This document shows positions 1-64,000 of a stretch of DNA of 64,000 nucleotides, piece after piece. This stretch comes from Escherichia phage A51.2. The notes below the pieces were generated by a model. That model was given only the letters and a program-made list of their open reading frames with translations. It was not told where the DNA came from and did not search any database. The DNA lies in sequence record ON286973. One strand, given 5' to 3'. The stretch's first letter is position 1; the number at the start of each line of letters is the position of its first letter. Made by a program: the position numbers and the translations under genes.

Positions 1-1
1 T

Positions 2-277
2 CAGGGACTTATCGGTAAGGGTAAGTTCGGAGATGCCTCAGCATTCTACCTACTGTCTCAGTGCAGCACTCCAAAGGAGATGTGGATGGCTATTATTGAT
101 CAGTACAAGAAGTGGTTCCCGAAAGGTGTTGTTAAGTATACTGACTTCAATGATATTGATCGTAGAATTTCCGTAGGTCAATGGATGAGTATAATTTTTG
201 ACTGTTTGTATATGAAGCGAACATTCAATGATCAAACAAAACTTGTTAACGTTCTTAGAAATGTTGGAGCAATTTGA
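2..277 (+). CDS. hypothetical protein, 3' part (gene starts upstream of window)
   Basis: Frame open from window start to TGA at 275-277; ORF-track fragment 80..277 is its C-terminus. Confidence 0.35.
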   Translation, partial: QGLIGKGKFGDASAFYLLSQCSTPKEMWMAIIDQYKKWFPKGVVKYTDFNDIDRRISVGQWMSIIFDCLYMKRTFNDQTKLVNVLRNVGAI

Positions 278-609
278 TGACTAAAAATTCTGTAGATAAC
301 GCAATTATGGAAGCTGTTTTTGAGGATGATCACACAACAGGGACACTTAAAACAAAAAATACATTCGTTGTTGCCACAGGTATGTGGCGGTTGTATGAAG
401 ATGACACCATTTCATACATCCTGTACACGGATGATTACGCAGATGACCGTGTATGGTCTGCTGTTTTAAAAGAGGATTGTGAGCTGATTGAGGGCGAGCG
501 GTTATGCATGTTCACCAGTGTGGAAACAGATGTTAAGCTTTGCTCTCTCGTATTGTTCAAAGATAAGGCTTATGCTCCTGATGAAGGAGAGGAGGATGAG
601 GAAGCATGA
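277..609 (+). CDS. hypothetical acidic protein
   Basis: ORF with ATG at 277 overlapping upstream stop (TTGATGA); C-terminus EGEEDEEA. Confidence 0.45.
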   Translation: MTKNSVDNAIMEAVFEDDHTTGTLKTKNTFVVATGMWRLYEDDTISYILYTDDYADDRVWSAVLKEDCELIEGERLCMFTSVETDVKLCSLVLFKDKAYAPDEGEEDEEA

Positions 610-1235
610 GAGAGCGTCTATTATCCATAGACCAGTCGTTGACACACACAGCTTGCGTTGTATGGGACGATGGAAAGCCTGTTCATAAGGTTGTGTTACG
701 AACTCAAAGCTCATCTGCAAAAGAGAAGAAACCAGGGACGGTTTCTTTTGCAACAGCTGCTGAGCGTATTGACTGGATCTGCAAACAGGTCAGATATTAT
801 ATCCACACGCACGGCGTTGACACCGTAGTTATGGAAGGGCTTTCCTTTGGATCACGCGGGGATGCCACACGTGAACTGGCTGGGTTGTTTTACGGTCTTG
901 AAGTTATGCTTTGGGATGCCTTAGCTGATTGTGAAAATGACGGCCTGTTTAAGGTCCACACAGTGACACCAACAACTGTCAAAAAGTTTGCTCGTAGTCA
1001 TCTTCCTGAGGAACTTGCTTTCGAGGAGAAGAAAAAGCTTGACAAAAAGACAGGTAAAGAGCATACTGTGAAGAAACCTGTTACGATGGATAAAAAGTTG
1101 ATGGTTAAGGCCTGCGAAGTATCTGAACCTGGGTTCCTAGATGGGGTCAATTTGGTACAAGGTAAGGCCGATCTCGCAGATGCTTATTGGATAGGCAGGG
1201 CGCATCTGGAGGGATTATCGCAAAGCGTAAAATAA
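606..1235 (+). CDS. putative nuclease, RNase H-like fold (RuvC/YqgF-like resolvase?)
   Basis: 209 aa; N-terminal LSIDQS...TACVV and later acidic residues loosely resemble RuvC-type resolvases; weak. Confidence 0.3.
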   Translation: MRERLLSIDQSLTHTACVVWDDGKPVHKVVLRTQSSSAKEKKPGTVSFATAAERIDWICKQVRYYIHTHGVDTVVMEGLSFGSRGDATRELAGLFYGLEVMLWDALADCENDGLFKVHTVTPTTVKKFARSHLPEELAFEEKKKLDKKTGKEHTVKKPVTMDKKLMVKACEVSEPGFLDGVNLVQGKADLADAYWIGRAHLEGLSQSVK

Positions 1236-1792
1236 GAAAGAAAGCTGTCAAAGCCCCCGTTCATAACGGGTGGTTAAAAGATTCTAAGGACATAGCCAAC
1301 TTTCGAAAAGAATTGTCAGAGGAGCAGGATGGTCTTGATCCGATCTTGTGCGAGCCACTTCGTAAGCCTTGTTTGGATCATGACCATCTGACTGGTCGTT
1401 GCAGGGGTGTTTTGTCACAATGCACTAATACCTTTGAGGGGTATGTGCTTAAATACTGGATGAAATACTGTAACGAGTATACAGATTGCAGTTTATCAGA
1501 GGCGTTGCGCCGGATGGCTGACTATCTGGAGAAAGACTACAGCGACTTCCCGCTCCACAAAAACTACAGAGATGATATGACAAAGTTCTTGAGGAGATGC
1601 TCTAAAGCTACGGTTATTGCACGAGCAGAATCAGATCTCAATCTTGTCATTAATCCAGAGTGCACCAAGCATGAGGCTATTGAGTCCTACATGCAGGAGT
1701 TTATAAAGAAAACTGAGGAGAGAGACTTCTATGAGGATGAAAAAGGTATTCAATCCTTGCGACTCAGTCCTGATCAGGATGAAATACCGTAA
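1187..1792 (+). CDS. endonuclease VII family recombination endonuclease (T4 gp49-like)
   Basis: Motif C..C-LDHDH-LTG-RG-L-CN...EG matches T4 endo VII zinc/catalytic region; start uncertain (TTG at 1187, no in-frame ATG). Confidence 0.8.
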   Translation: MDRQGASGGIIAKRKIRKKAVKAPVHNGWLKDSKDIANFRKELSEEQDGLDPILCEPLRKPCLDHDHLTGRCRGVLSQCTNTFEGYVLKYWMKYCNEYTDCSLSEALRRMADYLEKDYSDFPLHKNYRDDMTKFLRRCSKATVIARAESDLNLVINPECTKHEAIESYMQEFIKKTEERDFYEDEKGIQSLRLSPDQDEIP

Positions 1793-1952
1793 CTGGAAAG
1801 GTGTTGTTGCAGATCGCTGCGTTACTGAGCCTAATTTATGGTTTGGATCTACAGAGTATCATAAAGAAGAGCAGTGGTTGATGCGTGCCTTCGATGTAGA
1901 CAAGGGCGAATATCGTGACTTCGCTTTAAAAGACATTCTTCAGTTTTACTAA
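1779..1952 (+). CDS. hypothetical small protein
   Basis: Internal ATG of ORF 1731..1952; overlaps end of endo VII gene; weak RBS. Confidence 0.25.
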   Translation: MKYRNWKGVVADRCVTEPNLWFGSTEYHKEEQWLMRAFDVDKGEYRDFALKDILQFY

Positions 1953-1964
1953 GGAATCTTGACG

Positions 1965-2948
1965 ATGATGACAAAGTTAACTCTTGAGCAAATTTTAACA
2001 CTAAAGCAGCAGGGATACACTAATAGACAAATTGCTCGTGAATTTTTAGGCCGTGAGTCACGTGAGAGCTGGATCCGACTACAGCTTAAACGTGCACAAG
2101 AGAATATGTCAGAGATTGTAGGAGAAGCAACGGAGCGCTTCCTTGAAGAACACAAAGGTGCTAAAGTTTGGGTGTATGATACAGAGACATCACCAACAAA
2201 CGGCTGGTTCTTTGGGCACTATAAGACCAACATTCAAACCTGCGGTATTGAAATTATGCCCTATATGCTAACTTTCGCAGGTAAGTGGTTAGACAGTCCT
2301 AGTGTGGTTGACTGCGCTCTTCCCGATTACAAAATGTGGGATGAGGATATTCACAATGACCTCGAATTGATTCAGGACTTGTGGTATTATCTGGATAAAT
2401 GTGATGTCGCAGTAGCCCACAATTCAGGTTTTGACTGTGGGTGGGCAAACCAACGATTTGCATTTCACGGGTTGCCGCCAACAAGCCCATACAAAGAGGT
2501 TGACACCCTTAAAATGATCAAGAAGGCATTCCGTTTGAATGCAAACACTTTGGAGTATGCATGCAAATACTTCCAACTTGCCCGACAGAAACTGATTGAC
2601 CACACATTTGAAATGTGGATCAAGTGTGTTCATGGTGATCTTGAGGCGTTTAAACAGATGCGGGAGTACAATGTTGGTGATATCCTATCTCTGGAAGGCC
2701 TGTATTTGCTGGCACGCCCGTTTGCTAAGCAGCACCCCAACATGTCATTGTACTACCAGGATGAGGAGCCAAAAGTTCGTTGCCCACGCTGTGGTGGAGA
2801 ACACCTTCACGAGGAAGAAGCTTTGGCGTATACTCAACTGAGTGCATTTAAAACATATCGCTGCGAAGGTTGTGGATCTGTTGTTCGTGACCGTAACAAC
2901 ATCCGTACCAGAGAAGAAATGAAAAACACCCTGATTCAGATAATCTAA
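1965..2948 (+). CDS. DEDD-type 3'-5' exonuclease-like protein with N-terminal HTH and C-terminal zinc ribbon
   Basis: VYDTETS (Exo I-like), HNSGFDCGW (Exo II-like), C-terminal CPRCGG...CEGCGS; ATG 1965 preceded by AAGGAA. Confidence 0.45.
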   Translation: MMTKLTLEQILTLKQQGYTNRQIAREFLGRESRESWIRLQLKRAQENMSEIVGEATERFLEEHKGAKVWVYDTETSPTNGWFFGHYKTNIQTCGIEIMPYMLTFAGKWLDSPSVVDCALPDYKMWDEDIHNDLELIQDLWYYLDKCDVAVAHNSGFDCGWANQRFAFHGLPPTSPYKEVDTLKMIKKAFRLNANTLEYACKYFQLARQKLIDHTFEMWIKCVHGDLEAFKQMREYNVGDILSLEGLYLLARPFAKQHPNMSLYYQDEEPKVRCPRCGGEHLHEEEALAYTQLSAFKTYRCEGCGSVVRDRNNIRTREEMKNTLIQII

Positions 2949-2957
2949 TCAAGTATA

Positions 2958-2986
2958 GGGAGGCTTGCGCCTCCCTTTTCCTTTTG
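2958..2986 (+). terminator. intrinsic terminator (GGGAGGC-TTGC-GCCTCCC hairpin plus T tract)
   Basis: Perfect 7-bp stem followed by TTTTCCTTTT directly after exonuclease stop. Confidence 0.6.
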
Positions 2987-2994
2987 GAGGCACT

Positions 2995-3813
2995 TTGAGC
3001 AAGAAAGAGTCCAACGACAAATATTACACAAACCCTGAGTATGCAGAATATCTTGTTGGTAAAGTAAAAGATAAGTATGGAAATTGTGCATACGTTGAGC
3101 CTTCTGCTGGAAGGGGTTCTTTTTCAAAACTATTTTCAGAGATACTGTCTTACGATCTGGTACCAGATCCTGAATTTGAAGGACCAACACCGTGCATTCA
3201 GGCAAACTTCTTGGAGGTGCATCCCAAGGCAGATGTCTTCATAGGTAACCCACCATTTGGCAAGAATTCATCTTTAGCTTGCAAATTCTTTAACCATTGT
3301 GCATCATTGCTAGAGCTTGGAGGGGCTATAGCCTTCATCTTGCCACGGACATTTGAAAAAATATTTTTTGCAAACAAACTGGACATGTCTATGCACCTTG
3401 TCTACAGTGAAAGGTGCCCTAAGAACTCGTTTCTACTTAATGGCAAACCTTATGACGTGCCATGTGTTTTCCAAATTTGGGAGAAAAAGGCGTGCAACAG
3501 GGATCCTGTAGAGATTGGAGAGAATAAGTTATTTTCTTTTAGCACACCAGATGACTACGACTTCTGTGTAAGACGTGTTGGGTATAATGCTGGAAAAGTA
3601 TTGGGGGATGATGACCCAAAATCTGAAGAATCAACATATTTCATAAAATCTTTAGTTGACGGTGTTGACAGAGTGTTTGCTGAATGCTATTCTTCTTTTC
3701 AAGAAGAAGCAGGTAAGACTGCTGGAATGAAGAGTATAGGTAAGAAAGAACTACAATACATTTTGGAGACCAGGTATGATCAAAAGCATAGACTTGACCA
3801 AAGAACTTACTGA
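2995..3813 (+). CDS. DNA N6-adenine methyltransferase
   Basis: Motif I-like EPSAGRGSF and motif IV NPPF; probable TTG start after GGAGG (ORF-track start 2965 lies inside the terminator hairpin). Confidence 0.65.
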   Translation: MSKKESNDKYYTNPEYAEYLVGKVKDKYGNCAYVEPSAGRGSFSKLFSEILSYDLVPDPEFEGPTPCIQANFLEVHPKADVFIGNPPFGKNSSLACKFFNHCASLLELGGAIAFILPRTFEKIFFANKLDMSMHLVYSERCPKNSFLLNGKPYDVPCVFQIWEKKACNRDPVEIGENKLFSFSTPDDYDFCVRRVGYNAGKVLGDDDPKSEESTYFIKSLVDGVDRVFAECYSSFQEEAGKTAGMKSIGKKELQYILETRYDQKHRLDQRTY

Positions 3814-4234
3814 TGCAAAAGCTTTTGGTGAGACAGCGGTACAAAGGGGGCAGGCGATGGGACTGGCACTACCTTTCGTATTAAAAGAGCACTTTACAGA
3901 TTTTCAACTTATCAAGGGTGATAAGGGAATGCTTATCCTGGAGCATAAGTTGAGTAAGAAACGCTATAAAGTTGTTTTTAATTCTAAAGCTCCAACAAAA
4001 CTGGGATTCAGAACTTACAATCTTAACCCATCCTACACTAAGGGTGTTGGAAGGGTAGAACAACAGCATTTCAGTGCCAGAGCTTCTTTAGCCCCTTTGA
4101 TGCTAAATTTCTCAGGGGTGGCTTTAGGATACCTTGATAAGAAAAGAGTTCTTCATGTCCGTTTCACAGACTTTGTAACGCTTCTAGCCAACAACGAGGT
4201 TGATGAAAAGGGACGTGTAAAAACAAACTTCTAA
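3776..4234 (+). CDS. hypothetical protein
   Basis: 152-aa ORF, ATG after GGAGAC. Confidence 0.4.
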   Translation: MIKSIDLTKELTDAKAFGETAVQRGQAMGLALPFVLKEHFTDFQLIKGDKGMLILEHKLSKKRYKVVFNSKAPTKLGFRTYNLNPSYTKGVGRVEQQHFSARASLAPLMLNFSGVALGYLDKKRVLHVRFTDFVTLLANNEVDEKGRVKTNF

Positions 4235-4261
4235 TAACGCATAGTATGATTGGAGAACGCA

Positions 4262-4453
4262 ATGACACTAAAGTTAACAATTCCAGACAGCTTTTCAGAA
4301 GACTTTATCCCAGAAATGATGGATAAGATGCGATCATTGCTTGATCAGATCGAGGAAGCTGTTTGGGAAGACGATGCTGTAGTGGCTAACGAGCTGGTAG
4401 ATAAGTGTAAAAGTATTATTGATGCAGTTGAAGAATACCACGGAGGTTTTTGA
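4262..4453 (+). CDS. hypothetical small acidic protein
   Basis: ATG 4262; stop overlaps next start (TGATG). Confidence 0.35.
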   Translation: MTLKLTIPDSFSEDFIPEMMDKMRSLLDQIEEAVWEDDAVVANELVDKCKSIIDAVEEYHGGF

Positions 4454-5067
4454 TGGATATTATTGTTCTTAACGCCCCACCCAGCAGTGGTAAGGATCAC
4501 ATTGCAGATCTCTTGTTGGAAGCTATTCCTAACTCACACCACCGTGAGGTTAAGGAGATGCTCTTCAGTGTGGCAATTAAGGCAGCTGGTGTAACTCCTC
4601 AACTCTGGAATGCACTTTATGACCGCCACTACAAAGAAGAGCCTTGCCCTTTCTTAATGATAGACGGTAAGCATGTTTCTCCGCGAGAATGGATGATCCA
4701 TTGTAGTGAAAATCTGATTAAACCTATCTTTGGTGAAGATGCTTTCGGTAAAGCCGCAGTCGCATCTTTGAAGAAAGATTTCCCTAAAGGTAAAGGGGTT
4801 GTTGTTTACTCCGATGGTGGATTCAAAGAGGAGCTGGCATGCCTTAGCGAGTACGCGTACAGCACAGGTGGAGATCTGTTGTTGTTCCGTATTCACCGTG
4901 TCGGATATGACTGGGGAAATGATTCCAGAACCTATCTAAGTCTGGAAAAGAACGGAATAAAAGGAATTGAGTTCGATGTTGTAAACCCTGAAGGTGCACC
5001 TTGGGAATGTGCATCGGAGATTGTGTGCAAGTATATTGATGCTAAAGAGGCCCAAGAAGAATGTTAA
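4453..5067 (+). CDS. P-loop nucleotide kinase, dNMP kinase-like (T4 gp1-like)
   Basis: N-terminal Walker A LNAPPSSGKDHIADL resembles T4 deoxynucleoside monophosphate kinase. Confidence 0.5.
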   Translation: MDIIVLNAPPSSGKDHIADLLLEAIPNSHHREVKEMLFSVAIKAAGVTPQLWNALYDRHYKEEPCPFLMIDGKHVSPREWMIHCSENLIKPIFGEDAFGKAAVASLKKDFPKGKGVVVYSDGGFKEELACLSEYAYSTGGDLLLFRIHRVGYDWGNDSRTYLSLEKNGIKGIEFDVVNPEGAPWECASEIVCKYIDAKEAQEEC

Positions 5068-5654
5068 TCGGTATTGATGTAGATTTGACACTGGTAGATT
5101 CAGGAACAGCATGGTGGGAGTGGTTGGAGCGTTTATATGGTCCAGCCAGTAAGACAGTCACTAAACCCTCTAATGGGTTAATGTATTACGATCTGTCAAA
5201 GTATTGGCCTGATCGCCCCAAAGAAAACATCATAGGGCCTTTTGATTTCTGGAGTGACCCGTTCCTCTACGACTTTCTTAAGCCTGAAGATGGGGCTATT
5301 GAGGTTATGAAAGATTTGGTGGCTCGTGGTCACAAGCTTGCATTTATCTCGGTATGCAAGAAAGGTCACCTTGCATCTAAATCAAGGTTCTTAAAGCGTT
5401 GGACTAGTGATTTTATGGATCTGGACGATCACACCCAGGGTCACGGCTTCTACGCCACGCATTTCAAGGGAAATGTGGCTGTAGATGTTATAATTGACGA
5501 CAGGCATGAATACCTGAACCAATTCGCTTCACGCCCTGAAGTTATTAAAATCCTAAAAGATACGCCTTATGAGCAATTTGAGGAGTTAAAGGTCAGTGTT
5601 GACTATACCGCTAATAGCTGGTATAAAATAGGAAAGTTTTTAGAAGGTATTTGA
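5061..5654 (+). CDS. HAD-superfamily 5'(3')-deoxyribonucleotidase-like phosphatase
   Basis: HAD motif I IGIDVDLTLVDS (DxD) and late DD motif VIIDDRHE. Confidence 0.6.
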   Translation: MLIGIDVDLTLVDSGTAWWEWLERLYGPASKTVTKPSNGLMYYDLSKYWPDRPKENIIGPFDFWSDPFLYDFLKPEDGAIEVMKDLVARGHKLAFISVCKKGHLASKSRFLKRWTSDFMDLDDHTQGHGFYATHFKGNVAVDVIIDDRHEYLNQFASRPEVIKILKDTPYEQFEELKVSVDYTANSWYKIGKFLEGI

Positions 5655-5655
5655 A

Positions 5656-5856
5656 ATGGGCAGATGTTCTAAAGGTGGCGATCCTGTAGTCAGATACGGT
5701 GACTGGCTAGAGGTGTATGATCTGGGAGGTAAGCTGGTGTATGCCTCCAGGATCACCCAAGACATGTGCTCCGATATGTTCAACAGATACCTTGCATTTA
5801 AGGCCAACATAAACCCAGACGAAATTTCCAAAATTAAAACAAGGAGAGCTAAATAA
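5656..5856 (+). CDS. hypothetical protein
   Basis: 66-aa ORF between nucleotidase and ThyX-like gene. Confidence 0.35.
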   Translation: MGRCSKGGDPVVRYGDWLEVYDLGGKLVYASRITQDMCSDMFNRYLAFKANINPDEISKIKTRRAK

Positions 5857-6839
5857 TGCTAAAACTGTGCACTGCAAAGATCATTGCTGACAGCATTTCC
5901 GAGAAAGGTAAGCGCATCACCACTTTTGAGCTAGAGTATCCTCGAATTATTCACTCAGAGCTTATGACGCACCGAGTGTTCAGCCGAAACGCCATGTCTT
6001 CCCGTGCAGTGCCTGTCGGAAAGATGCTGCAACAGATTGTGGAGAATCCGGCAATGCCAGTTCGCTTCGGTGTAAATAAGCGAGGAATGGAAGATGGTGG
6101 GGAACACGATCAAAAGATCCGTGTAGAGTACACTGATATGGAGCTAACTCCGGAAGAGTTTTGGAAAGAAGCTGCAAAAAACGCCGCTTGGCATGCAGAG
6201 AAGTTTGCCCTTGCTGGTTACCATAAGCAAGTATGTAACCGCTTAGTGGAGCCTTTTCAGCGCATGAAAACAGTTGTAACAAGCACCGAGTGGAATAATT
6301 TTTTCCACCTCCGTTGCTGGCACGATGCGGATCCTACGATTCAGATGTTAGCTAATTGTATGTGGGAGGCTCTTGTGAATAGCACTCCTGAAATCCTTAA
6401 ACCGGGTCAATGGCACACTCCATATGTAGAGCACGTTTATTTGGACGGGGAGTTTAACTACGCTGTACGTGACACAGAAGGAAAGCTCTGCATTCTCGAT
6501 ACTAAAGAAGCTCTGTCTATCAGTGCTAGTTGCTGTGCACAAGTATCTTATCGAAATATTGACAGCACGTTTGAAAAGGCAGACAGTGTGGCTAAAAAAT
6601 TGATTGGTGGGGATCGTATTCATGCAAGCCCTTACGAGCACCAGGCAACACCTATGGATCACGATAACGCAATGGAACGTTTAAACTACTACCTGTCTTC
6701 ATGTGAAATCACACAAGACATCAGTACTTGGCAGGAAGGTGTAACCCATCAAGACCGTGATGGTAAATTCTGGTCTGCCAACTTTTGTGGGTGGGTTCAG
6801 CACAGACAACTGCTTAATAACCACTTCGTGAAAGGTTAA
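5856..6839 (+). CDS. thyX: ThyX-like (flavin-dependent thymidylate synthase family) protein, divergent signature
   Basis: RBS AAGGAGAG; THRVFSRNAMSSRA aligns to ThyX signature RHRxxSxNExSxRY with 3 consensus positions changed; 327 aa is longer than typical. Confidence 0.6.
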   Translation: MLKLCTAKIIADSISEKGKRITTFELEYPRIIHSELMTHRVFSRNAMSSRAVPVGKMLQQIVENPAMPVRFGVNKRGMEDGGEHDQKIRVEYTDMELTPEEFWKEAAKNAAWHAEKFALAGYHKQVCNRLVEPFQRMKTVVTSTEWNNFFHLRCWHDADPTIQMLANCMWEALVNSTPEILKPGQWHTPYVEHVYLDGEFNYAVRDTEGKLCILDTKEALSISASCCAQVSYRNIDSTFEKADSVAKKLIGGDRIHASPYEHQATPMDHDNAMERLNYYLSSCEITQDISTWQEGVTHQDRDGKFWSANFCGWVQHRQLLNNHFVKG

Positions 6840-6868
6840 TCCTATCACAGCGATAGGTAACTTTTGTG

Positions 6869-6897
6869 TTGACTAATAGTATTAGATAATCTATAAT
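6869..6897 (+). promoter_or_regulatory. sigma70-like promoter (TTGACT-17-TATAAT)
   Basis: Consensus hexamers with 17-bp spacer upstream of 6926 gene. Confidence 0.55.
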
Positions 6898-6925
6898 AAT
6901 GGCTCACTTTGTTGGTGAGCCAGAA

Positions 6926-7399
6926 ATGGAGACAGATATGAGTAATGTTATGATTCCTAAAAAGACATTTATTTCAGTTACTTTGGATTTCCTATCTACC
7001 GTTCCCGGGTTTAACGTTCGCACACGAAACGGTCTCCGAGCTGCACTCTTTGCCGTAGGGTTTGATTTAAAAAGTATTGATGTTCTTCGTGGAAAAAACG
7101 TTCGATGCAAAAATAAGCCAACACATTATCGAAAGGCAGATGTATTTGCTGGTGTCATGCGTGCAGACTTTAGATACCCGCAAATGTATAACGGTGTAGA
7201 TATTTTAGATGTGGATAAAGCACCTGGTGAGGCAATGCTTGTTCAAGATCTTCCGTATGATATTCCTGTAGAGGATCGTGTTAATGTAAGAAAGTATACA
7301 AAACAATCTGAAAAGGCTGAAGATATTCATATTGTTGATGAACCTTTCAATTTTGAAGATCTGCATCGCCTGGAAAAATTATTCGGTATTGAAAGCTAA
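6926..7399 (+). CDS. hypothetical protein
   Basis: ORF 6899..7399 trimmed to first ATG downstream of the promoter -10. Confidence 0.4.
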   Translation: METDMSNVMIPKKTFISVTLDFLSTVPGFNVRTRNGLRAALFAVGFDLKSIDVLRGKNVRCKNKPTHYRKADVFAGVMRADFRYPQMYNGVDILDVDKAPGEAMLVQDLPYDIPVEDRVNVRKYTKQSEKAEDIHIVDEPFNFEDLHRLEKLFGIES

Positions 7400-7409
7400 G
7401 GTGGTGAAG

Positions 7410-7640
7410 ATGAGTCATAACTCCAAGTGGAAGGATCTTGGTTTTGCAAGTCGGTCAGAGTATGTTGGTTGGCTTTGGTTCAACGGCCTGACAAACGATA
7501 TTAAAATGTATGATGATGTTTATTATGACGAGTATACAGGCAAAATTATAAATATCTCTGTAGAAGAGGATACCTTTATCCAGCAAGATACTGATACCTG
7601 CCTTGATAAATACGTTGATGAAGTGGAGGAAGCAAATTGA
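7410..7640 (+). CDS. hypothetical protein
   Basis: ATG 7410 after AAGGTGG; ORF-track 7332 start overlaps upstream gene. Confidence 0.4.
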   Translation: MSHNSKWKDLGFASRSEYVGWLWFNGLTNDIKMYDDVYYDEYTGKIINISVEEDTFIQQDTDTCLDKYVDEVEEAN

Positions 7641-9952
7641 TCACCAAGGTAATTAAAAGCAACGGATGTGAAGTGGCATTCGATCCAGAACGTTTAAATA
7701 AGGCAGCTATTTTCGGTGACGACGGTAACGGCAATTGGTCACATATTGCACTGGATGCATACAAACGACTGTATGATGGATGTACAACCAAAGAAGTTAA
7801 CCAAGCTATCATAGACTCCTGTGTTAGCCGTAAAGACGAAGCACATTCCCGTATGGCTGGTCGTGTTCTTATTGGTCAGATTTATAAAGAGGCTTTTGGA
7901 GGGTTTACAAAGATCCCTTCCTTACCATCATTTTACAACGACATGGTTGAGAAAGGGTATTGGGAGGATATGGGATATAGCTTTACCGAGCTAAACACTT
8001 TAGACGCTGTTATTGACCACAGTAAAGATCTCGGTTATGGCTATGCAGTCCTTAAACAGTTTCGCGACAAATACGGGATCAAGGATACTCTTAAAGACAC
8101 CTTGTTTGAATCTCCCCAGATGATGTTTATGGGGATAGCAATGGCTGTCATGAAGAATATGCCGAAAGAACGTCGTATCAACGATGTTGTAAAATTATAC
8201 ACTTATCTGTCCGACTTAAAGATCAATGCCCCGACACCGTACTTAAACGGGCTGCGCACAGGTAAGACAGGGTATGCATCTTGTTGTGTAATAAAAGCTG
8301 ACGATACAGCAAAATCTATTGGTGTGGCACGTGAAGTTGCGTACACAATGACGGTTAACCAAGCAGGTATCGGCTACTATTTATCATCAAGATCTGCAGG
8401 TGATGGTGTTCGCGGTAACACTATTAAACACATGGGTAAGATTCCATATTATCGAGGTATTGATGCTGGTGTTAAGGAGAACAGACAACAATCACGTGGC
8501 GGTTCTGCAACAGTATCATTCCTTGCACTGGACCCGCAGATTGATGAGCTAATCCGTTTGAGAAACCCTATGACTGTTGCTTCAAAAAGAATCAACACCA
8601 TGGACTACTCCATCGGTATTAATAGGTCGTTTATCAACCGTGTGGCTAAGAATTTAGATTGGATGCTTGTTTCTTATAAGCACGCTCCTCAACTGCATGA
8701 GGGTATCTTCACCATGTCTATGGAGGAGTTCGATGCAGAGGTTGAGCGTATTGCTAAAGATGACAGTATTCCTAAGACATGGATCCGGGCTAGAGATCTT
8801 GCTGTTGAGCTGATCACGCAGCGTACTGAGGTGGGAAGGCTGTACGTATACTGGACAGATGAGATGAATAGACATACACCTTTTAAAGATGTGATCTATT
8901 CAAGCAACCTGTGTGCAGAAATAGCCCTCCCGACAAAAGGCTATTCAGATATGCGTAATATCTTCAAGTACGATGTTGATGATGGTGAGGTTGCATTGTG
9001 CTTCCTGTCATCTCTTGTAGCTGGAAGGGTTACCCCAGAGGAGTATGAGGATGTTGCATACTACACGGTACTTATGATTGACAATGTTATGGAAATCATG
9101 ACATATCCGTATGAAAACATGGAGAGTACTGTTAAAAAACGCAGATCCATCGGGGTTGGCCTTACCAATGTTGCACATTTTATTGCCAGCCACAAGGTTA
9201 CTTACGGATCTCCTGAAAGTAAACAGCTTGTTCACGATCTTGCAGAACTTCACAGCTACAGCTTGCATAAGGCAAGTTTACGGTTGGCAAAAGAGCGTGG
9301 TGTCTGCGAGTGGATGTATAAAACAAAATATCCAGAAGGTTGGTTACCAATCGACACTTATAACAAAGAGGTCGATAGTGTGGTGAAAGATCCTTCTCTT
9401 AAACAGGATTGGGAAGGGTTACGTAAAGAAATCATTGAAAATGGTGGGCTACGTAATAGCGTTCTTGAAGCATATATGCCTAATGAAAGCTCTTCGCTGG
9501 CAACAAACACCACTAACGGGGTTTATCCTGTCCGTGAGCACATTATCTTTAAAAAGTCGCCACAAGGGCAGGTGCTGTTTATCGTTCCTGAATACGATGA
9601 GTTGAAAGAGTATTACACTTCGGCTTGGGACGTTGATACTAACGACATGATCGATATGTATGCTGTGATTCAAAAATTCACAGGTCAGGCAATCAGCGCG
9701 GATTTATACATAGACTACACCAAGTTGAAAGATGGTAAAATTTCAATGAAGGAGCAGCTAGGGTACCTTATCCGTGCCACTAAATTCGGGATGAAGACAT
9801 GGTATTATTTAAACTCTAGGGTTGGTGCTGGTGACTCCTTGGCAGAGGAACTTCATGCCAAGAAACAGGCTGAAGATGAAACCAGAAAGAACTATCCTTT
9901 GATTGCAGATAGTTCAGTTGAAGATCCGTATTGCGAAAGCTGTGCACTATAA
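7637..9952 (+). CDS. nrdA: ribonucleotide reductase class Ia large subunit
   Basis: N-terminal ATP-cone (VIKSNG..E.F), catalytic NLCAEIALP motif, 771 aa; TTG start after GGAGGA. Confidence 0.9.
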   Translation: MITKVIKSNGCEVAFDPERLNKAAIFGDDGNGNWSHIALDAYKRLYDGCTTKEVNQAIIDSCVSRKDEAHSRMAGRVLIGQIYKEAFGGFTKIPSLPSFYNDMVEKGYWEDMGYSFTELNTLDAVIDHSKDLGYGYAVLKQFRDKYGIKDTLKDTLFESPQMMFMGIAMAVMKNMPKERRINDVVKLYTYLSDLKINAPTPYLNGLRTGKTGYASCCVIKADDTAKSIGVAREVAYTMTVNQAGIGYYLSSRSAGDGVRGNTIKHMGKIPYYRGIDAGVKENRQQSRGGSATVSFLALDPQIDELIRLRNPMTVASKRINTMDYSIGINRSFINRVAKNLDWMLVSYKHAPQLHEGIFTMSMEEFDAEVERIAKDDSIPKTWIRARDLAVELITQRTEVGRLYVYWTDEMNRHTPFKDVIYSSNLCAEIALPTKGYSDMRNIFKYDVDDGEVALCFLSSLVAGRVTPEEYEDVAYYTVLMIDNVMEIMTYPYENMESTVKKRRSIGVGLTNVAHFIASHKVTYGSPESKQLVHDLAELHSYSLHKASLRLAKERGVCEWMYKTKYPEGWLPIDTYNKEVDSVVKDPSLKQDWEGLRKEIIENGGLRNSVLEAYMPNESSSLATNTTNGVYPVREHIIFKKSPQGQVLFIVPEYDELKEYYTSAWDVDTNDMIDMYAVIQKFTGQAISADLYIDYTKLKDGKISMKEQLGYLIRATKFGMKTWYYLNSRVGAGDSLAEELHAKKQAEDETRKNYPLIADSSVEDPYCESCAL

Positions 9953-9959
9953 TTTTAAA

Positions 9960-9978
9960 GGGGCTTCGGCCCCATTTT
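9960..9978 (+). terminator. hairpin GGGGC-TTCG-GCCCC plus T tract between nrdA and nrdB (terminator/attenuator)
   Basis: Perfect stem with TTCG loop followed by ATTTT, 8 nt after nrdA stop. Confidence 0.5.
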
Positions 9979-9990
9979 AGAGGTAGAATA

Positions 9991-11079
9991 ATGGCTGTAT
10001 TTAATGCTGAGAACACCGCTCATAAAACTGGTGACTATCCGCTGTTTCTGGGACAGCAAATGGGTATGTACGACTCTATCAACAAAAAATATCCACAACT
10101 GTTTGAACTATACAAAAAACAAAAAGAGCAAGATTGGGCAGAGGATGAAGTGGATTTGTCGCAATCTATTTCAGATTTTGTAACATGCTCAAAGTCAACT
10201 TATGACGTGATGGTGCAGACCTTGATGTGGCAATGGGAGGCTGATAGCGTTGCGGCAAGATCGATCATCTGCCTCTTTTCACCATTCATCACTAATAGTG
10301 AGCTTTTCACTCTATTGATGAAACAGTCAGAGATTGAAGTTCTTCACGCACTAACTTACTCAGAGATTGTTAGACAATGCCTCCCCAATGCCCGTGAGAT
10401 TATAGAAGAGATTCAGGAAAACCAAAACGTTCTGAGCAGATCCGGCGTTATTGTCAAATACATGCAAGAGCTTGAGGTTATTGGTGCAAAATACCGCCTG
10501 GATCCTTCTAGTGTTGAAGAAGATATTGTGCGGAAATGCATTCTTAGAGCGCTTTTTGCGCTTTTAGCTCTGGAAAGTATTGAGTTTATTGCAAGTTTTG
10601 CATGCACTTTCGCAGTAGCTGAACAGGGTATCTTTGTTCAGGTGGCGCAGCTTGTTCAAAAAATCATGCTTGACGAAATGCTACATTCGAAAGGTGATTT
10701 TGCCATCATTGATATCTTGCTTAATGATCCCGCATGGGAGAAAAGCTTCCTTGAGATAAAGGGGGAGTTAAAAGAGATTCTTGATGAAGTACGAACCAAA
10801 GAGTACGGTTGGAGTGACTATATTTTCAGCGAAGGAAGAGCGATTATAGGTCTTAACTCACCGTTGCTTAAAGAGTGGGTTGACTATAACTGCTCACCGA
10901 TTTATGATTACTACGACATCGACAAAGACTTTGTGCCGCCAACAAAGGACCCGCTACCGTTTATGCAGGTGTGGATGAAACCTTCATTACAACAGACGGC
11001 GAACCAAGAAATGTCGAACACTGACTACCGCGTCAACACAACTGTTAACGACGCTGAAGAAGAAATTTGGGAGTTTTAA
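9991..11079 (+). CDS. nrdB: ribonucleotide reductase class Ia small subunit
   Basis: Iron-ligand region EVLHALTYSEIV and FACTFA; ATG 9991 downstream of the hairpin (ORF-track start 9931 runs through it). Confidence 0.85.
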   Translation: MAVFNAENTAHKTGDYPLFLGQQMGMYDSINKKYPQLFELYKKQKEQDWAEDEVDLSQSISDFVTCSKSTYDVMVQTLMWQWEADSVAARSIICLFSPFITNSELFTLLMKQSEIEVLHALTYSEIVRQCLPNAREIIEEIQENQNVLSRSGVIVKYMQELEVIGAKYRLDPSSVEEDIVRKCILRALFALLALESIEFIASFACTFAVAEQGIFVQVAQLVQKIMLDEMLHSKGDFAIIDILLNDPAWEKSFLEIKGELKEILDEVRTKEYGWSDYIFSEGRAIIGLNSPLLKEWVDYNCSPIYDYYDIDKDFVPPTKDPLPFMQVWMKPSLQQTANQEMSNTDYRVNTTVNDAEEEIWEF

Positions 11080-11082
11080 TAT

Positions 11083-11361
11083 ATGAGCTGCGAAAAATCT
11101 TTTTTCATCATCATTTACGGTAAGGATAACTGCCCACATTGTGTCAGAGCAAAAGAATTTGCAATCAGCAAAGGTCTGCCTTTTGTATATAAGACACTTG
11201 GCGAGGGCTACACAAAAGAAGAGCTTATTGAGAAGTGCAGTCCAATTGTCCCCAGAACGTTGCCGCAGATCTTCTTAGAAAGCGATCTTGACAGTGTCCA
11301 TATAGGCGGTGCCGACGATTTCATCTCTTTTGTTAAGAATGGTTTTGGAGAGAAAAAGTGA
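11083..11361 (+). CDS. glutaredoxin/NrdH-like redoxin
   Basis: 92 aa with CPHC active-site motif, between nrdB and nrdD. Confidence 0.65.
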   Translation: MSCEKSFFIIIYGKDNCPHCVRAKEFAISKGLPFVYKTLGEGYTKEELIEKCSPIVPRTLPQIFLESDLDSVHIGGADDFISFVKNGFGEKK

Positions 11362-13496
11362 AAGTTGTAAAACGGGACGGTAGAGAAGAGTTCTATAACG
11401 GAATTAAGGTGATCAAGGCGGCAGAGTCCGCCTTACTTGAGTCTGGACATACTGAAGAAGAAGCTTACCGGATCGCCTGCGCGGTTAATGAAGTTGTTGC
11501 TAACAATCTACCAACCGACCAGTGCACGATCTCTGTAAAAAATATCCATATCCTTGTTGAAGATGCTCTTATGGATATGGGTTTAAAATGTGCAGCCAGA
11601 GAATACATCCAGTATAGACAGACAAGAGATAATAACAGAGAGGCAGGTGGAAAACTGCTTGCAGATATTAGTGGCTTCTTGGATCGAACTTGTGATGAAT
11701 TTACAAAAGAAAACGCAAATAAGCCTACTAATCATGTACACACTCATCGCGACCTGCTTGCAGGTATTCTTAGCAAACACCTTGCATCAACACAGATCCT
11801 GCCAGACCGTGTCTCCGAAGAGCACAATAAAGGATTCATCCATGTGCATGATCTTGACTACTTGATCAGTCCGTTAACAAACTGTTGTTTGGTAAATTAT
11901 CCAGATATGTTGGAAAACGGATTCAACATTGGTAACGCCCATGTCAGTAAGCCGAAGTCAATAGGGGTTGCAACAACAATCCTTAGCCAAATCTCTAGTG
12001 CGGTAGCTAGTGCTCAATATGGTGGTCAGACTATGAGCCATATTGATCATTATCTGGCACAGTATGCTGAAGCAACCTATGAGAAGAACCTTAAATTTTG
12101 CCAGGAACATTGGTTGCCGGATGCTGAAACTGTTGCAATGCAAATGACAGATAAAGACGTATTTGACAGCATGCAGACTTTGCTCTATCAAATCAACACG
12201 TTAACTTCTGTCAACGGGCAAACTCCATTCATCACATTGAGTTTAGGACTGGATACCTCGGTCTTTGGTAGAATGATTACCAAAAACTACCTGAAAGTCC
12301 ACAAAATGGGTCTTGGTGAAGAACGTATCACACCTGTGTTCCCTAAAGTGCTGTTCTTCCTGGAAGAGGGTGTCAACATGAACCCTGGGGATCCTAACTA
12401 TGATTTGAAACGATTAGCTCTGGAATGCTGTGCAGAACGTATCTATCCTGACTTCGTATCTGTACCACTAAATAGAAAAGTGACAGGCTCGACAGATGGC
12501 AAAGTAACTAGCATGGGTTGCAGGAGTTTTCTTAGCAAATACAATGACTTGGAAACAGGCGAGGAGAAATACCTTGGCAGATTTAACTTAGGCGTTGTTA
12601 GCCTTAACCTGCCAATGATTGCGGCAAAAGCTAAGACGGAAGGTGTTGATTTCTTTGCAGTTCTTGACGAATACTTGGATCTTGCATACGAGGCTCACCT
12701 TGTAAGGGTTAACCGTCTAAAAGGAACAAAGGCAGGGCAGAACCCCATCATGTGGTGTGAAGGCGCTCTTGCTCGCCTGGATCCTGAAGAAAGTATTGAT
12801 AAACTCTTCTATGACGGGTACGCTTCCATCAGCATTGGGTACATTGGTGTGTATGAAACCTGTCAGATTTTGGGCAGAGAAGGTGACAAGGCTTTAGCTC
12901 TTGGAATCCTTCAGCACATGAGAGATGCTTGTGAGCGATACAAGAAGGAAAGTAGACTAGCATTTAGCTTGTACGGCACTCCTTCTGAGAGTCTATGCTA
13001 TAAAGCTGCAACCTGTCTGGATCGTGAATATCCAGAAGTGTTAAAGCACGAGCATGAATATCTCACCAACAGTTTCCATCAGCCAGTATGGATCAATAGC
13101 TCTCCTTTTGATAAGTGGGAGTATGAGGAAGGTTTTGCTATGATCTCCTCCGGTGGCAACATCGGATACGTAGAGACACCTAACCTGAAAAACAACCTTG
13201 ATGCTTTAGAGGCTCTTGTTGACTTCGGGTATAAACACATTATGTATTTTGGTATTAACCAACCTGTGGATAAATGTCTCAAGTGTGGTTTCTCTGGTGA
13301 GTTCAGTGCAACAGCTAAAGGGTTCTGCTGCCCTGCGTGCGGATGCCACGATGAACAATATATCTCAGTGATCCGAAGAGTGTCTGGCTATCTCTCCAGC
13401 CCGAACAGTAGGCCGTATAACACAGGTAAACAAGCAGAGGTTATCGAACGTGTTAAACATGTTGGGAATGTAGACTGTTGTCCGTTGAGTAAATAA
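11358..13496 (+). CDS. nrdD: anaerobic ribonucleotide reductase (class III)
   Basis: N-terminal ATP-cone, 712 aa, C-terminal glycyl-radical motif RRVSGYL plus Cys cluster; GTG start. Confidence 0.9.
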   Translation: MKVVKRDGREEFYNGIKVIKAAESALLESGHTEEEAYRIACAVNEVVANNLPTDQCTISVKNIHILVEDALMDMGLKCAAREYIQYRQTRDNNREAGGKLLADISGFLDRTCDEFTKENANKPTNHVHTHRDLLAGILSKHLASTQILPDRVSEEHNKGFIHVHDLDYLISPLTNCCLVNYPDMLENGFNIGNAHVSKPKSIGVATTILSQISSAVASAQYGGQTMSHIDHYLAQYAEATYEKNLKFCQEHWLPDAETVAMQMTDKDVFDSMQTLLYQINTLTSVNGQTPFITLSLGLDTSVFGRMITKNYLKVHKMGLGEERITPVFPKVLFFLEEGVNMNPGDPNYDLKRLALECCAERIYPDFVSVPLNRKVTGSTDGKVTSMGCRSFLSKYNDLETGEEKYLGRFNLGVVSLNLPMIAAKAKTEGVDFFAVLDEYLDLAYEAHLVRVNRLKGTKAGQNPIMWCEGALARLDPEESIDKLFYDGYASISIGYIGVYETCQILGREGDKALALGILQHMRDACERYKKESRLAFSLYGTPSESLCYKAATCLDREYPEVLKHEHEYLTNSFHQPVWINSSPFDKWEYEEGFAMISSGGNIGYVETPNLKNNLDALEALVDFGYKHIMYFGINQPVDKCLKCGFSGEFSATAKGFCCPACGCHDEQYISVIRRVSGYLSSPNSRPYNTGKQAEVIERVKHVGNVDCCPLSK

Positions 13497-13506
13497 GGAA
13501 AGAGGT

Positions 13507-13537
13507 GGAGAGCAAGGATGCTCTCATTTTTTTTTTT
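13507..13537 (+). terminator. intrinsic terminator (GGAGAGCA-AGGA-TGCTCTC plus T11)
   Basis: Stem-loop followed by 11 T residues right after nrdD. Confidence 0.7.
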
Positions 13538-13544
13538 GTTTTTA

Positions 13545-13573
13545 TTGACTTCTATTCCTCTTTTCTATAGTAT
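13545..13573 (+). promoter_or_regulatory. sigma70-like promoter (TTGACT-17-TAGTAT)
   Basis: Hexamers with 17-bp spacer, 39 nt upstream of 13612 ATG. Confidence 0.5.
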
Positions 13574-13611
13574 GCAATATAAAGTGAATAGCGGAAGGGT
13601 CTGGTCTGGTA

Positions 13612-14544
13612 ATGAGAAGACTAACAACCGAAGAGTTTATAGAAAAAGCTCAGACTATACATGGTGACAAATATGATTACTTCAAAGTGGAGTATAAAAA
13701 CAACAAGACACCTGTGTGTATAATTTGTCCTGAGCACGGTGAGTTCTGGCAAACCCCTGTGGCACATGCTTTCAAGAATCATGGTTGTCCAAGGTGTGGT
13801 GGGTCAGCGAAAAAGAACACTGAAGAGTTCATAAAAGAGGCTATGGCTGTTCATGGGGACAAGTACGATTACTCATTAGTCAAATATGCGAACATGAGAA
13901 CGCCTGTAAAAATTGTTTGCCCTGAACACGGTGTGTTTGAACAATACCCTGAAAACCACTTATACCAAAGAAACGGCTGCCCAGAGTGCTATGACTTAAG
14001 ACGTGGGCAAAGTCAAGCGTTAACCCATAAGGAGCACGCTGCAATTATCCACAAAGCCAACCCAGACATAGAAATATTAGAGAAAATTGCCAATGATAAC
14101 ACAAAAGTGCAATGTAGGTGCAAAATTTGTGGGTATAAGTGGTCTGCTAAACCTAATAACCTAAAAAGTGGTCGTGGCTGCTGTAAATGCGCACAAAATG
14201 GATTCTTATCTCATGAGTACGGTAAACTCTACATTATGGTTGATGACTTAGAAGTGCCAACACTTATGAAAATCGGTGTATGCGTTAAAATGCACAGGAG
14301 GAAAAATGAGGTGCTTAACAGTGCTCGTAAATCTGGCGCAGGTGTCCACACTCTTCACGTAGTAAAAACATGGAGCGGATCAACTCAAAACATGGTAGAT
14401 TTAGAAAAATCTGTGCATAAGGCCTTGAGCAAGTATAAAATAAACTTTCCTGTAAAATTTGACGGTAGCACTGAGTTTTTCTACTACAGGCCTGAAGTGT
14501 TTGACACGGTAGAAGAGGTATACAAGAAGATTTGTGGTAAATGA
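13612..14544 (+). CDS. homing-endonuclease-like protein: three zinc-ribbon repeats plus C-terminal T5orf172/GIY-YIG-like domain
   Basis: Repeats HGDKYDY...CPEHG...GCP.C x3; C-terminal LYIM...KIG...TEFF pattern; sits between nrdD and nrdG with its own promoter. Confidence 0.5.
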   Translation: MRRLTTEEFIEKAQTIHGDKYDYFKVEYKNNKTPVCIICPEHGEFWQTPVAHAFKNHGCPRCGGSAKKNTEEFIKEAMAVHGDKYDYSLVKYANMRTPVKIVCPEHGVFEQYPENHLYQRNGCPECYDLRRGQSQALTHKEHAAIIHKANPDIEILEKIANDNTKVQCRCKICGYKWSAKPNNLKSGRGCCKCAQNGFLSHEYGKLYIMVDDLEVPTLMKIGVCVKMHRRKNEVLNSARKSGAGVHTLHVVKTWSGSTQNMVDLEKSVHKALSKYKINFPVKFDGSTEFFYYRPEVFDTVEEVYKKICGK

Positions 14545-14596
14545 TTGTAGAAAGATATGCATATCTTAAACATGCTATTAACTAAGGAGGTGCAGT

Positions 14597-14713
14597 ATGT
14601 CATCAGGTATTTATAAAATTTGCAAGTGTGGTTGTCGTTGCAATCTTCGTTGGTGCAAGGCACTGGACGATTTTATTTGGCATTGCCCTGAATGCGATGC
14701 GGAGTACTTATAA
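14597..14713 (+). CDS. small Cys-rich protein (38 aa, zinc-ribbon-like)
   Basis: Strong RBS AAGGAGGTG; MSSGIYKICKCGCRCNLRWCKALDDFIWHCPECDAEYL; below ORF-track cutoff. Confidence 0.35.
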   Translation: MSSGIYKICKCGCRCNLRWCKALDDFIWHCPECDAEYL

Positions 14714-14864
14714 GCATAAGGGGTCGAAATGCGGAAATCTATCAAGAAAATCAAGATAAAATTGTTAGCACTGAAGCGTAAGTATAAAAAGTTATACGGC
14801 TTCATCAAATGGACTTTTATAGGTTTATCTTGAATAGAAGCACATCACAGAAGAGAGGTTCCTT

Positions 14865-15101
14865 ATGATAGGTGTCTGTGTAAAAGCTAACAGATGGTTT
14901 ACATTCGGTAAGGATTACGAAATTATCTTTCATTCGGACAGAGCCACAACAGTAGAAAGCGATGATGGGTGCCACTGGTTCGTTAGTTACCATGGTGATG
15001 GGTATTATAGATCTACTGATTCCAGAGGGGAAGAAGCTGTTTTCTTGGATAGAGCTTATTGTGGGCCTGAATATCCTTACCTAAAAGAGGATAAGGAATG
15101 A
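14865..15101 (+). CDS. hypothetical protein
   Basis: 78-aa ORF, RBS AGAGAGG; stop overlaps nrdG start. Confidence 0.4.
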   Translation: MIGVCVKANRWFTFGKDYEIIFHSDRATTVESDDGCHWFVSYHGDGYYRSTDSRGEEAVFLDRAYCGPEYPYLKEDKE

Positions 15102-15571
15102 ATGTTGTTAATATTATAGAGTGTAGCATGGTTGACGGCCCAGGCATTAGGACAACGGTGTTCTGTTCTGGTTGCCCACATCACTGCGTCGGTTGCCAAA
15201 ACAAAAGTGTTTGGTCACCAGCTAAAGGGGAACCGTTAACAAATGACACTATTGAGAGTATACTTCACTCTATAGAGCCGAAACACATTACTGGCGTTAC
15301 ATTATGCGGTGGCGAACCTTTAGCGCCTTACAATATTGATGGTATGTACTCGATCATTCGCGCTATCCGTGAACACTTCGGCAACACAAAAACTATCTGG
15401 GTGTACACAGGGTATTTGTTTGAAGAAGTCCCCGATTACATTAAAGATAGTGTTGATTACATTATGGACGGTAAGTACGAAAAAGATAACCCCACCAAAA
15501 AACCCTTTAGAGGCAGTGATAACCAAAGAATGTTTAAAAAGGTAGCAGATGGTTGGGTTCAGGTTGACTAA
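15098..15571 (+). CDS. nrdG: anaerobic ribonucleotide reductase activating protein (radical SAM)
   Basis: CSGCPHHCVGC cluster (CxxxCxxC) near N-terminus, 157 aa. Confidence 0.85.
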   Translation: MNVVNIIECSMVDGPGIRTTVFCSGCPHHCVGCQNKSVWSPAKGEPLTNDTIESILHSIEPKHITGVTLCGGEPLAPYNIDGMYSIIRAIREHFGNTKTIWVYTGYLFEEVPDYIKDSVDYIMDGKYEKDNPTKKPFRGSDNQRMFKKVADGWVQVD

Positions 15572-15574
15572 TCG

Positions 15575-15604
15575 TTGACAAAGCTTTGTTAAGTCGGTTA
15601 TAAT
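15575..15604 (+). promoter_or_regulatory. sigma70-like promoter (TTGACA-18-TATAAT)
   Basis: Consensus hexamers immediately after nrdG stop. Confidence 0.55.
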
Positions 15605-15633
15605 TGTCGTAATGAAAGCAGAGGAGGTGCCAA

Positions 15634-15747
15634 ATGGCTAAAAAAGCCTTGAAGAAGGCGTACAAGAAAGAGATTGCGCTTGAGCTTAAGAAAAAACACA
15701 AGCGTGAAAAGAAACATCATGAAGATGAAGAGGGGGTGCAACAGTGA
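15634..15747 (+). CDS. small lysine-rich protein (37 aa)
   Basis: RBS GAGGAGG; MAKKALKKAYKKEIALELKKKHKREKKHHEDEEGVQQ; stop overlaps next start (GTGA). Confidence 0.3.
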   Translation: MAKKALKKAYKKEIALELKKKHKREKKHHEDEEGVQQ

Positions 15748-16094
15748 CACAAGAACGTATCGATTTGGCTAATAAGTTTGTAGATCTCATTTTGCCACGG
15801 TTAGTTACTCAACATGCAGATGCTATTTCTACTAATCTTGATGGCTTACGCCTAATGCTGAATCGCACAGATGACCCTCGTATTCGGGCTGATTTAGAAG
15901 CCTCTGCCAACAAACTGGAAAAGTTCTTGCAAGTAGACACGCAAGAAGCCTTGCACAAGATTATGGTGGAAGGTTTCTCTAAAGAATTTACCATTAAAGA
16001 GCTTAAGGAGCTGATCCACCAAGAAGAGATGAATATCCGAGTTCAGGCTGTTGCAAGCAGCATGGAAGCGGTTATTGAAAAACTGTTGCAGTAA
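15744..16094 (+). CDS. hypothetical protein
   Basis: 116-aa ORF, GTG start coupled to upstream small ORF. Confidence 0.4.
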   Translation: MTQERIDLANKFVDLILPRLVTQHADAISTNLDGLRLMLNRTDDPRIRADLEASANKLEKFLQVDTQEALHKIMVEGFSKEFTIKELKELIHQEEMNIRVQAVASSMEAVIEKLLQ

Positions 16095-16132
16095 AAGTAC
16101 TTGGCACATCTCAATCTGAAAGGAGTCCCAAC

Positions 16133-16921
16133 ATGGGTCGAGCTAAAGAAACAAAACGCATGCGTGATGAAGCTAGAGAGGCTCGCAAATCTGATCGCCT
16201 GCGTAAGGCTGCTGAGAAATTTGCTGACGAAAGAGAGCACACCGCTCCAGCTCTCCGACCAATGAATAAGAAGCAGCAAAAGTATCTTGATTATCTAGGG
16301 TCACGTAAGATTATTATTGTAAACGGTGTGTTTGGATCCGGTAAGACATTTATGGCATCTGCATATGCAGGTGATCTTCTGCGTAAGAACGAGATTGATA
16401 AGATCATTGTTGCACGTCCTTACGTCCAGACAGGAAAGACTTCAGGATTTAAACCCGGAAATGCAATGCAGAAACTGTGGCCCTATCTTCGAAGCATGAT
16501 GGACACGATTTGTCGTCGTGTTGGCAAAGGTGCTTTTACCGCAATGCTGGGAGACGGTCAGAACAGTCGTATCGAGATTTGTGAAGTTGAAAGCATTCGT
16601 GGTCGTAGTTTCGATGAGCGATGCTTTGTCCTGATTGACGAGGCACAGCAAACTAACCCTGAAGAAATGTTGTCAATTATCACAAGGATCTCTGATCAAG
16701 CCACCCTTGTAATTATGGGTGATAATAGCCAACGTGACATCCCTGGTAAATCTGGCCTCGCATGGGTGACGGATTTCTTTACTCGTCATCCAGATCCTGA
16801 GGTTGGAATGATTAGCTTTGATAGTCCAGACGATGTCGTTCGTTCCGGGTTGGGTCGTCAGATTGCACTCAATCTTATTGAAGATCGTGCAAATCATATT
16901 TGGACCCCTGTTTCCGAGTAA
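16133..16921 (+). CDS. phoH: PhoH-like ATPase
   Basis: Walker A GVFGSGKTFMA, Walker B FVLIDEAQQ, PhoH-like overall pattern; RBS AGGAG. Confidence 0.85.
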   Translation: MGRAKETKRMRDEAREARKSDRLRKAAEKFADEREHTAPALRPMNKKQQKYLDYLGSRKIIIVNGVFGSGKTFMASAYAGDLLRKNEIDKIIVARPYVQTGKTSGFKPGNAMQKLWPYLRSMMDTICRRVGKGAFTAMLGDGQNSRIEICEVESIRGRSFDERCFVLIDEAQQTNPEEMLSIITRISDQATLVIMGDNSQRDIPGKSGLAWVTDFFTRHPDPEVGMISFDSPDDVVRSGLGRQIALNLIEDRANHIWTPVSE

Positions 16922-16966
16922 TACAGAAGGGTGGTTATTCCACCCTTAAAATATCTAAAACAGTTG

Positions 16967-16995
16967 TTGACAAACAGGTAAGCTTTAGATATTAT
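16967..16995 (+). promoter_or_regulatory. sigma70-like promoter (TTGACA-17-TATTAT)
   Basis: Hexamers with 17-bp spacer after PhoH; preceded by hairpin GGGTGG..CCACCC. Confidence 0.55.
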
Positions 16996-17025
16996 CATCG
17001 GACAAAACAAGGAGAAGGAGATAGT

Positions 17026-17337
17026 ATGGCTACAATACAAGAGAGACTGAATAAAATATACTGCCTGTTCGTCTACAACGGTGAGACAATTTTGGCAAAT
17101 AAAGGATCCAAGAATGTGTGGATCAAGGACAGTGGTGGTAATATAATCAACTTAGCGTTGCTACGTGAGCGCCGACACAGATTCTTTATCGAGTCTCGAA
17201 TTATTGAAAGCAGCACCTGCTACAGAACAGGCGATAAAGTAATTGTTGACAATGATACGTGGTATGTGGTAGACTGGCAATCATTGAGTTGTGATGCTTC
17301 TGACAATCGTAAGTATTCCATAGTGATTGCTAAATAA
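17026..17337 (+). CDS. hypothetical protein
   Basis: ATG 17026 after AAGGAGAAGGAG, downstream of promoter. Confidence 0.45.
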   Translation: MATIQERLNKIYCLFVYNGETILANKGSKNVWIKDSGGNIINLALLRERRHRFFIESRIIESSTCYRTGDKVIVDNDTWYVVDWQSLSCDASDNRKYSIVIAK

Positions 17338-17397
17338 AGGTAAATGTGAATCAGGTTTAAATAAATAGCTTTCAACTTCCAATATTAAGGATTTCTC

Positions 17398-18444
17398 ATG
17401 AATTTAACACCTCGCAGCACCATGGTACACGGCATGAAAGAAAAACAGAACGGTTTCGAACCTATGAGTAATAAAATGTTTGGTATGCCGGGCGGTATCA
17501 TGGAAACATACAGCTACCCAACACCTGTTGTTGACCACGTTCTTTATATCGACGATTTGGAAGACCTGCAGGATCATATGTCTCGTCTGCAGACGATCCG
17601 TATGGCTCAGCCGGAAGAAAGCATTCGGGTGATCATCAATAGCCCTGGTGGTTGCGTGCACATTGCAATGGCTTATCTACAGGCATTCCGCGAGTCTCAG
17701 GCAAGCGTTGTTGCACATGCTGAAGGGATGTGCTGCTCTGCGGGAACAATCTTATGGCTGGGTTGTAAAGAACGCACTGTGGCTCCGGACACAGAATTTA
17801 TGTTCCACTACTATCAAGGTGGCACTTATGGTAACGGTGTGAACATGAATACTCAGGTCAGCTACTGGAAAAAACGTTTTGAACGCCTGATCGAAAAATA
17901 CTACGGTGGGGTGCTGACAGAAGATGAGATCGCATCCATCACAGCTGGTGGTGAAGTGTGGTTGGACGGAGAGGAGCTGGCAGCTCGAACTGGAGCCATC
18001 ATTCTGGATGAAGGTAACATACAGCGCATCCAGAACGGACAAAAACCTAAAAAGCTTCTGGCAAAAGGTGATGAAGGCGTGTTAGGTGAAGCAGGTCTTC
18101 CTGAGATTCACCAGTGCACCTCTTTAGATGAGCTAGTTCATGCTGTTGAATCTGCGAAAGCGGTTGGTTCGAAAGGTGATGTTCACACTGTGTTCCTAAA
18201 TCTGCAGATGGAAAGTGGTGAGACCATTAAGATTGCCTTAGGTGAGATTACCTCAGAAGATCTGCAGCGATTCTCTGTCGTTGAACTTCAAGACATTCTG
18301 TCCCAATTGAAGACAACCCTGAACGGCGGTGAAGAGGTTAAGGTAAAAGATAAGACTCGCAAGCGTCTGGTGGACAATATTATTAAAACAGCAAAAGAGC
18401 TCAATGAAAAAATCCTGGGTGCAGGAATTGTCGAAGAAGCTTAA
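17398..18444 (+). CDS. ClpP-family serine peptidase with about 170-aa C-terminal extension
   Basis: VIINSPGG...CSAGT...MFHY matches ClpP/S14 signature with Ser and His positions; 348 aa. Confidence 0.6.
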   Translation: MNLTPRSTMVHGMKEKQNGFEPMSNKMFGMPGGIMETYSYPTPVVDHVLYIDDLEDLQDHMSRLQTIRMAQPEESIRVIINSPGGCVHIAMAYLQAFRESQASVVAHAEGMCCSAGTILWLGCKERTVAPDTEFMFHYYQGGTYGNGVNMNTQVSYWKKRFERLIEKYYGGVLTEDEIASITAGGEVWLDGEELAARTGAIILDEGNIQRIQNGQKPKKLLAKGDEGVLGEAGLPEIHQCTSLDELVHAVESAKAVGSKGDVHTVFLNLQMESGETIKIALGEITSEDLQRFSVVELQDILSQLKTTLNGGEEVKVKDKTRKRLVDNIIKTAKELNEKILGAGIVEEA

Positions 18445-18456
18445 ACATTAATTCTA

Positions 18457-18479
18457 AAGCCCTCTTCGGAGGGCTTTTA
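18457..18479 (+). terminator. intrinsic terminator (AAGCCCTC-TTCG-GAGGGCTT plus T tract)
   Basis: Perfect 8-bp stem, TTCG loop, TTTT. Confidence 0.7.
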
Positions 18480-18495
18480 TGATCTGGAGATTTGC

Positions 18496-19029
18496 ATGAC
18501 TTGTGCTAGAAAACCTGATGAACAACGTAACGCTTACGATGAGTATGTGACACCGGAGTGGTGTGCAGAAGGGCTGTATGACCTTATTCCGTTCCCAGAA
18601 GACTGGACCTATTTAGAGCCTTGCAGGAATAGTGCCTCAGGTGTGTTCTACTCACGTATGCCGTTAGGATCTGCATGGGGAGAAATCCAAGAAGGTGTTG
18701 ACTATCTGAATACAGAATACAACCATGTTGACTGTATTATCACCAACCCACCATACAGTTTGGCTCGTGAGTTTGTAGACAAGGCGTTGAAAGATGCTGA
18801 CGTAGTTATTATGCTTTTGCGTCTTAATTTTCTGGAAAGCAAAGCCAGATTTGAATGGTGGCTTGATAATGCACCTACCACTGTGATCACAATATCTAAG
18901 CGTCCATCTTTTCAATCAAATGGCAGAACTGACGGGCAAGCATATGCATATTTTGTCTGGGATAAGAAAAACCGTTTAGACTTGCCGCCATTTATGTGGT
19001 TGGCACCTCCAGAGGTAGACCTGAAATGA
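18496..19029 (+). CDS. small DNA N6-adenine methyltransferase-like protein (phage Dam-like)
   Basis: ITNPPYS motif (NPPY) in 177-aa protein; RBS GGAGA. Confidence 0.55.
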   Translation: MTCARKPDEQRNAYDEYVTPEWCAEGLYDLIPFPEDWTYLEPCRNSASGVFYSRMPLGSAWGEIQEGVDYLNTEYNHVDCIITNPPYSLAREFVDKALKDADVVIMLLRLNFLESKARFEWWLDNAPTTVITISKRPSFQSNGRTDGQAYAYFVWDKKNRLDLPPFMWLAPPEVDLK

Positions 19030-19310
19030 AAATGAGTGCTAAGGACAAATTACACCAGTTAGCGCTAAAACGTCCTGTAACGCTTCCTGACGAGCTTAAC
19101 TCTATTTATGATGCGATTGTAGGGGAGATACAAAATAAAGCGTTAGCAGGCTTTCTGGGGTGCGGATTTTCGATAAATCTACCATCGCATCTCTCAGATT
19201 ACTTCCCGCACATTGTTGGAGATTTAAGGGCAGGAGGTCTGCAGGTAGATGTTGTTGGCATCTCCCCAGAGAAAAATAATACGGTTGCCTACTTGACAGT
19301 AACCTGGTAG
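19026..19310 (+). CDS. hypothetical protein
   Basis: ATG overlapping upstream stop (ATGA). Confidence 0.4.
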   Translation: MKMSAKDKLHQLALKRPVTLPDELNSIYDAIVGEIQNKALAGFLGCGFSINLPSHLSDYFPHIVGDLRAGGLQVDVVGISPEKNNTVAYLTVTW

Positions 19311-19346
19311 TTGTGTATTGTTGTTTTCAACAAGAGGGGGTCATTT

Positions 19347-19586
19347 ATGTACAAGTCATTTTCAATCTACTCAAGACAGTCGAAACACTACACAGAGATC
19401 CTGATCACTCAGAAAAAATCTGTGGAAGGTGAGTGGGAATATCACCATAAAATGTTGCGTCCAGACTGGGTTTTTGATAGACTTATTGCTATGATCCCTC
19501 TCGGAGAAGTATACCCTCTGACAGCCCATCGCGATGCTTGGGATTTAATTGATTACATAGATTCATTTAAGGAGCCTAGATTATGA
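19347..19586 (+). CDS. hypothetical protein
   Basis: ATG 19347 after AGAGGGGG. Confidence 0.4.
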   Translation: MYKSFSIYSRQSKHYTEILITQKKSVEGEWEYHHKMLRPDWVFDRLIAMIPLGEVYPLTAHRDAWDLIDYIDSFKEPRL

Positions 19587-19981
19587 AGATTGAGATTACT
19601 AAAGAAGGTAAGAAAGTGTCCGGCAACTATGCAACAGTAATTCGGGATTTAATGTTTGAAGCCACCAAGATCGGTACATCTAAAGTTGGTCAAACTGTTA
19701 GTGTGCAAAGTAATATCTCCACAGGAGAGAAGGTATTCATTGTGGTCAAAGGGCAGGATCCCGTGGAAGGAACAGTGGGCCGAGGTGGCTACCTGTGCAT
19801 TTCTGAAGAGCCGCGTATGTTAGTGGCTGACGCTACTATGGGTGGGAAACGTGTGTGCGAGGCGGATGAGGTAATGATTATCCAACCTGTTGATCCAGAT
19901 GACCCAGCAACTTGGGTGGTAGGAAATGAAATCTTCTCTTTAGAAGAGTTATCCTTCCCAGCACCGCGCTCTGTTCAGTAA
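19583..19981 (+). CDS. hypothetical protein (MKIEIT N-terminus)
   Basis: RBS AAGGAG; 132 aa. Confidence 0.45.
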   Translation: MKIEITKEGKKVSGNYATVIRDLMFEATKIGTSKVGQTVSVQSNISTGEKVFIVVKGQDPVEGTVGRGGYLCISEEPRMLVADATMGGKRVCEADEVMIIQPVDPDDPATWVVGNEIFSLEELSFPAPRSVQ

Positions 19982-20018
19982 TAATTTATCTTACCAGGGA
20001 CGGTAGGTAGGAGGTAGC

Positions 20019-20252
20019 ATGAAAGTTAAATTTCTTACAGATTTAGGGTACCCTTCCTTGGTTGACTGTGTTGGTAAAATTGTGGAAGCAAAACGGCTAT
20101 CTGCAAACGAGAATGTTGTCCTGGTTAAAGGGAAGGATTTACTAGCTGCAGGTGCAGAGTCTGGCAGGATCTCTCCTGATTATATGTATTACCTATCTTT
20201 AAGTAATCTGCCAGAGCGAGGCGGTAAAGGCCTTGAAGTTGTGGAGGAGTGA
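20019..20252 (+). CDS. small acidic protein, VEVVEE-tail family member A
   Basis: RBS AGGAGG; MKVKFL...KGKDLLAAGA...LEVVEE. Confidence 0.5.
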   Translation: MKVKFLTDLGYPSLVDCVGKIVEAKRLSANENVVLVKGKDLLAAGAESGRISPDYMYYLSLSNLPERGGKGLEVVEE

Positions 20253-20257
20253 CAGGT

Positions 20258-20782
20258 ATGCTTCTGATTAACTGGGAAGACCTCTATGGGGACAAAGACC
20301 CTGTTGCGTTTGTTGATCGTAGGTGGAGATACACTGAAGAACAACTGGCGGCAAAAAATTTAACTGCAAAACGCAGAAAGATCATCCAGTGCAAGTACAA
20401 ATACGCACAGTTTGCTGCAAAAGTGTCTCCACAAATCGAGAGCTTTGTGCTTAAATTGTATGACGAGTACCTCAAATTCAAATTGGATTTTGTGCAGGTG
20501 TACCGTGCACAGGTACGACCAGATACCAACATATGTAGATGGAAGGTTGTTTGTGAAGGTAAAGATTTGCCGCTCAGCTTGACAATTGAGTGGCGTTATG
20601 GGTATCATGAGTGTGGTCTGTATGATATTTGGGATGTCATTGTAGATCCTGCTAAGCATCTGAACACAGAGGAGCTGGAATATATCAATAAGGTTATTCT
20701 CGATATGTTTTTCAGCTACACACATGAAAACTCTGAGAAAGAACGGGATAATTTTCTTGACACCCTCAGCGACCATTTGTAG
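20258..20782 (+). CDS. hypothetical protein
   Basis: ATG 20258 after GGAGGAG. Confidence 0.45.
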   Translation: MLLINWEDLYGDKDPVAFVDRRWRYTEEQLAAKNLTAKRRKIIQCKYKYAQFAAKVSPQIESFVLKLYDEYLKFKLDFVQVYRAQVRPDTNICRWKVVCEGKDLPLSLTIEWRYGYHECGLYDIWDVIVDPAKHLNTEELEYINKVILDMFFSYTHENSEKERDNFLDTLSDHL

Positions 20783-20812
20783 TATACAATTTAACCTACA
20801 AAGGGAGGACCA

Positions 20813-21040
20813 ATGAGTATAAATGTTGTGCTAATAGGTTACCTGGTAATGTCCGTTATAACAGCGGTATTCTTGACAGGTGTATGCATCGTGTCCAGAC
20901 GAAGGGTGAAGTTTGATGATTTTATCACCATCATCACTGCTGCACCTTTTTGGCCTGTTGTTATCTTCATCGTAATAATGTGCCTAGTTGATTACTACAA
21001 GAATATCAGGAAGGAGAGTAGGGATGGAGACTGCACCTAA
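20813..21040 (+). CDS. small membrane protein (two predicted TM segments)
   Basis: RBS AAGGGAGG; hydrophobic stretches VVLIGYLVMSVITAVFL and FWPVVIFIVIMCLV. Confidence 0.45.
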   Translation: MSINVVLIGYLVMSVITAVFLTGVCIVSRRRVKFDDFITIITAAPFWPVVIFIVIMCLVDYYKNIRKESRDGDCT

Positions 21041-21176
21041 AACTATCTATACTGTTCTTAAAGAGATTGCGTTCTACGCAGATCTTAGCCAGGCACCTTT
21101 ATGGGAAAAGAGCATGTATTTAAAATGGTGCGTTAATTTAGGGAGACCTTCCAGTGTTTCAAGCCATGTTTATTGA
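21024..21176 (+). CDS. hypothetical small protein
   Basis: Internal ATG of ORF 20988..21176. Confidence 0.3.
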   Translation: METAPKTIYTVLKEIAFYADLSQAPLWEKSMYLKWCVNLGRPSSVSSHVY

Positions 21177-21259
21177 GATGCTATCTGGGATATTGTTACT
21201 GGTAGCCATCTTAGGTGGTGCAGTTCTGATGTATAACTATCTTGAAAAAGGAGACAGCA

Positions 21260-21445
21260 ATGGTAAAAAATAAATCTTTAGAGCAGGCTGAAAACCTTCT
21301 CCACGAGCTGGTAAAGGAGTGGAAAGTTGAATACTCAGATTTTAATGCACGAGAGGGTGAAGAATATTGGCCTACGGAGCGCTCAGAGGGCGAATGGTAT
21401 CAAGATTTTATAGAGTGGTTATATCAGACGTGCGATGAGGGGTGA
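21260..21445 (+). CDS. hypothetical protein
   Basis: ATG 21260 after AAGGAG. Confidence 0.4.
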   Translation: MVKNKSLEQAENLLHELVKEWKVEYSDFNAREGEEYWPTERSEGEWYQDFIEWLYQTCDEG

Positions 21446-21447
21446 CG

Positions 21448-21912
21448 ATGTTTGTTAAATATGTAAAAACGTGCCTCAACAGTCTTGGCAGAGAGCATTG
21501 GTACACCTTGCTTGAAAAAGGGGAAATTTTAACAAAATCTGGAAAGATAACTTTGATACCTCTTGATAGTAAAGGTAAAGACCCGTCACGACTTGTTATA
21601 GATGATTACGTTACAGGTGTGACGTTCGAGGTCTCTGTGGAGAGGTTAATACGCAGAGCTGGCGGCCCTTATGACCGAAGAGAGTATGTTTTCGATTCCG
21701 TTACAGAGATGGGGGAGCATCCGTCTTTAATGTTCAGGATGGTAATCAGAGATATGAGGTCATCTATAGATAGGATCGTAAAGGACATTAAGGAACCTTT
21801 TAGAGTAAAAGTTAAGAAGTTTTTCGATTCTAAGATTAACATACTCGCCGTTGCACTAGGTGTAGTTCAACTTCTGTTAATTTTGCACTATTTTGAACTA
21901 CTATTTAAGTAG
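21448..21912 (+). CDS. hypothetical protein with C-terminal hydrophobic segment
   Basis: ATG 21448 after GAGGGG. Confidence 0.4.
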   Translation: MFVKYVKTCLNSLGREHWYTLLEKGEILTKSGKITLIPLDSKGKDPSRLVIDDYVTGVTFEVSVERLIRRAGGPYDRREYVFDSVTEMGEHPSLMFRMVIRDMRSSIDRIVKDIKEPFRVKVKKFFDSKINILAVALGVVQLLLILHYFELLFK

Positions 21913-21974
21913 TAGTTGAGATATGGCACAAAGGATGTGCCATAGTGAAATAAACTAAGAAAGAGGTAGAGAGA

Positions 21975-22322
21975 ATGCCAAAGATTAAAACGTTATTACT
22001 GTGGGTAGCTGTTTTAGCTTTTATAGGGTACTGGACTTGGGAAACTGAATTAAAAGATATCGGATATACCAGTCTTGAGAGCAAGGCGTGCATTGGCATA
22101 ACCGATGCGTTCAGGCAAAATGCTATGGATCACGAATGTGTTGATGCAGATATAGATGAGAAACTGTCTAAGGACAAAGATTTTTACCATGGGCATGCTT
22201 TACTTGATAGTGGTGACACTGTAGAGTTCTGGTCGTGGTTTCGTGAAGATGGAACAATAAAAACAGCAGTAAAGATCTCTAACAAAGAGTTAATGCTGTT
22301 GCAGCAAAAGGAGGCTCAATGA
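21975..22322 (+). CDS. hypothetical protein with N-terminal TM/signal-like segment
   Basis: RBS AAGAGG; LLLWVAVLAFIGYW near N-terminus. Confidence 0.45.
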   Translation: MPKIKTLLLWVAVLAFIGYWTWETELKDIGYTSLESKACIGITDAFRQNAMDHECVDADIDEKLSKDKDFYHGHALLDSGDTVEFWSWFREDGTIKTAVKISNKELMLLQQKEAQ

Positions 22323-22606
22323 TCTGGATATCCTATGCTGATGGCACCATGCTGTATACTGCAGGTACCAGATATGAAGTTCAGGAGAACGATAAAAAAT
22401 TTATCGTAAAAACATTTGACAAGGACGACAACCTTTTGCTAGAATTGACTTACAAAGTTGGAGAGGTATCCAATATCCAGTTGGATTGTGGTCATAAAGA
22501 TAATCCACTCAAAAAACCTGGAGTAGGTAAGGCTTCAGAAGAACGTCTGTCTCGTATTGCAGAAAGCGTTTCTCCCCAAAAATCTAAGAAGAGGACTAGA
22601 AAATGA
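22319..22606 (+). CDS. hypothetical protein
   Basis: RBS AAAGGAGG, overlapping start/stop. Confidence 0.4.
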   Translation: MIWISYADGTMLYTAGTRYEVQENDKKFIVKTFDKDDNLLLELTYKVGEVSNIQLDCGHKDNPLKKPGVGKASEERLSRIAESVSPQKSKKRTRK

Positions 22607-22797
22607 AAAACTTACGTTTTAACACTTATTACTACAACACATTGAATGATTTGTATTATATTGTTCGAAGTAAAAGTCCTGAAACAGTCCTATTCTGCCG
22701 CGAACCTTTCAAAGGGGAGGAAGTAGAGTCTGAGATGAATGTTAGCCAGATCACCTCTTTGTTGCTCTCAGGCGCAATGGAAGAAGCAATATTCTAA
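22603..22797 (+). CDS. hypothetical protein
   Basis: RBS AAGAGGA. Confidence 0.4.
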   Translation: MKNLRFNTYYYNTLNDLYYIVRSKSPETVLFCREPFKGEEVESEMNVSQITSLLLSGAMEEAIF

Positions 22798-22815
22798 ACC
22801 AGGCAGGAGGGTTTT

Positions 22816-23001
22816 ATGAAGCACTATTGCCTGTCTGGTAGAATGGGTGCAGATTGTGATTGGGTTTTCTTAAAACTTGTCAGCATTCGAGAGTTCATCC
22901 CAGAGGAAGAGCAAGAAAGCGAGCTGATGTCATGGATCAACCATTACGGTAACACTTTTCGGCATGTTAAGGTAGAAGAGTTGCCAAGCGAGGCTGATTG
23001 A
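22816..23001 (+). CDS. hypothetical protein
   Basis: RBS AGGAGG. Confidence 0.4.
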   Translation: MKHYCLSGRMGADCDWVFLKLVSIREFIPEEEQESELMSWINHYGNTFRHVKVEELPSEAD

Positions 23002-23096
23002 CTATGATTGCATCAATATTAACGTTTATGGGTGGCGTGGCATTCGGATTCATTGTTTGCCTGTTTATAGTGATTATGTCTATGCGAGGCTGAATT

Positions 23097-23393
23097 ATGA
23101 AACTTTTTGAGTGGTTTAAAAAGTTTAAATATAAAGCTGTAGCCATCGTGCCGTGGTCCATTCAGTGGGTTGATGAAGGTGGTCTACCGATACCTGGTGA
23201 CAAAGATACTGGGTACTGGATTATGATGGAGAACGGGTTTGGAAAGCGAAAGTATACGTGCACAAACTCTACTCGATCTGCACTTAATAGAGTGCCTGGT
23301 TACAAACTTATGGTTGTGTGGAAAATGTCAGGCGTGCCTCCAGCCAATGCTCAATTTCTTACTGACAATCCGACCACGGTAGAGGGAGATTGA
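23097..23393 (+). CDS. hypothetical protein
   Basis: 98-aa ORF. Confidence 0.4.
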   Translation: MKLFEWFKKFKYKAVAIVPWSIQWVDEGGLPIPGDKDTGYWIMMENGFGKRKYTCTNSTRSALNRVPGYKLMVVWKMSGVPPANAQFLTDNPTTVEGD

Positions 23394-23395
23394 TA

Positions 23396-23677
23396 ATGAA
23401 AAAGATTAACAGTAGTGAAGTAGAGTTTAAACTTGTCGGAAAAGGCACTTACTGGGAAGTTCGTCAAAAGGTATATTTGTTCGGTCTTATTCCCTACTGG
23501 TCTAAATTCTACTGGGGAGCTAACGAGTTGGGAAGATACGCCACCAAATCAATGGCACTTATTGGTATAGCAGAGTACATTGCAGCCCGAGACAGGGTTG
23601 GAACCACTTATTACTACACTGCTGACGATATTCGTAACAGTGTTTACGTCCCACAACCACCTGATGGAGACCGTTGA
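23396..23677 (+). CDS. hypothetical protein
   Basis: ATG 23396 after AGAGGGAG. Confidence 0.4.
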   Translation: MKKINSSEVEFKLVGKGTYWEVRQKVYLFGLIPYWSKFYWGANELGRYATKSMALIGIAEYIAARDRVGTTYYYTADDIRNSVYVPQPPDGDR

Positions 23678-23901
23678 TGAAAGTTAAAGTTTTAGATTCA
23701 AGCTTCTATATTGGTCAGGAGCCTTTAGTAGGAAAAGTGTTTACTGCTGTCCCTAACGAAGATTACCCTGACCTTTTAAAAATAAAAGGAGCAGATCTTA
23801 TTGCCGCTGGTGCATCTCAGGAATGCTTTGACAGTCAGTGGACCTATAACTTTGCCCTAGGTGAGGATGTAGAGGTAGTGGAGGACGATCATGAAGGTTA
23901 A
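23677..23901 (+). CDS. small acidic protein, VEVVEE-tail family member B
   Basis: MKVKVLDS...KGADLIAAGA...DVEVVEDD. Confidence 0.5.
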   Translation: MKVKVLDSSFYIGQEPLVGKVFTAVPNEDYPDLLKIKGADLIAAGASQECFDSQWTYNFALGEDVEVVEDDHEG

Positions 23902-24145
23902 AATTCTTGATTCTAACGTCTACTTGGGACAATCCTTCCTGAATGGAAAGGTCGTTCCTGCGGTATACTTTGAAGGGTTGCCGTGGGATGATCCTGTGCG
24001 GCAACATCACAGTTATGTAGGCCACAACGTGGTGTTTATCTTGGGATCAGACCTGATCACCGCTGGTGCACCTGAATATTATTTCGGGGAAGAGTCCTAC
24101 TATGCCTTTGGGGTAGGGTCAGATGCAGATATTGTAGAGCTGTGA
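23891..24145 (+). CDS. small acidic protein, VEVVEE-tail family member C
   Basis: MKVKILDS...GSDLITAGA...DADIVEL; similar to B. Confidence 0.5.
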   Translation: MKVKILDSNVYLGQSFLNGKVVPAVYFEGLPWDDPVRQHHSYVGHNVVFILGSDLITAGAPEYYFGEESYYAFGVGSDADIVEL

Positions 24146-24157
24146 TGGGTAACCGTT

Positions 24158-24556
24158 GTGAAAAATAAACTGTTTAAAGTTACAATGAAAATTCGCGGGG
24201 CTTGGAGCGTAAAGCAAGGGCGTATTCCAGAATTTGAGAAAGACTTCTACGTAGTCTCCACCTCGGAGGAGGCTGCATGCTGGCAGGCTGGCTATGCCTA
24301 TGCAAGAACCTGGTACGAAGGATACCAGACTGGGGGCTATGACGGAGAAATTATCAGCAAGGGTGTAGAAGAAATTAATGTGTTGACAAGTGAAAAAGTT
24401 TTTGTTATAGTGCATCCAGATTCCAGAGTGAAGCATTACTGGAATGCCAGAACAAAAACTTGGACACCGTTTGCAGATTCTGCTACGCCACTTTTAAACC
24501 AGAAAGCTCTTGACTCTGCCCCAAGTTATGGGGTTGTTGAAGAAAAGCTAAACTGA
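24158..24556 (+). CDS. hypothetical protein, paralogue of 26368..26763
   Basis: Shares HP[DH]S..YW..K.WTP motif with the 26368 gene; GTG start. Confidence 0.45.
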   Translation: MKNKLFKVTMKIRGAWSVKQGRIPEFEKDFYVVSTSEEAACWQAGYAYARTWYEGYQTGGYDGEIISKGVEEINVLTSEKVFVIVHPDSRVKHYWNARTKTWTPFADSATPLLNQKALDSAPSYGVVEEKLN

Positions 24557-24573
24557 AACAGTGAGGTGTCACC

Positions 24574-24864
24574 ATGATGGATTTAATTCTAAATATTGAT
24601 AACGCAGGAGAGTTTAAAGACGATGGTGTAACAAGCATGGACAAACCCTGCTCTGCTAAGGTTGACTCAAAATGGACCTACAAGTTTGACGGAGAGATCT
24701 TCGCAAATGATGAGAAGGTTGTAGATGCTGCAGCCATTTTAAACGCTCTAGGGTACGACCCTGTGAATTCTTTGATCAAGGATCCTGTTGAGTTTGCAGA
24801 GTATGTTCGAAAAATGGCAGATCTTGCTGTGGATATTTTAAAAACTATCGACAACAAGCTGTAA
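24574..24864 (+). CDS. hypothetical protein
   Basis: RBS GTGAGGTG. Confidence 0.45.
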   Translation: MMDLILNIDNAGEFKDDGVTSMDKPCSAKVDSKWTYKFDGEIFANDEKVVDAAAILNALGYDPVNSLIKDPVEFAEYVRKMADLAVDILKTIDNKL

Positions 24865-24870
24865 AAACTG

Positions 24871-24899
24871 TTGACACAACGCTTCAGATTTAGTATCAT
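24871..24899 (+). promoter_or_regulatory. sigma70-like promoter (TTGACA-17-TATCAT) upstream of hpf homologue
   Basis: Consensus -35 with 17-bp spacer. Confidence 0.55.
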
Positions 24900-24948
24900 T
24901 GTTTTCAAAGAGAGATAGTTATTCCCTCTTCCTTAAAAGGAACACGTT

Positions 24949-25269
24949 ATGCAAATTGAAATCACTGGCAACAATGTAGAAATCACAGAAGGTATGGTAT
25001 CTTTTATTTCCCGCAAAATGTCCAAGCTGGAGCGTTTACATCCCTCTGTTAACTATGCACGTGTGAGTGTAAAAGTTGAAAATGATCACCAGGAAGTTAT
25101 GGCGTTCATTTTTGACAATTCTGGAAAAGAAGTTATTGCCAAGGCTAAAGGCAGTGATGCTTACGAGGCAACTGACCGTATGGTAGATGTTGCAGCACGT
25201 CAGCTGGCTAAATGCGGTGGAAAGAAAGGTAAGGGGAAAGGCAAAGTAAAGATTGACTTTGGAGAATGA
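24949..25269 (+). CDS. hpf: ribosome hibernation promoting factor / RaiA (YfiA) family protein
   Basis: MQIEITGNNVEITEGM...KLE...VKVE...DAYEATDRMVDVAARQLAK aligns closely with E. coli HPF/YfiA; basic Lys/Gly C-tail. Confidence 0.85.
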   Translation: MQIEITGNNVEITEGMVSFISRKMSKLERLHPSVNYARVSVKVENDHQEVMAFIFDNSGKEVIAKAKGSDAYEATDRMVDVAARQLAKCGGKKGKGKGKVKIDFGE

Positions 25270-25406
25270 GGTGCTACAATGGGTGTGATTAAGAAATTAG
25301 TCCCAAATGTAGAGATTGCATGCTTTGAAATTATGTTTGCAATCGCAGTTGTAGTTAATGTGTTAGGTTACGGCTATTAATATCAAATAATTGAGGAGAC
25401 CTCTAA

Positions 25407-25676
25407 ATGAAAATTAAATTATTCCAAACTGAGCTGGCAGACAAAAATTGTGGACTGGTTGAAGGCATGATTGTTGAAGCACAACCAGTGGACTATATGA
25501 AGGTGGTTCGTGATGCCCTAGGTGAAGGTTTTGATCTGATGGAGCCAGCTCTGCGAGAAGATGTTATCGAGATGGCTAAAAAGCACACACCTGAAGGTTT
25601 GGTGGTGTTTGTTGCACCGGGTAACGGAGAAGAGTTGATTGTAACTCCTGATGTGTATGAGATTGTAGAGGAATAA
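25407..25676 (+). CDS. small acidic protein, VEVVEE-tail family member D
   Basis: RBS GAGGAG; MKIKLF...C-terminus VYEIVEE. Confidence 0.5.
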   Translation: MKIKLFQTELADKNCGLVEGMIVEAQPVDYMKVVRDALGEGFDLMEPALREDVIEMAKKHTPEGLVVFVAPGNGEELIVTPDVYEIVEE

Positions 25677-25767
25677 TCCTGCTTGGATTAGCATACTTCC
25701 TCGCTAAGGAAGATTTGTAATTATTTGTGGGAAAGGAGTCCCAATCTCTTACCAGAGGTGATACTAT

Positions 25768-26031
25768 ATGATTGTTTATTTTAAAACTTCAGGTGGATAC
25801 CCTGATTCTCAAAGCTTGATCGGAAAAACGTGCACAGCATACTCACCTCTTGATGAGGAGGTAAGCGATATTTTACGAAATATGTATCGGATTGACCCCC
25901 AAGAAGCCTTTGATCAAAACCTTGTATTTGTCAAGGGCTCAGATATGAAGTCTTTGGGAGCATTCCCTGAAGCAGATGATGATGCCGTTTATTCGTTCAT
26001 GACTCCTTTTGAAGCTATGGTTGTTGGGTGA
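25768..26031 (+). CDS. small acidic protein, VEVVEE-tail family member E
   Basis: RBS AGAGGTG; KGSDMKSLGA core; C-terminus FEAMVVG. Confidence 0.5.
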   Translation: MIVYFKTSGGYPDSQSLIGKTCTAYSPLDEEVSDILRNMYRIDPQEAFDQNLVFVKGSDMKSLGAFPEADDDAVYSFMTPFEAMVVG

Positions 26032-26035
26032 TAAT

Positions 26036-26368
26036 ATGAAAGTACGCTTTATTGGTGAAACAATTCCTGTGCATCTCCGGTCGCCTGAGGATTCTGCAGA
26101 TCTTGCATCTCAAAAGGCGAGAGGTTATGATAAGAAAGTAACCTCAACCGATGTAGTGCTTGAGGCTACTAGTCTACCTGACCCTGCTGCATTCTTTAAT
26201 CATTATGGGTACTATTTCAGCAATCTGATGAATATCGGTGAGCTTGTGTTTATTAGTGGTGGAGAAATTGTTAGCAAGCTTGGCGGCGATCCGGATGTCT
26301 TTCATGAAACCTGTCCTTTTGCATTTGTGGTGGGTTCAGATGTGGAAGTTATTGAGGAGGTGCGGTAA
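26036..26368 (+). CDS. small acidic protein, VEVVEE-tail family member F
   Basis: MKVRFIGE...C-terminus SDVEVIEEVR; ATG 26036. Confidence 0.5.
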   Translation: MKVRFIGETIPVHLRSPEDSADLASQKARGYDKKVTSTDVVLEATSLPDPAAFFNHYGYYFSNLMNIGELVFISGGEIVSKLGGDPDVFHETCPFAFVVGSDVEVIEEVR

Positions 26369-26763
26369 TGGTAAGCCTATACCGTGTTGAGTATAGCTCA
26401 GATACTGTATACAACGTAAGAAGCAAAGATCGCAGCGACAGAGTGCAAGAAATGTATGTTCTTGCCGACAGTCCGTTATCTGCAGCGTTCAAGGCAGGGG
26501 CTCTTGCATCTCGTTGGAAATTTGAAGGCGGATCTTTCTATGAAGAAACCCTTGAAGATTCTGTTGTTATTTCTTCTGTAGAGGTTTCAGATGACTACGA
26601 AGGGAAAAAGTTCGTAATGCGGCACCCACACAGCAACATTGCGTACTACTGGGATGTTCTGAACAACGAGTGGACCCCAGATCTTCAGAAGGCTACTGTG
26701 CTAACACCGTTTTTGGCAGATAAGTTCCCACCAGAAGGTAATTTATCCGCACTGTTTCAGTAA
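26368..26763 (+). CDS. hypothetical protein, paralogue of 24158..24556
   Basis: RBS GGAGGTG; shares HPHS..YW..WTP motif. Confidence 0.5.
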   Translation: MVSLYRVEYSSDTVYNVRSKDRSDRVQEMYVLADSPLSAAFKAGALASRWKFEGGSFYEETLEDSVVISSVEVSDDYEGKKFVMRHPHSNIAYYWDVLNNEWTPDLQKATVLTPFLADKFPPEGNLSALFQ

Positions 26764-26781
26764 TTTTCTTGCACACAGGTG

Positions 26782-26812
26782 TTGACAACACCAACCCTGT
26801 GTGAAATAATAC
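26782..26812 (+). promoter_or_regulatory. possible promoter (TTGACA inside CACACAGG/CCTGTGTG inverted repeat)
   Basis: -35 consensus flanked by 8-bp inverted repeat; -10 ambiguous. Confidence 0.35.
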
Positions 26813-26842
26813 CTTCATCTTAACAAGACGGGAGACTGATTG

Positions 26843-27100
26843 ATGAAGATTAAACTGAAAAACCTTGAAATGGCAGAGATTCAGGATGGTGTTGATTTCC
26901 GCTCTAAAGATGGTGACATCTTGGAGGTAAATCTTCCAACCTACGAGCTGATTAAAGGTTTTGGCAACGTTCAGGAAGAGGATATTCCAGAAACTCTTAT
27001 GATGTTGATTCTTGACGGAACTGTGTTTGTAGGTGAAGGTGAGAACGCTATTGCAATCCCCGGCCATTTTTATGAAGTAGTTGACGAAGAGGTGCTGTAA
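26843..27100 (+). CDS. small acidic protein, VEVVEE-tail family member G
   Basis: MKIKLKNL...C-terminus YEVVDEEVL. Confidence 0.5.
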   Translation: MKIKLKNLEMAEIQDGVDFRSKDGDILEVNLPTYELIKGFGNVQEEDIPETLMMLILDGTVFVGEGENAIAIPGHFYEVVDEEVL

Positions 27101-27451
27101 ATGAAAGTAGAAATTACTGGTTTTGATGTTAGTGTGGTTCCGGAAGATATTTTAGCTAACTTACCGGAAGGTTTTGGTAACGGTGTTGTGGTGGATGCTG
27201 TTCCTCCTACCAAAGACATTCTGCTGCAGTATGGTGTAGCAGAGGAAGATGTCGATAAAGTTCTTACAATGATGGCAATCGATCGTGTTGTCGTTGTTAA
27301 AGGTCTCGATAATTTTGAGAGTGATCCTCTGATTATTCGCGGAGATGACTACAAAATCATCGATAATGAAGGCCAAGAGTTCTATGAGCCTTGTGCAGAA
27401 GATATTCTTAACTTATTACTGGAAGCAGGCACCGAAGAGGAGGACGAATAA
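27101..27451 (+). CDS. hypothetical acidic protein (MKVEITG N-terminus)
   Basis: 116-aa ORF, C-terminus EEEDE. Confidence 0.45.
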   Translation: MKVEITGFDVSVVPEDILANLPEGFGNGVVVDAVPPTKDILLQYGVAEEDVDKVLTMMAIDRVVVVKGLDNFESDPLIIRGDDYKIIDNEGQEFYEPCAEDILNLLLEAGTEEEDE

Positions 27452-27780
27452 TGAAGATTGACCCGTTACTGAAGGCTCGTGCAGAAAAAGCGTACACCAT
27501 TAAGCTGACCAACCTGGTTCCTACTTGTCATCCAGATGTAGGTTGGCCCGAAGGTTTGGTGGAGGGAACTGTAACAGCTGCATACCTTCCTAACATCAAA
27601 TACCTTATGGAAATCTTGGAGCTGGATGAGGAAACGGCAGAAGAGTTACAGTTGGACATGAAACAAAGTGGGACTCTGGTTATTCACGGGTGGTATAATA
27701 CTAAAGATGCAGAAGACCCTCTGGTAACTTCTAATCTGGCATATGAAATCTTAGGACCTTTGAACCTGGAGGAAGACTAA
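27451..27780 (+). CDS. hypothetical acidic protein
   Basis: 109-aa ORF, overlapping start/stop. Confidence 0.45.
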   Translation: MKIDPLLKARAEKAYTIKLTNLVPTCHPDVGWPEGLVEGTVTAAYLPNIKYLMEILELDEETAEELQLDMKQSGTLVIHGWYNTKDAEDPLVTSNLAYEILGPLNLEED

Positions 27781-28067
27781 TGAAAGATTTGGTTAAGATT
27801 AAGATTAAAGATACCAATGGAGAACTCAGCCATTTTGGAATTAAGGATGGTGACGAGCTGATCGCACACTTGCCTACTAAGGAGGTTGTAAGCAAAGCAG
27901 TTGCCGGAGAAGAAGCTGCAATGCAGGCTGCAGGTGTGGATGAAAACTATGTAGCTATGTGCATGTGCCGAGATCAGGTTGTTCTGTATAAAGCGTATCG
28001 ACCAAACGGAGCCACGGAGTGGCTTGTATTCCGACCCGAAGGATATGAAATCTTAGAGGCACTATGA
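27780..28067 (+). CDS. hypothetical protein
   Basis: 95-aa ORF. Confidence 0.45.
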   Translation: MKDLVKIKIKDTNGELSHFGIKDGDELIAHLPTKEVVSKAVAGEEAAMQAAGVDENYVAMCMCRDQVVLYKAYRPNGATEWLVFRPEGYEILEAL

Positions 28068-28156
28068 TAAATCTTGCCAAGGTTGCAACGGCACTGTTAA
28101 TTATTTGCTGGTCTGTAACCTTAACACTGTGTCTTGTATTTCAGTGAGGTGCTTGT

Positions 28157-28420
28157 ATGAACATCCTGATGTGGGTTATAGCAGTGGCGTTTGTTGCATG
28201 TTTTTGCTGCTGGGTTGCGGTGAGGATTTCTGTAGCTACCCTTCGGAAGTTGGGGTTCTCAGAATGGGATATTAATATCCTTTCTTTTCGCAATGAAACA
28301 ATCTCAGCCGCCCTGCTTTGTAAGAAATTCAAGTGGGAACCTTGTGAGGTCATGAGCTATCTAAGAACAGGCGATATCCCTGAAAGATTTAAAAAAGTTC
28401 TTGACGGCAAGGATAAATGA
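28157..28420 (+). CDS. small membrane protein (N-terminal TM)
   Basis: RBS GTGAGGTG; MNILMWVIAVAFVACFCCWVAV. Confidence 0.45.
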   Translation: MNILMWVIAVAFVACFCCWVAVRISVATLRKLGFSEWDINILSFRNETISAALLCKKFKWEPCEVMSYLRTGDIPERFKKVLDGKDK

Positions 28421-28575
28421 CAGTATAGTGACTAACAAGAGGTGAGGAGTGACTGATTTTACTGAAGCTTTAATGATGGCCTTGTCTGTTTTAGCGCTAT
28501 CGGTGTGTTTTGGGGCGTTATTCACATCTCTGGTTAAAGTTTTACATACAGTATTATTACCCAAGGAGCGCAGTA

Positions 28576-28827
28576 ATGACGAAGATTGACTTGAATGCTG
28601 GTGATCATGTTGTTGTCAAATGCATTGGAGATTATCTTGGATTCACAATCGGCAATACTTACGAGGCGGTAGTGGCGAAGGTTTATCATGATAAAGTCCT
28701 CAGTCTTGTATTTGACTGCGATGATGATGGGGATGACCGATACGTCTGTGAGGTGCTGGCACGAGACGATAGTGAAGACCAGAAATTCCTGGTTATTGAA
28801 CTGAACGGTATTTTTGTAGAACGTTAA
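28576..28827 (+). CDS. hypothetical acidic protein
   Basis: RBS AAGGAG; ATG 28576. Confidence 0.45.
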   Translation: MTKIDLNAGDHVVVKCIGDYLGFTIGNTYEAVVAKVYHDKVLSLVFDCDDDGDDRYVCEVLARDDSEDQKFLVIELNGIFVER

Positions 28828-28855
28828 TTTAAAACAACATAAGGAGACTCTTACT

Positions 28856-29161
28856 ATGGCTAAATCTAAAGTTGAACTGTTCACCTCTCTTCCTTCTGAC
28901 ACTGCAGAACGTGATCGCCTTCGCAAAACAATTGAAGAACTGGTGGAACTCCAGCTTCAGATTAAAGATTTGAAAGATGCCATCAAGGATATCATTCTTG
29001 TTGAGAAGCAGGATCATCTGTATTCTCCTAAATTCATCAAATCTCTGGTGGCTACCGAGTTCGATATTCGATATGAGGCTGAAAAACGTCGAGCTAAAAT
29101 CGAAGAAGAGGTTGAGCACATGTCTGAGGCAGACATTCTGTTCAAACGCTCTGTAGAATAA
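28856..29161 (+). CDS. hypothetical coiled-coil-like protein
   Basis: RBS AAGGAGA; charged heptad-like sequence. Confidence 0.45.
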   Translation: MAKSKVELFTSLPSDTAERDRLRKTIEELVELQLQIKDLKDAIKDIILVEKQDHLYSPKFIKSLVATEFDIRYEAEKRRAKIEEEVEHMSEADILFKRSVE

Positions 29162-29166
29162 TGACA

Positions 29167-29193
29167 AAGAGGGGGGCTTAGGCCCCTCTTTTT
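29167..29193 (+). terminator. intrinsic terminator (AAGAGGGG...CCCCTCTT plus T tract)
   Basis: 8-bp stem followed by TTT. Confidence 0.7.
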
Positions 29194-29216
29194 ACTATCC
29201 ATGAAGGAGACTTGAG

Positions 29217-29549
29217 ATGGGTATACCGATCACTGTAAAAGAATTGAATGAACGTGATGCAGGTGGTCTATGGCCTGCACGAAAAATACACTGCATCCGT
29301 ATGAAAGAGAACCTTCAGCATCTTGAGCAACAGAAACGGATTGAGGTTGGTGATATTTTCGAAGTATTTTATTCTGATCGCCGTAACTGGGAAACCATTC
29401 AACCTTCCGGTTTTGTTCTTGCTAAGCTTGACACTGGAGAAGTGATTGTTCCTGGGTTGGATATTGTCTTCGAAATTATACAGGAGTGGGATCCGGACAA
29501 GATTAGATACGAAGAGCTATTCGGTGAAGGTATTATCAAACCTGTGTGA
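29217..29549 (+). CDS. hypothetical protein
   Basis: RBS AAGGAGA 6 nt upstream. Confidence 0.45.
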   Translation: MGIPITVKELNERDAGGLWPARKIHCIRMKENLQHLEQQKRIEVGDIFEVFYSDRRNWETIQPSGFVLAKLDTGEVIVPGLDIVFEIIQEWDPDKIRYEELFGEGIIKPV

Positions 29550-29557
29550 GGTGGATT

Positions 29558-29857
29558 ATGTCTACAAAGGCGGCTAAATACTCCTATATGCCATCAACCT
29601 CTGCAGAGGTAGACTTTAGTTTCGATGTGTTTCCACTGTTTGAGGTGGTTCTGGCATACCCAACAATACTATCTACTCCTGAATCACTTGTGCCTGTTAA
29701 GTTGCAGAACGCTATGCATTCCATGCACTACAACAACAAATGTAGGCACAGATGGTGTCAGGACGAGGAAAAAGATTTGGATAGTTTGAGAGATTTTGAC
29801 AGTCACCTTTTGACACCTTTCAGCTACTCCAACCTTGATAAGCCCTCGTGGGTATAG
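29558..29857 (+). CDS. hypothetical protein
   Basis: ATG 29558 after GTGAGGTGG. Confidence 0.4.
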   Translation: MSTKAAKYSYMPSTSAEVDFSFDVFPLFEVVLAYPTILSTPESLVPVKLQNAMHSMHYNNKCRHRWCQDEEKDLDSLRDFDSHLLTPFSYSNLDKPSWV

Positions 29858-30070
29858 CAAAATATCAAATTTAAGACACCTAGAACGCTCTGTGGCGTCC
29901 TTTTCTTTATCTGGTGCACGATTGCATACCTTGGGTAGTTAATTTCATTACAGAGCGTTTAAGAGCTCCCTACAAACAACCCCATATTTCGAGCGTAGCG
30001 AGAACGCACGTCCGTTTTGACCCAAATCACCATACGCTCGGATTTTAACCAAACCCTCGCGGCGTTTCTG

Positions 30071-30099
30071 TTGACACATTACCGATCCAGTGATAGTAT
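30071..30099 (+). promoter_or_regulatory. sigma70-like promoter (TTGACA-17-TAGTAT)
   Basis: Consensus hexamers; overlaps 8/9 DnaA-box-like TATCCACAC. Confidence 0.55.
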
Positions 30100-30131
30100 C
30101 CACACATCGTTTGGAGAATATGGGATACACA

Positions 30132-30221
30132 ATGAAAACATTGTCAGAGGTTTTGGTGGTGATCCTGATGATCATTACGTCCATAGTGGCTGTTGCCGGA
30201 ATACTCACGGGTGGAACATGA
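30132..30221 (+). CDS. small hydrophobic peptide (29 aa)
   Basis: MKTLSEVLVVILMIITSIVAVAGILTGGT downstream of promoter; below ORF cutoff. Confidence 0.3.
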   Translation: MKTLSEVLVVILMIITSIVAVAGILTGGT

Positions 30222-30430
30222 TAAACACACATGCATCTGAAGAGACATCCAAAGGAGTGACTATATGTCCCTTGACTGAGCCAGTGCAAGAGGAAAACTT
30301 CGATTCTGAAGATTCTTCATCTTCGCTCCAGGTAGATCCTGAGGCTGATGACCTGACGTGGGAAGACATCGTAGATATCTGGTTCTCTATTATGCCTGAG
30401 CACGAAGAGTTCAGGGGTGGTAGACTATGA
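30218..30430 (+). CDS. hypothetical acidic protein
   Basis: ATG overlapping upstream stop (ATGA); part of ORF-track 30017..30430. Confidence 0.3.
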   Translation: MINTHASEETSKGVTICPLTEPVQEENFDSEDSSSSLQVDPEADDLTWEDIVDIWFSIMPEHEEFRGGRL

Positions 30431-30551
30431 AGCACCGAGCCCACACAGGTTCCTCATGCTGAAGCATGGCCTGAAGAGGCAAACGTGCATAATTCCTGTG
30501 CATCGGAACGTATAAAACCCTGTTCACACTCTCATTTCCAGAGGAGATTTC

Positions 30552-30767
30552 ATGAAGATAGAAATATTTGGTGGAGCTGACAACACTCGTGGCCTGATTT
30601 ACCTTGAATTCGATGAATCATACCTGCCAGAGGTGTTAAATATAGACTCTGTTGCTGATGCTTTGGGAGTAAGTCCTAAAGATCTCTACTCTGGTGCTGA
30701 GATTGATGGTTGGGAGGAGACCATGAACATTGATTTCAGTGAAGTAGAGGATGAACCGCTGGACTGA
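30552..30767 (+). CDS. small acidic protein (MKIEIFG..., C-terminus EVEDEPLD)
   Basis: RBS AGAGGAGA; last plus-strand gene before the non-coding region. Confidence 0.45.
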   Translation: MKIEIFGGADNTRGLIYLEFDESYLPEVLNIDSVADALGVSPKDLYSGAEIDGWEETMNIDFSEVEDEPLD

Positions 30768-32183
30768 CGCACAATTAGCTGCCCGGCCAAAGTGCTGGAA
30801 GCACCTATAACACATCTTTCAACTAAATTTCCCACCACCACAATCACTTACCTTCCACACATGACTGTTTGCTTGTTTAGTGAGCAGTCATGCCTTGACA
30901 TTCTTGCCTATCCTGATAAAATTAAGTTCTTCTCTTTTCTTTTACCGAGTAATTCGGGTTTTCTGTTCTCTTCGGTTTGAAGGGGTATAGAGATACACCT
31001 GAGTGAACAGGGTGAACAACCGAACCATTAGCTATGGCATTAGCATGGCGAAGCGGACGGGTGACGAAAGAGGGGCCGGAGGACACCAGTCACTGCCATA
31101 TGATATATGGGTGATAACCTGAAGAGTCTGAATAAGTGTTTAAGTACCAGTCAGAGGAAAAGGTGAATGGTAGCCGAAGGGGGGAGGGGGGTTTCTTGTA
31201 TCTTTAATTTGTATATTATGTATACACTTGTAAACCAATCTAATCTGAATCTGTTTACCACACAAAGCGGATAGAGACAAATATTGCCTATTAAACTTGA
31301 ATTATTTATAGAAAATACCACAACACCCCTTAAGTCTTTGATTTTACACACAAATCCTACAGATATTCAACCTCCATATTTAACATACTTGTAACATATT
31401 CCATACTCTACCTGCCTGATCAATTTCCCCAACTACATTCTCATATTTCCCCTGTCTGTACTACCCTGCCCCACCGGGAGTCCCGTCATATCTGGCTTTC
31501 CAGCAAATATCACACCCACAAATATCATGCCTGAAGAGGGTTTCATCCCATAATACCTGCCTTGCCTGAAGAGCGCTTCATACACCACGTAAATTTTTTA
31601 ATTGACCTCCCCTGCCCCGCCGGAGAGGTTGGCTTTTCCCACACAGACCTGGAGAGTCAGCCAGAAATATCTGAATAGGCCCAGTTCTACCACGATTTTG
31701 ACCTGACCTACAGGAGCGCTGCCAGGCGGACGAAATGGGAATACTTCTCATTCTTATAACAATTCTCAAATATCGAGGCAGTGAGGCAAATTAATAGGCC
31801 AGGCCGTTCACACAGTGGCACAACATTTGCAACCTATCTTGTGGGGTGAATGAGAATACCTATCATTGTGAGAACCATTATCATTACGGGCAATTTAACA
31901 TAATACCCATTATGCGCACCACTGGCGATCCATACAGGGATTGATAACACGAGTTACAGTTTACGCATATAACAATCATATTTCTTACTATTTGTGTGGG
32001 ATATAGTTAGCAGCCGATAGATTAGATATTGACCTGTGGACTTCCAACCGTCTAGACGTCTAAGCGCCCACACAACAAGGCTTATACATACATTACTGAA
32101 TGTAAACAGGGCCGCAAAAATGCTACCATACCAGTTTGTAAATTTTTCATGCAGCACTTGACAAAGAGGAGGAAAACTTGTCT

Positions 32184-32277
32184 GACACAATGTCACACAA
32201 TATGACACAATAACGGCTGTTACCATTCCATATCTCACTGTTTACGCATAGACTGTTTACGCCTGGATAGTTTACAC
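32184..32277. repeat. short direct repeats: GACACAAT x3 (32184-32211) and TGTTTACGC x2 plus GTTTACAC (32239-32277)
   Basis: Read directly from sequence; non-coding. Confidence 0.8.
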
Positions 32278-32395
32278 AGATATGATAAGCCATGCCATTC
32301 GTTTGCATGAAAACAATTAACAAGATAACAATCGACAAGTTAATAATCTTTCGCTGGCTATGCCAGGTGACTAGGTCACCCCTTCGGGCGTTCCT

Positions 32396-32550
32396 ATGAC
32401 ATAATATAAAAGCAGGGCAACTATTAGCAGATCTATAGTTGCCTTGCTTGTTATGTCATGATTAACTAAATACAAGGCAACTATGATCTGATTAATAGTT
32501 TGCAGACAAACTATCACGGGGGTGATGGTTACTGCTTTTATATTATGTCG
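32396..32550. repeat. inverted-repeat-bounded cassette with GGCAACTAT iterons in alternating orientation
   Basis: ATGACATAATATAAAAGCAG (32396-32415) vs its reverse complement 32532-32550 (19/20); GGCAACTAT at 32416, 32476; ATAGTTGCC at 32435; ATAGTTTGC at 32495. Confidence 0.75.
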
Positions 32551-33195
32551 CGACTCCGTCGCGCCATGCCATTCGTTTGCATAGTTGCCTTATTGTTATG
32601 AATAAAACAATTGCATTGTTAATGATTTCTTATCTTTCTATTAGTCATCTAATGATTTCAGTCAGGATAGTAATGTACAGTAAACATTAGACGACTAAAG
32701 ATTTCTCTGTTTATGATAACCTATCGTGACAATTTCGGACTGTTTACGAAAAATGTTGACACCTGAGCTGATTTATGTTATGCAGTTTACACGAATAATT
32801 ATTTTATACAGGTATTGACTATTCTGTTATTCTATGGTTGGAATAAATACTTAGCAGACTATAGAATGGTGAGCGTACGTAAATTCTGAGATCTGGCGGC
32901 TATAGTTATACTCGATTTTTCACGTAGAACGCGCTTTTGTGGTTATGTAAGTGTATGACTTATAAGAATTTTTATTTGTTGACAAGATATTGAAGATGTG
33001 CATCAGGTTAAAATTTGTGCAATAGCGGCATTACGTGCAATTTTGAGGGAGAAAACGGGTAAAAATGGCCCTGCTACCACACAATGAAAAATTATGCAAT
33101 AGTTATTTTATATGTATGTTTGTACAGTGTGTGGGATTGATGGCTAGTCAATTATTCCACTTGCCAGGCTGGGCCGTTTGTGGTAGGGGGAAGAG

Positions 33196-33225
33196 CAGAC
33201 AAAAAGAAAGGGGCCTAAGCCCCTT
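33196..33225 (-). terminator. intrinsic terminator for minus-strand small-gene cluster
   Basis: Hairpin AAGGGGC-TTAG-GCCCCTT followed by U-run on minus strand, just 3' of gene 33244..33663. Confidence 0.6.
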
Positions 33226-33243
33226 GATAATTCAGTTAAAAAA

Positions 33244-33663
33244 TTATAATGATTCGTATATTTCATAGATTCGATTTGCCAGGTCGTTACGATAACGAAA
33301 TTTTTCATCACGTTTGATCATCAGATCCTTAAATCCATATTCTTTAAGCACTTCATTAACTTTATAGCGGCATACCTTCATATTATCCTGAGCGTCACCG
33401 ATAAACTTGTTGCTATGATGCATGGCTTTGATCTCTTCCTCCAGGACCAGGGCAACTATGCGGACCGGATCAAGCTGATAGGCGGTAACATCCATGCGGC
33501 ATTGCAAACGGCTTTTTACGTCTGCCACCGGATATACTGCAACCTCTTCCCCGTCAACATTGACAATAATTAGTTTACCATCAATTTCAAAACCTTTCGC
33601 CGCCGGACCGTGACAAAAAGCGTTATCAAAGCTATATGCCGGATTATTAGATTTAATGTTCAT
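33244..33663 (-). CDS. hypothetical protein
   Basis: 139-aa ORF, RBS GAGGT. Confidence 0.5.
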   Translation of the reverse strand: MNIKSNNPAYSFDNAFCHGPAAKGFEIDGKLIIVNVDGEEVAVYPVADVKSRLQCRMDVTAYQLDPVRIVALVLEEEIKAMHHSNKFIGDAQDNMKVCRYKVNEVLKEYGFKDLMIKRDEKFRYRNDLANRIYEIYESL

Positions 33664-33712
33664 GGTGTTTTTACCTCTTAGTTAATTTTCTTACAACTTC
33701 CCTTCAAAAAAG

Positions 33713-33741
33713 AATATAGCAAAACTGCCGATCCTTGTCAA
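33713..33741 (-). promoter_or_regulatory. sigma70-like promoter (TTGACA-17-TATATT)
   Basis: Consensus hexamers on minus strand upstream of 33663 start. Confidence 0.55.
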
Positions 33742-33809
33742 CCAAGGATAGCATAATTTTTTATGTGATCAAGGGGCTTTATTGCCCCCCTGATCGTGCA
33801 ACTTGTTTA

Positions 33810-34073
33810 TTATTTGTTGCTCATCCAGTTTTCCCAGGCTGCCTGATAATCTGCCTCACTGCGGCGGATCTCTTCTTGTTCTTCAAGGCGGATCTCTTCT
33901 TCCAGGTACCCCAGTATATCGGCTTTTTTGGTCTGGCGTAGCATCCAGTCATCTTTTTTGCGGGTAAAGATCTTATAAGCTTTCTCGCAAACCTCTTTTT
34001 TGCTACCTTTCTGGACTTCAAGAACACGATAAGCCATATATTGAACTAGTTTGAGCTGGTCAAGACGTTTCAT
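33810..34073 (-). CDS. hypothetical basic protein
   Basis: Internal ATG with RBS AAGAGG chosen; ORF-track start 34157 would overlap next gene. Confidence 0.4.
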   Translation of the reverse strand: MKRLDQLKLVQYMAYRVLEVQKGSKKEVCEKAYKIFTRKKDDWMLRQTKKADILGYLEEEIRLEEQEEIRRSEADYQAAWENWMSNK

Positions 34074-34134
34074 GATGTTTACCTCTTTATGCGGTTCTGG
34101 TTTGGTGGGCCTTTTGGCCCGTGTCATTATCTTA

Positions 34135-34407
34135 TTACTTATGGCGGCAGAATTCAAGCGTTTTTAATTGATAATCTTCCTCAGCCTGGAGTACTACCGC
34201 CTCGATCATTTCGTTGGCATTGTTAAAGCCATAACCTTTAGCGAACTCATCCGCGCCACCTTCGTGATCATGTTCTGCGTTCATCGCTTCCACAAAATGG
34301 AATTCCAAATTGTTGAGGTAGGGGCTTGATGTTCCGTCCTCTTTTTCGATGAGATCCCAAATAGCATTAAAACGTGATTCGACTTCTTGATTAATCCAGC
34401 TTGACAT
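34135..34407 (-). CDS. hypothetical acidic protein
   Basis: 90-aa ORF, RBS AGGAGAGAGG. Confidence 0.45.
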   Translation of the reverse strand: MSSWINQEVESRFNAIWDLIEKEDGTSSPYLNNLEFHFVEAMNAEHDHEGGADEFAKGYGFNNANEMIEAVVLQAEEDYQLKTLEFCRHK

Positions 34408-34461
34408 AGTGTTTTCCTCTCTCCTGGTTGTTGTGTGGGCACCTTTGCCCCTTCAAGATAA

Positions 34462-34491
34462 ATGTTACCTCACCCCCATGGCAGATGTCAA
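34462..34491 (-). promoter_or_regulatory. promoter (TTGACA-18-TAACAT) followed by GC hairpin and CA-rich leader
   Basis: Hexamers on minus strand; hairpin GGGGCAAAGGTGCCC at 34437-34451. Confidence 0.5.
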
Positions 34492-34516
34492 CGGTTTTTA
34501 TAGTTCTTATATGACA

Positions 34517-34539
34517 GGCAGGCCCGGTGATTGTCTCCC
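34517..34539. repeat. 23-bp repeat GGGAGACAATCACCGGGCCTGCC (minus orientation), identical to 44142-44164
   Basis: Perfect 23/23 inverted match about 9.6 kb apart. Confidence 0.85.
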
Positions 34540-34628
34540 CCCTGTTCCCAAGTGCCGCCCGTTTAATAAGAATAACAAAAGGGGCCGAACAAGTCAACCC
34601 CAAAATCAGTACCAAAAACACTTTTTAT

Positions 34629-34940
34629 TTATACGGTCCGATCATTGGCCTTTGTCCAGGACCTGGCGATCCGTTTCCCGGTCACCTGGAACGGAGACTG
34701 CATTGTGTGTAATGAGTCCAGCGTAAGGGAGGACCGTTTACGGCGTATCTTCAGGATCGCTAACGTATTGTCCATCTCACGGCCAGGCCCTGGGCGGTAT
34801 GGTGTGCCTCCAGCGTTAAGGTTGATGATCTCATGTATTGAGATCCGGCGTTGTTTTGCTTCCGCATCTTTGAAGATAGCCAGCGGAGGCGCTATGCGTT
34901 GCCGATACCAATCTAAAACGGTTGGCGTAATAGCGATCAT
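34629..34940 (-). CDS. hypothetical protein
   Basis: 103-aa ORF. Confidence 0.45.
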   Translation of the reverse strand: MIAITPTVLDWYRQRIAPPLAIFKDAEAKQRRISIHEIINLNAGGTPYRPGPGREMDNTLAILKIRRKRSSLTLDSLHTMQSPFQVTGKRIARSWTKANDRTV

Positions 34941-35128
34941 ATTTTACCCCCTATGTAGTCCGGTCGGTTTTTCTCTGTCATGCGCTTTAGCAATTCTTGC
35001 ATGTTACTTATGGCTTGTAGTGTATCCCCTTCCAGGCTTGAATCAACATAATCAGGATCGTCTATGACCTTTCTATGATTATGATAACGCAGTACTGCTA
35101 ATACCTTTCTAACTTGTTCGATATTCAT
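34937..35128 (-). CDS. hypothetical protein
   Basis: 63-aa ORF, overlapping start/stop with neighbour. Confidence 0.4.
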   Translation of the reverse strand: MNIEQVRKVLAVLRYHNHRKVIDDPDYVDSSLEGDTLQAISNMQELLKRMTEKNRPDYIGGKI

Positions 35129-35140
35129 TTTTACCGCTCT

Positions 35141-35275
35141 TTAAAACAAGGTGCCAACCGTTTCCAATAGATCACTGACCATCAGGACAATACTGATCAG
35201 CACATGCCTAACCATAAGGGGAAAGAGCGCCAGCGATCCCGCCACAATCCCCAAGGTGATGATTATCTTTCTCAT
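35141..35275 (-). CDS. small hydrophobic membrane peptide (44 aa)
   Basis: MRKIIITLGIVAGSLALFPLMV...; below ORF cutoff. Confidence 0.3.
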   Translation of the reverse strand: MRKIIITLGIVAGSLALFPLMVRHVLISIVLMVSDLLETVGTLF

Positions 35276-35277
35276 GG

Positions 35278-35562
35278 TTAACGGTTTACGTAAGCTTTAC
35301 CGTTTACGGTGATGGGCAGATCTTCCAGGTCTGGATCTTCCTTAAGGTCGCGAGCAAGCTCACCGCACCGGATACCCTCGAATCCGTAGTACTCTGTTGT
35401 GCCGTCATTAAAAGTTTTAGCGGCAAGGCATAAGCGATAAGTAACCCCGATTTGATTGACGGCATGAATATCCGTTAGATTAACCTCTTTTGCCAGCTCT
35501 TTAGCCATTACAGGCGCATTAAGTCCAACAACCAGGGCAACCACTGCGATCATCTTTTTCAT
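35278..35562 (-). CDS. secreted/periplasmic small protein with signal peptide
   Basis: MKKMIAVVALVVGLNAPVMA followed by KELAKE (AxA-type cleavage site). Confidence 0.55.
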   Translation of the reverse strand: MKKMIAVVALVVGLNAPVMAKELAKEVNLTDIHAVNQIGVTYRLCLAAKTFNDGTTEYYGFEGIRCGELARDLKEDPDLEDLPITVNGKAYVNR

Positions 35563-35653
35563 TGTGTCTATCCTCTTTCTGCTACGTTTAAGGCGGCGGT
35601 AACCGCCTGTTTATGCTTTGTTGGTTAATTTTCGGGTATCGGTATAAATTAAA

Positions 35654-35878
35654 CTATGCTGTACGCTCAACTATAACAACGGTTTGAGGGATCTCACCTT
35701 CCACCACTATCAAGGCCTTTTTCTGCGTGATGGATATCTTTACCCGTTGCAGCGTGGCGGTGAAGTCTTTCATTTCGTCACGTGGTGTTTTAGTGCAATA
35801 CCAGATCTCAGGCTTGCCGACCTGCAAGCCGCGCAAGAATTCCGTTTTACCTGTTTTATTCGTGATCATTTGATTCAC
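35654..35878 (-). CDS. hypothetical protein
   Basis: 74-aa ORF. Confidence 0.45.
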   Translation of the reverse strand: MNQMITNKTGKTEFLRGLQVGKPEIWYCTKTPRDEMKDFTATLQRVKISITQKKALIVVEGEIPQTVVIVERTA

Positions 35879-35879
35879 C

Positions 35880-35984
35880 TTAACCGATACCGTGGGAAGA
35901 TAGGATCATGTTAGCCATAGTTGCAACCCATCCAACCGATAATGCCAGGCCAACTACTACAACCGTGAAAATTTTCTCTAACAT
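35880..35984 (-). CDS. small hydrophobic membrane peptide (34 aa)
   Basis: RBS GAGGGTAG; MLEKIFTVVVVGLALSVGWVATMANMILSSHGIG. Confidence 0.3.
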   Translation of the reverse strand: MLEKIFTVVVVGLALSVGWVATMANMILSSHGIG

Positions 35985-36061
35985 GATTCTACCCTCATTA
36001 ATGGCGGGAAGTATTCCCGCGCTATGTAGTACACTTTACCAGATTGTTGACTGTTGTCAAA

Positions 36062-36289
36062 CTAATTTTTACAAGGGATCAGTAAACTTCTTGCTACTGC
36101 TTCGCGTAGTCCTTGACTTTTTATCAGATCTATTGTTGCAGGATGGCAAGTAAAAGCCTTTGACCATTTTTGATCCCCTGGTTTACGGGCAAAAATGTAA
36201 ACTTCCCCGTCGATTTCATCCCAACGAGTATTGCTTGTTAGTTTTTTAAGCGCCATGATGATCTCTCTTTTAGTTGTGAGCGGCATCAT
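36062..36289 (-). CDS. hypothetical protein
   Basis: 75-aa ORF. Confidence 0.45.
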   Translation of the reverse strand: MMPLTTKREIIMALKKLTSNTRWDEIDGEVYIFARKPGDQKWSKAFTCHPATIDLIKSQGLREAVARSLLIPCKN

Positions 36290-36307
36290 TGCCGCCCTAC
36301 GAAATAC

Positions 36308-36335
36308 ATTCTACCCGATTTACAATTGTTGTCAA
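36308..36335 (-). promoter_or_regulatory. sigma70-like promoter (TTGACA-16-TAGAAT)
   Basis: Hexamers on minus strand upstream of 36289. Confidence 0.5.
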
Positions 36336-36341
36336 ACTATT

Positions 36342-36521
36342 TTAACGATAATCATCATATGCTTTATTGACCTGGCGAATATAACATTCAAAAGCTAGAT
36401 CAATAGATTTATATTCACGGATATATTCACCATAGGAAACCACATACATTTCTATAGCTTCCTCATATGCGAGGAGAATAGAATCTAAGCCTACGATCTC
36501 AGTCTTTGCAATAATAGCCAT
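36342..36521 (-). CDS. hypothetical protein (59 aa)
   Basis: RBS AAGAGGA; below ORF cutoff. Confidence 0.35.
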   Translation of the reverse strand: MAIIAKTEIVGLDSILLAYEEAIEMYVVSYGEYIREYKSIDLAFECYIRQVNKAYDDYR

Positions 36522-36571
36522 GATTTTTATCCTCTTTGTGGTTGGTGGGGCTTGTTGCCCCTTTGATTTAT

Positions 36572-36600
36572 ATTCTACAGTCTTATAAGGTCATGTCAAC
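36572..36600 (-). promoter_or_regulatory. sigma70-like promoter (TTGACA-17-TAGAAT) plus leader hairpin GGGGCAACAAGCCCC
   Basis: Hexamers on minus strand; hairpin at 36547-36561 then CA-rich leader and RBS. Confidence 0.5.
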
Positions 36601-36829
36601 TATTTTCAAAAAATTTTTCTGCTGTAATATTTTTCCCGGTAGGGTTCGCTACTTTCAAAATTTTATCATGCACTGGACGCCCAAAAGAATAAGCGCCGTA
36701 CACAGTGCACCAATAATCGCCGTCAGGCTGTACTATTACAGCCGCATAGGGTACGCCTTTTTCGTTTTTGCTGACAAAATAGATCACGTTGCCATTAATA
36801 GCCTCGGCGCGTTTAATTTGTTCCATCAT
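36596..36829 (-). CDS. hypothetical protein
   Basis: 77-aa ORF. Confidence 0.45.
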   Translation of the reverse strand: MMEQIKRAEAINGNVIYFVSKNEKGVPYAAVIVQPDGDYWCTVYGAYSFGRPVHDKILKVANPTGKNITAEKFFENS

Positions 36830-36885
36830 GATGATTTGCCTCTCTTTATTTTCATAATTGGGGGGCCTTTTCGGCCCCGCCAGGT

Positions 36886-37170
36886 TTATTTATTGATAGC
36901 GTGCAGCGGGAAAGGTACGCCAGGTTGATAGATAACTTTTACAACCTCATCAGAGCAAAAGAAATTACAGAATTCGCCCTGATAAGCCTCATCCTCTTTT
37001 AATTCTTCATCAACATACTCAAAAAAGTAGTCAACACTTGGATAATCTTGCCCTGGGTTATAGTCAACCATTGTCAGGACCAGTTCAAGATCGTTGCGTA
37101 GGATATGCATACCCGCTTTTAAGTATTTTGCTTCCATTTCTACTACATCGCCAGCGGTAACAATAGCCAT
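36886..37170 (-). CDS. hypothetical acidic protein
   Basis: 94-aa ORF, RBS AGGAG. Confidence 0.45.
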   Translation of the reverse strand: MAIVTAGDVVEMEAKYLKAGMHILRNDLELVLTMVDYNPGQDYPSVDYFFEYVDEELKEDEAYQGEFCNFFCSDEVVKVIYQPGVPFPLHAINK

Positions 37171-37224
37171 GGTTTTAACTCCTATCTATCCGGTTAATGA
37201 TTGGGGGCCGCCCCCCGACACGTC

Positions 37225-37254
37225 CTATTATCCATATTGTAGGGCTTGATGCAA
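37225..37254 (-). promoter_or_regulatory. promoter (TTGCAT-18-TAATAG) with CAATATGGATAATA motif and leader hairpin
   Basis: Minus-strand hexamers; hairpin GGGGGCGGCCCCC at 37203-37215. Confidence 0.45.
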
Positions 37255-37372
37255 GTACTTCTTTAAAAAATTTTTTAAGCGCCTTGGGGGTAGCTGTAAC
37301 GCTAAAATAATAAAGGCCATGCAACCGCATAGCCTTTATGTGATTATATCGCTGCAGGCCCTGCTAGGGGCC

Positions 37373-37723
37373 TTATTTTGCATTCTTGCTTGTATTGCCG
37401 CCACGGTACCAACGTTTGCGGTGAAAATGGTAATAATCACCCTCGGCATTGAACATCAGATGATTTTCAATAACCAGCTTACGAAGGTGGGCCGGATCTT
37501 GTTCCATTCTTGCCAGATTCCGGCTGTTGTTACGTAAGCGGATAAATTCCATATTCAGGCCGTTGATTGCAGCATGGATGTCAAAGTAACCACCTTTGAG
37601 ACGTTCACGCATGGCGTTAAGCTCAACACAATATACAGATTTCTCACAAATCAAGGTATTAGCCAGGGCGCGGACCTGGGCAAGGGGGTTAAGCTCATTA
37701 AGGTAATATAGTTTTACTTTCAT
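37373..37723 (-). CDS. hypothetical protein
   Basis: 116-aa ORF. Confidence 0.45.
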   Translation of the reverse strand: MKVKLYYLNELNPLAQVRALANTLICEKSVYCVELNAMRERLKGGYFDIHAAINGLNMEFIRLRNNSRNLARMEQDPAHLRKLVIENHLMFNAEGDYYHFHRKRWYRGGNTSKNAK

Positions 37724-37740
37724 AAAATCACCTGCTGAAA

Positions 37741-38049
37741 TTAGTTTGAGAAAACATCGTTCACAATAGCGATCACAATGCCGCCCACCTTGTCACGGTC
37801 AACAATGCACAAATCACCATAGATCATGTGGTAGTCTGGATGATCTTTCACAGAATAGTCAATAAGTGTTTTCTTGTCGTCCAGCTTCGTAACTTCCATT
37901 CTCATAACGATATGAGAATCATCAAAGGCATTATTCCGGAAAGTCATAGCCTGACCACCAGGGCACCCGGTGATCTCCACTTCCACACCATCTACGATCT
38001 GACCATCAAAGAAATAAAGATTATTAGCCTGGATAAACATGTCTATCAC
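37741..38049 (-). CDS. hypothetical protein
   Basis: 102-aa ORF, RBS AAGGAG. Confidence 0.45.
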   Translation of the reverse strand: MIDMFIQANNLYFFDGQIVDGVEVEITGCPGGQAMTFRNNAFDDSHIVMRMEVTKLDDKKTLIDYSVKDHPDYHMIYGDLCIVDRDKVGGIVIAIVNDVFSN

Positions 38050-38086
38050 TCCTTGTTAACTGCGTGGTATTTTAACAGGGTTTAAA

Positions 38087-38130
38087 TTTACTTTATCGAT
38101 GGCCCTGAAGTCAAGGCCATCTAAAAATAA
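38087..38130. repeat. 44-bp intergenic repeat copy 1 (contains hairpin GATGGCC..GGCCATC and TTGACT)
   Basis: Near-identical to 41826-41869 and 42448-42491; lies directly 3' of gene 38134..38334. Confidence 0.85.
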
Positions 38131-38133
38131 ATT

Positions 38134-38334
38134 TTACAGGCCTACAATCTCTTTGATTCGTTTAACTGCTGCCTCAGCGCCTTGGGGGTAGAAATTATGA
38201 TAACCAATCACGCGAGTGATACTAATCGCCGTTTGATGATCTTCATAGTCGCCCTTGAAGATTTCTTGACCGTCAATCAGCACGGCAATTTTTTCTTCTT
38301 TTTTGAAGTTAATAACGCGGATATTGTTGCTCAT
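38134..38334 (-). CDS. hypothetical protein
   Basis: 66-aa ORF, RBS GAGGAG. Confidence 0.45.
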   Translation of the reverse strand: MSNNIRVINFKKEEKIAVLIDGQEIFKGDYEDHQTAISITRVIGYHNFYPQGAEAAVKRIKEIVGL

Positions 38335-38391
38335 CTTCTTTCTCCTCTTCGGGCTTTTGTTTGTGTGGTGGGGATGTTTCCCCGTTGATTG

Positions 38392-38421
38392 TTATTATCC
38401 ATATTGCGGACCGGATTGCAA
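38392..38421 (-). promoter_or_regulatory. promoter (TTGCAA-18-TAATAA) with CAATATGGATAATA motif and leader hairpin GGGGAAACATCCCC
   Basis: Same architecture as the 37225 promoter. Confidence 0.45.
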
Positions 38422-38439
38422 CACCCTGAAAGGGAAATT

Positions 38440-38472
38440 TTTTAAAAAGATAGGCCCCCATGATCGGGGGCC
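38440..38472 (-). terminator. intrinsic terminator (GGCCCCCGATCATGGGGGCC plus U-run)
   Basis: Hairpin followed on minus strand by TCTTTTTAAAAA. Confidence 0.55.
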
Positions 38473-38476
38473 GTTC

Positions 38477-38596
38477 TTAGTTACTTACAGCGATAAAGTA
38501 CATCCCTACGCCTAGCAATATTTCAAGGGCGATGATCTCAAGCCATACCATAACCCGGCGCGCCTTATCGGTACGGGGCTTATCCTTGGTTGTCAT
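38477..38596 (-). CDS. small membrane peptide (39 aa)
   Basis: RBS AAGGGGGAG; MTTKDKPRTDKARRVMVWLEIIALEILLGVGMYFIAVSN; speculative. Confidence 0.25.
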   Translation of the reverse strand: MTTKDKPRTDKARRVMVWLEIIALEILLGVGMYFIAVSN

Positions 38597-38838
38597 CGTC
38601 TCCCCCTTTCTTCCTGGTAGTAGTGACGTGGTTTACAATGGCCCCCAGGAGTACCATCACCACGCACATCCCAAGAAAAATTATCTCCGCTGTTGTTCGG
38701 TCCATTGTTATAAAATTCCTCAAGATCAGGCTTGAAAATAAAGCGTTCGTTATTGAATCCATCACGCCAGGCGGCTGGATTCAAATCTTCACTAAAGGGA
38801 TTAATTAACGTGGCATTATTTAAACGGTTGGCCCACAT
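38593..38838 (-). CDS. hypothetical protein
   Basis: Internal ATG with RBS AGAGGA; region has competing ORFs. Confidence 0.3.
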   Translation of the reverse strand: MWANRLNNATLINPFSEDLNPAAWRDGFNNERFIFKPDLEEFYNNGPNNSGDNFSWDVRGDGTPGGHCKPRHYYQEERGRR

Positions 38839-39187
38839 ATTTTCTATTCCTCTCAAATAGGCGATCCGCCTCAGTTAAACATATCTCATGGGCTTGATCT
38901 CTGGTTTTAGCCTCATCGAAAACTTGTTGTGCCAGGCTGCAGCGTAGGGAGACTGGAAGATCACTATAATAGGCGTTGACAAACGTTTGAGCGTCGTACA
39001 GGTCTGAAAATACTTTACCCTTTCTATTATTCCCCTTGTCAACAATTGCAAGGATAACCAATACAATAGTTGCAACCACTCCCAGGAAAATAGATATAAC
39101 AAACCATAGAAAAGCGGATCTACCCATCTTGCCAGCGATCCAGGCGTTGAACAAGGCAACTACTACAGCCAAAATAATAAATTCCAT
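38816..39187 (-). CDS. membrane protein (two TM segments)
   Basis: MEFIILAVVVALFNAWIAG and FLWFVISIFLGVVATIVLVILAIV; RBS AAGAGGT. Confidence 0.5.
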   Translation of the reverse strand: MEFIILAVVVALFNAWIAGKMGRSAFLWFVISIFLGVVATIVLVILAIVDKGNNRKGKVFSDLYDAQTFVNAYYSDLPVSLRCSLAQQVFDEAKTRDQAHEICLTEADRLFERNRKYVGQPFK

Positions 39188-39251
39188 TCTATGTACCTCT
39201 TTTGCAGTTCTGTTTAACAATAAGGCGGCAAATATGCCGCCTGTTACCTGA

Positions 39252-39632
39252 TTAAAAATTATCGCCGTAAATCTTTCCGCTTTCTGCCCACACCACCACG
39301 CGGGGCATGTTATCCCATACGTCTTGTTTTAGATTTAACGCGTGCAATTCTTCTGTGGTGCTCATACCAGGCACGGGCTGATTGTATACTGCAAAACGAC
39401 CACCTGCATAATCATAAGCTAAAGTCAAATCGCACTGAATCATTTTCTTGATCATGGCGTTGAGCATAGCATTAGCCGCATATTGATCACGTTTTAAAGG
39501 CAACTCTTTGATTAGTTTGCGATAGTTTTCAATGTGATCGCACACTGTTTCACGTGGAAGATCTTTCATATCCTCGCGAAAGGTAACCAGGTTAAACATA
39601 ACGGTGTCAATAGCTTTAGTAGTGTTTTTCAT
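39252..39632 (-). CDS. hypothetical protein
   Basis: ATG 39632 after leader hairpin and RBS AAAGAGGA; ORF-track start 39668 reads through the hairpin. Confidence 0.45.
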   Translation of the reverse strand: MKNTTKAIDTVMFNLVTFREDMKDLPRETVCDHIENYRKLIKELPLKRDQYAANAMLNAMIKKMIQCDLTLAYDYAGGRFAVYNQPVPGMSTTEELHALNLKQDVWDNMPRVVVWAESGKIYGDNF

Positions 39633-39683
39633 GATGTTTTCCTCTTTGTTTTGTGTGGGGCAAGTCATCTCGCCCCTTGAGTT

Positions 39684-39713
39684 TTAATATAGCAGGTTTT
39701 TAAATTATTGCAA
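39684..39713 (-). promoter_or_regulatory. promoter (TTGCAA-18-TATTAA) plus leader hairpin GGGGCGAGATGACTTGCCCC
   Basis: Minus-strand hexamers; hairpin 39657-39676. Confidence 0.45.
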
Positions 39714-39721
39714 CACTTTAT

Positions 39722-40345
39722 TTATGAAAAACTCATCTCACCATATTCATCTACATCAAACCGCCAATCATTGGCTTCAATAAGGCCGATCAGGTTTTCG
39801 GTAGTAAACTGTTCAAGATAGGCCTCCTCAAGGTCTACATAAACCTTGCGGGATAGCTCCCGTACCGTCTCGGTGATCAGCTCTTCCAGATCTTCCACTT
39901 TATTTTCTTGTTTTGCGGTCAGATCTAGCCAGGTAGTATCAATATATCCGCTTACAGTGTTTTCATGGCTGTAATGGCTGTACTTGTCGCGTTCAACACT
40001 GGCTGATAGTTCGCCATCGTGCATTGTGCCGAACAAGTGACGAATTGATCGGAACTTGGTCAGGGCCTTGACTTTACGCAAGAATTTCTCTAAGTCTACA
40101 TTTTCAGCACTAATTGACGCGCCATCGCCTTGACACCAAAAGCCGGACCAATGTACATCGGTATCTTCAAGGCCGTACTCTGGAAAAACCTGTTCTTTAT
40201 AGTATTCAATTACACTTTCTGCAAAAAAGTTATCCCCGCTGTGTTCTTCTCTTTCGCGGACCATTTCAATAGCTTTTTCTTTTTGTTCGTCGGTCAGCAC
40301 GTCGAAAGATAAATTGTAACCTGTGGTAATGTTAACGGTGGTCAT
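39722..40345 (-). CDS. hypothetical acidic protein (207 aa)
   Basis: Largest ORF of the small-gene cluster; no recognised motif. Confidence 0.5.
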   Translation of the reverse strand: MTTVNITTGYNLSFDVLTDEQKEKAIEMVREREEHSGDNFFAESVIEYYKEQVFPEYGLEDTDVHWSGFWCQGDGASISAENVDLEKFLRKVKALTKFRSIRHLFGTMHDGELSASVERDKYSHYSHENTVSGYIDTTWLDLTAKQENKVEDLEELITETVRELSRKVYVDLEEAYLEQFTTENLIGLIEANDWRFDVDEYGEMSFS

Positions 40346-40373
40346 GATATTTTCTCCTATTTTCTTTGTTAGT

Positions 40374-40430
40374 GGCGGGAAAACTTCCCGCCTGTGTGTT
40401 TAAGTATACTTATTGAGATTTACTTGTCAA
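40374..40430 (-). promoter_or_regulatory. promoter-hairpin module: TTGACA-16-TATACT-TAAACAC then GGCGGGAAGTTTTCCCGCC
   Basis: One of three near-identical modules (with 42239-42292 and 42918-42974). Confidence 0.55.
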
Positions 40431-40680
40431 CACTATTTTTTAAATTATTGTGGCGTAAAATGTTCAAGATCTCTTCAACGTCATCAACACGGCGGCAATT
40501 TTTAAACGCTACCAGTTGCCCCAGTATTTTAATCACTGGACGGCCTTGCCAGTGCCCTTGGAGAAAGCGAGCTTTAACTTTATCGGTGGAACTATCACGC
40601 CACCAAATGGCCTTGTTGTTGCAGTAGTAAAAATTATTCAGGACAACATCAACTTTATCAAAATTTTTTAATTTACGCAT
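40420..40680 (-). CDS. hypothetical protein
   Basis: 86-aa ORF. Confidence 0.45.
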   Translation of the reverse strand: MRKLKNFDKVDVVLNNFYYCNNKAIWWRDSSTDKVKARFLQGHWQGRPVIKILGQLVAFKNCRRVDDVEEILNILRHNNLKNSVDK

Positions 40681-40880
40681 GGCGTTTACTCCTTTCTCTC
40701 TTTGATGTGGTTAGTATAGCTAACCTGTTTAAGATGTCAAGCTTTAAATAAAATCACTATCAATGATATTTTTAACGCCATAAAACGGCCCTAAGCGATG
40801 TTTTCAGGTTAAAGGGGGCGATTGCATAGGTGGGGCCTTTTTGGCGCTTACAGGGCCAACCGGGGGCGCTATTCGTAGGA

Positions 40881-40912
40881 TAGAAATAAAAAGCCCCGCA
40901 CAATGGCGGGGC
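40881..40912 (-). terminator. intrinsic terminator (GCCCCGCCATTGTGCGGGGC plus U-run)
   Basis: Hairpin followed on minus strand by TTTTTATTTC. Confidence 0.6.
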
Positions 40913-40920
40913 GTTGGTTG

Positions 40921-41118
40921 TTATTTGCCTTTGTGGCGGTATCGTTCCGCCTGTCGTTCACGTTCCAAAAGCAGGCCCGGTAATTTGCGATCATAATGAT
41001 TCCGCCAGATCTTCCCAAATCTTTTTGGCTTATTCAGTTTATTGTTGCGCTGGCGGCGTTCCGGCAGCTCTTCGGAAGCATGAGATCGCTTTACAATCTT
41101 CTCAAAATTAATCTTCAT
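40921..41118 (-). CDS. hypothetical basic protein
   Basis: ATG 41118 after AAGGGGGG; Arg/Lys-rich. Confidence 0.4.
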   Translation of the reverse strand: MKINFEKIVKRSHASEELPERRQRNNKLNKPKRFGKIWRNHYDRKLPGLLLERERQAERYRHKGK

Positions 41119-41461
41119 ATATTCCCCCCTTGCTAACTTCAATATTGGCCTGAATAGCCCGGATACGGCGCTTTATAACTTCCTGATCTGTGTGATCGTA
41201 TCCCCAAAAGTCTACGATTTTTGCGCCTCCAGCCTTTAGGCGGTATAGTGTTTCTTGCATCTTGTAAGCCGGGATCGGTCGCGGTGTTACCTGGTCGCCC
41301 TTCTCATTCTTGTACTTGATAATATAGTCTTCATTGTCGTTGAATACCCAAAACGGGTATTCTGTAAGGGCGTTGCTATCTTTTTCGTTTTTAGATTGGA
41401 TCTTGTTTACAATTAAAGCCGTAGCAATAGCGCCAATAATAAAACTTGCCCCGCTGATCAT
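41108..41461 (-). CDS. membrane-anchored protein (N-terminal TM)
   Basis: ATG 41461 after AAAGGAGA; MISGASFIIGAIATALIV. Confidence 0.45.
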   Translation of the reverse strand: MISGASFIIGAIATALIVNKIQSKNEKDSNALTEYPFWVFNDNEDYIIKYKNEKGDQVTPRPIPAYKMQETLYRLKAGGAKIVDFWGYDHTDQEVIKRRIRAIQANIEVSKGGIYED

Positions 41462-41536
41462 GTACTTTCTCCTTTCATTGTATTGATAAACTATCTTTAT
41501 AGATGGCCCTGCTACCAGGACCACCGAAAAAACAGC

Positions 41537-41782
41537 TTATTTGACGATACCGACAAAACAGATCCCGCCTTCCCCTATATAGGCAATATCGGTAATTTTA
41601 TAATTTGTCAAGATCCGCGTGTTCAGATCATTAATAAAATCGGTCATCGCGTTGGTGTAGTTGTCTTCCGTGTCTAAGGCATAATCCCAGGTGTAAACCT
41701 TTTTACGTCCGAAGCCTTTTACCATGATACGGGCGCTTTTGGTGTTGGTAGGGGCATAATATTTGGTGATTAGTGCTGCCAT
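41537..41782 (-). CDS. hypothetical protein
   Basis: 81-aa ORF, RBS AGAGGAG. Confidence 0.45.
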   Translation of the reverse strand: MAALITKYYAPTNTKSARIMVKGFGRKKVYTWDYALDTEDNYTNAMTDFINDLNTRILTNYKITDIAYIGEGGICFVGIVK

Positions 41783-41825
41783 GGTTTTAACTCCTCTGAA
41801 TTAGTTCAGTGTTAACAGTATAAAG

Positions 41826-41869
41826 TTTACTTTATTGATGGCCCTGGAGTCAAGGCCATCTAAAAATAA
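41826..41869. repeat. 44-bp intergenic repeat copy 2
   Basis: TTTACTTTATTGATGGCCCTGGAGTCAAGGCCATCTAAAAATAA, directly 3' of gene 41872..42213. Confidence 0.85.
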
Positions 41870-41871
41870 TC

Positions 41872-42213
41872 TTACTCGTTTTCTTCCAGCTCCGCAAGCT
41901 CTTCTTTTGCTTCTTCTAACTCTGTCTGTAGTTCCTGGTATTCTTCATCTTCCTCAATATCCAGGCTGTCGATGTAGTCGCTAAATCCGCAGCGGTAAGC
42001 GATAGGATCTAGCTCCTTGAGGATACGCGACGGAAGAAAAGAAATGTTTCCGATCATAATTTCGCCGTAGATCTCGTCTAACCATTCATCATAGTTTTCG
42101 TCGTACTTGTCCTCGTCGATTTCAAAGTTATCGATCTTGTTCTCAAGGTCTGCGATCTGTTTTTTCAGCGCGGCGATCTGCATAGCTTTTTCTGCGGCGG
42201 TCATAGTAGTCAT
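41872..42213 (-). CDS. hypothetical acidic coiled-coil protein
   Basis: 113-aa ORF. Confidence 0.45.
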   Translation of the reverse strand: MTTMTAAEKAMQIAALKKQIADLENKIDNFEIDEDKYDENYDEWLDEIYGEIMIGNISFLPSRILKELDPIAYRCGFSDYIDSLDIEEDEEYQELQTELEEAKEELAELEENE

Positions 42214-42238
42214 GGTGTTTTCTCCTTTTGTGTGCTCT

Positions 42239-42292
42239 GGGAAGTTTTCCCGTTTACGTGTTTAAGTATATCGATCTAAGTTAGTTTGTCAA
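42239..42292 (-). promoter_or_regulatory. promoter-hairpin module: TTGACA-16-TATACT-TAAACAC then GGGAAAACTTCCC
   Basis: Same architecture as 40374-40430. Confidence 0.55.
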
Positions 42293-42447
42293 TTAAAAAT
42301 TTAAGAAAAATTTTGCAAAACTGTTAGCGCTACTCATTAACATTTGCGCCAGGATGTAACCGACAACGCAAACGATAATAGTTACCTTTGTGTATTGGCG
42401 TGTAGTGCTCATCTTAAAGCCCCCTTTTTTCGCTTAGTTGAGATTAG

Positions 42448-42491
42448 TTTACTTTATTGATGGCCCTGAAGTCAAGGCCATCTAAAAATAA
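42448..42491. repeat. 44-bp intergenic repeat copy 3
   Basis: TTTACTTTATTGATGGCCCTGAAGTCAAGGCCATCTAAAAATAA, directly 3' of gene 42494..42898. Confidence 0.85.
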
Positions 42492-42493
42492 AC

Positions 42494-42898
42494 TTAGTAA
42501 GTTTTCAGTACTTTACCGTCCAACCTGTCAAGCTGGATCTCGATAGCTGCAGAAAACCTATTGTAAACCACATCGCCCATAGAATCCAACCAGTCTATGA
42601 TATTATACACTTGCTCTTTGTTCTTGCAGGTCCGGATCCGTTTCATGATGTAAGCCGGATCAATATTGGTACTCTCGTTGGTGTTCCCCTGTACCTGGTT
42701 TGCCGTATTAGTTACATCTTTAATGGCCTTTACCACCACCTGGAATGGCTTTAAGGTGCCTTTTGCGTTCATCTCACGCGCTTTTGCGGCGCGGTTGTTA
42801 TATGTTACACAACGGCGGCAAATGTTGATCAAATGCATGTCAATAATTTTTTCATCGTTTGCCAACTCGTTCATGATGCGGCGTACGTTCTTATTCAT
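42494..42898 (-). CDS. hypothetical protein
   Basis: 134-aa ORF downstream of promoter-hairpin module. Confidence 0.45.
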   Translation of the reverse strand: MNKNVRRIMNELANDEKIIDMHLINICRRCVTYNNRAAKAREMNAKGTLKPFQVVVKAIKDVTNTANQVQGNTNESTNIDPAYIMKRIRTCKNKEQVYNIIDWLDSMGDVVYNRFSAAIEIQLDRLDGKVLKTY

Positions 42899-42917
42899 GA
42901 TCTTTTTCCTTTGTGCT

Positions 42918-42974
42918 GGCGGGAAACATTCCCGCCTTTTGTGTCTAGTTTACTTGAATTTTGCAGCGTGTCAA
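42918..42974 (-). promoter_or_regulatory. promoter-hairpin module: TTGACA-16-TAAACT then GGCGGGAATGTTTCCCGCC
   Basis: Same architecture as 40374-40430. Confidence 0.55.
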
Positions 42975-42986
42975 TAATTTTTTTTT

Positions 42987-43385
42987 TTATTCGTGGGCAC
43001 ATGTTACAATGTGCTTTTTATAGCCTAGGTGGTCAGCAAGTGCTGACAAAAACTCTTCTTCGTAGATCCAGCCGTTGGCAGTGATCCCCATAGCATTTAA
43101 TGCGCTCTCAAGTGCTGCGTTAGCTTTATCATAACCGTGACCGCTCGCCTTGCCGCCAGTATAGCCGTACTTATTGTTCTTGTTGTCGTGTATCCAAAAA
43201 ACGCAGTAGTAAGTGTTCCCGCTGTCGGCGGCATAATACCGGATCTCAGCTACTTCGTGCAAATTATTGTCATCGTCCAGGCCCACCAGATTATAAGCCT
43301 TGTAAAATCCACGATCACGGCGGCAGTTCTTGACATCAGAAAAAGAAAAGTCTGCATTATCAAAATTAAAGGTAGTGGTTTTCAT
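42987..43385 (-). CDS. hypothetical protein
   Basis: 132-aa ORF. Confidence 0.45.
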   Translation of the reverse strand: MKTTTFNFDNADFSFSDVKNCRRDRGFYKAYNLVGLDDDNNLHEVAEIRYYAADSGNTYYCVFWIHDNKNNKYGYTGGKASGHGYDKANAALESALNAMGITANGWIYEEEFLSALADHLGYKKHIVTCAHE

Positions 43386-43449
43386 GATTTTATCCTCTTA
43401 GTGTCTTTTGTGCTTTTAGTGTATTTGGTGTCGGACTATATGTCAATAC

Positions 43450-43647
43450 TTATTTTTTATTAAACCAGTGGTTGATCTGACCTTTTGTCAGGGCGCAACG
43501 ATTAAGCTGTTGCAGGGTATAGCTATGACCGCGACGAAATTTATAAAGGCCTTGCCCGTTGTTGATGGTTACATCCACCCGGCAAATCACTTGATTGGTG
43601 ACCACCTGGCGAGTGTTGCGACGTACTTTGATCCCGTATGCGTTCAT
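43450..43647 (-). CDS. hypothetical basic protein
   Basis: ATG 43647 after AAGAGGA; ORF-track start 43725 probably an extension. Confidence 0.4.
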   Translation of the reverse strand: MNAYGIKVRRNTRQVVTNQVICRVDVTINNGQGLYKFRRGHSYTLQQLNRCALTKGQINHWFNKK

Positions 43648-43943
43648 AAATTTATCCTCTTTACTGGTTAGTGCGGTGTTGTTCACCTTGTAGGGTAATA
43701 ATACCATGATTAACCTTGTTGTCAACGACTATTTTAAATTATTTTTATGATAGAATCCACCTGCCGCCGCCCTGCCAGGTTAACCATCATTTTTTCGTAC
43801 TCTTCTTTATGTTCCAACGCTCCCGCCATGGCCTTTTCAACCAGGGCGATAGCCTCAGCGTCATTAATAGCTACATTTTCCAGGCTGGCCCCGCCAGGTT
43901 GCAGCGGTTAGCGCATCAGGTTAGAAAAATTTTTTGAAAAGTG

Positions 43944-43972
43944 TTGACAGCGGCCCCGCCAGGTGGCACAAT
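43944..43972 (+). promoter_or_regulatory. possible promoter (TTGACA-17-CACAAT) reading into GC-rich element
   Basis: Good -35, moderate -10; no ORF downstream. Confidence 0.3.
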
Positions 43973-44141
43973 ATACCTATCGAAAGGACGGCAGGCACCG
44001 GTGACGGGGGAGACAACCACCGGGGATGGGCGCTGCATAAAATGAGAACGGTTATCATTATCATTTAAAAATTTATGCAAAAAATCCTTGCTTTCTTTGT
44101 CCTGTGTGATACTATAATAACAAGCCGGGGCAACAGGGGCC

Positions 44142-44164
44142 GGGAGACAATCACCGGGCCTGCC
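44142..44164. repeat. 23-bp repeat GGGAGACAATCACCGGGCCTGCC (plus orientation); variant copy at 44008-44025
   Basis: Identical to reverse complement of 34517-34539; preceded by TATAAT at 44114. Confidence 0.85.
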
Positions 44165-44397
44165 CGTTATTCTGCAAACGAGAATGATTATCATTCAAAA
44201 TTCTAAATGAGAACTCCTCGCATTTAATAAATTTAATTAGCACGCTAATTACCCTCCGTAACAATTTCCTATAAAACAGTATCCCATAAAATATTCCCGT
44301 ATAGAAATTTTAAAAATCCATTTCTGAAAACGAAAAATCGATTTCGTCCCCAAAAATTTTAGGCCAAGAGCCGGAGCGATTTCCAGAAAATCCGATT

Positions 44398-44488
44398 CAG
44401 AAAACGAAAAACAGATCGAGTACTGAGAAATTTATCGAGAAAAATTTTCAGAAAATTCAATCTTTGAAACGAAAAACAGATCGAGTAC
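44398..44488. repeat. direct repeats: ACGAAAAACAGATCGAGTAC x2 at 65-bp period, degenerate third copy at 44326
   Basis: Perfect 20-bp copies at 44404-44423 and 44469-44488 in AT-rich non-coding DNA. Confidence 0.8.
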
Positions 44489-44799
44489 CTGGAAAGCTGC
44501 ACCGCAACTTCAAGATAGTGGTTGGATTATTGCTATAAAAGGTCAAGGGTAAGTGGAGGAAGTTCTAGTAGCGAGATGTAAGCATGTGCGGGAAATCTAT
44601 AATGGTGGTCTGGAATATGGTGCAAACGGTAGGATGAGTGATTCAGCTTGTCGCGCCTACTCTGAAAAATCCATTTTAGTTTTCGATCCATTTTCTGATT
44701 TTCTAAGGATTTTAAAATATCCTGGCAGGTAAAATATCAAAAGGAGGAAATCCATTTTAGAAATCCTCCTGATCTCTGGCAACCTGATAACTTAAAATA

Positions 44800-45132
44800 T
44801 CAGGCTCCCAGTGTGTTCTTTCCTTTGTACAACCTTAAGGGTATAGTTTTTGTAACAGTCCATCTCCCCAGCCCTTCCCAGTTCCAGTTGTAGGCATGGT
44901 ACCCGGTTACGCATGCACTGCTAGAGTGGTCATAGGCATAAGAGAACGCTATACGCACCAAATGGAACCAGTCTTTCCACGGTTGTGGTCCGTAAGCTTT
45001 TCTCCAACACCGACACAAACTAAATGTCTCAAGAATAGGCAGGATAACAAATCCATACACCGCCACCAGAATAGCCAGCGCAATGATTGTCAGGAATACA
45101 TACCCTGCAGTTGAAACGATGATCTCTGTCAT
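44800..45132 (-). CDS. membrane protein (N-terminal TM segments)
   Basis: VFLTIIALAILVAVYGFVILPIL. Confidence 0.45.
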   Translation of the reverse strand: MTEIIVSTAGYVFLTIIALAILVAVYGFVILPILETFSLCRCWRKAYGPQPWKDWFHLVRIAFSYAYDHSSSACVTGYHAYNWNWEGLGRWTVTKTIPLRLYKGKNTLGA

Positions 45133-45332
45133 TTGTCGTCCCCTTTCTTACGGATATAGATGTGAGAACCTGCCTGTATATAAATTTCTCGACCATCTTC
45201 TGCGAAGATGTGGAATACACGGTCACCTTCGTACTCAATACGAGATATCTTCATAATGGTCTTTCCACCTGGGATACGGATCTCGTCCCCCACAGCGATG
45301 TTCCATGCAGATTTAAGCTTAAACATCTGCAC
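45129..45332 (-). CDS. hypothetical protein
   Basis: 67-aa ORF. Confidence 0.4.
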   Translation of the reverse strand: MQMFKLKSAWNIAVGDEIRIPGGKTIMKISRIEYEGDRVFHIFAEDGREIYIQAGSHIYIRKKGDDK

Positions 45333-45564
45333 CCTCCTTTGGGAACTTGAACTCTGGCATAGCCATATACGCTACAACAGGGTTGTGATCAAAGTAGAAC
45401 TGACCGTTAATTATCCCGGTTTTGTCCACATAGTTACCAGATCCTGCAAGAACAACCTCGCAAGCTCCGAAATCTACATTGCCATCCTCATCAGCCATGG
45501 CTACGATATACTTTCCAAGAGGCATGTTTTTAACGCCGTCTACAAATGTCCACCCTTTGCTCAT
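45319..45564 (-). CDS. hypothetical protein
   Basis: 81-aa ORF. Confidence 0.4.
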   Translation of the reverse strand: MSKGWTFVDGVKNMPLGKYIVAMADEDGNVDFGACEVVLAGSGNYVDKTGIINGQFYFDHNPVVAYMAMPEFKFPKEGADV

Positions 45565-45584
45565 ACTTTATCTCCTGCGCTTTC

Positions 45585-45917
45585 TTAAGGTAACCAGTAA
45601 ACAATCTCGCCTTTCAGCTTCATGTCGTTTCCAACATAAATTTCCCAGCCATCCATCTTAGCAACTGTAGGCCCAAAGTCATCCGCACCCCTTACCTCTT
45701 TCCAGGCTCCGTAGTCAGGTTGCCAGATATAGAATCCACCTTCTTTGTCCCATGCTCCGTACACTACGTTTAACAGGTTTCCCATTGCAACAATGGTGGG
45801 CCGTGGGAATAATACATCTACAGATGCGCCACAATTTCGAGTATCTTTTAAGTTGCAATCCCAAAAGATGTCTGCCAGTGTGGCGGCGATAGCTTTACGT
45901 CTTTCCAATGTTACCAT
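45585..45917 (-). CDS. hypothetical protein
   Basis: 110-aa ORF. Confidence 0.45.
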   Translation of the reverse strand: MVTLERRKAIAATLADIFWDCNLKDTRNCGASVDVLFPRPTIVAMGNLLNVVYGAWDKEGGFYIWQPDYGAWKEVRGADDFGPTVAKMDGWEIYVGNDMKLKGEIVYWLP

Positions 45918-45927
45918 GGCACGATAC

Positions 45928-46119
45928 TCACTTGTTGTTAATAAGTTCTAAAACTTTCTGTCTTACTTTGTCAAGGTCTGTTGATTCAAAAACTGTGCGA
46001 TATCCCCAACTTTGCCCATAAGAGTGACTGCAATCCCCGTAGCACCATTGCTCAATTTGATAGTATTCAAGGAACGGGTGCTGTCTAACTATGATACCAT
46101 CCCGGTTAAAAATTACCAT
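45928..46119 (-). CDS. hypothetical protein
   Basis: 63-aa ORF. Confidence 0.4.
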   Translation of the reverse strand: MVIFNRDGIIVRQHPFLEYYQIEQWCYGDCSHSYGQSWGYRTVFESTDLDKVRQKVLELINNK

Positions 46120-46182
46120 AATACATCACTCTCTGTTAGTTTATGCATATATTATACACTGCAGTTTTCAGATGTCAATCTT

Positions 46183-46377
46183 TTACAGGTTACTCCAGTA
46201 TAATCGGCATTTACATTTTGGGCAATGAGGTTCTTTTATGTAATAACCATCAGTCTTTGGAACACTTTTTGGTGCAGTTTTAAGATTGTACCTGGTAAAA
46301 CATCGGAAGCAGGTTACCTCTCCAACCTGTTGATCGTTGATCCACTCACCAGAGTAAAGCTCTTTCTTGTTTCTCAT
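46183..46377 (-). CDS. small zinc-ribbon protein
   Basis: ATG 46377 after GGGAGAG; CFRC...CPKCKC. Confidence 0.4.
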   Translation of the reverse strand: MRNKKELYSGEWINDQQVGEVTCFRCFTRYNLKTAPKSVPKTDGYYIKEPHCPKCKCRLYWSNL

Positions 46378-46628
46378 AATTCTCTCCCAAATCCTCTGCA
46401 ATCTTATACCAAAATCTCCAGCCAGAAAGCACACGGGAACACTTTGAGGATTGAATCTTTACTTGGCTCGGAAGTTCTTTTTCCGTATGGTAGGTAGAAA
46501 TACCCTCCTGCAGATTCGAATATAGCTCCTTCGGTTGTATCTACCACAGCAAGAATTAAGATTTTAGTCTCCACAGTGCTCTCCTCTCTTAGTTGTTGTG
46601 GAGACTATATCACCTCAGAAGATGGTCG

Positions 46629-47087
46629 TCAACACTTTTTGTACTCTACTACAACCACATCAATATCTGTGGTTGCAAGATTAATTACATCTTCTACATG
46701 TTCCCACTTTAGACCGCCAATACCGCATCCAATTTTAGGAATGTAGAACGGCAATGACACACCTTTGAATACCTCGTTGACTCGCTCAAAACCTTTCATG
46801 ATTGAGAAGTATTCAGCATTGGGCCCTGGGTAGAACTGGGTATACAGGTTGATTCCATATACGACCCTGTTCTTGGCAAAATGCTCCCAACAAGAAAACA
46901 TACCCAGCTTGTCTAGATTACCATAAGCAGTTTCTTTGTCGGCTGCCAGTGCTTGAGGGAACTCACGGGCAATATCTTTCGCTATACCTGCACCCATTGT
47001 GTGAAAGCAGTTACAACCGTGGATCATGTGGCCTGACCCTTTCTTGAAAATGGAGATTAGATCTCCACCTACAGTATCAATAATCAC
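46629..47087 (-). CDS. macrodomain protein, TARG1/DarG-like (ADP-ribose hydrolase family)
   Basis: IHGCNCFHTMGAGIAKDI resembles TARG1-type AHCISEDCRMGAGIA motif; probable GTG start at 47087 after GGAAGAGGAG. Confidence 0.6.
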   Translation of the reverse strand: MIIDTVGGDLISIFKKGSGHMIHGCNCFHTMGAGIAKDIAREFPQALAADKETAYGNLDKLGMFSCWEHFAKNRVVYGINLYTQFYPGPNAEYFSIMKGFERVNEVFKGVSLPFYIPKIGCGIGGLKWEHVEDVINLATTDIDVVVVEYKKC

Positions 47088-47502
47088 GGTATGCCAGCTC
47101 CTCTTCCGCAATTTCAAAAAACTCAGTCCAGCACTGTGGCATATTGGAGTTGCCGAAGTGGCTTTCATAGTAAAGGTTCTCACCACTTGGAAGATAGAAA
47201 TCTGTTACCTCATAGAATCCACAATCGTCGCACTCACCTTCTTCAAACTTGGCCTCAACCTTAATACCGAGGAAGGTGAAAAGTTTATGGATATCTTCAG
47301 TTTCGAACTCCCAGTGAATGTTGTTTTCCGCATCGGTGTAGAACTGGATCAGCAGACCCTTGTCCAGTTTACCAAAATACTCTGTGAAGTAACTTCCTTC
47401 CCAGAAATCTTTATGACAAATAATATCCATGCGTTTGCCCATAATAATGGTGTGAGCGTTTTGGGCATCGTCACGAATCAGTTTTGGCATTTCATAGATC
47501 AT
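47077..47502 (-). CDS. hypothetical protein
   Basis: 141-aa ORF. Confidence 0.45.
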   Translation of the reverse strand: MIYEMPKLIRDDAQNAHTIIMGKRMDIICHKDFWEGSYFTEYFGKLDKGLLIQFYTDAENNIHWEFETEDIHKLFTFLGIKVEAKFEEGECDDCGFYEVTDFYLPSGENLYYESHFGNSNMPQCWTEFFEIAEEELAYRDY

Positions 47503-47570
47503 CTTAGTTCTCCTGGTTCAACAGGTGGTGGCGCTACAGGAAGATCATAAAACATAGCTATCACAGTCTC

Positions 47571-47768
47571 TTACACAGGAATTGCTTCAAACAGGCCGTT
47601 ATCTATACCGTCCTTCAGATAGAGATTATATTCTATGTCGGTATCTGTGTAAAGGGCAGCATCCAGCATTCTATCTGTGAGTCCATCCATTGGGTGGATA
47701 AACCACCACCCACGCCAGTCAAAGTAACAGCCTGGTGCATCTTCTCTTACACGGATTCGATAAATCAT
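47571..47768 (-). CDS. hypothetical protein
   Basis: 65-aa ORF. Confidence 0.4.
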   Translation of the reverse strand: MIYRIRVREDAPGCYFDWRGWWFIHPMDGLTDRMLDAALYTDTDIEYNLYLKDGIDNGLFEAIPV

Positions 47769-47864
47769 GGGCAGTGGCCTCCTGTTAGTTATACATCCCA
47801 GTTTTCTTCGTTCATCACGTCCTCCCGTTCTATGAAGTTATAATTGCACACCTTTCAATCTGTG

Positions 47865-48281
47865 TCAACAGAAAACTTCAACAAATTCTTCCACAGTTTT
47901 AATGTCGTGGGAAAAAGGTTTACGGCTATAACGGGCAATAGCACTATCAACCACCGCCCGGTACTCCAAATCTTCAGAATATTTCATGAAGCATTGTAGC
48001 GTCTCTGGACAGATAGCTAAATAGCTCCACCACCCCTCTTCAGATTGGTAGTCGAATCCCATACTATCCAACCATGAAGCATATACGCCTGCACCCTCAA
48101 GCCAGTGAGTATTTTCATCCAGAAACTTGTTAATAGACATGTGAGCTTCTAAGCATTTATCCAGCTCTTTTCCGTTAACCAGCCACGCACTGACCGTGGC
48201 GCATCCAAGGTCTACAGATTGAGTTGACAGGTTGTATTGGTCATAGTTCTCAGGCTTAACAATGATATCTTCTAATGTCAT
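47865..48281 (-). CDS. hypothetical protein
   Basis: 138-aa ORF. Confidence 0.45.
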   Translation of the reverse strand: MTLEDIIVKPENYDQYNLSTQSVDLGCATVSAWLVNGKELDKCLEAHMSINKFLDENTHWLEGAGVYASWLDSMGFDYQSEEGWWSYLAICPETLQCFMKYSEDLEYRAVVDSAIARYSRKPFSHDIKTVEEFVEVFC

Positions 48282-48343
48282 TTTTCAGATCTCCTTATAC
48301 AAAAATGCCCCACCCTTTCGGGCAGGGCTATGTTAACTAGATG

Positions 48344-49570
48344 TTAAAAAGGGATGTCATCATCAAAGGTATACTGTGCTGGATTCTGATCCATTGGGTC
48401 ATCTTCCTCATCATTTACAGGAGGAGCGTCTACAGTGTTTTGCTGTGGAGCTGCTTCCTGTTTGGCAGCCTGGGGTTCTTGATAGTCAGTTGACCCAGCA
48501 CCGTTCTTGATCCAATCGTACAACGGTTCAGCCAGATTAGTCAAGACATCTTTTGCTTCTGCAGTAATTGCCGCTGCAAAATCATCAACTTTCGTTTTCT
48601 TGTCAATACGGCGACAAGCGTTCAACACCGCATTACCGACACTGGCACCTACTTCATCTTCAGTTCGGTTGGTGGCTTGAGCATACTCTTTCTTAAGCTC
48701 AATGGTGACTACGTGCAGTGTTTTAGCCACGCCCAGTGGGTCGTCTACCTTAAACCCGCGATCCAGGATGATCTGCAACGCATTGATGCTATGCCCCGTT
48801 TCCACACCGATAGGGTCGTAAGAGGATTTACGCTTGCCACCGGAGCCTTGAGTGCCGTTCTCTGCCTTAGGGGGATAGGCTTTGAAACCGCTGATAATGT
48901 TTCCGGTGTCTTTGTCAACAATGGCTGCAACACGACCACCTACCACCAGGTCTTTAAGCTGCTCATCAGTTACAACCATAGCACCTTCGCCAATCTTGTG
49001 GTCATTAACAGTAACCACGTTGCCAACAATCTGAGTCACATCGCCATAGATGCGTAAAACGTCCTGATTGGCATTCTGCTGAGGTTTCTGCTTCTGGCCT
49101 TGTGATTGTGCACCTTGTTGCTGTTTTTGCTGCTGAGTCGCTGCTGGAGCCTCTCCTGCACCCAGCTTGACCATCTTAGCCAGTGAGCCTTTGTAATAGG
49201 TCTTACCGTTATGCTCGTTTGCCTTCAAAGGGATATTTACGATCCATCCCGGCGTTACGGTTTCCCACTTGTCATCAATTTTAACAGAGACAGAGTCTTG
49301 ATGACCAGGTTTAAGCAGCTTATCACCCATGCTGATCCAAACTTCTTCACCACCTTGAAGCAGGTTATCAGAGGAATCCAGTTCAGAAATCAGTAAAGAG
49401 ATGGTGTGGCTGGATTCAATTTTCTTACCTTGCCACACAGTGGTTTTAATACCTGTTGTAGGATCAGCACCTTTGATAGGCTTGATGCTGACACGTTTAA
49501 TCATGCCGTGAGCCAGTAAAACAGTTTCACGCGGATTCATCGGGTTAGCGAATTGTTGAATAACGCTCAT
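48344..49570 (-). CDS. putative ssDNA-binding-type replication protein with host-SSB-like C-terminal tail
   Basis: 408 aa; Gln-rich linker; C-terminus ends DDDIPF (E. coli SSB ends DFDDDIPF); N-terminal fold not recognised. Confidence 0.55.
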   Translation of the reverse strand: MSVIQQFANPMNPRETVLLAHGMIKRVSIKPIKGADPTTGIKTTVWQGKKIESSHTISLLISELDSSDNLLQGGEEVWISMGDKLLKPGHQDSVSVKIDDKWETVTPGWIVNIPLKANEHNGKTYYKGSLAKMVKLGAGEAPAATQQQKQQQGAQSQGQKQKPQQNANQDVLRIYGDVTQIVGNVVTVNDHKIGEGAMVVTDEQLKDLVVGGRVAAIVDKDTGNIISGFKAYPPKAENGTQGSGGKRKSSYDPIGVETGHSINALQIILDRGFKVDDPLGVAKTLHVVTIELKKEYAQATNRTEDEVGASVGNAVLNACRRIDKKTKVDDFAAAITAEAKDVLTNLAEPLYDWIKNGAGSTDYQEPQAAKQEAAPQQNTVDAPPVNDEEDDPMDQNPAQYTFDDDIPF

Positions 49571-49935
49571 TATTTGTCTCCTTGTTCTTCGTTAGTGTTT
49601 GCCGTGTGTGCAAACCCTGCTTGAATTAATTTGTCCTGAACTTGAGCCAACAGCCCCATTGCAAAACTTGTGGTCCCAGAGAGGGCCATCAGCATATCTC
49701 GTTGTTGAGCTACCCAACCTAAGGCATAGTCCAAACGACGATATTTTTCTTCTTCACGCAGAGCTTGAAATAATTGTTCAGCCTCTGGTTGTTGTGTGAG
49801 CTCCTGAAGTCTTCCCATGAAAGAAGAAAGCACTAGCAGAAGAGACACTTGATCTTTACTTAACCCTAAGAAAAATTCTTGAGGTTGTTCTTGCTCGTTC
49901 ATCGCAACCGACGCTTGATCGTTCATTTGTTCCAT
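49570..49935 (-). CDS. hypothetical protein
   Basis: 121-aa ORF abutting the SSB-tail gene. Confidence 0.45.
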   Translation of the reverse strand: MEQMNDQASVAMNEQEQPQEFFLGLSKDQVSLLLVLSSFMGRLQELTQQPEAEQLFQALREEEKYRRLDYALGWVAQQRDMLMALSGTTSFAMGLLAQVQDKLIQAGFAHTANTNEEQGDK

Positions 49936-50018
49936 TATGGAATCTCCGATTTTATTTGAACAACATAGAAGGAGACACTATTTTAGCATCCCCTTCTGCA
50001 AATTACAATAGGTATTTG

Positions 50019-50264
50019 TTAGCCAATCACTTCGAAAGTTCCCCAATTCCCGTCCAGCAGGCAGGTGATCGGATCCCCATCGTCGTCAAAGATTTCAAAG
50101 TTTTCAGCATCCAGGATGTGGCCCTCAAACACAATACTTTCGTCGCCACCACCAGAAATAACAGCGTATTCCTTACCTTGAGTCAAGTTTTGACACCCTT
50201 TGCCACCAAAACCTACTTCAACACAACGTACTTTCTGTCCTGCGCGAGCAACTACTTCAGTCAT
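50019..50264 (-). CDS. hypothetical protein
   Basis: 81-aa ORF. Confidence 0.4.
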   Translation of the reverse strand: MTEVVARAGQKVRCVEVGFGGKGCQNLTQGKEYAVISGGGDESIVFEGHILDAENFEIFDDDGDPITCLLDGNWGTFEVIG

Positions 50265-50281
50265 CTTAAGGTCTCCTGATA

Positions 50282-50602
50282 TTAATCGTCAAGTTCAAAA
50301 TAGATTTTAACAGCTTCATCAAAGATTGGAATCCCGATGTTGTTAATAAGCTGCCAAACTACCATATCTTTACCTGGGTCGGGGAGAATGTCAACCTTTC
50401 TCCATGCGCTGTATATCCAGTTCGGACCACCTTCTGCACTAACTGGCAGATTTTCACCAGCCTCCTGCAGATACTTATACAGCAAAAGATATTCTGGATA
50501 CTCTAGAACACTGTCCTCTGTAGTATATAGCAGTTCACGGTATACTTTTAAGAACCCTGCGGGGGTGATGTTTTCAGTCTTCATTTGCTGCTTCTCCTGC
50601 AT
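50282..50602 (-). CDS. hypothetical protein
   Basis: 106-aa ORF, start uncertain. Confidence 0.4.
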   Translation of the reverse strand: MQEKQQMKTENITPAGFLKVYRELLYTTEDSVLEYPEYLLLYKYLQEAGENLPVSAEGGPNWIYSAWRKVDILPDPGKDMVVWQLINNIGIPIFDEAVKIYFELDD

Positions 50603-50966
50603 TCATCAGATCTGCCATAGCGTCACCCACGAAGAGAACAACCACATCGTTGACAGCGTCAGCATCATCTTTGTTGACGTTGCTGAATTTAGGACACACA
50701 GCAATGATCATATAGACACCGTTACCAACTTGAACTGTCCGTGTGGTGCACATCATGGCGGTATTTGTGCCTTCTTTGAAGGCGAAGCCTTGAAGACGCT
50801 CCTCTAAAGTGTTACCGGTAGATTTCAGAAGCGCCAGCTCGTCCAAGGCATAGATGATATCTCCGGAAGTTAGTGTTGCCTTGCCATCAGACACCATAAT
50901 CACTCCATCAGCACCATCAAGCTTAGAGGCTTCAAAGATATCGATATCCCAAATATTTTTCATCAC
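50574..50966 (-). CDS. hypothetical acidic protein
   Basis: 130-aa ORF. Confidence 0.4.
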   Translation of the reverse strand: MMKNIWDIDIFEASKLDGADGVIMVSDGKATLTSGDIIYALDELALLKSTGNTLEERLQGFAFKEGTNTAMMCTTRTVQVGNGVYMIIAVCPKFSNVNKDDADAVNDVVVLFVGDAMADLMNAGEAANED

Positions 50967-51235
50967 GCTTCCTCATCATCTAAGTAATCATCAAGAGAGG
51001 TGAAGATTTCACCGAAGTATTCTAAGATTTCTAGCTCACGTGTGGTGCAGCAAACATAATCGCCTTGGTCGTCCTTAATAGTGGCCTCTTTACCCAGAAT
51101 ATCTACTTCAAGTTCATCGTTCAACAGGACGGCCCCTGTGTAAACTTTGTCAGCTGTGCAGTCCCGAAAAGCAGAGTCCTTCTCCAGATAGTCTGGCTTA
51201 ACCTTGGCTTTAATTCGTTGATATTGTTTGGTCAT
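50963..51235 (-). CDS. hypothetical protein, paralogue of 51299..51553
   Basis: ATG 51235 after AAAGGGGA; shares KP.Y.E.D.AF.DCT and KDD.GD...CT motifs. Confidence 0.4.
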   Translation of the reverse strand: MTKQYQRIKAKVKPDYLEKDSAFRDCTADKVYTGAVLLNDELEVDILGKEATIKDDQGDYVCCTTRELEILEYFGEIFTSLDDYLDDEEA

Positions 51236-51298
51236 TGCTGTGGTCCCCTTTCGTTTTGATAGGGCCATTATAGTAGGCCCTATGACTGTTGTCAAGCA

Positions 51299-51553
51299 TT
51301 AATGTTCAGGTTTTACAAAAACTACTTCATTAACAGTGCACCAGACAGAGTCTCCTTCATCATCTTTAAAGGTAAGGCACTGTGCTGAGTTTTCCAACTC
51401 ATCAAGCTCTTCCTGTGATAGAGGAGCTCCTTCTTCCAGAAGGGCTTTTACCAAAGGGTTCTCACAAAACTCTGCTTCATAAATTGCACCGATTGTGCAA
51501 TCTTTAAAAGCTCGGTCATTTTCAACGCATTCTGGCTTCAGAGTAATTTTCAT
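51299..51553 (-). CDS. hypothetical protein, paralogue of 50963..51235
   Basis: 84-aa ORF, RBS AAGGAGA. Confidence 0.45.
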   Translation of the reverse strand: MKITLKPECVENDRAFKDCTIGAIYEAEFCENPLVKALLEEGAPLSQEELDELENSAQCLTFKDDEGDSVWCTVNEVVFVKPEH

Positions 51554-51629
51554 CTTAGCGGTCTCCTTAAGTGTTAAACAATCAACGCTCTGTTTGTGTG
51601 AAGCATCTTATATCTAATCTTACTTCCTG

Positions 51630-52028
51630 TCAACGACTATTTTCGATCATCCACCAAGGATCAAGATAAGTTTGTTGACTTTTTGCCCACTGACAAACTT
51701 CATTGTACATCTGAACCTCGTTGTCCGTCAATTCACGAATAGGTTCATCTATACCCTCATTTTTATGGTAATCCCATTCTGCGTCTATCTCCCACAGCCA
51801 TGACTTGTTGTCACCACGCTTACGCACACAAAAATCACCAGGGCGGCCTGCCAGTGCATTTAAGAACTCGTTCTCCGCTCGCTCCTGGAGAATACTAAGG
51901 AGCAAAACGTTGGAGCATGACCGTAAAATATGCTTCAGCTCACAATCATCAATCTCAACTTCAATACGTTGTTTGACTGTGTGGGTACCTTTTACTAACA
52001 TCCTGCCTCCTCTAAACGAACTCTGCAA
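51630..52028 (-). CDS. hypothetical protein
   Basis: 132-aa ORF. Confidence 0.45.
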   Translation of the reverse strand: MQSSFRGGRMLVKGTHTVKQRIEVEIDDCELKHILRSCSNVLLLSILQERAENEFLNALAGRPGDFCVRKRGDNKSWLWEIDAEWDYHKNEGIDEPIRELTDNEVQMYNEVCQWAKSQQTYLDPWWMIENSR

Positions 52029-52206
52029 GAGTTGTGTTGTTCACTGCACCGCAGTAAATGGAGTATCCCAGCCCATTAGAGTGCAGAAACCACGGCGTGC
52101 CGAAATTATCTTTCACGTAGACATCACCGTTGTTTGTAAAGGGCCAATATTCTTCACCAAGGGTAAAATACCTATTCATACCTTCAGCAAGATACTTTAC
52201 TTTCAT
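52012..52206 (-). CDS. hypothetical protein, three-member paralogue family
   Basis: Shares (F/Y)F..G..Y......KD..G..W(Y/F)...... pattern with next two genes. Confidence 0.4.
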   Translation of the reverse strand: MKVKYLAEGMNRYFTLGEEYWPFTNNGDVYVKDNFGTPWFLHSNGLGYSIYCGAVNNTTLAEFV

Positions 52207-52430
52207 AGGTCCTCTTCAACAACTACAAACTTGGCAAGCAAAGTGGTTCCGTAGATATGATACTCACCGTTTGCCAGGTGAGAGATATACCAGGCAACCC
52301 CTTCCTCGTCTTTAATCATTTTGTTTGCACGAGCTTTATCGTAATAAACCTCGTAGGTCTTTCCTTCTTTAAAGAATGACAGGTCTGTCATCTTTTCTTC
52401 TACAAAGGTAGCTTTAACCAAAGTCGTCAT
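52203..52430 (-). CDS. hypothetical protein, three-member paralogue family
   Basis: FFKEGKTYEV...IKDEEGVAWYI. Confidence 0.4.
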   Translation of the reverse strand: MTTLVKATFVEEKMTDLSFFKEGKTYEVYYDKARANKMIKDEEGVAWYISHLANGEYHIYGTTLLAKFVVVEEDL

Positions 52431-52711
52431 TGATCGGTCTCCTTCTTGTTAAGTCTGAATACTGCAATAATAGCATTCCCAAGGTGCAGTGTCAAGTCAT
52501 TTCCAAGATACCACAGCATCCCACGGTCATCTTTAATGAAAGGGTAACAATCTGGTGCCTTCCAGACATTGTACACTTTCCCAACCTGAAAGAAATCAGG
52601 CCCTGTTGGGATTTTGGTGCCAGGCCACACTTGAGATACCTGAACACACTCCACCTGCATAATAACAGGAATGGTCATGGATGTAAATGTTTTTGTTGGC
52701 TCTACTACCAT
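52427..52711 (-). CDS. hypothetical protein, three-member paralogue family
   Basis: ATG 52711 after AAGAGGAG; FFQVGKVYNV...IKDDRGMLWYL. Confidence 0.45.
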   Translation of the reverse strand: MVVEPTKTFTSMTIPVIMQVECVQVSQVWPGTKIPTGPDFFQVGKVYNVWKAPDCYPFIKDDRGMLWYLGNDLTLHLGNAIIAVFRLNKKETDQ

Positions 52712-52760
52712 AAAAGTCTCCTCTTTGCTCAACAGCACCTCCCTGTGCTGATAGTTTACA

Positions 52761-55538
52761 TTAGTGACAATCACCCCAGTTACGACCGCACAAGTATTCA
52801 CCTGTGATCTGGAATGGAACGCCCATCATTTTAGAAGCTTGCCAGAAGCAATGCACCACCATTTCACCCACAGGGCTCCAGATAAGTTCAAGCTTTCCGT
52901 CATCGTTCAGGATAGGATCGTACACCGTGTTTCCGTCTCTGTCAACCACTTCGTTTCCGTTTTCATCCTTGCGTGCCTTTTTGTACTTATGACCGTCGAA
53001 CACATGAAGTTTGGCTTCCTGCTCTGCCTTAAATGCTTCCAATTCTTCAATTGTGTCGAAGGTGTACACAGTCTTATACTTAGGTGTGTCAGGGACCTGA
53101 AGTTGGTACTCATCATGGTAATAAATAATACGACGGACACCTTCATCGTACCACCCACGCTTCACCATTTGGTGGTGCATGAGTATCCCAACTAAGTCAC
53201 ACAGCGATGCACCACCATTTTGTTGGTATGCATTAAGTAAAGAGTGTTTAGATCGGGTCCAGATAGCATGACCATCAAAAGAGTAGATAAACTTCTTACC
53301 TGTTGCTTCCCAGAATTTCTCCAGATCCTCTTTGCGCCCCTTAAGACCGGGGTTGGCATCCCAAAGTGCATCGATCACCCTTTGCCCCAACTCTGGGGAG
53401 ATATCCAGCATATCTGCGACTTTATCTTTTTGTGCCCCGTACATAACCCCATACGTGATAGGTTTACCGTCGTTACGAGACACCTCTCTGCCTGCTACTT
53501 TTGTATATGCCTCAGCATTGTTTTGGTGTGCGTCTCCGTTACTTACAACATCATAGTACAAGCCGTTGTCGAACTCAAAGGCACCCCAAGCCCCGATAAG
53601 CTGCTCTAAGTTGGACCCGTCAATACCGATCTCAAAATATCCAGGAGGAACACCCCACAAGCTACGCATCTCTTTACCCATAACCACTTTAGGAGATGGT
53701 TTAGGCATGTTTGCACAAATACTGTGTTTCTGTCGGGAAGTGTTTGTTAATCCAGAGCTTTTAGCAGGAAGCTTATGGTCAATCTTCAAACGTGGGTGAT
53801 TAAGAAGACCAGTATCAACCTTATCCTCCTTGATTGGATCAAGGACCGATCTGCGGTTTCGCAATGATAACCACAAGACGATATCTTTAGCCATCTCTCC
53901 GTTCAATTTTTCAAGATTCGGACATAGGTGTCCAAACGTATCTTTCAGTTGCGGAGAAGTAATAAGTGCCCTGGCTTTTCTGCGTATTTTCCCGAACACT
54001 TCCTTTTTAATCCTTTCGGAGTTAGGAAAGCTTCGGAACTTGTGCACTGTTGTCTGAAACTTAGCATCAGTTTTGTTCCAGAAGTTGATAATTAGGTCAC
54101 AATACTCTGACTCTAAAAGCTCGTCCATGTATGCATATACTCGTGCATCAACATCTGCATCAGGTAGAGCTTTCTTCTTGCTGTCCTTAGTTACATCCTT
54201 AGTTCTCCACATTGTCGGAAGCCAACCAGCACTGATCAGGTATCGCTTAATGTCGTCCTGATTGCTGATTTTCATAGGTATCTTGCAGTCAGGCATTCGC
54301 TTCTGCTGCAGATCACTTATTGCCTGATCCATCAGCTCTTTAGGTAAAGGTTGTGGTGTGGAGGTGCCCTTAATATAACCTCTCAAGAAATCAGCCATCT
54401 TGTCGGGGTCTTTGCAGCCCATCTCTTCGCACCATTTTATCCCCATCTTGCTGACATCTCCTGTGGAGGTAAATGCTCGCTTAGGCGGGGCTTTGAATTC
54501 TAAGGCGCTCATGTCTACAGGATAGCCAAGCTTATCTTTTAACCATTTCCAACCATTATTGGAGATTGTCCCATCTTGGTTAAACGGCTTTTCAGGGAAC
54601 TTGGGCCGCTGAGACATTGACAACTCTTTTAAAGGAAGTTGAGGTTCAACACGATCAGCGATCTCTTTCATCCACGCATCGCAACGGTCACGTAAAGCAA
54701 TAGCCCCATCTATGTCGAAATACACACCCTGACGGGCCTGCAGCTCCATCAGGAAGTGCTGCAGCATGCCTCGGCGTAATGCGTTCTTCCAGGTGATTTT
54801 CTTGAACCCTTTCGGCTTCTCTTTGGCTGGATCGTACATAAAGTTCTGCATGTCAGATTTGCCGTAGAATACACCTTTTGATTCCGCTATCAGCTCTTTC
54901 CAGAGCAGCTCCTGGATGATAACGTCCTCGAATACACGATCCACATACTTCCACAACGGAAGATCGCGCCAGTCATCAATTTGAACTTTCTGGTTACCAA
55001 GGGCGTAGCCCCATGCCATAAGGCCGTGAGGACCAACAGGCTGCATTTTCTTAGTAACCGGGTTGAATACAGAGTCCGGACAACCTTTTGGTAAAGGGCG
55101 ATCAGGCCACAAGATTCTGCTCATCGCCAACGTATCAAACAGGTTAACCTGGTGGTCGTTGATAGTCCCCATGCATTTAGGATCACGGAACATATCAAAA
55201 TGAATACCGGATAATCTTTCCATCAGCATAAAGTCATAACTGTAGCAGTTATGGCAGTTCAAAGCTGTTGGTGACCAGTCGGAATTGCCTGTAAGCCAAC
55301 CTTCCAACTCCGAAAAATCTGCTATGCGAACTTCAAAATCTTTATGAAGAGTTTTCTTTGCCAGAATAAAGTTCTTAGCCTTCTCTATATCCTCTTCGGA
55401 GTAGTGTGTGCGGTCATTTAGAGGAAGGAACAGCATAAAACGGTTCTTATTCAGCTCTTTAAACAGGCCGCAGTGATAATAAAGATCTGGATCTTCCAGC
55501 AAACCGGATGACTCAAAGTCGAACGACCACATGCTCAT
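52761..55538 (-). CDS. DNA polymerase, family A, with 3'-5' exonuclease domain
   Basis: 925 aa; exo motif FDFESSG; Pol motif A-like DGSNLEQLIGAW, motif B-like KPITYGVMYGAQ, motif C YYHDEYQ. Confidence 0.85.
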   Translation of the reverse strand: MSMWSFDFESSGLLEDPDLYYHCGLFKELNKNRFMLFLPLNDRTHYSEEDIEKAKNFILAKKTLHKDFEVRIADFSELEGWLTGNSDWSPTALNCHNCYSYDFMLMERLSGIHFDMFRDPKCMGTINDHQVNLFDTLAMSRILWPDRPLPKGCPDSVFNPVTKKMQPVGPHGLMAWGYALGNQKVQIDDWRDLPLWKYVDRVFEDVIIQELLWKELIAESKGVFYGKSDMQNFMYDPAKEKPKGFKKITWKNALRRGMLQHFLMELQARQGVYFDIDGAIALRDRCDAWMKEIADRVEPQLPLKELSMSQRPKFPEKPFNQDGTISNNGWKWLKDKLGYPVDMSALEFKAPPKRAFTSTGDVSKMGIKWCEEMGCKDPDKMADFLRGYIKGTSTPQPLPKELMDQAISDLQQKRMPDCKIPMKISNQDDIKRYLISAGWLPTMWRTKDVTKDSKKKALPDADVDARVYAYMDELLESEYCDLIINFWNKTDAKFQTTVHKFRSFPNSERIKKEVFGKIRRKARALITSPQLKDTFGHLCPNLEKLNGEMAKDIVLWLSLRNRRSVLDPIKEDKVDTGLLNHPRLKIDHKLPAKSSGLTNTSRQKHSICANMPKPSPKVVMGKEMRSLWGVPPGYFEIGIDGSNLEQLIGAWGAFEFDNGLYYDVVSNGDAHQNNAEAYTKVAGREVSRNDGKPITYGVMYGAQKDKVADMLDISPELGQRVIDALWDANPGLKGRKEDLEKFWEATGKKFIYSFDGHAIWTRSKHSLLNAYQQNGGASLCDLVGILMHHQMVKRGWYDEGVRRIIYYHDEYQLQVPDTPKYKTVYTFDTIEELEAFKAEQEAKLHVFDGHKYKKARKDENGNEVVDRDGNTVYDPILNDDGKLELIWSPVGEMVVHCFWQASKMMGVPFQITGEYLCGRNWGDCH

Positions 55539-55596
55539 ATACAGTTCTCCTTAAAGGGGAGGCGGTTGTACTACCCCTCCCACTCTTTGTTAAACA

Positions 55597-57675
55597 TTAA
55601 AAAGGTGTTTCATCATCCTCAAAACCAGGGACCGGATCAGAGGATGGATCATCGTATTGGAGGTCTTCCTGCGTGTCAATAGGCTTGACAGTGGGTGTTA
55701 CAACCTTATCAGCCACAACCTTGCCCATAGGTGTTTCTACAACTGCATGCTCTTGATCCTCAAACATAGCCTGAGGTCTCCAAACAACCTCCCCACCTTC
55801 TCCGTCTGTAAACATCTGCATTTCTTTGTCCCAGTACCAATTACTGGCATCATGGAACTTACCTGTATGCGGATCCATAACTAAAGTGTCAGCAATACCT
55901 AAAGTTTTTGCTGGACGGTTTTTAAGACCTACCAGACGGACACGTCCACGAGAACGATCCACCATTTCTTCGGCCTCGACACCTATGACTACCCAACTCA
56001 ACTGTTCAAGCCCAGCCGATCCTCGCAAATTCTCTTTTCGCACAGGATACCAGAAAGGTAATGGGTTACCATCCTTGTCCTTAGGGGGCACAATCTCTGT
56101 ACGTTTGAGGTGAGCGATCACCAAGATAAACACGTTAAACTGCTTACAAAACGCAGCCAGTTGGGTCATAGCCATGTCCAGTTCTTTTCGCTCATCCTTA
56201 ACATTAAGCCCTGAAATTACCATGGACAGGTGATCCAGCACAATATAACGGCAATGGTACAGGCAAACCATTTGCTTAAGCTTGGTAATCAACTCGTCCA
56301 CCGGAATAGATCCGAAATGTTTGAACACTTTGATTTTTCCAGCTTTTGCCCATGATTGGTGGATCTCTGCGTGTTCTTGATCAGTTAAAAACTGGCTAGG
56401 ATCTTCAACAAACTCTTTAACATCAAACCCTAACTGGTTTGCATACAAGGAGTTAATTGCTTCCTCTGGGTCCTCCTCAAGATGGATCATACATAGACGA
56501 TCATCCTCTTCATAGTCATCAGCCTTCGGGCATGTCGGGTCCATTAGGTATCTTGCAATACAATGTTCCAGTTTTTTAGCTACAGTTGTTTTACCGCCCC
56601 CTGATGGCCCTGTAAGCATTACGAGTGTCCCTTTGTGCAAGCCTTTTAGCATTTTTTGCAGTTTTGGGAACTCTGCGCTGATATCTACCCCGTTGGAAGT
56701 CTTTTTCCGCAAAGACTCGATAGAGAAGTCTTCTAAATCCGACACAGCATCAGGCACATATTTAACAGGGTGCCGGAACATGTTGACAATATCTTCCAGC
56801 TTTTTAGCCTTCAGCATGTCACGGATATCTTTTACCCCGTCAGGGTCATTTACTTCACCAGGGTATTCTACGTGGTAAACGTTATCAGCCATCAAAAATG
56901 CTGCGATATTGTGCGTGGCCTCAACACCTTTAATGACGTGTTTTTGCTTCTCTACCTCGTTAGCTGCATCGTTATCCATTGCCAGCACAACTGTTCCATA
57001 GCTACGGATAAACTTCTCATTGTTTGCAAAAGTATCTACTGCGTTTGCACATCCACAGTTAATTCCAACAAAAGGCAGGCAGGGTTTTCCTGCCAGATCA
57101 CCACCGTTGATAACTGCGTCGATCCCGTCCTGGACCTCTTTAGCCCACTGCTTCACCTTTGCCGGGGCTTTAGCGTTGGTGAGAATCCCTTTTACTTGTA
57201 TCTGATATGCAGCCTGCCATGCTGCAATAACATCACCTTCTCCCTCACAAACGTTAATCTGCTTACGGTTGTTGGAAGATGCACACAGCTTTTGACCAAA
57301 CATCTGGGAGTTGGCCTTTACGATGCCAACAACGGAGAAGTGGCCCCTTTGTTCTTTAGGAATAGTCCAGTCACGCTTTTTGAAACCGGACAGATTTCCG
57401 TAGCGGTCGTAATATGGGAAATATGTTGCAGTGACTGTCACACCGTCTTCTTGTGACAATGCTGATCGCACACCAAAATATTGTGCAGCCATCAGACCGA
57501 TATTTTGTTGTGGGACAGGGACAATTTTAGTATTTTCTAAAACAGTCTCTACAGTTTCAACTTCTTTTTCATCACGATAGTCTCGTTTCACACTTCCCCC
57601 ACTTTTATACTTAGTTGCTTTCGGGTTTGGCTCACCGAAACGGTTGTATGCAGATGCCATAAATTTACTTCCCAT
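55597..57675 (-). CDS. bifunctional primase-helicase (T7 gp4-like: TOPRIM plus DnaB-type helicase)
   Basis: TOPRIM-like EGEGD and DNDAANE; Walker A LTGPSGGGKTT; Walker B IVLDHL. Confidence 0.8.
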   Translation of the reverse strand: MGSKFMASAYNRFGEPNPKATKYKSGGSVKRDYRDEKEVETVETVLENTKIVPVPQQNIGLMAAQYFGVRSALSQEDGVTVTATYFPYYDRYGNLSGFKKRDWTIPKEQRGHFSVVGIVKANSQMFGQKLCASSNNRKQINVCEGEGDVIAAWQAAYQIQVKGILTNAKAPAKVKQWAKEVQDGIDAVINGGDLAGKPCLPFVGINCGCANAVDTFANNEKFIRSYGTVVLAMDNDAANEVEKQKHVIKGVEATHNIAAFLMADNVYHVEYPGEVNDPDGVKDIRDMLKAKKLEDIVNMFRHPVKYVPDAVSDLEDFSIESLRKKTSNGVDISAEFPKLQKMLKGLHKGTLVMLTGPSGGGKTTVAKKLEHCIARYLMDPTCPKADDYEEDDRLCMIHLEEDPEEAINSLYANQLGFDVKEFVEDPSQFLTDQEHAEIHQSWAKAGKIKVFKHFGSIPVDELITKLKQMVCLYHCRYIVLDHLSMVISGLNVKDERKELDMAMTQLAAFCKQFNVFILVIAHLKRTEIVPPKDKDGNPLPFWYPVRKENLRGSAGLEQLSWVVIGVEAEEMVDRSRGRVRLVGLKNRPAKTLGIADTLVMDPHTGKFHDASNWYWDKEMQMFTDGEGGEVVWRPQAMFEDQEHAVVETPMGKVVADKVVTPTVKPIDTQEDLQYDDPSSDPVPGFEDDETPF

Positions 57676-58459
57676 TAATTCTGCTCCTTACTACAGGCTC
57701 GTTTGCTAGGAATACGGCTTTTGCCCAGCCACGTGGTGTGAGGCTTCGAATCATCTTCGTTCTTGCACTCTTTCCACCCAGCTTGGCGTGTTGCATGGAA
57801 TACCCGCTAACCGCGTCAACTATTTGCGGGACAGGTTTTGTGGCTGGGATTATAAATCCATTACCTATCCAGCCGCAAGTTATTTTTGGATAGGCATCAC
57901 GTGGAGCTATAAATTCAGGAAACCATGGGTTTACATCATCTTCCGGTAAATACCCGCCATAATCCGAAGGGTGAAAACGGTAATCAGGTTTGCGCCACAG
58001 TGTGGACATAACACCCACAGGATTCTCTACATGCCACGGGCAATCGTAAATCTCTCCCAGCTCTTCCGCAACCCGAGCATCCTTTACAGCATTAATTTGG
58101 ATCATGGGGTCCTTAGCCAGTTTTTTCTTAAAATGTGCAGCACCTGATACCGCTAAATGCGTGCACGGAGGAAATGCAAGAATAAAATCTGGAGCCGGAT
58201 ACATGCAAAAAGTTTCCTGAGGGAACCACGGGTCAATCCAATAGTCCACATAGTGAATGTTGGGATGATCGGTGATCACCTCTGCATAACTGCCGTGATC
58301 AGCGCCTTCTGCATTAAAGCACAGGCACAGGTACCCAGCTTTTGCCCAGTCAATGACTGCACCACCAGACCCGTCAAATAGACTCCACACAACACCTTTG
58401 TGGTAGTGTTCTTTGTAGATAAATTTCAATTTACTGTCTCCTAATGCAAAAAGCCCCAC
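57665..58459 (-). CDS. minimal C5-cytosine methyltransferase-like protein
   Basis: 264 aa with motif I LFDGSGG, motif IV FPPC, motif VI-like VENP in canonical order; no obvious target-recognition domain. Confidence 0.5.
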   Translation of the reverse strand: MGLFALGDSKLKFIYKEHYHKGVVWSLFDGSGGAVIDWAKAGYLCLCFNAEGADHGSYAEVITDHPNIHYVDYWIDPWFPQETFCMYPAPDFILAFPPCTHLAVSGAAHFKKKLAKDPMIQINAVKDARVAEELGEIYDCPWHVENPVGVMSTLWRKPDYRFHPSDYGGYLPEDDVNPWFPEFIAPRDAYPKITCGWIGNGFIIPATKPVPQIVDAVSGYSMQHAKLGGKSARTKMIRSLTPRGWAKAVFLANEPVVRSRINGK

Positions 58460-58480
58460 CCTTTCGGGCAGGGCCTAGTG

Positions 58481-58963
58481 TTAAACCCGGATACCTATTG
58501 TATACTCGGTGGATACCAATGTCAAATCTAAATTTAAAATTTCTTGCATCTCATAATATGCGTCCAGGGTTAGATACATTTCCCCATCCTTTTCTGCATA
58601 CTTGTCCAAGTGCTTAAGGCATTTCGGATAACTATCGAGTGCAGCTTTCAGACACTCAAATTCTGTGCTGTTAATGAATCCTTCCATCTTAGCTACCCGT
58701 TCTGGAGTAACGATAGCACTGTAGTGAGATTTAGCTTCCTGAATGCAATGGGTCCAAGCATCAACTTTCTCTTCGAAAAGCCCGAAGAACTTCTTTTTGG
58801 TGAGCTTCAGATTCTTTAAGTGCTTAAGCACTCGGTTGCCGATCACAGCCACATCACGAAACTTAAGGATCACTTTGTCGATATCCTCGCGGCCTATTTT
58901 CACAAAGCAAGCCTCGCACATTTCAGGAGTGGCATAGCCTACTTTCCACATAAAATCTGACAT
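58481..58963 (-). CDS. hypothetical protein
   Basis: 160-aa ORF. Confidence 0.45.
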   Translation of the reverse strand: MSDFMWKVGYATPEMCEACFVKIGREDIDKVILKFRDVAVIGNRVLKHLKNLKLTKKKFFGLFEEKVDAWTHCIQEAKSHYSAIVTPERVAKMEGFINSTEFECLKAALDSYPKCLKHLDKYAEKDGEMYLTLDAYYEMQEILNLDLTLVSTEYTIGIRV

Positions 58964-58975
58964 AACACCCTCTCC

Positions 58976-59371
58976 TTATTCCTGAAAAGCAACGATATCA
59001 TATGAACTTGCAGATGATCCTGGTGAAGAATGACTCCAGTCTAGGTCATCAGAGTAGTCAGCGTACTGTGCACCACTACGTAGTTTGTATTTTACCCACT
59101 TACCTGGTGCAGGGTTTTCACCACCTTCCCATACTTCCCAGCCTTCTGGCAGGCCGTCCTGGGGGTAGTCATCCACCTCACTAATAATCTTAGGGTTTGG
59201 CACCAAGATCCCTGCAGGCTCTTCCTTCCTGATAAGTGTCCACACAGCGTAGGTGTCTGAGCAGGCGCATGATAGCAAAGTATATCCACTATTCAGAACT
59301 TCTGCAAGCTCTTTCTCAGCATCTTCCAACTTGGTTAAGTGGTATTGGACAATCTTCACATCTGTAATCAT
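58976..59371 (-). CDS. hypothetical protein
   Basis: 131-aa ORF. Confidence 0.45.
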   Translation of the reverse strand: MITDVKIVQYHLTKLEDAEKELAEVLNSGYTLLSCACSDTYAVWTLIRKEEPAGILVPNPKIISEVDDYPQDGLPEGWEVWEGGENPAPGKWVKYKLRSGAQYADYSDDLDWSHSSPGSSASSYDIVAFQE

Positions 59372-59715
59372 CAGAAACCTCCCACTTCTTCGGCAAATGC
59401 AGCTGCTGTCGTCGCTGCATCAAGATAGGACTCTAGTTCACGGGCTGCACGTTTGTAAATTGAGTGGCGCATATCGTTTGGCAGTTTGTGGAAGTCCACC
59501 TCTTCACCGTTGTGGTAAGCATGCACATCAGTGATCTGTCTAAATCCATAATAGTCAACATCAGAATCACGACACTCTGGGTCTGGCAACTGGACAACTG
59601 CCTGAGCTTCCACAGTGAACATATCGTCAAGTTCAAAATCGATTTCAAAAGTGTATGGTTTATAACGTTTCATCATTTGATTGTACTCTTTATTGATCAG
59701 ACTTATCTTTCGCAA
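59371..59715 (-). CDS. hypothetical protein
   Basis: 114-aa ORF. Confidence 0.45.
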   Translation of the reverse strand: MRKISLINKEYNQMMKRYKPYTFEIDFELDDMFTVEAQAVVQLPDPECRDSDVDYYGFRQITDVHAYHNGEEVDFHKLPNDMRHSIYKRAARELESYLDAATTAAAFAEEVGGF

Positions 59716-61015
59716 CTAAGGCCGGGGCAAGTTTGTAATAACGGAAGCCACCACCACCTTGCCAGTTTACAGACTTAGAAATACCACCTTGATCTTCGCC
59801 ATCGATCACTTTTTCCAAGCGCGGAATAATATGGGTATGACAATGATCACCTAGCTCGATTGAGATCCAGCGTCTTTTCATCTTATGAGCTACAGCAGCA
59901 GTAGTTCCCGAACCACCGAATGAATCCAATACCAAATCGCCTTCTCGCGTGCACATTTCGAAAATCCGCTTCAAAAGCGCTTCTGGTTTTTTCCCATTTT
60001 TGAAACTAACGCCGCCTTCATTTGCTATTCCATTCCAACTAATGTCTGTCCAAACATCAGTTATTAGTTCCGCAGGTTGCATCTCACCGTCAATTTCCAA
60101 AAGCCTATTGGAGTAAAAGACCATTTGCCTACCATTTGCGATATAAAATCCTTCAACATCCTCATTTGGATGTACATAAACCTTATCCCTATCTTTCTTT
60201 GACTTCTCGATAGTTTCTTTTCTCTTTATTTTAGCACCACCACCAATTGCAACAGATTGAAATACACGTTCTGCATTATCAATTGCGAATTGTGCTAATT
60301 CATCATCGAATGTATCAGGCAGTTTTTTCTTGGCTTCTTTTGCATCTTTATAGCCATTGGCCTTTGCAAACGCATCGGCAATACCGCACCACGTCCAATT
60401 TTTATAATGGTCATCCGGGTTTAATAGGTATTTGTTATATCCTGTATCATACCCTTTAGGTATATAGATTTTGTTAAGCGGTTTCTGGGTGCGATCTTTT
60501 GCATATACAAGCAAAAAGTTTGCTGTGGAGAAAACTGTGGCTCCTGTTGCCTTAAATCCCGAAGGGGAATTTGTGGTCATCGATATAGTATTTAACTGAT
60601 TTGCACGACCAAAAATCTCGTCCATCAAAACTTTTAAATACGCCATTTCGCAATCATCTAAGTGAACGAATATTACCCCATCATCACTTAGAAGATTACG
60701 AATTATTTCTAACCTATCCCTCATTAAGCCCAGCCAAATGGAATGCTCCAGGCTATCATCGTAATGCTCAAAAGCCCTCCCGGTATTGAATGGTGGGTCT
60801 ATGTAAACACACTTCACTTTGCCTGCATACTCTTGCTCTAGCGCCTTCAATGCTAATAAGTTATCTCCAAAAATCAGTTTATTATCAAAAATATCGTTTT
60901 CGGTCACTTTCTGGCTGTGGTAAGATTTGCTAGAATCTTCTAACAAAATGTGTGGCTCTAACTTTTTGCGCTCGTTTTTACCTATCCAGGTAAGTTCTAA
61001 TTTGGTTTTGCTCAT
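59690..61015 (-). CDS. beta-class DNA methyltransferase (N6-adenine or N4-cytosine; Type III Mod-like)
   Basis: N-terminal LTWIGKNE, motif IV DPPF, C-terminal motif I DSFGGSGTT. Confidence 0.75.
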   Translation of the reverse strand: MSKTKLELTWIGKNERKKLEPHILLEDSSKSYHSQKVTENDIFDNKLIFGDNLLALKALEQEYAGKVKCVYIDPPFNTGRAFEHYDDSLEHSIWLGLMRDRLEIIRNLLSDDGVIFVHLDDCEMAYLKVLMDEIFGRANQLNTISMTTNSPSGFKATGATVFSTANFLLVYAKDRTQKPLNKIYIPKGYDTGYNKYLLNPDDHYKNWTWCGIADAFAKANGYKDAKEAKKKLPDTFDDELAQFAIDNAERVFQSVAIGGGAKIKRKETIEKSKKDRDKVYVHPNEDVEGFYIANGRQMVFYSNRLLEIDGEMQPAELITDVWTDISWNGIANEGGVSFKNGKKPEALLKRIFEMCTREGDLVLDSFGGSGTTAAVAHKMKRRWISIELGDHCHTHIIPRLEKVIDGEDQGGISKSVNWQGGGGFRYYKLAPALVAKDKSDQ

Positions 61016-61076
61016 CGTTTGGTGCTCTCCTTAGTTTTTTGTGGGGAGGAGGCCTCCCCTTTATACTCACATCTTA

Positions 61077-61418
61077 CTACTCAAGGTCTTCAGAGTCAAG
61101 CTCAAAAAGAATCAAACTGTGCATGCCTGCAGATAGATTAACACACCCTGCAACAATAAGGGTCTGATAGTAAGGTTCAGCACCCTCAATGTCTTCGTTA
61201 AAATCCACAACAAGGTAGTCACCTTTGTTAAAGGTGTATTTGTCCGATGTAAACGCAAAACCTGCCCAGTCCCCTACTGCAGGGTCTTTATCAGTCACCT
61301 TTGTTAACAGTAGATCTTTTTCACGGGATCTTTTAGTAAAATCGTGAATCACAACATCCTTCTCTTCAGGAGTTGGATTGCCACACACGTAGTTAACTAT
61401 ATTTCTCCACAAACTCAT
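61077..61418 (-). CDS. hypothetical protein
   Basis: 113-aa ORF. Confidence 0.45.
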   Translation of the reverse strand: MSLWRNIVNYVCGNPTPEEKDVVIHDFTKRSREKDLLLTKVTDKDPAVGDWAGFAFTSDKYTFNKGDYLVVDFNEDIEGAEPYYQTLIVAGCVNLSAGMHSLILFELDSEDLE

Positions 61419-62785
61419 ACGTCCCCCTCTTCGGCTCTGGTTTCAAAATCTTTCCTGACAATTTTGTCTAAGTCAGGGAATGTTGTATTGTAAAACTCTA
61501 CGACTCGCGGGTCAACAATAATGTCAACTTCTCTTAGTGGACGCAACAAGTTTATTCCTTGTATTGTCTTAACCCGACTCAAAGCAACATACGTCATCCC
61601 AGGAGAGAAAGCTCCGTTCTTTCCAAGGTCCAGGTTGTAACAATCTAGCGTAAGTCCTTGACTTTTATGAGATGTTACGGCATACCCAGATTTCAGAGGA
61701 AGTTGCCTGTATGACCCAATCACTACCCTCTCTATAAACTTCTCCATCTTCCTTTCTGCAATGTTGTATCTCTGAGATGGCTTATACTCGTTATTCTCCC
61801 ACAACCTTTGCTCTATGTCAACCTGTGTTCCATCTTCAAGCTCTACCACCACTGCCTTGTTCTTAAATTTAACAATTGTGGCACGTGTTCCGTTAACATA
61901 ATAAGGTACTTTGTGCGTCGGGTCAACATCGTTGGCGGTTATCATAACTTTCATGCCAATTTTCAACTTCATCTCCTGCTCAACTGGCAGGGTGGAGGGA
62001 AACTTACCCTTCATTTCACCAGTGTATACCTTCTCTGGGGCGTTGATGGCATCATAGAACCTTCTGTTCACTTCCTCTGCTTGTTTGTTGGTGGCGCAAA
62101 TTGTGAGAGCATCTGTTGGTACACCACCTTTGTAACAGCGAGCATTAAGTTCTGCTACAACCTCTTTTATGCGACGACCCTCACGAACACAGTTGAGCAT
62201 TGTGGCAAATCGAATAGACTCCTGTCGGAACTGATCTATTAGGGCTATGTTGTGGAGGTCAAGCTCTTTCCAAGATTCGGTATAGCAACACAGGTCCGTA
62301 TGGTAGAAGTTGAAATAGGCCTCCTTCTCCATAGAAGAGACAACAGGGGGGGCCTGGTAAAAATCGCCAAACAATATGACCTGTATGCCTCCGAAAGGTT
62401 TGTCATTTTTTCGAAGGAAGCGGAGTTTCCTATCCATCTCTATAAACTTATCAGCACGGATCATAGAGATTTCATCGATAATTAGGATGGTAAATGCCTT
62501 GCTTTTCAAAGGCTTTGCTGTTTTTGCCCTTATTGCGGTCCAGTCTGACTCCATGCTCACACCTGCTGCAAGATCGAAGGTTCGGTGTGCTGTTGCTCCA
62601 TTAACGTTTAAAGCGGCTACCCCTGTCGGGGCAACCGTTATGCAAGAGTCTCCATACATTGACTGGATCATGTTGATGAGGTACGTCTTCCCACAACCTG
62701 CGGGTCCTGAAACGAAGACATTCTCACCACTCATGATTGCAACGAGGGCAGCATCTGTGCCTACATCATACTGCCCTTTTTCCAT
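61415..62785 (-). CDS. SF1 DNA helicase, Dda/RecD-like
   Basis: Walker A VSGPAGCGKT, Walker B ILIIDEISM, 456 aa. Confidence 0.8.
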   Translation of the reverse strand: MEKGQYDVGTDAALVAIMSGENVFVSGPAGCGKTYLINMIQSMYGDSCITVAPTGVAALNVNGATAHRTFDLAAGVSMESDWTAIRAKTAKPLKSKAFTILIIDEISMIRADKFIEMDRKLRFLRKNDKPFGGIQVILFGDFYQAPPVVSSMEKEAYFNFYHTDLCCYTESWKELDLHNIALIDQFRQESIRFATMLNCVREGRRIKEVVAELNARCYKGGVPTDALTICATNKQAEEVNRRFYDAINAPEKVYTGEMKGKFPSTLPVEQEMKLKIGMKVMITANDVDPTHKVPYYVNGTRATIVKFKNKAVVVELEDGTQVDIEQRLWENNEYKPSQRYNIAERKMEKFIERVVIGSYRQLPLKSGYAVTSHKSQGLTLDCYNLDLGKNGAFSPGMTYVALSRVKTIQGINLLRPLREVDIIVDPRVVEFYNTTFPDLDKIVRKDFETRAEEGDV

Positions 62786-63990
62786 TACGCCTCCTCGTAA
62801 AGAATGTCGATAGTGTTACCGTCACGATCAACTACATATTCAATAGGGTCTCCATCTTTGCGTGCCTCCGGAGCTACCACAATCTCATAGCGGCATGCAC
62901 GGCACTTGGCGCTATTGTGTTGGTATGGCACACTAACCACATCTGCAGGGTCAACCATGACAGTCATTACAGTGCCGTAGCTCTTTGCATACTCTTTGCT
63001 GGCGCAGTGTAAGCCATAGGAGCACGCAGCTTCCGGATCATCCTCTACAAAGTTACGAGGCATGGATACAAAAGCACCCTGGTATTGTGGAACTTTACCA
63101 CTGTGCCAATCTACCCACTTGCTGCCGTTAAACTGAACCCCTTTGTAGCAAATGATTCGACCATCTTCTGCAATCTGGATATCGTTGGCCTGCATAAAAT
63201 CGTAGAGCATGTTTACAGATTTTGCAGAAGGATTGCGTAGCAGGCGAACGAGGAATTTCACATAGCGGTCATCCAGTGTTCCGTCTGCATAGTCTTTCTC
63301 AATTTTCTTTGCAATGGTGGATCGCATCTCTACACCGTAGTAGTAGAGCTTACCATCTTTCATGATCAGGTTGTCTGCAAGTGTGGTGAACTCATTCTTG
63401 CGTTCCAGCCAGACAAGGATTTCACCAATTGCCTCATCATATTCCTGAACAGAGATATGGTCGAAGACTTTCTGGTAAACTTCCTCACTTTCGCTGCGGC
63501 GAATTTCAAAAATGCCTTCGTTGCAGGTGATCTGGAGGAGTTCCCCGCAAATAACTACCAAAGGCTCGATGCTTCGAGTCTGTTGCTGAGACACACTGCT
63601 CACCACCTCCAGCACCGGGTCTTTGACTTCTACTAAAGGTTCTTCTGACTTGATTGCCACCCCAGTGAACCCCACACCGTGAACAACACACAGTGGGTAT
63701 ACCACGCCCCAACGTTTAACGGAACCTTCGCCTAAGTCTAAGATCATGGCGTACTTACCATTATCTTCCAGCCCATATCGAAATAGACGGGCCTCTTCAC
63801 GGGTTTCAAAATCCTCACGGGTGTAGCAGACGCTGTCACGGTCAGGATCGAACAATTCTGGGGCACCCACTGCCAGTGTCCAGGTTGTGTCACCTTTCTC
63901 AATGGCACATGTGAAACCATTCTTCTCAAGTTCTGCACGGCGGTCGCGTGCTTCTTTACGAGTTTTGAAATGTTCGTAGATGAAAATCAT
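62785..63990 (-). CDS. hypothetical protein with duplicated N-terminal motif
   Basis: 401 aa; tandem F.TR.EAR..R..LE.NG repeats at N-terminus. Confidence 0.45.
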   Translation of the reverse strand: MIFIYEHFKTRKEARDRRAELEKNGFTCAIEKGDTTWTLAVGAPELFDPDRDSVCYTREDFETREEARLFRYGLEDNGKYAMILDLGEGSVKRWGVVYPLCVVHGVGFTGVAIKSEEPLVEVKDPVLEVVSSVSQQQTRSIEPLVVICGELLQITCNEGIFEIRRSESEEVYQKVFDHISVQEYDEAIGEILVWLERKNEFTTLADNLIMKDGKLYYYGVEMRSTIAKKIEKDYADGTLDDRYVKFLVRLLRNPSAKSVNMLYDFMQANDIQIAEDGRIICYKGVQFNGSKWVDWHSGKVPQYQGAFVSMPRNFVEDDPEAACSYGLHCASKEYAKSYGTVMTVMVDPADVVSVPYQHNSAKCRACRYEIVVAPEARKDGDPIEYVVDRDGNTIDILYEEA

Positions 63991-64000
63991 CTTGGTCTCC

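Follow-up and report, generated by a model that had tools for sequence, protein, structure and literature searches.

Does a phage that carries four DNA methyltransferase (MTase) genes use them as a general shield against restriction, or does each enzyme lay down a mark of its own? This question is raised by a 64-kb window (the whole 64,000-nucleotide stretch of Escherichia phage A51.2 DNA analyzed here), whose source phage is a Vequintavirus (an rV5-like E. coli myovirus). The window shares 98-99% identity with the phages inoa, APECc02, and WalterGehring (BASEL Bas51), and its four MTases match the Bas51 proteins at 271/272 (A), 176/177 (B), 254/254 (C), and 441/441 (D) residues. Our analysis indicates that the four solitary enzymes are unrelated and come from four different lineages, that each probably places a single, narrow methylation mark on phage DNA while it replicates, and that the accompanying nucleotide enzymes supply dNTPs. 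Protection would then be narrow, site by site, and limited to particular endonucleases that read GATC, GTAC, a type III site, or an m5C site.

The cluster itself was already known, with four genes annotated as methyltransferases in more than 100 related genomes (inoa_54, inoa_77, inoa_167, and inoa_171 in inoa; bas51_0200, bas51_0176, bas51_0074, and bas51_0070 in Bas51) and homologues that are 90% identical or more at the protein level in some 87-120 phage records. A first-pass annotation of this DNA had claimed four MTase genes that lack a neighboring restriction endonuclease, and we recovered all four open reading frames in place with the catalytic motifs it had named (Table 1). PADLOC detected no restriction endonuclease among the ORFs adjoining MTases A, C, and D, and MTase B lies, by annotation, between a small hypothetical gene and a gene for a ClpP-like protease.

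Table 1. Features of the window discussed in the text
Feature	Position	Strand	Description
MTase A	2995..3813	+	272 aa, TTG start; predicted solitary gamma-class N6-adenine MTase; probable GTm6AC source
152-aa ORF	3776..4234	+	shares 38 nt with the 3' end of MTase A, in a different frame; phrog_9938 only, function unknown
dNMP kinase-like	4450-5067	+	phrog_139 dNMP kinase, 9e-45
NT5C-type nucleotidase	5061-5654	+	PF06941 NT5C, 8e-6, above threshold
Small ORF	5656-5856	+	
ThyX-like thymidylate synthase	5856-6839	+	PF02511 Thy1, 3e-9, above threshold; phrog_85
MTase B	18496..19029	+	177-aa N6-adenine MTase, GATC; retron trigger; 176/177 identical to bas51_0176
MTase C	57665..58429	-	254 aa, predicted compact C5-cytosine MTase
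MTase D insertion	59679..61011	-	1,333 nt; 85 of 116 related phage records have it, about 30 cleanly lack it
MTase D	59690..61015	-	441 aa, predicted type III Mod-like beta-class N6-adenine MTase
Promoter-like site TTGACT-17-TAAGAT and GC-rich hairpin	61043..61099	-	just upstream of MTase D; consensus scan, pattern match only

That phage DNA is methylated, as the first-pass annotation had supposed, is borne out by the sister phage. Nanopore sequencing of Bas51 virion DNA found m6A at 1405 GATC, 509 GTAC, and 576 other adenines in the wild type and at 35, 511, and 349, respectively, in a T83P mutant of bas51_0176 (PMC12548924). The window holds 355 GATC and 128 GTAC sites, which scale to ~1560 and ~560 adenines in 140.7 kb, and both motifs in Bas51 are thus methylated at ~90% of the sites expected from window densities. 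MTase B is a minimal N6-adenine enzyme. Essentially complete GATC methylation has been demonstrated by experiment for a phage enzyme one residue away from it, the difference being conservative and near the C-terminus (A174 in bas51_0176, V174 in MTase B). D69, D79, and T83 are conserved between the two and occur together in no other of the four MTases. This near identity gives MTase B the GATC specificity of bas51_0176 and its retron liability as well. D69G, D79G, or T83P abolishes defense by retrons Asa1 and Squ1, and the mutants plate like the wild type on retron-free hosts (PMC12548924). Since it triggers these abortive-infection systems, MTase B is also a liability to the phage.

MTase B shares its activity, m6A at GATC, with E. 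coli Dam but, unlike the Dam families, has no separate recognition domain. It carries NPPY at residues 84-87 and matches phrog_799 (8e-67); it fell below the cut-offs of phage T1-type Dam PF05869 (19.2 bits against 28.1) and TIGR01712 (16 against 97) and gave no match to the alpha-class Dam family profile, so by sequence it belongs to none of them. No other of the four enzymes is as widely conserved: tblastn matched it in 543 phage records, although some of these matches are distant or partial.

GTAC methylation in Bas51 is independent of T83P (509 sites in the wild type, 511 in the mutant; PMC12548924), and we provisionally assign it to MTase A, by family resemblance. Motif I (EPSAGRGSF) precedes motif IV (NPPF) in this protein, which places it in the gamma class, and both motifs are invariant across a 50-sequence alignment. 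MTase A matches the PADLOC type II MTase model PDLC03255 over its full length (3e-34), while all its Pfam matches are under threshold. In 17 of 80 cellular loci, a type II endonuclease-like gene directly follows the MTase A homologue; these partners are ~215 aa long, and 14 of 15 match PADLOC REase_II (best 5e-15). GTAC has an observed/expected ratio of 0.75 in endonuclease-containing loci versus 0.94 in endonuclease-free loci, the largest drop among the 16 four-base palindromes, a weak signal with z about -3 before correction for 16 tests; the homologues were compared at 35-45% identity, a distance at which specificity may differ. MTase A would then descend from a type II restriction-modification (R-M) methylase family and be the likeliest maker of GTm6AC. 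The GTm6AC methylase M.HpyAXII is likewise of the gamma class, with its catalytic motif IV Asn at 87 compared to 85 in MTase A. Known GTAC methylases, among them M.HpyAXII, M.PabI, and M.CviQI, are very divergent from one another, and the likeness drawn here between M.HpyAXII and MTase A is one of class and Asn position. In the cellular relatives of MTase A, the partner endonuclease adopts a PD-(D/E)xK-like fold and differs in this from PabI.

What is new here concerns MTase D, which, to judge from its sequence, is a recently captured, C-terminally truncated chromosomal E. coli type III Mod. DPPF (73-76) precedes FGGSG (365-369), which places it in the beta class; it matches PF01555 (4e-42) and PADLOC MTase_III PDLC03636 (1.5e-205, profile positions 2-444 of 575), and its best PDB relatives are the type III Mod subunits 6k0w and 4zcf. 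The order DPPF ... TRD ... FxGxG is common to MTase D, EcoP15I Mod (4zcf), EcoP1I Mod, and 6k0w, as the N-terminal dimerization region and PF01555 are to type III Mods, but unlike these MTase D has neither a Res gene nor a C-terminal Res-binding domain. At the protein level, it is identical at 424 of 439 residues (97%) to WP_024226319.1, a Mod of 568 aa that precedes Res. At the DNA level, it is 95.2% identical over 1318 nt to a chromosomal mod present in 24 of 5426 complete E. coli genomes, with identity to the donor mod at 94-95%. The gene after the donor mod, Res, matches the REase_III model (9e-191), and the same selC mod-res island occurs in three strains from three countries.

Relative to the donor, MTase D is truncated: it has an 11-nt deletion, its frame is shifted, and codon 442 is a stop. 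It ends where the catalytic domain of EcoP15I Mod ends (~residue 521 equivalent). In EcoP15I Mod, the C-terminal domain (539-644) contacts Res, while the N-terminal and MTase domains dimerize, and Mod2 is a stand-alone methylase. MTase D keeps what would be the N-terminal dimerization domain together with the catalytic domain and all of the target-recognition domain. Since only the Res-binding domain is lost, MTase D should dimerize and methylate the donor-system site on phage DNA without recruiting a nuclease. If this is true, it would protect the phage specifically on hosts that carry the donor type III system, and a counter-measure aimed at a single host restriction system is a plausible role for MTase D.

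We envisage that a Vequintavirus ancestor inserted a piece of the E. coli mod between two phage genes. MaxTheCat (Bas57) and LL12, which lack MTase D, align to window positions 63000-61012 and 59678-58200, and E. coli homology around the gene spans 61028-59681, so that the boundaries of the insertion and of the homology coincide, with short microhomology at start codons at the junctions. The promoter-like site and hairpin also precede the next gene in D-lacking phages, as their junction sequences show; promoter-like sites were no commoner in the scanned region than in shuffled controls (11 versus 9.0 +/- 3.0). Since ~27% of Vequintaviruses lack MTase D and MTase B mutants plate like the wild type without a retron, neither enzyme is essential in the laboratory.

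MTase C was placed by the first-pass annotation at 57665..58459; this is indeed the longest ORF, with a GTG start at 58459, but the homologues point to the ATG at 58429, as do two GenBank annotations. Its motifs are FDGSGG, FPPC, and ENP, and across 47 homologues FDGSG, FPPC (Cys89), and ENP (135-137) are invariant or nearly so. MTase C itself has no match in Pfam, NCBIfam, or PADLOC, while relatives of 55-56% identity score above the threshold of PF00145. Foldseek searches with an AF2 model (pLDDT 90.9) returned as top PDB matches the DNMT3A/3B catalytic domains (probability 1.0, E 3e-7) and the prophage CP-933R MTase 3g7u. The modeled fold and the FxGxG, PC, and ENV-type motifs are thus common to MTase C and C5 MTases (PF00145; DNMT3A/3B; 3g7u), and we predict that MTase C is a C5-cytosine DNA methylase. 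Compared to these enzymes, it is much shorter, has a minimal recognition region, and lies under Pfam model detection.

We considered whether MTase D instead of MTase A makes GTm6AC, with MTase A acting on another site in the "other" class or inactive, and find this unlikely. Both are adenine methylases with intact catalytic motifs, and beta-class enzymes are capable of acting on palindromes. However, MTase D is 97% identical over the whole target-recognition domain to a type III Mod that is paired with Res, and EcoP15I Mod2 modifies its asymmetric site on one strand. The "other" m6A sites that remain in T83P, 349 in number, are close to the expectation for a 5-bp one-strand site (2 x 140,659 / 1024, roughly 275). 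The partners of the MTase A family, on the other hand, are type II endonucleases, and their loci are selectively poor in GTAC. That MTase D is a functionless, decaying remnant of horizontal transfer seems extremely improbable. Its truncation and its absence from about 30 of 116 related records would fit such decay, but the truncation lies at a domain boundary and all catalytic motifs are intact. Judged by codon substitutions, MTase D is under purifying selection, with a dN/dS of 0.078 against the host gene and of 0.06-0.16 among the phage alleles, which have diverged to a dS of 0.34 with internal stops in none examined.

The first-pass annotation had read the four MTases and, with them, the ThyX-like enzyme, dNMP kinase, and nucleotidase as heavy investment in DNA modification against restriction, in effect a general programme that would give a broad shield. 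Four MTase genes with no cognate endonuclease, nearly full methylation of sister phage virion DNA at two motifs, and the under-representation of GTAC and CTAG in the window favor this reading, but it is very improbable and is largely refuted by published plating data. The BASEL study describes the Vequintavirinae as exceptionally susceptible to R-M systems, and phages with the same MTases are heavily restricted (1e-3 to below 1e-6) by EcoRI, EcoRV, EcoCFT_II, and EcoPI. As raw plating efficiencies, these are about 1e-3 to 1e-4 for EcoRI, no plaques for EcoRV, no plaques for Bas54 and Bas55 and 0.056 for Bas51 with EcoCFT_II, and about 1e-2 to 1e-3 for EcoPI (BASEL). On these data, the four MTases do not confer general resistance, and their scope is narrow. 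The nucleotide enzymes also look like ordinary nucleotide supply: the ThyX-like protein retains the thymidylate synthase signature HRxxSxxxxSxR, as THRVFSRNAMSSRA, and ribonucleotide reductase genes directly follow the block. Since EcoRI and EcoRV cut the DNA in vivo and nanopore base-calling is normal, there is no sign of hypermodified, non-canonical bases. A further reading, doubtful but deserving some weight, is that the MTases mainly serve the phage's own DNA transactions instead of defense evasion, for example by keeping GATC fully methylated against MutH nicking of fast-replicating DNA or by marking DNA for packaging, replication, or late transcription; Dam methylation marks DNA for packaging in P1. 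MTase B performs almost all GATC methylation (35 sites remain in T83P) and is the most broadly conserved enzyme, and MTases A, B, and C are located among replication and nucleotide-metabolism genes. Yet MTase B loss-of-function mutants plate normally on retron-free hosts, MTase D clearly comes from a defense system and is polymorphic like an accessory gene, and cellular MTase A homologues belong to R-M pairs.

Narrow, site-specific self-protection is also the pattern of phage orphan MTases derived from host R-M systems, which are likewise solitary and nuclease-free in lytic phages and methylate the phage's own DNA where host endonucleases read it. Examples are T2/T4 Dam, P1 Dam, and the multispecific C5 methylases of Bacillus phages SPbeta and phi3T. 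Compared to these, the window combines four enzymes of four classes in one genome, and for MTase D the donor can be named, the insertion boundaries are exact, and the truncation is domain-precise. Our literature search found no paper on a Vequintavirus MTase with a named donor and exact insertion boundaries. Some GenBank records annotate the 152-aa ORF that overlaps MTase A as an MTase; we rejected it as a fifth MTase, as it matched nothing in Pfam, NCBIfam, or PADLOC. Over 97 aa, the N-terminal part of this ORF shows weak similarity (26%, pairwise E 1e-5) to an extension at the N-terminus of P0140, a 395-aa MTase A homologue.

The window falls in the genus Vequintavirus (rV5-like E. coli myoviruses) by megablast, with 99.1% identity to Escherichia phage inoa over positions 1-20000 and 98-99% identity to APECc02, WalterGehring and inoa over positions 52000-64000, of which at least 80% is covered by 111 phage records. 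Position 1 of the window corresponds to approximately position 39002 of inoa, and the gene order is the same in both. All four methyltransferase (MTase) open reading frames, here MTases A to D, are present with the motifs that the first-pass annotation named, and PADLOC confirmed its observation that no restriction enzyme is encoded among the adjoining ORFs. Since these genes are already annotated as methylases in inoa and in the BASEL phage Bas51 (Escherichia phage WalterGehring, MZ501111), the presence of four MTases is not a new observation, and several orphan methylases in one phage genome are ordinary and often seen. The Bas51 proteins match those of the window at 441/441 residues for MTase D, 254/254 for MTase C, 176/177 for MTase B and 271/272 for MTase A. 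MTase D alone scores above the Pfam threshold (PF01555, 4e-42), and MTases A, B and C match nothing above threshold in Pfam or NCBIfam; below the Pfam threshold, MTases A and B gave matches and MTase C gave none. In PHROGs, the families of MTases B, C and D are labelled 'DNA methyltransferase'; that of MTase A is unnamed, with a methylase as secondary match. When we looked for E. coli counterparts, none was found for MTase A or B, and MTase C returned at most a 188-nt stretch at 69% identity. Among the four, recent capture from a host is indicated by sequence comparison for MTase D only.

Features of the window discussed in the text
Feature	Position	Strand	Characteristics
MTase A	2995-3813	+	TTG start; EPSAGRGSF then NPPF (gamma-class motif order)
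ORF downstream of MTase A	3776-4234		152 aa
dNMP kinase family match	4450-5067		
NT5C-type nucleotidase match	5061-5654		
ThyX-like protein	5856-6839		327 aa
Gene after the anaerobic ribonucleotide reductase gene	13612-14544	+	310 aa
MTase B	18496-19029	+	177 aa; NPPY
ORF identical to bas51_0171	20258-20782	+	174 aa
Repeat-containing stretch	~30,980-33,240		~2.3 kb
MTase C	57665-58459	-	FDGSGG, FPPC, ENP
MTase D	59690-61015	-	441 aa; DPPF 73-76, FGGSG 365-369

[quoted passage not shown] Unlike a type III Mod, it has no Res nuclease beside it; its neighbors are small ORFs without known function and a helicase, which was ruled out as a Res because it is of the PIF1/RecD-like SF1 type. We searched 5,426 complete E. 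coli genomes by blastn and found the MTase D gene in 24 chromosomes at 95.2% nucleotide identity over 1318/1326 bases. In strain 2014C-3011, it matches the 5' three-quarters of the gene for WP_024226319.1, a 568-aa 'site-specific DNA-methyltransferase' that is directly followed by a 912-aa DEAD/DEAH helicase, WP_024226320.1. PADLOC assigns both to a type III system, the first as methylase (7e-285) and the second as restriction enzyme (9e-191), and a Res was found only at this donor locus. MTase D is identical to the host Mod at 424/439 residues through the whole central recognition region and then ends, while the host protein runs on for another 127 residues. The donor Mod-Res pair belongs to a defense island that adjoins tRNA-Sec and whose other genes are one of the MAD1-like HTH type, AbiD and a DrmD-like SNF2 helicase. 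This island was found in isolates from a US patient, Japanese cattle and a Chinese broiler, and the Mod and Res proteins are the same in all of them. At NZ_CP027591.1 5059170-5076490, the DrmD-like helicase is 964 aa long, and the island also holds an ArdA pseudogene and integrase remnants, with an AIPR protein in one strain.

The DNA homology between phage and host extends from window position 61028 to 59681, that is, from 13 nt 5' of the start codon to just beyond the phage stop. The segment is present in 85 of 116 related phage records and absent from about 30, including MaxTheCat/Bas57, LL12, I29 and Mangalyan. Since the genomes lacking MTase D align to window positions 63000-61012 and 59678-58200, the break in the alignment defines a 1333-nt indel (61011-59679) that coincides with the E. 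coli-derived segment. On one side, the indel directly adjoins a promoter-like site with a hairpin, and on the other the next phage gene begins with its start codon; around the ATGs, the junctions share a few bases of microhomology. At the other end of the gene, an 11-nt deletion relative to the host, just past codon 440, brings a TAA stop into frame, and the phage-host homology stops about 20 nt after the deletion. Orphan phage methylases acquired from host R-M systems are well known as a kind, and our literature search found no paper on Mod capture. In the present case, a type III mod gene moved very recently from host to phage, and we could identify the donor locus, the junctions, the domain-precise loss of the Res-binding domain and a natural presence/absence polymorphism.

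The C-terminus of MTase D aligns to approximately residue 521 of EcoP15I Mod, in which the catalytic domain ends at residue 516 and Res is contacted mainly by the C-terminal domain (539-644) (PMC4490356). In EcoP15I, two Mod protomers pair via the N-terminal and catalytic domains, and as a dimer Mod is a stand-alone methylase (PMC4490356). Compared to a type III Mod, MTase D is therefore truncated at a domain boundary and lacks the Res-docking C-terminal domain, which suggests that it keeps all parts for dimerizing, recognizing and methylating but no longer has the part for recruiting the nuclease. The dN/dS between the phage and host genes is 0.078 (Nei-Gojobori) and ranges from 0.06 to 0.16 among four phage alleles that have diverged to a dS of 0.34, which amounts to strong purifying selection within the phage lineage. 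Together, the two sets of ratios and the truncation at a domain boundary argue that MTase D is functional.

We propose that MTase D would pre-methylate phage DNA at the site of the donor system and so protect it from that system only. It is also conceivable, though we think it improbable, that MTase D acts as a dominant negative: since its sequence matches the host Mod at 97% identity, with the dimerization surfaces retained and the Res-docking domain gone, Mod dimers formed alone or with host Mod could serve as decoys that hold sites without Res. If so, this would be an anti-restriction protein made from a subunit of the defense system itself, acting on incoming DNA before it is fully methylated. 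For pre-methylation of the donor site, which we prefer, a ready test exists in the BASEL collection, where isogenic-like phages with and without MTase D are found, and such a test would reveal how phages use the methylase of a specific restriction system to disarm that system.

Bas51 evades two retrons through D69G, D79G or T83P in 'the N6 adenine methyltransferase', a protein that is toxic when expressed alone (PLoS Biology 2025, PMC12548924). Since D69, D79 and T83 are all present in just one of the three annotated Bas51 adenine methylases, the 177-aa protein, this enzyme is the Bas51 counterpart of MTase B. Native nanopore sequencing, with 6mA calls only, placed m6A in wild-type Bas51 at 1405 GATC, 509 GTAC and 576 other adenines, compared to 35 GATC, 511 GTAC and 349 other adenines in the T83P mutant (PMC12548924). 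MTase B thus methylates the adenine of GATC, the experiment having been done on a protein with one residue difference, and the GTAC mark is independent of it. The window contains 355 GATC and 128 GTAC sites; when scaled to 140.7 kb and two strands, these correspond to approximately 1560 and 560 adenines, and comparison with the published counts indicates that about 90% of both motifs are methylated in virions. The window is thereby tied to direct experiments, with GATC and GTAC m6A on virion DNA and MTase B as a retron trigger. For rV5 itself, our literature search turned up neither methylome nor restriction data. Against the curated Dam families, MTase B scored below threshold for PF05869 (19.2 bits vs 28.1) and TIGR01712 (16.1 vs 97) and did not match PF02086. 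The 35 GATC adenines left in the T83P mutant put the contribution of host Dam to phage DNA near nil, if the propagation host was dam+. In the same study, a premature stop at R87 of bas51_0171 abolished defense by retron Asa1 but not by Squ1 (PMC12548924); the identical ORF in the window, annotated in Bas51 as a 'putative glycosidase', has no Pfam match.

MTase A has the gamma-class layout, in which motif I (xEPxxGxGxF) lies N-terminal to the NPPF/Y motif IV and is joined by a C-terminal recognition region. Across 50 sequences, E34-P35-S36, G38, G40, F42 and G83-N84-P85-P86-F87-G88 are invariant, in alignment numbering that starts at residue 2 of the 272-aa protein. The PADLOC model MTase_II matches it over its full length (3e-34), while the Pfam scores are below cut-off (Eco57I 15.5 bits vs 25.3; MTS 13.7 vs 23) and neither NCBIfam nor a PDB sequence search gave a match. 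Its 792 database relatives are mostly unnamed, and the contexts of three individual homologues were uninformative. When one genome per bacterial species was scanned, MTase A homologues turned up at 80 loci, many of them in Sphingomonas and other Alphaproteobacteria. In 17 of the 80, a gene of about 215 aa begins on the same strand within a few bases of the homologue's stop. Pfam, NCBIfam and PDB sequence searches returned nothing for this neighbor family, but the PADLOC type II restriction-enzyme model PDLC03460 matches 14 of 15 members (best 5e-15). These restriction-enzyme-like neighbors suggest that MTase A descends from a type II R-M methylase family; in the phage, it is solitary.

Since the GTAC mark does not depend on MTase B and, to our knowledge, E. 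coli K-12 has no GTAC methylase, the mark must be made by MTase A or MTase D. For MTase D, an asymmetric target is expected since it resembles a type III enzyme. For MTase A, we compared loci with and without the restriction-enzyme-like neighbor and found that, of the 16 four-base palindromes, GTAC shows the largest fall in observed/expected ratio (0.75 with the neighbor vs 0.94 without). In addition, M.HpyAXII, a characterized GTAC adenine methylase, is of the gamma class and has its catalytic Asn at a position similar to that of MTase A. On this indirect evidence, we consider it likely that MTase A methylates GTAC. In the window itself, the most depleted four-base palindromes are CTAG (observed/expected 0.47) and GTAC (0.67), and the EcoP15I site is strand-skewed, with 7 CAGCAG (0.41) vs 22 CTGCTG (1.0). 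One possible cause of these depletions and the skew is past selection by type III enzymes and by enzymes that read GTAC. Similarity (26% over 97 aa, pairwise E 1e-5) connects the downstream 152-aa ORF with the N-terminal extension of P0140, an MTase A homologue of 395 aa, which comes from a 1.4-kb metagenome contig and whose called gene has a translation that is not exactly the query. This likeness hints at a functional link between the ORF and MTase A; we rejected the ORF as a fifth MTase or as the missing half of a split gene, for which weak similarity to the N-terminal extension of this one homologue was the sole support.

For MTase C, homologues and two independent annotations place the start at ATG 58429 (254 aa). 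Its 3549 relatives are mostly from phages and prophages, and a few are named C5-cytosine methylase. In a 47-sequence alignment, P87-P88-C89, with the catalytic Cys, and E135-N136-P137 are invariant, and F18, G20, S21 and G22 of motif I (FxGxG) are nearly so. A PDB sequence search returned nothing, but the AF2 model (pLDDT 90.9, pTM 0.90) matched C5 DNA methyltransferase domains throughout its best structural matches in the PDB: the top 38 Foldseek matches are DNMT3A/3B (probability 1.0, best E 2.9e-7, TM ~0.5), followed by the prophage CP-933R enzyme 3g7u. MTase C itself does not match PF00145 (threshold 22), while two relatives at 55-56% identity score 24.7 and 25.4 bits. The earlier label of a C5-cytosine MTase-like protein therefore holds on motifs, predicted fold and these relatives.

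The first-pass annotation had read the four MTases and the nearby nucleotide enzymes as a heavy investment in modification against restriction. The sites of the enzymes on which these phages have been plated (GAATTC, GATATC and AGACC) contain neither GATC nor GTAC. Published raw plating efficiencies of Bas51 are 0.56 on EcoKI, 1e-4 on EcoRI and 0.056 on EcoCFT_II, with no plaques on EcoRV. MaxBurger and JeffSchatz, which also carry MTase D, plate at 3e-4 to 2e-3 on EcoRI and at about 1e-3 to 6e-3 on EcoPI (one JeffSchatz replicate gave no plaques), and plaques were all but absent on EcoRV and on EcoCFT_II, which is a type III system. Such heavy restriction of phages with these enzymes contradicts broad protection and, given the sites involved, fits protection that is narrow and motif-specific. 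Methylation is real, as the earlier reading supposed, but its protective reach is narrow and, for MTase B, it is costly; several methylases do not equal general restriction resistance.

For the nucleotide enzymes, a part in a modification program is likewise not supported. The ThyX-like protein carries the signature THRVFSRNAMSSRA, which fits HRxxSxxxxSxR, and passes PF02511 (Thy1; 37.4 bits vs 24.8) over profile positions 60-190 only, while TIGR02170 is below cut-off (40 bits vs 87.9) and a PDB sequence search returned nothing. Ribonucleotide reductase genes follow this block, and together with the ThyX-like protein, dNMP kinase and nucleotidase they are a standard dNTP-supply block. Both EcoRI and EcoRV cleave this DNA in vivo, and nanopore reads of it could be base-called, so we see no evidence for hypermodified bases.

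The gene after the anaerobic ribonucleotide reductase gene carries DUF723, CapR, treble-clef zinc-finger and T5orf172 matches (phrog_681 endonuclease) and is probably a homing endonuclease. In the annotation of Bas51, homing-endonuclease insertions interrupt nrdD and the DNA polymerase gene, whose parts are joined across them; the window does not have these insertions. About 16-21 GenBank records under the name 'Campylobacter phage' (MG0656xx), which give C. jejuni as host, contain the same MTases and share 97-98% identity with this Vequintavirus; their host labels look doubtful. No tRNAs were found in the window. Finally, a stretch without annotated genes, where coding strand and GC skew switch, has no Rfam match or tRNA but holds clustered direct and inverted repeats, especially at 32,230-32,750. 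Among them are a perfect inverted repeat of 18 nt with its arms 116 nt apart, an exact direct repeat of 20 nt whose copies are 274 nt apart, and repeats of the GGCAACTAT type that occur in both orientations. The stretch could be a replication origin or regulatory region.

Follow-up and report, generated by a model that had tools for sequence, protein, structure and literature searches.

A gene of Escherichia phage A51.2 raises the question whether a ThyX-like protein with a deviating signature motif still makes dTMP or installs a different C5 modification on a pyrimidine nucleotide. The gene lies at 5856..6839 (+ strand) of the 64,000-nucleotide stretch of sequence record ON286973 analysed here (the window) and encodes a ThyX-like protein, predicted to be a flavin-dependent thymidylate synthase, of 327 aa plus stop. 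Both functions had been put forward in an initial annotation made from the sequence alone, which also described the protein as longer than a typical ThyX. Our analysis suggests that the gene probably encodes a working flavin-dependent thymidylate synthase with a rearranged chain, which would make dTMP for phage DNA.

Gene identity and transcription unit

The gene is the ortholog of rV5 gp106, already annotated as a thymidylate synthase when the rV5 genome was published in 2013 (PMC3606486). The 6 kb around it share 99.9% identity with Escherichia phages HdK5, pangalan and CarlMeissner/Bas48 (rV5-like Vequintavirus), in whose genomes the gene is annotated as thymidylate synthase, and at least 80% of this region is covered by 116 phage records. 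The homology-based label is already known, and neither the gene nor its annotation is new. Compared with rV5 gp106 and the other PHROG_85 proteins, which belong to the same family and whose labels rest on similarity alone, nothing sets the copy in the window apart. In the full-text searches that we tried, the non-collinear segment order of this clade and its uniform loss of the Arg78, Glu86 and Tyr91 equivalents were undescribed. These searches returned neither a biochemical or genetic assay of any clade member nor a permuted or rearranged ThyX or a ThyX-type hydroxymethylase. The ThyX of PMC9348578 was considered as a clade member and rejected, being a canonical 225-aa protein from an unrelated phage.

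The ThyX gene is the last of a close-packed run whose coding regions overlap or abut. The run starts with a deoxynucleoside monophosphate kinase-like P-loop protein (4450..5067, + strand; phrog_139, E=9.3e-45; a Pfam search gave no match), the 3' end of which overlaps the start of the ORF at 5061..5654 (+ strand). This second ORF is a borderline NT5C-like 5'(3')-deoxyribonucleotidase of the HAD family (Pfam PF06941, 26.3 bits with a cut-off of 24.8); it belongs to phrog_420 (unknown function) and is annotated as 5'(3')-deoxyribonucleotidase in JLBYU08. A 66-aa ORF of unknown function follows (5656..5856, + strand; phrog_4903, E=5.6e-35), and its stop overlaps the ThyX ATG (TAATG). As read from the sequence, a putative ribosome-binding site AAGGAG (5841..5846, + strand) is placed 9 nt 5' of this ATG. 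Directly 3' of the ThyX stop lies a terminator-like hairpin with a T-rich tail (6841..6867, hairpin 6841-6857, + strand); the HdK5 and EdH4 records carry a 'terminator' feature somewhere under the 6-kb match. The promoter-like site TTGACT-17-TATAAT (6869..6897, + strand) matches the consensus at 11/12 positions and lies 5' of the next ORF, which is of unknown function (6899-7399; the rV5 ORF is phrog_5557). This candidate site, which may mark the end of the ThyX transcription unit, is a match to the consensus only; the region has just as many promoter-like sites in total as expected from shuffling.

Further downstream the genes for NrdA, NrdB, glutaredoxin, NrdD and NrdG are found. A similar setting is seen in other carriers: ribonucleotide reductase genes lie downstream of the homologue in phage K8 after one small ORF, nrdA lies ~3 kb downstream in ICP1, and a dCTP deaminase is encoded 1.5 kb upstream in ECBP1. 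A conserved small partner protein beside ThyX was considered and rejected, as the neighbours in rV5, K8, ICP1 and ECBP1 have no detectable homology. The ORFs downstream of ThyX in K8 and JLBYU08 are also labelled 'thymidylate synthase'.

The window and a 99.9%-identical relative were also searched for other sources of dTMP. In the first 132 kb of the relative's 137.6-kb record no ThyA, second ThyX, DHFR, dCMP deaminase or dUTPase is annotated, and tblastn with ThyA and Thermotoga maritima (Tm) ThyX revealed neither a ThyA nor another ThyX in the window or in positions 1-132 kb of the relative; the best match to E. coli ThyA had E=2.4. Hypermodification genes are absent from the annotated context nearby.

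Fold, family membership and distribution

The protein matches the Pfam Thy1 profile (PF02511) with 37.3-37.4 bits at E=3e-9, so that the profile alignment proposed as a check in the initial annotation lies above the gathering score of 24.8. The match is partial, pairing residues 23-178 with profile positions 60-190 of 191, and the NCBIfam equivalog TIGR02170 (thyX) gives 39.6-40.0 bits, which does not reach its cut-off of 87.9. PHROG_85 ('thymidylate synthase') is matched from end to end (1.6e-112). An AlphaFold2 model based on 42 homologues has a pLDDT of 84.8 and a pTM of 0.84. When this model was compared with the PDB using Foldseek, the best 50 matches were ThyX without exception, at target TM-scores in the range of only 0.36-0.53, and the fold matches in BFVD at E<=0.001 that bear names are thymidylate synthases. 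The initial annotation had named the absence of a predicted ThyX fold as a refutation of its reading; on the predicted model the protein has the ThyX fold, as a distant member of the family. A single-sequence search of PDB sequences gave no match, and sequence and family-profile searches of the PDB identified no solved structure from the rV5-gp106-type clade.

The family is large. A search of 1.84 billion cluster representatives gave 5,031 clusters at E<=1e-3 and 1,987 at E<=1e-30, and by tblastn the protein is found in 1,035 phage records. Carriers include Vequintavirus, Phapecoctavirus, ICP1, Pakpunavirus, Gamaleyavirus, phiCbK-like, Cellulophaga and Flavobacterium phages. Identity to the query is 100% in E. 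coli O157 typing phage 14 and 42-55% in the ICP1, K8, ECBP1 and Phapecoctavirus proteins; among the matches listed it falls to ~25-37% in the phages farthest from the query. The proteins form a very large, phage-borne sub-lineage within the ThyX superfamily.

A variant signature and a partly retained active site

The initial annotation had read the signature as THRxxSxNAxSxRA compared with RHRxxSxNExSxRY, and this reading is confirmed. The variant signature comprises residues 38-51 (THRVFSRNAMSSRA; 5967..6008, + strand) of the 327-aa ORF, and the family consensus is T-H-R-x-F-S-R/K-N-A/S-x-S-S-R-A. Among 142 representatives with 39-59% identity to the query, T38 is present in 136, H39 in 141, R40 in 118, S43 in 131, N45 in 132, S48 in 140, R50 in 141 and A51 in 141, and 119 have Ala or Ser at position 46. 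In 240 sequences with an uninterrupted motif, Thr comes first in 238 and Ala comes last in all 240. By these counts the non-canonical motif is a family signature and not an oddity of one phage. The ThyX signature has been defined as RHRX7S (Myllykallio 2002, as quoted in PMC2826268), and Stern et al. tolerate up to two deviations from it. The query reads T38-H-R-X7-S48, i.e. it departs from this signature at a single position (Thr for the first Arg), inside that tolerance.

To place individual residues we mapped the protein on Tm ThyX, using a sequence identical to PDB 1kq4_A, with hhalign and mafft. The Tm residues H79, R80, S83, N85, S88, R90, R147, N169 and R174 are kept as H39, R40, S43, N45, S48, R50, R129, N148 and R153, respectively, of which R147 presumably serves the phosphate. 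Replaced in the query are R74 by S34, Q75 by E35, R78 by T38, E86 by A46, G89 by S49, Y91 by A51, N163 by T142 and R165 by T144. Several of these replacements are family-wide, namely R74 to Ser/Ala, R78 to Thr, E86 to Ala/Ser and Y91 to Ala among the nucleotide contacts, and also N163 and R165 to Thr, both of which we take to be FAD ligands. The second conserved block, N148-F-F-H-L152-R153...A158-D-P160 (6297..6335, + strand), corresponds to Tm N169...L173-R174 and the AQxEI helix, with R174 as the dUMP-activating Arg; N148, L152 and R153 each reach at least 90% conservation across the family. Altogether ~45 positions are at least 90% conserved among the representatives 39-59% identical to the query, including every remaining catalytic residue. 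Residues 54-100 cannot be aligned with canonical ThyX and have a conserved motif of their own, P-A-x-P...G-x-N-x-x-G-M.

These assignments can be read against what is known of the canonical enzymes. In Tm ThyX, dUMP is hydrogen-bonded by R78, R80, S88 and R90 (PMC3498832). The PolB residues equivalent to E86 and R78 contact the ribose 3'-OH and the one equivalent to R74 the phosphate, while the Y91 equivalent stacks on the uracil and the R174 equivalent contacts O2/O4 (PMC5003785). Activation of dUMP is ascribed to R174 of Tm ThyX, and S88 and Y91 are proposed to help displace the carbinolamine hydroxyl; Y91 is further proposed to act as general acid, and when it is changed to Ala the flavin carbinolamine is consumed more than 100-fold more slowly (PMC8316439). 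S88 and R90 are regarded as catalytic (PMC8316439, PMC3498832, PMC5003785). According to PDB entry titles, H53, E144, R174, S88 and Y91 have been targets of mutation in Tm ThyX. Of the set that binds and activates dUMP, R40 falls in the 75-90% conservation band and S48, R50, R129 and R153 are at least 90% conserved. The general acid Tyr91 and the 3'-OH ligands R78 and E86 are replaced, by A51 (141/142), T38 and A/S46. As mapped by alignment, the predicted machinery for base recognition and nucleophile activation is intact, and a different construction is seen for the sugar/phosphate cradle and the proposed general acid. Since R74, R78, E86, Y91, N163 and R165 are all replaced and Y91A is slow in Tm ThyX, the chemistry would have to be organised somewhat differently.

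Relocation of the helical hairpin and His53 loop

In canonical ThyX two helices and the His53 loop are located at the junction of β1 and β2. In the AlphaFold2 model β1 (residues 6-15) is connected to β2 (20-29) by a four-residue turn, and two helices (216-230 and 239-250) and a HASPYEH loop are placed after the core. The N-terminal part thus has no His53 segment, and a functional ThyX site would therefore need this segment from elsewhere. Residues 216-262 ('SASCCAQVSYR...HASPYEH'; 6501..6641, + strand) correspond to the Tm α1-α2 and His53 loop: S30, H53, T55, E58 and H59 map to S231, H256, S258, E261 and H262, each of which is conserved to at least 90%. A HMMER search of the PDB with the family profile gave three weak, sub-threshold and non-collinear pieces on Tm ThyX, pairing family positions 228-269 (SASCCAQVSYR...HASPFEH) with Tm 22-61 (SAVRAARVSF...HETPFEH), 21-50 with Tm 61-90 and 133-177 with Tm 155-199. 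The same non-collinear pattern was obtained, with low probabilities, when the family profile was aligned to the single Tm ThyX sequence by hhalign. The ECBP1 protein has SAARCARASY aligned to Tm SAVRAARVSF, and the distance from S223 to H262 is 39 residues compared with 37 for Tm S22-H59.

We then inserted residues 196-262 in front of residue 20 and rescored the spliced sequence with Pfam and TIGR02170. The score with Pfam Thy1 rises by 17 bits to 54.3, and the alignment becomes one continuous match over profile positions 15-190. With TIGR02170 the score rises to 57.3 bits (positions 19-207), still below the cut-off of 87.9. Control insertions (the reversed segment, two shuffled versions, or residues 263-327 instead) yield 36.3-37.1 bits with coverage of 59/60-190. 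Splicing in the ICP1, K8 and ECBP1 proteins (42-52% identical to the query) adds 15.5, 18.0 and 16.0 bits, and their profile coverage then starts at positions 13-16. Homology of the relocated segment to the ThyX α1-α2-His53 segment is well supported by these comparisons of sequence, and the segment would presumably occupy the canonical position in three dimensions.

The initial annotation was also right about the length of the protein. Compared with canonical ThyX there are ~100 extra residues, comprising a β-meander (186-215) and a C-terminal extension (263-327; 6642..6836, + strand), which has no counterpart in canonical ThyX, contains the conserved residues N309, Q315 and R317, and has no Pfam match either alone or spliced onto the core. 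The main reason for both the extra length and the weak profile match appears to be the relocation of the ThyX segment into the C-terminal half.

Inteins in relatives mark the predicted active site

Seventeen relatives in our set are 425-683 aa long, and 15 of them match the query as two HSPs around a long insert. Tandem duplications or fusions were considered for the relatives of 520-680 aa and rejected, as these are intein-containing versions (HNH or LAGLIDADG): a Pfam scan of 10 of the 17 detected, in eight, an intein splicing domain with HNH, or a LAGLIDADG endonuclease. The inserts have classical intein boundaries, beginning with Cys and ending in HN or GN before a Cys or Ser, and fall at six sites, H33|S34, R40|V41, F42|S43, S48|S49, ~155|156 (in P0236 and P0253) and H256|A257. 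The last of these is occupied in five relatives and directly follows the relocated His53 equivalent. All six sites are inside or adjoin predicted active-site motifs. Inteins typically reside in conserved functional motifs of enzymes of replication and nucleotide metabolism, and their positions here serve as an independent pointer to the predicted active site.

Comparison with known systems and alternative explanations

Canonical ThyX/Thy1 proteins (T. maritima TM0449, M. tuberculosis Rv2754c, PBCV-1 A674R) differ from the query in the first Arg of RHR, which is Thr in the query, in the E86 and Y91 equivalents (Ala), in R74 (Ser/Ala) and in N163/R165 (Thr/Thr), and they carry the α1-α2-His-loop between β1 and β2, whereas in the query it follows the core. 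PolB (PDB 4p5a), a UMP/dUMP C5-methylase of polyoxin biosynthesis, has the canonical chain order. It keeps R82, R86, E94 and Y99, the counterparts of Tm R74, R78, E86 and Y91 that the query lacks, and its specificity depends on Loop 1/Loop 2 tyrosines, which are absent from the query (PMC5003785). With Ala51 at the Tyr99 position and a loop 54-100 that cannot be aligned, the protein does not resemble a PolB-type methylase; moreover, the PolB gene is part of an antibiotic cluster while the query gene is part of a dNTP-supply cluster. The dUMP hydroxymethylases of phages SPO1, ViI and M6, whose hypermodified thymidine derives from 5hmU, modify dUMP at C5 within the nucleotide pool (PMC8989533), as the C5-modifying enzyme first suggested would do, but they have the unrelated ThyA fold, and the A51.2 phage shows neither a ThyA-like sequence nor hypermodification genes.

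As to the architecture, the C-terminal half could be an unrelated fused domain whose resemblance to ThyX in residues 216-262 is coincidental. The C-terminal fragment alone has no Pfam or NCBIfam ThyX match, its AlphaFold2 model is of low confidence (pLDDT 63.6, pTM 0.37), residues 230-260 are the least confident stretch of the full model (pLDDT 52-62), and the HMMER scores of the 216-262 piece alone are insignificant. Against coincidence stand the gains of 15.5-18 bits upon splicing in four members with nil effect of the reversed, shuffled and alternative controls, the extension of profile coverage from position 60 to 13-16 as one continuous match, the similar spacing, the conserved H256, S258, E261 and H262, the likeness of the ECBP1 sequence and the inteins at H256 in five members. 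We consider a fused domain quite improbable. A crippled ThyX relic with another role, e.g. in nucleotide binding or regulation, as an NADPH oxidase or as a scaffold of a dNTP-synthesising complex, would fit the weak matches to the curated ThyX profiles and the loss of R78, E86 and Y91, given that Y91A alone slows a key step of Tm ThyX more than 100-fold (PMC8316439). Such a loss of function is very unlikely in view of the ~45 strongly conserved positions with all remaining catalytic residues among them, the coincidence of the six intein sites with conserved motifs, the retention of the gene near nrd genes in the unrelated lineages of K8 and ICP1 (~3 kb from nrdA), and the fact that the phage would have no other route to extra dTMP.

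Altered chemistry or an altered substrate of a ThyX-derived enzyme is unlikely as well: the product could be 5-hydroxymethyl-dUMP, formed by hydration instead of reduction of the exocyclic-methylene intermediate, UMP could be methylated as by PolB, or another pyrimidine nucleotide could be used, and the phage would then have or use a non-canonical pyrimidine. This would agree with the unreached TIGR02170 equivalog cut-off and with the NT5C-like deoxyribonucleotidase two genes upstream of ThyX, as some T-replacing phages use dTMP-specific nucleotidases. It would also agree with the mechanistic importance of the replaced positions, since E86 and R78 bind the ribose 3'-OH, Y91 corresponds to PolB Y99 and bears on substrate choice (PMC5003785), and the proposed general acid Y91 is Ala here (PMC8316439). 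Yet R153 (Tm R174), R50 (Tm R90) and S48 are all at least 90% conserved, and more than 1,000 sequenced phages of many groups carry the family and would be left without an extra source of dTMP; no other thymidylate synthase was found in the window or in the 132 kb of the relative. Known phage dUMP hydroxymethylases are all of the ThyA type (PMC8989533), hypermodification genes are missing nearby, positive evidence is lacking, and our literature searches gave no report of modified thymidine for the ICP1, Pakpunavirus, Gamaleyavirus, Phapecoctavirus and phiCbK-like carriers. For the clade of ~5,000 clusters as a whole, it is likewise unlikely that the enzyme is anything but a plain dTMP synthase, with another end point (5-hydroxymethyl-dUMP), nucleotide, reductant or carbon donor, as could follow from the lost Tyr91, Arg78, Glu86 and presumed FAD ligands and the transposed cofactor-binding segment; if this were true, a pyrimidine pathway would have gone unrecognised in many common lytic phages, among them rV5, ICP1 and Pakpunavirus.

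Proposed function

A working thymidylate synthase remains our preferred reading. The enzyme would catalyse dUMP + CH2-H4folate + NADPH -> dTMP + H4folate, using dUMP presumably derived from the host, and would supply dTMP to phage DNA replication alongside the neighbouring dNMP kinase and the ribonucleotide reductases. In the proposed chain order, β1 would lead straight into β2 and the (T)HR helix, while the helical hairpin and His loop, with His53 and other residues of the flavin/folate site, would be encoded after the core at ~216-262 and be followed by the 65-residue extension. The protein is expected to bind FAD and to form a tetramer. Candidates for replacing the missing R74, R78, E86 and Y91 may be R30, E35, R/K44, S49, the GxNQxGMQ loop and N309/Q315/R317. 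Because the uracil-recognising residues R153 and R50, together with S48, are of the invariant type, the base is most likely uracil, and we infer that the product is dTMP.

The state of the phage DNA bears on the same point. Simple base changes can leave DNA cleavable, and sensitivity to restriction-modification is compatible with small modifications, e.g. dU or 5hmU. Vequintavirinae have been described as 'exceptionally susceptible' to restriction-modification systems, without effective protection (PMC8594841), and XbaI cuts rV5 DNA (PMC3606486). From this susceptibility and the XbaI digestion, the phage DNA behaves as unmodified. Of the two functions first suggested, the divergent thymidylate synthase has held up, being favoured by the fold, the profiles, the conserved uracil/phosphate residues and the genomic context. 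The different C5 modification has found no positive support, the motif being common to ~5,000 clusters and the gene being located in a dNTP-supply block as the only thymidylate synthase found, in a phage of a group described as susceptible to restriction.

Implications

For A51.2 itself, the role of the gene is most likely ordinary dTMP synthesis. ThyX releases H4folate and not H2folate, which frees a phage from the need for dihydrofolate reductase, and this independence bears on interactions between phages and antifolates. For annotation, thousands of genes in phages owe the label 'thymidylate synthase' to a half-length profile match. Curated equivalog models fail to recognise these genes, and ORFs beside them that are unrelated have acquired the same label. 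The clade is of moderate interest to ThyX enzymology and annotation and of little interest where the biology of A51.2 is concerned. ThyX has been studied as a drug target and serves as a model of flavin-mediated methylene transfer, and current mechanisms assign specific jobs to Tyr91, Arg78 and the His53 loop. With Tyr91 and Arg78 missing and the His53 segment apparently rewired, this very large natural clade may provide a ready-made test of which features are essential.

Genes flanking the ThyX gene

Immediately 3' of the ThyX gene lies an ORF of 166 amino acids (window 6899-7399, plus strand), the counterpart of which is annotated as 'putative thymidylate synthase' in phage JLBYU08. Its sole match among the PHROG families is phrog_5557, a family of unknown function, and a Pfam search assigned it to no family. 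The same 'thymidylate synthase' label is carried by a 114-amino-acid ORF downstream of the ThyX gene in phage K8 (positions 5956-6300 of the K8 locus, L006), which belongs to phrog_3506. Direct comparison of the 166-aa ORF of the window with the 114-aa ORF of K8 revealed no detectable relationship. The label on both downstream ORFs looks like annotation spill-over from the adjoining ThyX gene.

Upstream, a putative NT5C-like 5'(3')-deoxyribonucleotidase is encoded at window 5061-5654 (plus strand), with a Pfam score barely over the threshold. Within one gene run, it follows the dNMP kinase gene and precedes that for the thymidylate synthase. It is counter-intuitive that a putative dNMP phosphatase should adjoin enzymes that produce and phosphorylate dNMPs.

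In a Foldseek search of BFVD, a weak structural match (E=0.069) was obtained with a Bacillus phage SP-15 protein, A0A127AWA5, which is named 'thymidylate synthetase'. This phage carries a hypermodified thymine.

Genome organisation and related database records

The GC skew changes sign at about 29000-31000 of the window, from about +0.12 to +0.22 before this point to about -0.03 to -0.17 after it, and the cumulative GC skew reaches its maximum near 30 kb. This change is consistent with the presence of two gene blocks, divergent or convergent to each other, that differ in which strand carries most of the coding sequence. On a smaller scale, the interval between the endolysin and 5'-exonuclease genes constitutes a small variable island in genomes that are 99% identical elsewhere: it holds a homing-endonuclease gene together with a C5-cytosine methyltransferase gene in phage CarlMeissner (L001, 5192-6495) and only an HNH endonuclease in JLBYU08 (L002, 2031-2495).

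A megablast search with window 4000-10000, a region of the E. coli rV5-like type, matched 19 records named 'Campylobacter phage', 17 of which give Campylobacter jejuni as the host; identity was at least 90% for all records in this search. These matches suggest that the host was mis-assigned, that the records are contaminated, or that the distribution is remarkably broad.

Inteins in the ThyX clade

Inteins of the HNH or LAGLIDADG type interrupt members of the ThyX clade at no fewer than six distinct insertion points, the relatives concerned being P0126, P0132, P0138, P0147, P0154, P0155, P0161, P0179, P0201, P0213, P0215, P0216, P0217, P0236, P0245 and P0253. The nrdA gene of phage ICP1 likewise bears an intein. 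For a protein of about 320 amino acids, such as the ThyX of this clade, the independent intein sites are unusually dense.

Follow-up and report, generated by a model that had tools for sequence, protein, structure and literature searches.

A probable free-standing homing endonuclease gene of the T5orf172 class next to nrdD in the rV5-like Escherichia phage A51.2

Several phages contain homing endonuclease genes (HEGs) in which a T5orf172 nuclease domain is combined with repeated zinc fingers of the CapR, DUF723 and DUF4379 families. These genes are variably present and adjoin essential genes; ribonucleotide reductase genes were found in 33% of the 468 T5orf172 neighbourhoods surveyed, and homing by T5orf172 genes is, according to the same authors, without experimental verification (Barth, Dunham & Seed 2023, PMC10448857). 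Odn, a T5orf172 nuclease of phage ICP1, has been shown to cleave DNA in vitro, an activity that the E180A mutation abolishes (PMC8263062), and DNA binding has been demonstrated for the CapR zinc finger (PMC8096241). The authors of the BASEL collection annotated a gene in phage WalterGehring, a sister allele of the one described here, as a putative homing endonuclease, and described the larger phage genomes as heavily infested with homing endonucleases, with associated gene conversion.

The gene that we describe here lies between nrdD and nrdG of Escherichia phage A51.2 (ON286973). All positions refer to the window, that is, the whole stretch of 64,000 nucleotides that was analysed. Like the T5orf172 HEGs of ICP1 and other phages, this gene codes for N-terminal modules of the CapR, DUF723 and DUF4379 types followed by a C-terminal T5orf172 domain, and like them it is free-standing, variably present and located beside ribonucleotide reductase genes, in a family in which the number of modules varies.

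The nrd locus and the 310-aa protein

Along a 5.2-kb stretch around the cassette the window shares 99.9% identity with the Escherichia phages naswa and inoa; for about 120 further rV5-like Vequintavirus phages the figure is 94-98%. The phage is thus a Vequintavirus, an rV5-like coliphage, and not one of the T4-type phages to whose nrd loci an earlier note on this DNA, made from the letters alone, had likened it. The genes follow each other in the order nrdB (9931-11079), glutaredoxin (11083-11361), nrdD, coding for the anaerobic ribonucleotide reductase (11358-13496; Pfam NRDD, 3.7e-159), the 310-aa ORF, three small ORFs and nrdG (15098-15571; Pfam Fer4_12, 2e-38). In the window nrdD is a complete, single and uninterrupted ORF of 712 aa, and the 310-aa gene starts 116 nt past its stop codon, which led us to reject a group I intron-encoded endonuclease. 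Rfam families, including group I introns, and tRNA gave no match anywhere in the window.

The three small ORFs code for a Cys-rich protein of 38 aa (14597-14713), a basic one of 34 aa (14729-14833) and one of 78 aa (14865-15101), all on the + strand, and match PHROG 20137 and 3249. All three were also found in the insert-free phages rV5 (gp109-111), APECc02, ime and MaxTheCat; they are therefore resident genes that lie outside the element, and in this phage group nrdD and nrdG never lie side by side. The usual adjacency of these two genes, from which the earlier note had argued, fails here, since even the genomes with an empty site have small ORFs between them. Likewise, the two small basic or Cys-rich ORFs that it had described are present as it said, but they do not belong to the insert to which it had assigned them. 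The 38-aa ORF downstream of the cassette is intact.

The 310-aa ORF itself, the putative homing endonuclease gene (13612-14544, + strand), matched PHROG 681 'endonuclease' at 3.8e-65. Four Pfam families were found in the protein: DUF723 in two stretches (2.4e-13, 50.2 bits for a cut-off of 20.9), CapR at aa 157-194 (2.2e-10, 41.0 bits for a cut-off of 24.2), DUF4379 (7.5e-10, 39.3 bits for a cut-off of 24.5) and T5orf172 (PF10544) at aa 207-307 (6.5e-8, 33.4 bits for a cut-off of 20), the last one covering profile positions 4-100 of 101. The profile search thus bore out the T5orf172/GIY-YIG-like C-terminus that had been suspected from the letters. The related family MUG113 remained just under its threshold (20.3 versus 22.3), and the GIY-YIG family proper gave no Pfam match for this protein, T5orf172 being matched instead. 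No paralogue of the gene is present in the 64-kb window.

Three zinc modules, all encoded on the + strand, precede the nuclease domain. Modules 1 (aa 5-62, 13624-13797; C39, H42, C59 and C62) and 2 (aa 71-126, 13822-13989; C103, H106, C123 and C126) are of the DUF723 type, with the best Pfam DUF723 stretch of module 2 at aa 86-126, and module 3 (aa 139-194, 14026-14193; C170, C173, C190 and C193) is a treble-clef of the CapR/DUF4379 type. The zinc repeat HGDKYDY...CPEHG...GCPxC, which had been reported as occurring three times, therefore holds for two of the modules and not for the third, which reads NPDIEILEKI...CRCKICGYKW...GCCKC. In an alignment of 20-22 homologues the zinc cysteines C39, C59, C62, C103, C126, C190 and C193 were invariant and C123, C168, C170 and C173 nearly so. 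From the profile matches and the conserved Cys/His ligands the modules are predicted to bind DNA.

The T5orf172 domain (aa 203-310, 14218-14541, + strand) has its motif positions at Y207 (in LYI), K220-I221-G222, R230, E265, H269 and E288. Y207, K220, G222, R230, E265, H269 and E288 were invariant or nearly so among the same 20-22 homologues. The spacing of 8 between G222 and R230 is that found between G19 and R27 of I-TevI, and by spacing and published alignments (PMC8263062) R230 and E288 may be equated with R27 and E75 of I-TevI, or with E180 of Odn. The full-length AlphaFold model had a mean pLDDT of 84.7 and was confident for each domain but not for their overall arrangement (pTM 0.44). 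A fold search with this model gave only weak matches to Slx1, and the C-terminal domain was therefore modelled alone; it then adopted a GIY-YIG alpha/beta nuclease fold with the Tyr, Arg and Glu motif positions kept. When solved structures were searched by sequence with the family profile, only mitoribosomal proteins with DUF4379 zinc ribbons came up and no nuclease, which is uninformative for the catalytic domain.

Cassette boundaries and the 3' end of nrdD

In the comparison with insert-free rV5, positions 13460-14579 of the window (1120 nt) replace 67 nt of unrelated sequence. As each allele holds sequence of its own (1120 nt versus 67 nt, unrelated to each other), this is a replacement junction, and a simple deletion could be rejected as the origin of the empty sites. 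The right end of the inserted DNA (14545-14579, + strand) is followed by renewed homology with the empty-site genomes from 14580 on, just 5' of the Shine-Dalgarno sequence that serves the resident 38-aa ORF. On this flank no extended divergent or co-conversion tract was seen, only four mismatches in the 25 nt next to the junction, at 14592 and 14602-14604. At the left end a homologous hairpin also follows nrdD in the empty-site phages; it shares the AGGA loop but has another stem and lacks the T run, so that the truly non-homologous insert goes from ~13527, directly past the hairpin, to 14579. An extent of 13507-14833 had been given for the insert in the earlier note and has to be corrected: what differs from the insert-free relatives is 13460-14579, plus a recoded part of nrdD from ~13320, and the mobile tract would start inside nrdD at about 13320 and end at 14579.

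An intrinsic terminator follows nrdD (13508-13536, + strand). It consists of a hairpin (13508-13525) with a 7-bp stem and a 4-nt loop, with a folding energy of -15.2 kcal/mol (z = -3.4), followed by 11 T, a run whose length goes from 5 to 14 among the carriers. Behind it there is a candidate sigma-70-like promoter, TTGACT-17-TAGTAT (13545-13573, + strand), as a consensus match of 9 out of 12. The same type of promoter (sigma-70, TTGACA-17-TATAAT) is annotated in rV5, and the site is identical in naswa, I29, nomine and navn, all the carriers examined; promoter-like sites are no commoner in the region than expected by chance (7 found versus 4.4 expected from shuffles). Both the terminator between the two genes and the promoter-like site ahead of the 310-aa gene had been noticed before and are found here, the first confirmed by hairpin and T run, the second as a consensus match. 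No good Shine-Dalgarno sequence was seen upstream of the endonuclease ATG. The gene is intergenic, leaves its neighbours undisrupted and is preceded by a terminator and a promoter-like site, an arrangement by which HEGs are recognized.

The last ~59 codons of nrdD (13320-13496, + strand) are recoded in the carriers. Identity to insert-free phages is 96-100% along nrdB, nrdD and downstream, and drops to ~72% in the 13300-13459 bin, with an abrupt onset at 13320. Between 13320 and 13459 there are differences at 44-46 of the 140 positions (31-33%), compared with a mismatch of 1.6-3.5% in the remaining 1962 nt of the gene (Fisher p from 2e-27 to 3e-36). Most of the codon changes are synonymous (~29, against ~13 that are not). 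The recoded stretch encodes the zinc ribbon, the glycyl-radical motif RRVSGYL and a different C-terminus, five residues longer (...HVGNVDCCPLSK); at the protein level zinc ribbon and RRVSGYL are kept, with several substitutions.

The full recoded haplotype was confined to cassette carriers, at 98-100% identity. Sixteen further records were mosaic, being of the carrier type from 13320 to ~13385 and of the common type beyond, with the switch point inside the conserved RVSG codons. The half-tract mosaic is accompanied by an empty site in AlexBoehm and by a different endonuclease allele in SophiaRose. When the phage collection was searched at the DNA and protein levels, the haplotype came up only in the carriers and the half-mosaics, and no donor from outside was found for the recoded end. 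The flank differences are thus linked to the gene, as is looked for in HEGs with co-conversion tracts or self-protection, and the recoded end of nrdD is a candidate region for both the target site and self-protection.

Site occupancy and proposed homing

With a probe spanning the empty junction, the site was found empty and uninterrupted in 92 of 121 related phage records. The cassette was present in 18 of them (about one relative in seven), always at the same site and with 98.3-100% identity, and most of the remaining ~11 records had other T5orf172 alleles there. The empty-site haplotypes are diverse (89-100% identity). Both states were found within V. murica, where naswa is a carrier and ime has no cassette, and within V. 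APECc02, where nomine is a carrier and both APECc02 and MaxTheCat lack the cassette. In navn the cassette is ~98-100% identical to that of the window and the flanks 90-96%. We are therefore dealing with a presence/absence polymorphism at one fixed site in close relatives, another property by which HEGs are recognized.

This comparison with insert-free relatives had been proposed in the earlier note, and its reading of a homing-endonuclease-like gene between nrdD and nrdG is now supported by the domains, the site polymorphism and the carrier-linked recoding of nrdD. The opposite outcome that it had considered, with all relatives carrying the gene at this position and no sign of mobility, does not describe these phages, given the coexistence of both states in the same species and the recoded nrdD end found only in carriers. 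Considering the domain architecture, the modelled nuclease fold and motif conservation, together with the presence/absence at one site, the replacement junctions, the linkage to a recoded flank and the mosaic partial tracts, the cassette is probably a free-standing HEG of the T5orf172 class (GIY-YIG superfamily), lying downstream of the nrdD terminator hairpin and upstream of the resident 38-aa ORF.

Such an element could work as follows. In a cell infected by both a carrier and a cassette-free relative, the promoter of the cassette would drive synthesis of the endonuclease. With its three N-terminal zinc-finger modules the protein would bind a specific site in the 3' end of the cassette-free nrdD allele, close to this end or at the nrdD junction, and the C-terminal GIY-YIG-type domain would cleave the DNA. 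Repair of the break by recombination, with the cassette-bearing genome as template, would then transfer to the recipient the gene together with more or less of the adjoining recoded nrdD end. The carrier would escape cleavage of its own nrdD end through the dense, mostly synonymous differences in it. We infer the cleavage, the location of the target and the direction of transfer, and it is the pattern of polymorphism that would place the target in the nrdD end. Ordinary homologous recombination between co-infecting phages, with no nuclease involved, could also have spread the cassette and the mosaic tracts.

The variety of alleles at this site allows a more specific proposal, which we consider possible although rather speculative. 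In vequintaviruses the nrdD-nrdG junction might be contested by at least three competing T5orf172 alleles, each with its own zinc-finger array and its own nrdD-end haplotype, that would cut each other's nrdD ends in the part coding for the zinc ribbon and the glycyl-radical motif, and the cassette of the window would then home in E. coli K-12.

A gene that is missing from ~85% of the relatives, members of the same species included, is dispensable to the phage, and this makes it unlikely that we are looking at a domesticated T5orf172 protein, either a sequence-specific nuclease that, in the manner of Odn, would attack satellites or competing phages, or a regulator that would bind DNA in the nrd region, comparable to the satellite protein CapR or to the autorepression by I-TevI. 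Domesticated relatives are certainly known (Odn, PMC8263062; CapR, PMC8096241). The ORF is also intact and nearly invariant across carriers, and a DNA-binding protein encoded between the terminator and the nrdG-proximal genes could affect read-through. However, the recoded flank and the partial tracts fit the prediction of break repair and not that of regulation, several different alleles occupy the same site, and all the nuclease motif residues are kept.

The conservation of these residues bears also on whether the gene might be a formerly mobile HEG, now inactive, that is passively carried and spread by general recombination only. We regard this as equally improbable, with Y207, R230, E288 and all the zinc ligands intact and an ORF that is uninterrupted in five genomes, with 0-3 amino-acid changes (0-7 codon differences in naswa, I29, nomine and navn). 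What would fit an inactive gene is that no strong ribosome-binding site was seen, and that the match in PMBT16 covers only aa 15-310 and extends across two features annotated as 'hypothetical protein', which could reflect a disruption or a different start. Decay and loss of HEGs are known, and the empty site of AlexBoehm, where the nrdD tract is of the carrier type in its left half, could be a loss scar, but a cassette ancestral in vequintaviruses and repeatedly lost, with a pattern made by deletion and not by gain, is highly improbable, as the 67 nt of the empty sites (a different nrdD C-terminus and hairpin stem) are missing from the carriers so that deletion cannot turn one allele into the other, the empty haplotype is both the majority and diverse compared with a near-uniform cassette, and the carriers are dispersed among two or more species.

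Relation to other endonuclease genes

Taken as a mobile HEG, the preferred reading, the cassette is an ordinary selfish element of an already described phage type, a new and uncharacterised member whose presence is ordinary for a large lytic phage. Its recognition has value for annotation, since most of the 18 deposited genomes list the gene as a 'hypothetical protein', and for the comparative genomics of phages, as the recoded nrdD end and the adjoining mosaic tracts are recombination artefacts and should be excluded from phylogenies. In addition, the pairs of carrier and non-carrier from the same species (naswa or inoa versus ime), all of which grow on E. coli K-12, make this a convenient locus to test T5orf172 homing. 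If the competing alleles proposed above proved true, they would provide, for the T5orf172 class, the first proof of homing that is experimentally tractable, and would show in a natural setting how arrays of zinc modules specify a target.

The closest relatives are the allelic T5orf172 genes of other vequintaviruses: WalterGehring bas51_0186 (330 aa, the one annotated as 'putative homing endonuclease'), Mangalyan gp119 (386 aa, at the same site after nrdD) and SophiaRose gp117 (386 aa, annotated as 'GIY-YIG nuclease family protein'). They share with the window gene the site and the nuclease domain, with 52-54% amino-acid identity that is higher in the C-terminal domain, and differ from it in the zinc-module arrays, which have three or four modules and vary in number and type. 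Their nrdD ends are of the common type in WalterGehring and Mangalyan and half-mosaic in SophiaRose. From the ICP1 HEGs the gene is set apart by its phage lineage, an Escherichia Vequintavirus, and by a similarity of only ~32% to ICP1 tcgB over aa 10-136. Compared with the T5orf172 HEGs of ICP1 and other phages in general, the recoded flank and the half-length mosaic tracts are unusually clear at this locus.

More distant systems share single features. ICP1 Odn (gp88) also has a T5orf172 domain with the catalytic Glu, and its activity has been shown experimentally, but it carries a RepA_N DNA-binding domain and serves as a defence against a satellite, at whose origin it is directed, not as a homing element (PMC8263062). 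MobE of T4, an HNH enzyme encoded between nrdA and nrdB, is likewise a selfish endonuclease gene at a ribonucleotide reductase locus, and nomine, WalterGehring and Mangalyan have an HNH gene inside nrdD itself, at window position 12217/12218; the HNH family is unrelated to the one described here, and the nrdD of the window is uninterrupted. Finally, the Seg proteins and I-TevI of T4 have the GIY-YIG fold in common with the 310-aa protein, but in the T4 enzymes the nuclease is N-terminal and the DNA-binding domain C-terminal, whereas here the order is reversed, the nuclease belongs to the T5orf172 subfamily and DNA binding is predicted to be carried out by multiple zinc modules.

Small genes between nrdD and nrdG

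Downstream of the cassette that carries the putative homing endonuclease gene of the T5orf172 class, the resident 34-aa and 78-aa ORFs (14729-14833 and 14865-15101) have counterparts in phage rV5, namely gp110 and gp111, the latter wrongly labelled as 'minor capsid protein'. I29, navn, AlexBoehm and SophiaRose lack both ORFs, and there nrdG directly adjoins the 38-aa ORF. The pair adds a second polymorphism of the presence/absence type to the interval that holds the cassette.

The 38-aa ORF itself (14597-14713; MSSGIYKICKCGCRCNLRWCKALDDFIWHCPECDAEYL, with eight cysteines, PHROG 20137) is conserved just upstream of nrdG in all the vequintaviruses examined, even in those devoid of the 34-aa and 78-aa ORFs. 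Its product might be a small protein that binds zinc and acts as a partner in the anaerobic reductase system, and the 'ribonucleotide reductase' names that it bears in databases look like annotation carry-over.

On the nrdD side, the T run (13526-13536) that follows the terminator-like hairpin of this gene varies from 5 to 14 T across the cassette carriers (5 in navn, 9 in naswa, 11 in both the window and nomine, and 14 in I29). This variation in length could affect how often transcription stops there or continues into the endonuclease gene.

A second insertion site inside nrdD

The nrdD gene is split at exactly the same position, 12217/12218 in window numbering, in nomine, WalterGehring, Mangalyan and navn, by inserts of about 800-1300 nt that in the first three of these phages include an HNH endonuclease gene. 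In the annotations of AlexBoehm and WalterGehring, the CDS of nrdD is entered as joined (spliced). The gene of the window is continuous and has no insert at this point. When nomine is compared with the window, identity steps from 97.5% to 99.7% exactly at 12217/12218, a step that points to a recombination breakpoint located at a second endonuclease site.

An ORF-poor region and related database records

Between 30850 and 33240 there is a stretch of ~2.4 kb in which no ORF exceeds 94 aa, located where the genes switch from the plus to the minus strand; the counterpart in phage inoa is devoid of annotation. It contains short direct repeats similar to ACTGTTTACGC (at 31956, 32237, 32252 and 32739), an inverted repeat with two perfectly matching 18-nt arms (32398-32415 and 32532-32549) and a hairpin (32410-32449), and tRNA and Rfam searches gave no match in it. 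It could serve as an origin or have a regulatory role.

About 20 GenBank records (MG0656xx) are titled 'Campylobacter phage', with C. jejuni as the stated host. Their name or host assignment looks doubtful. They are rV5-like vequintaviruses with 96-98% identity to the coliphage window, and 11 carry the cassette.
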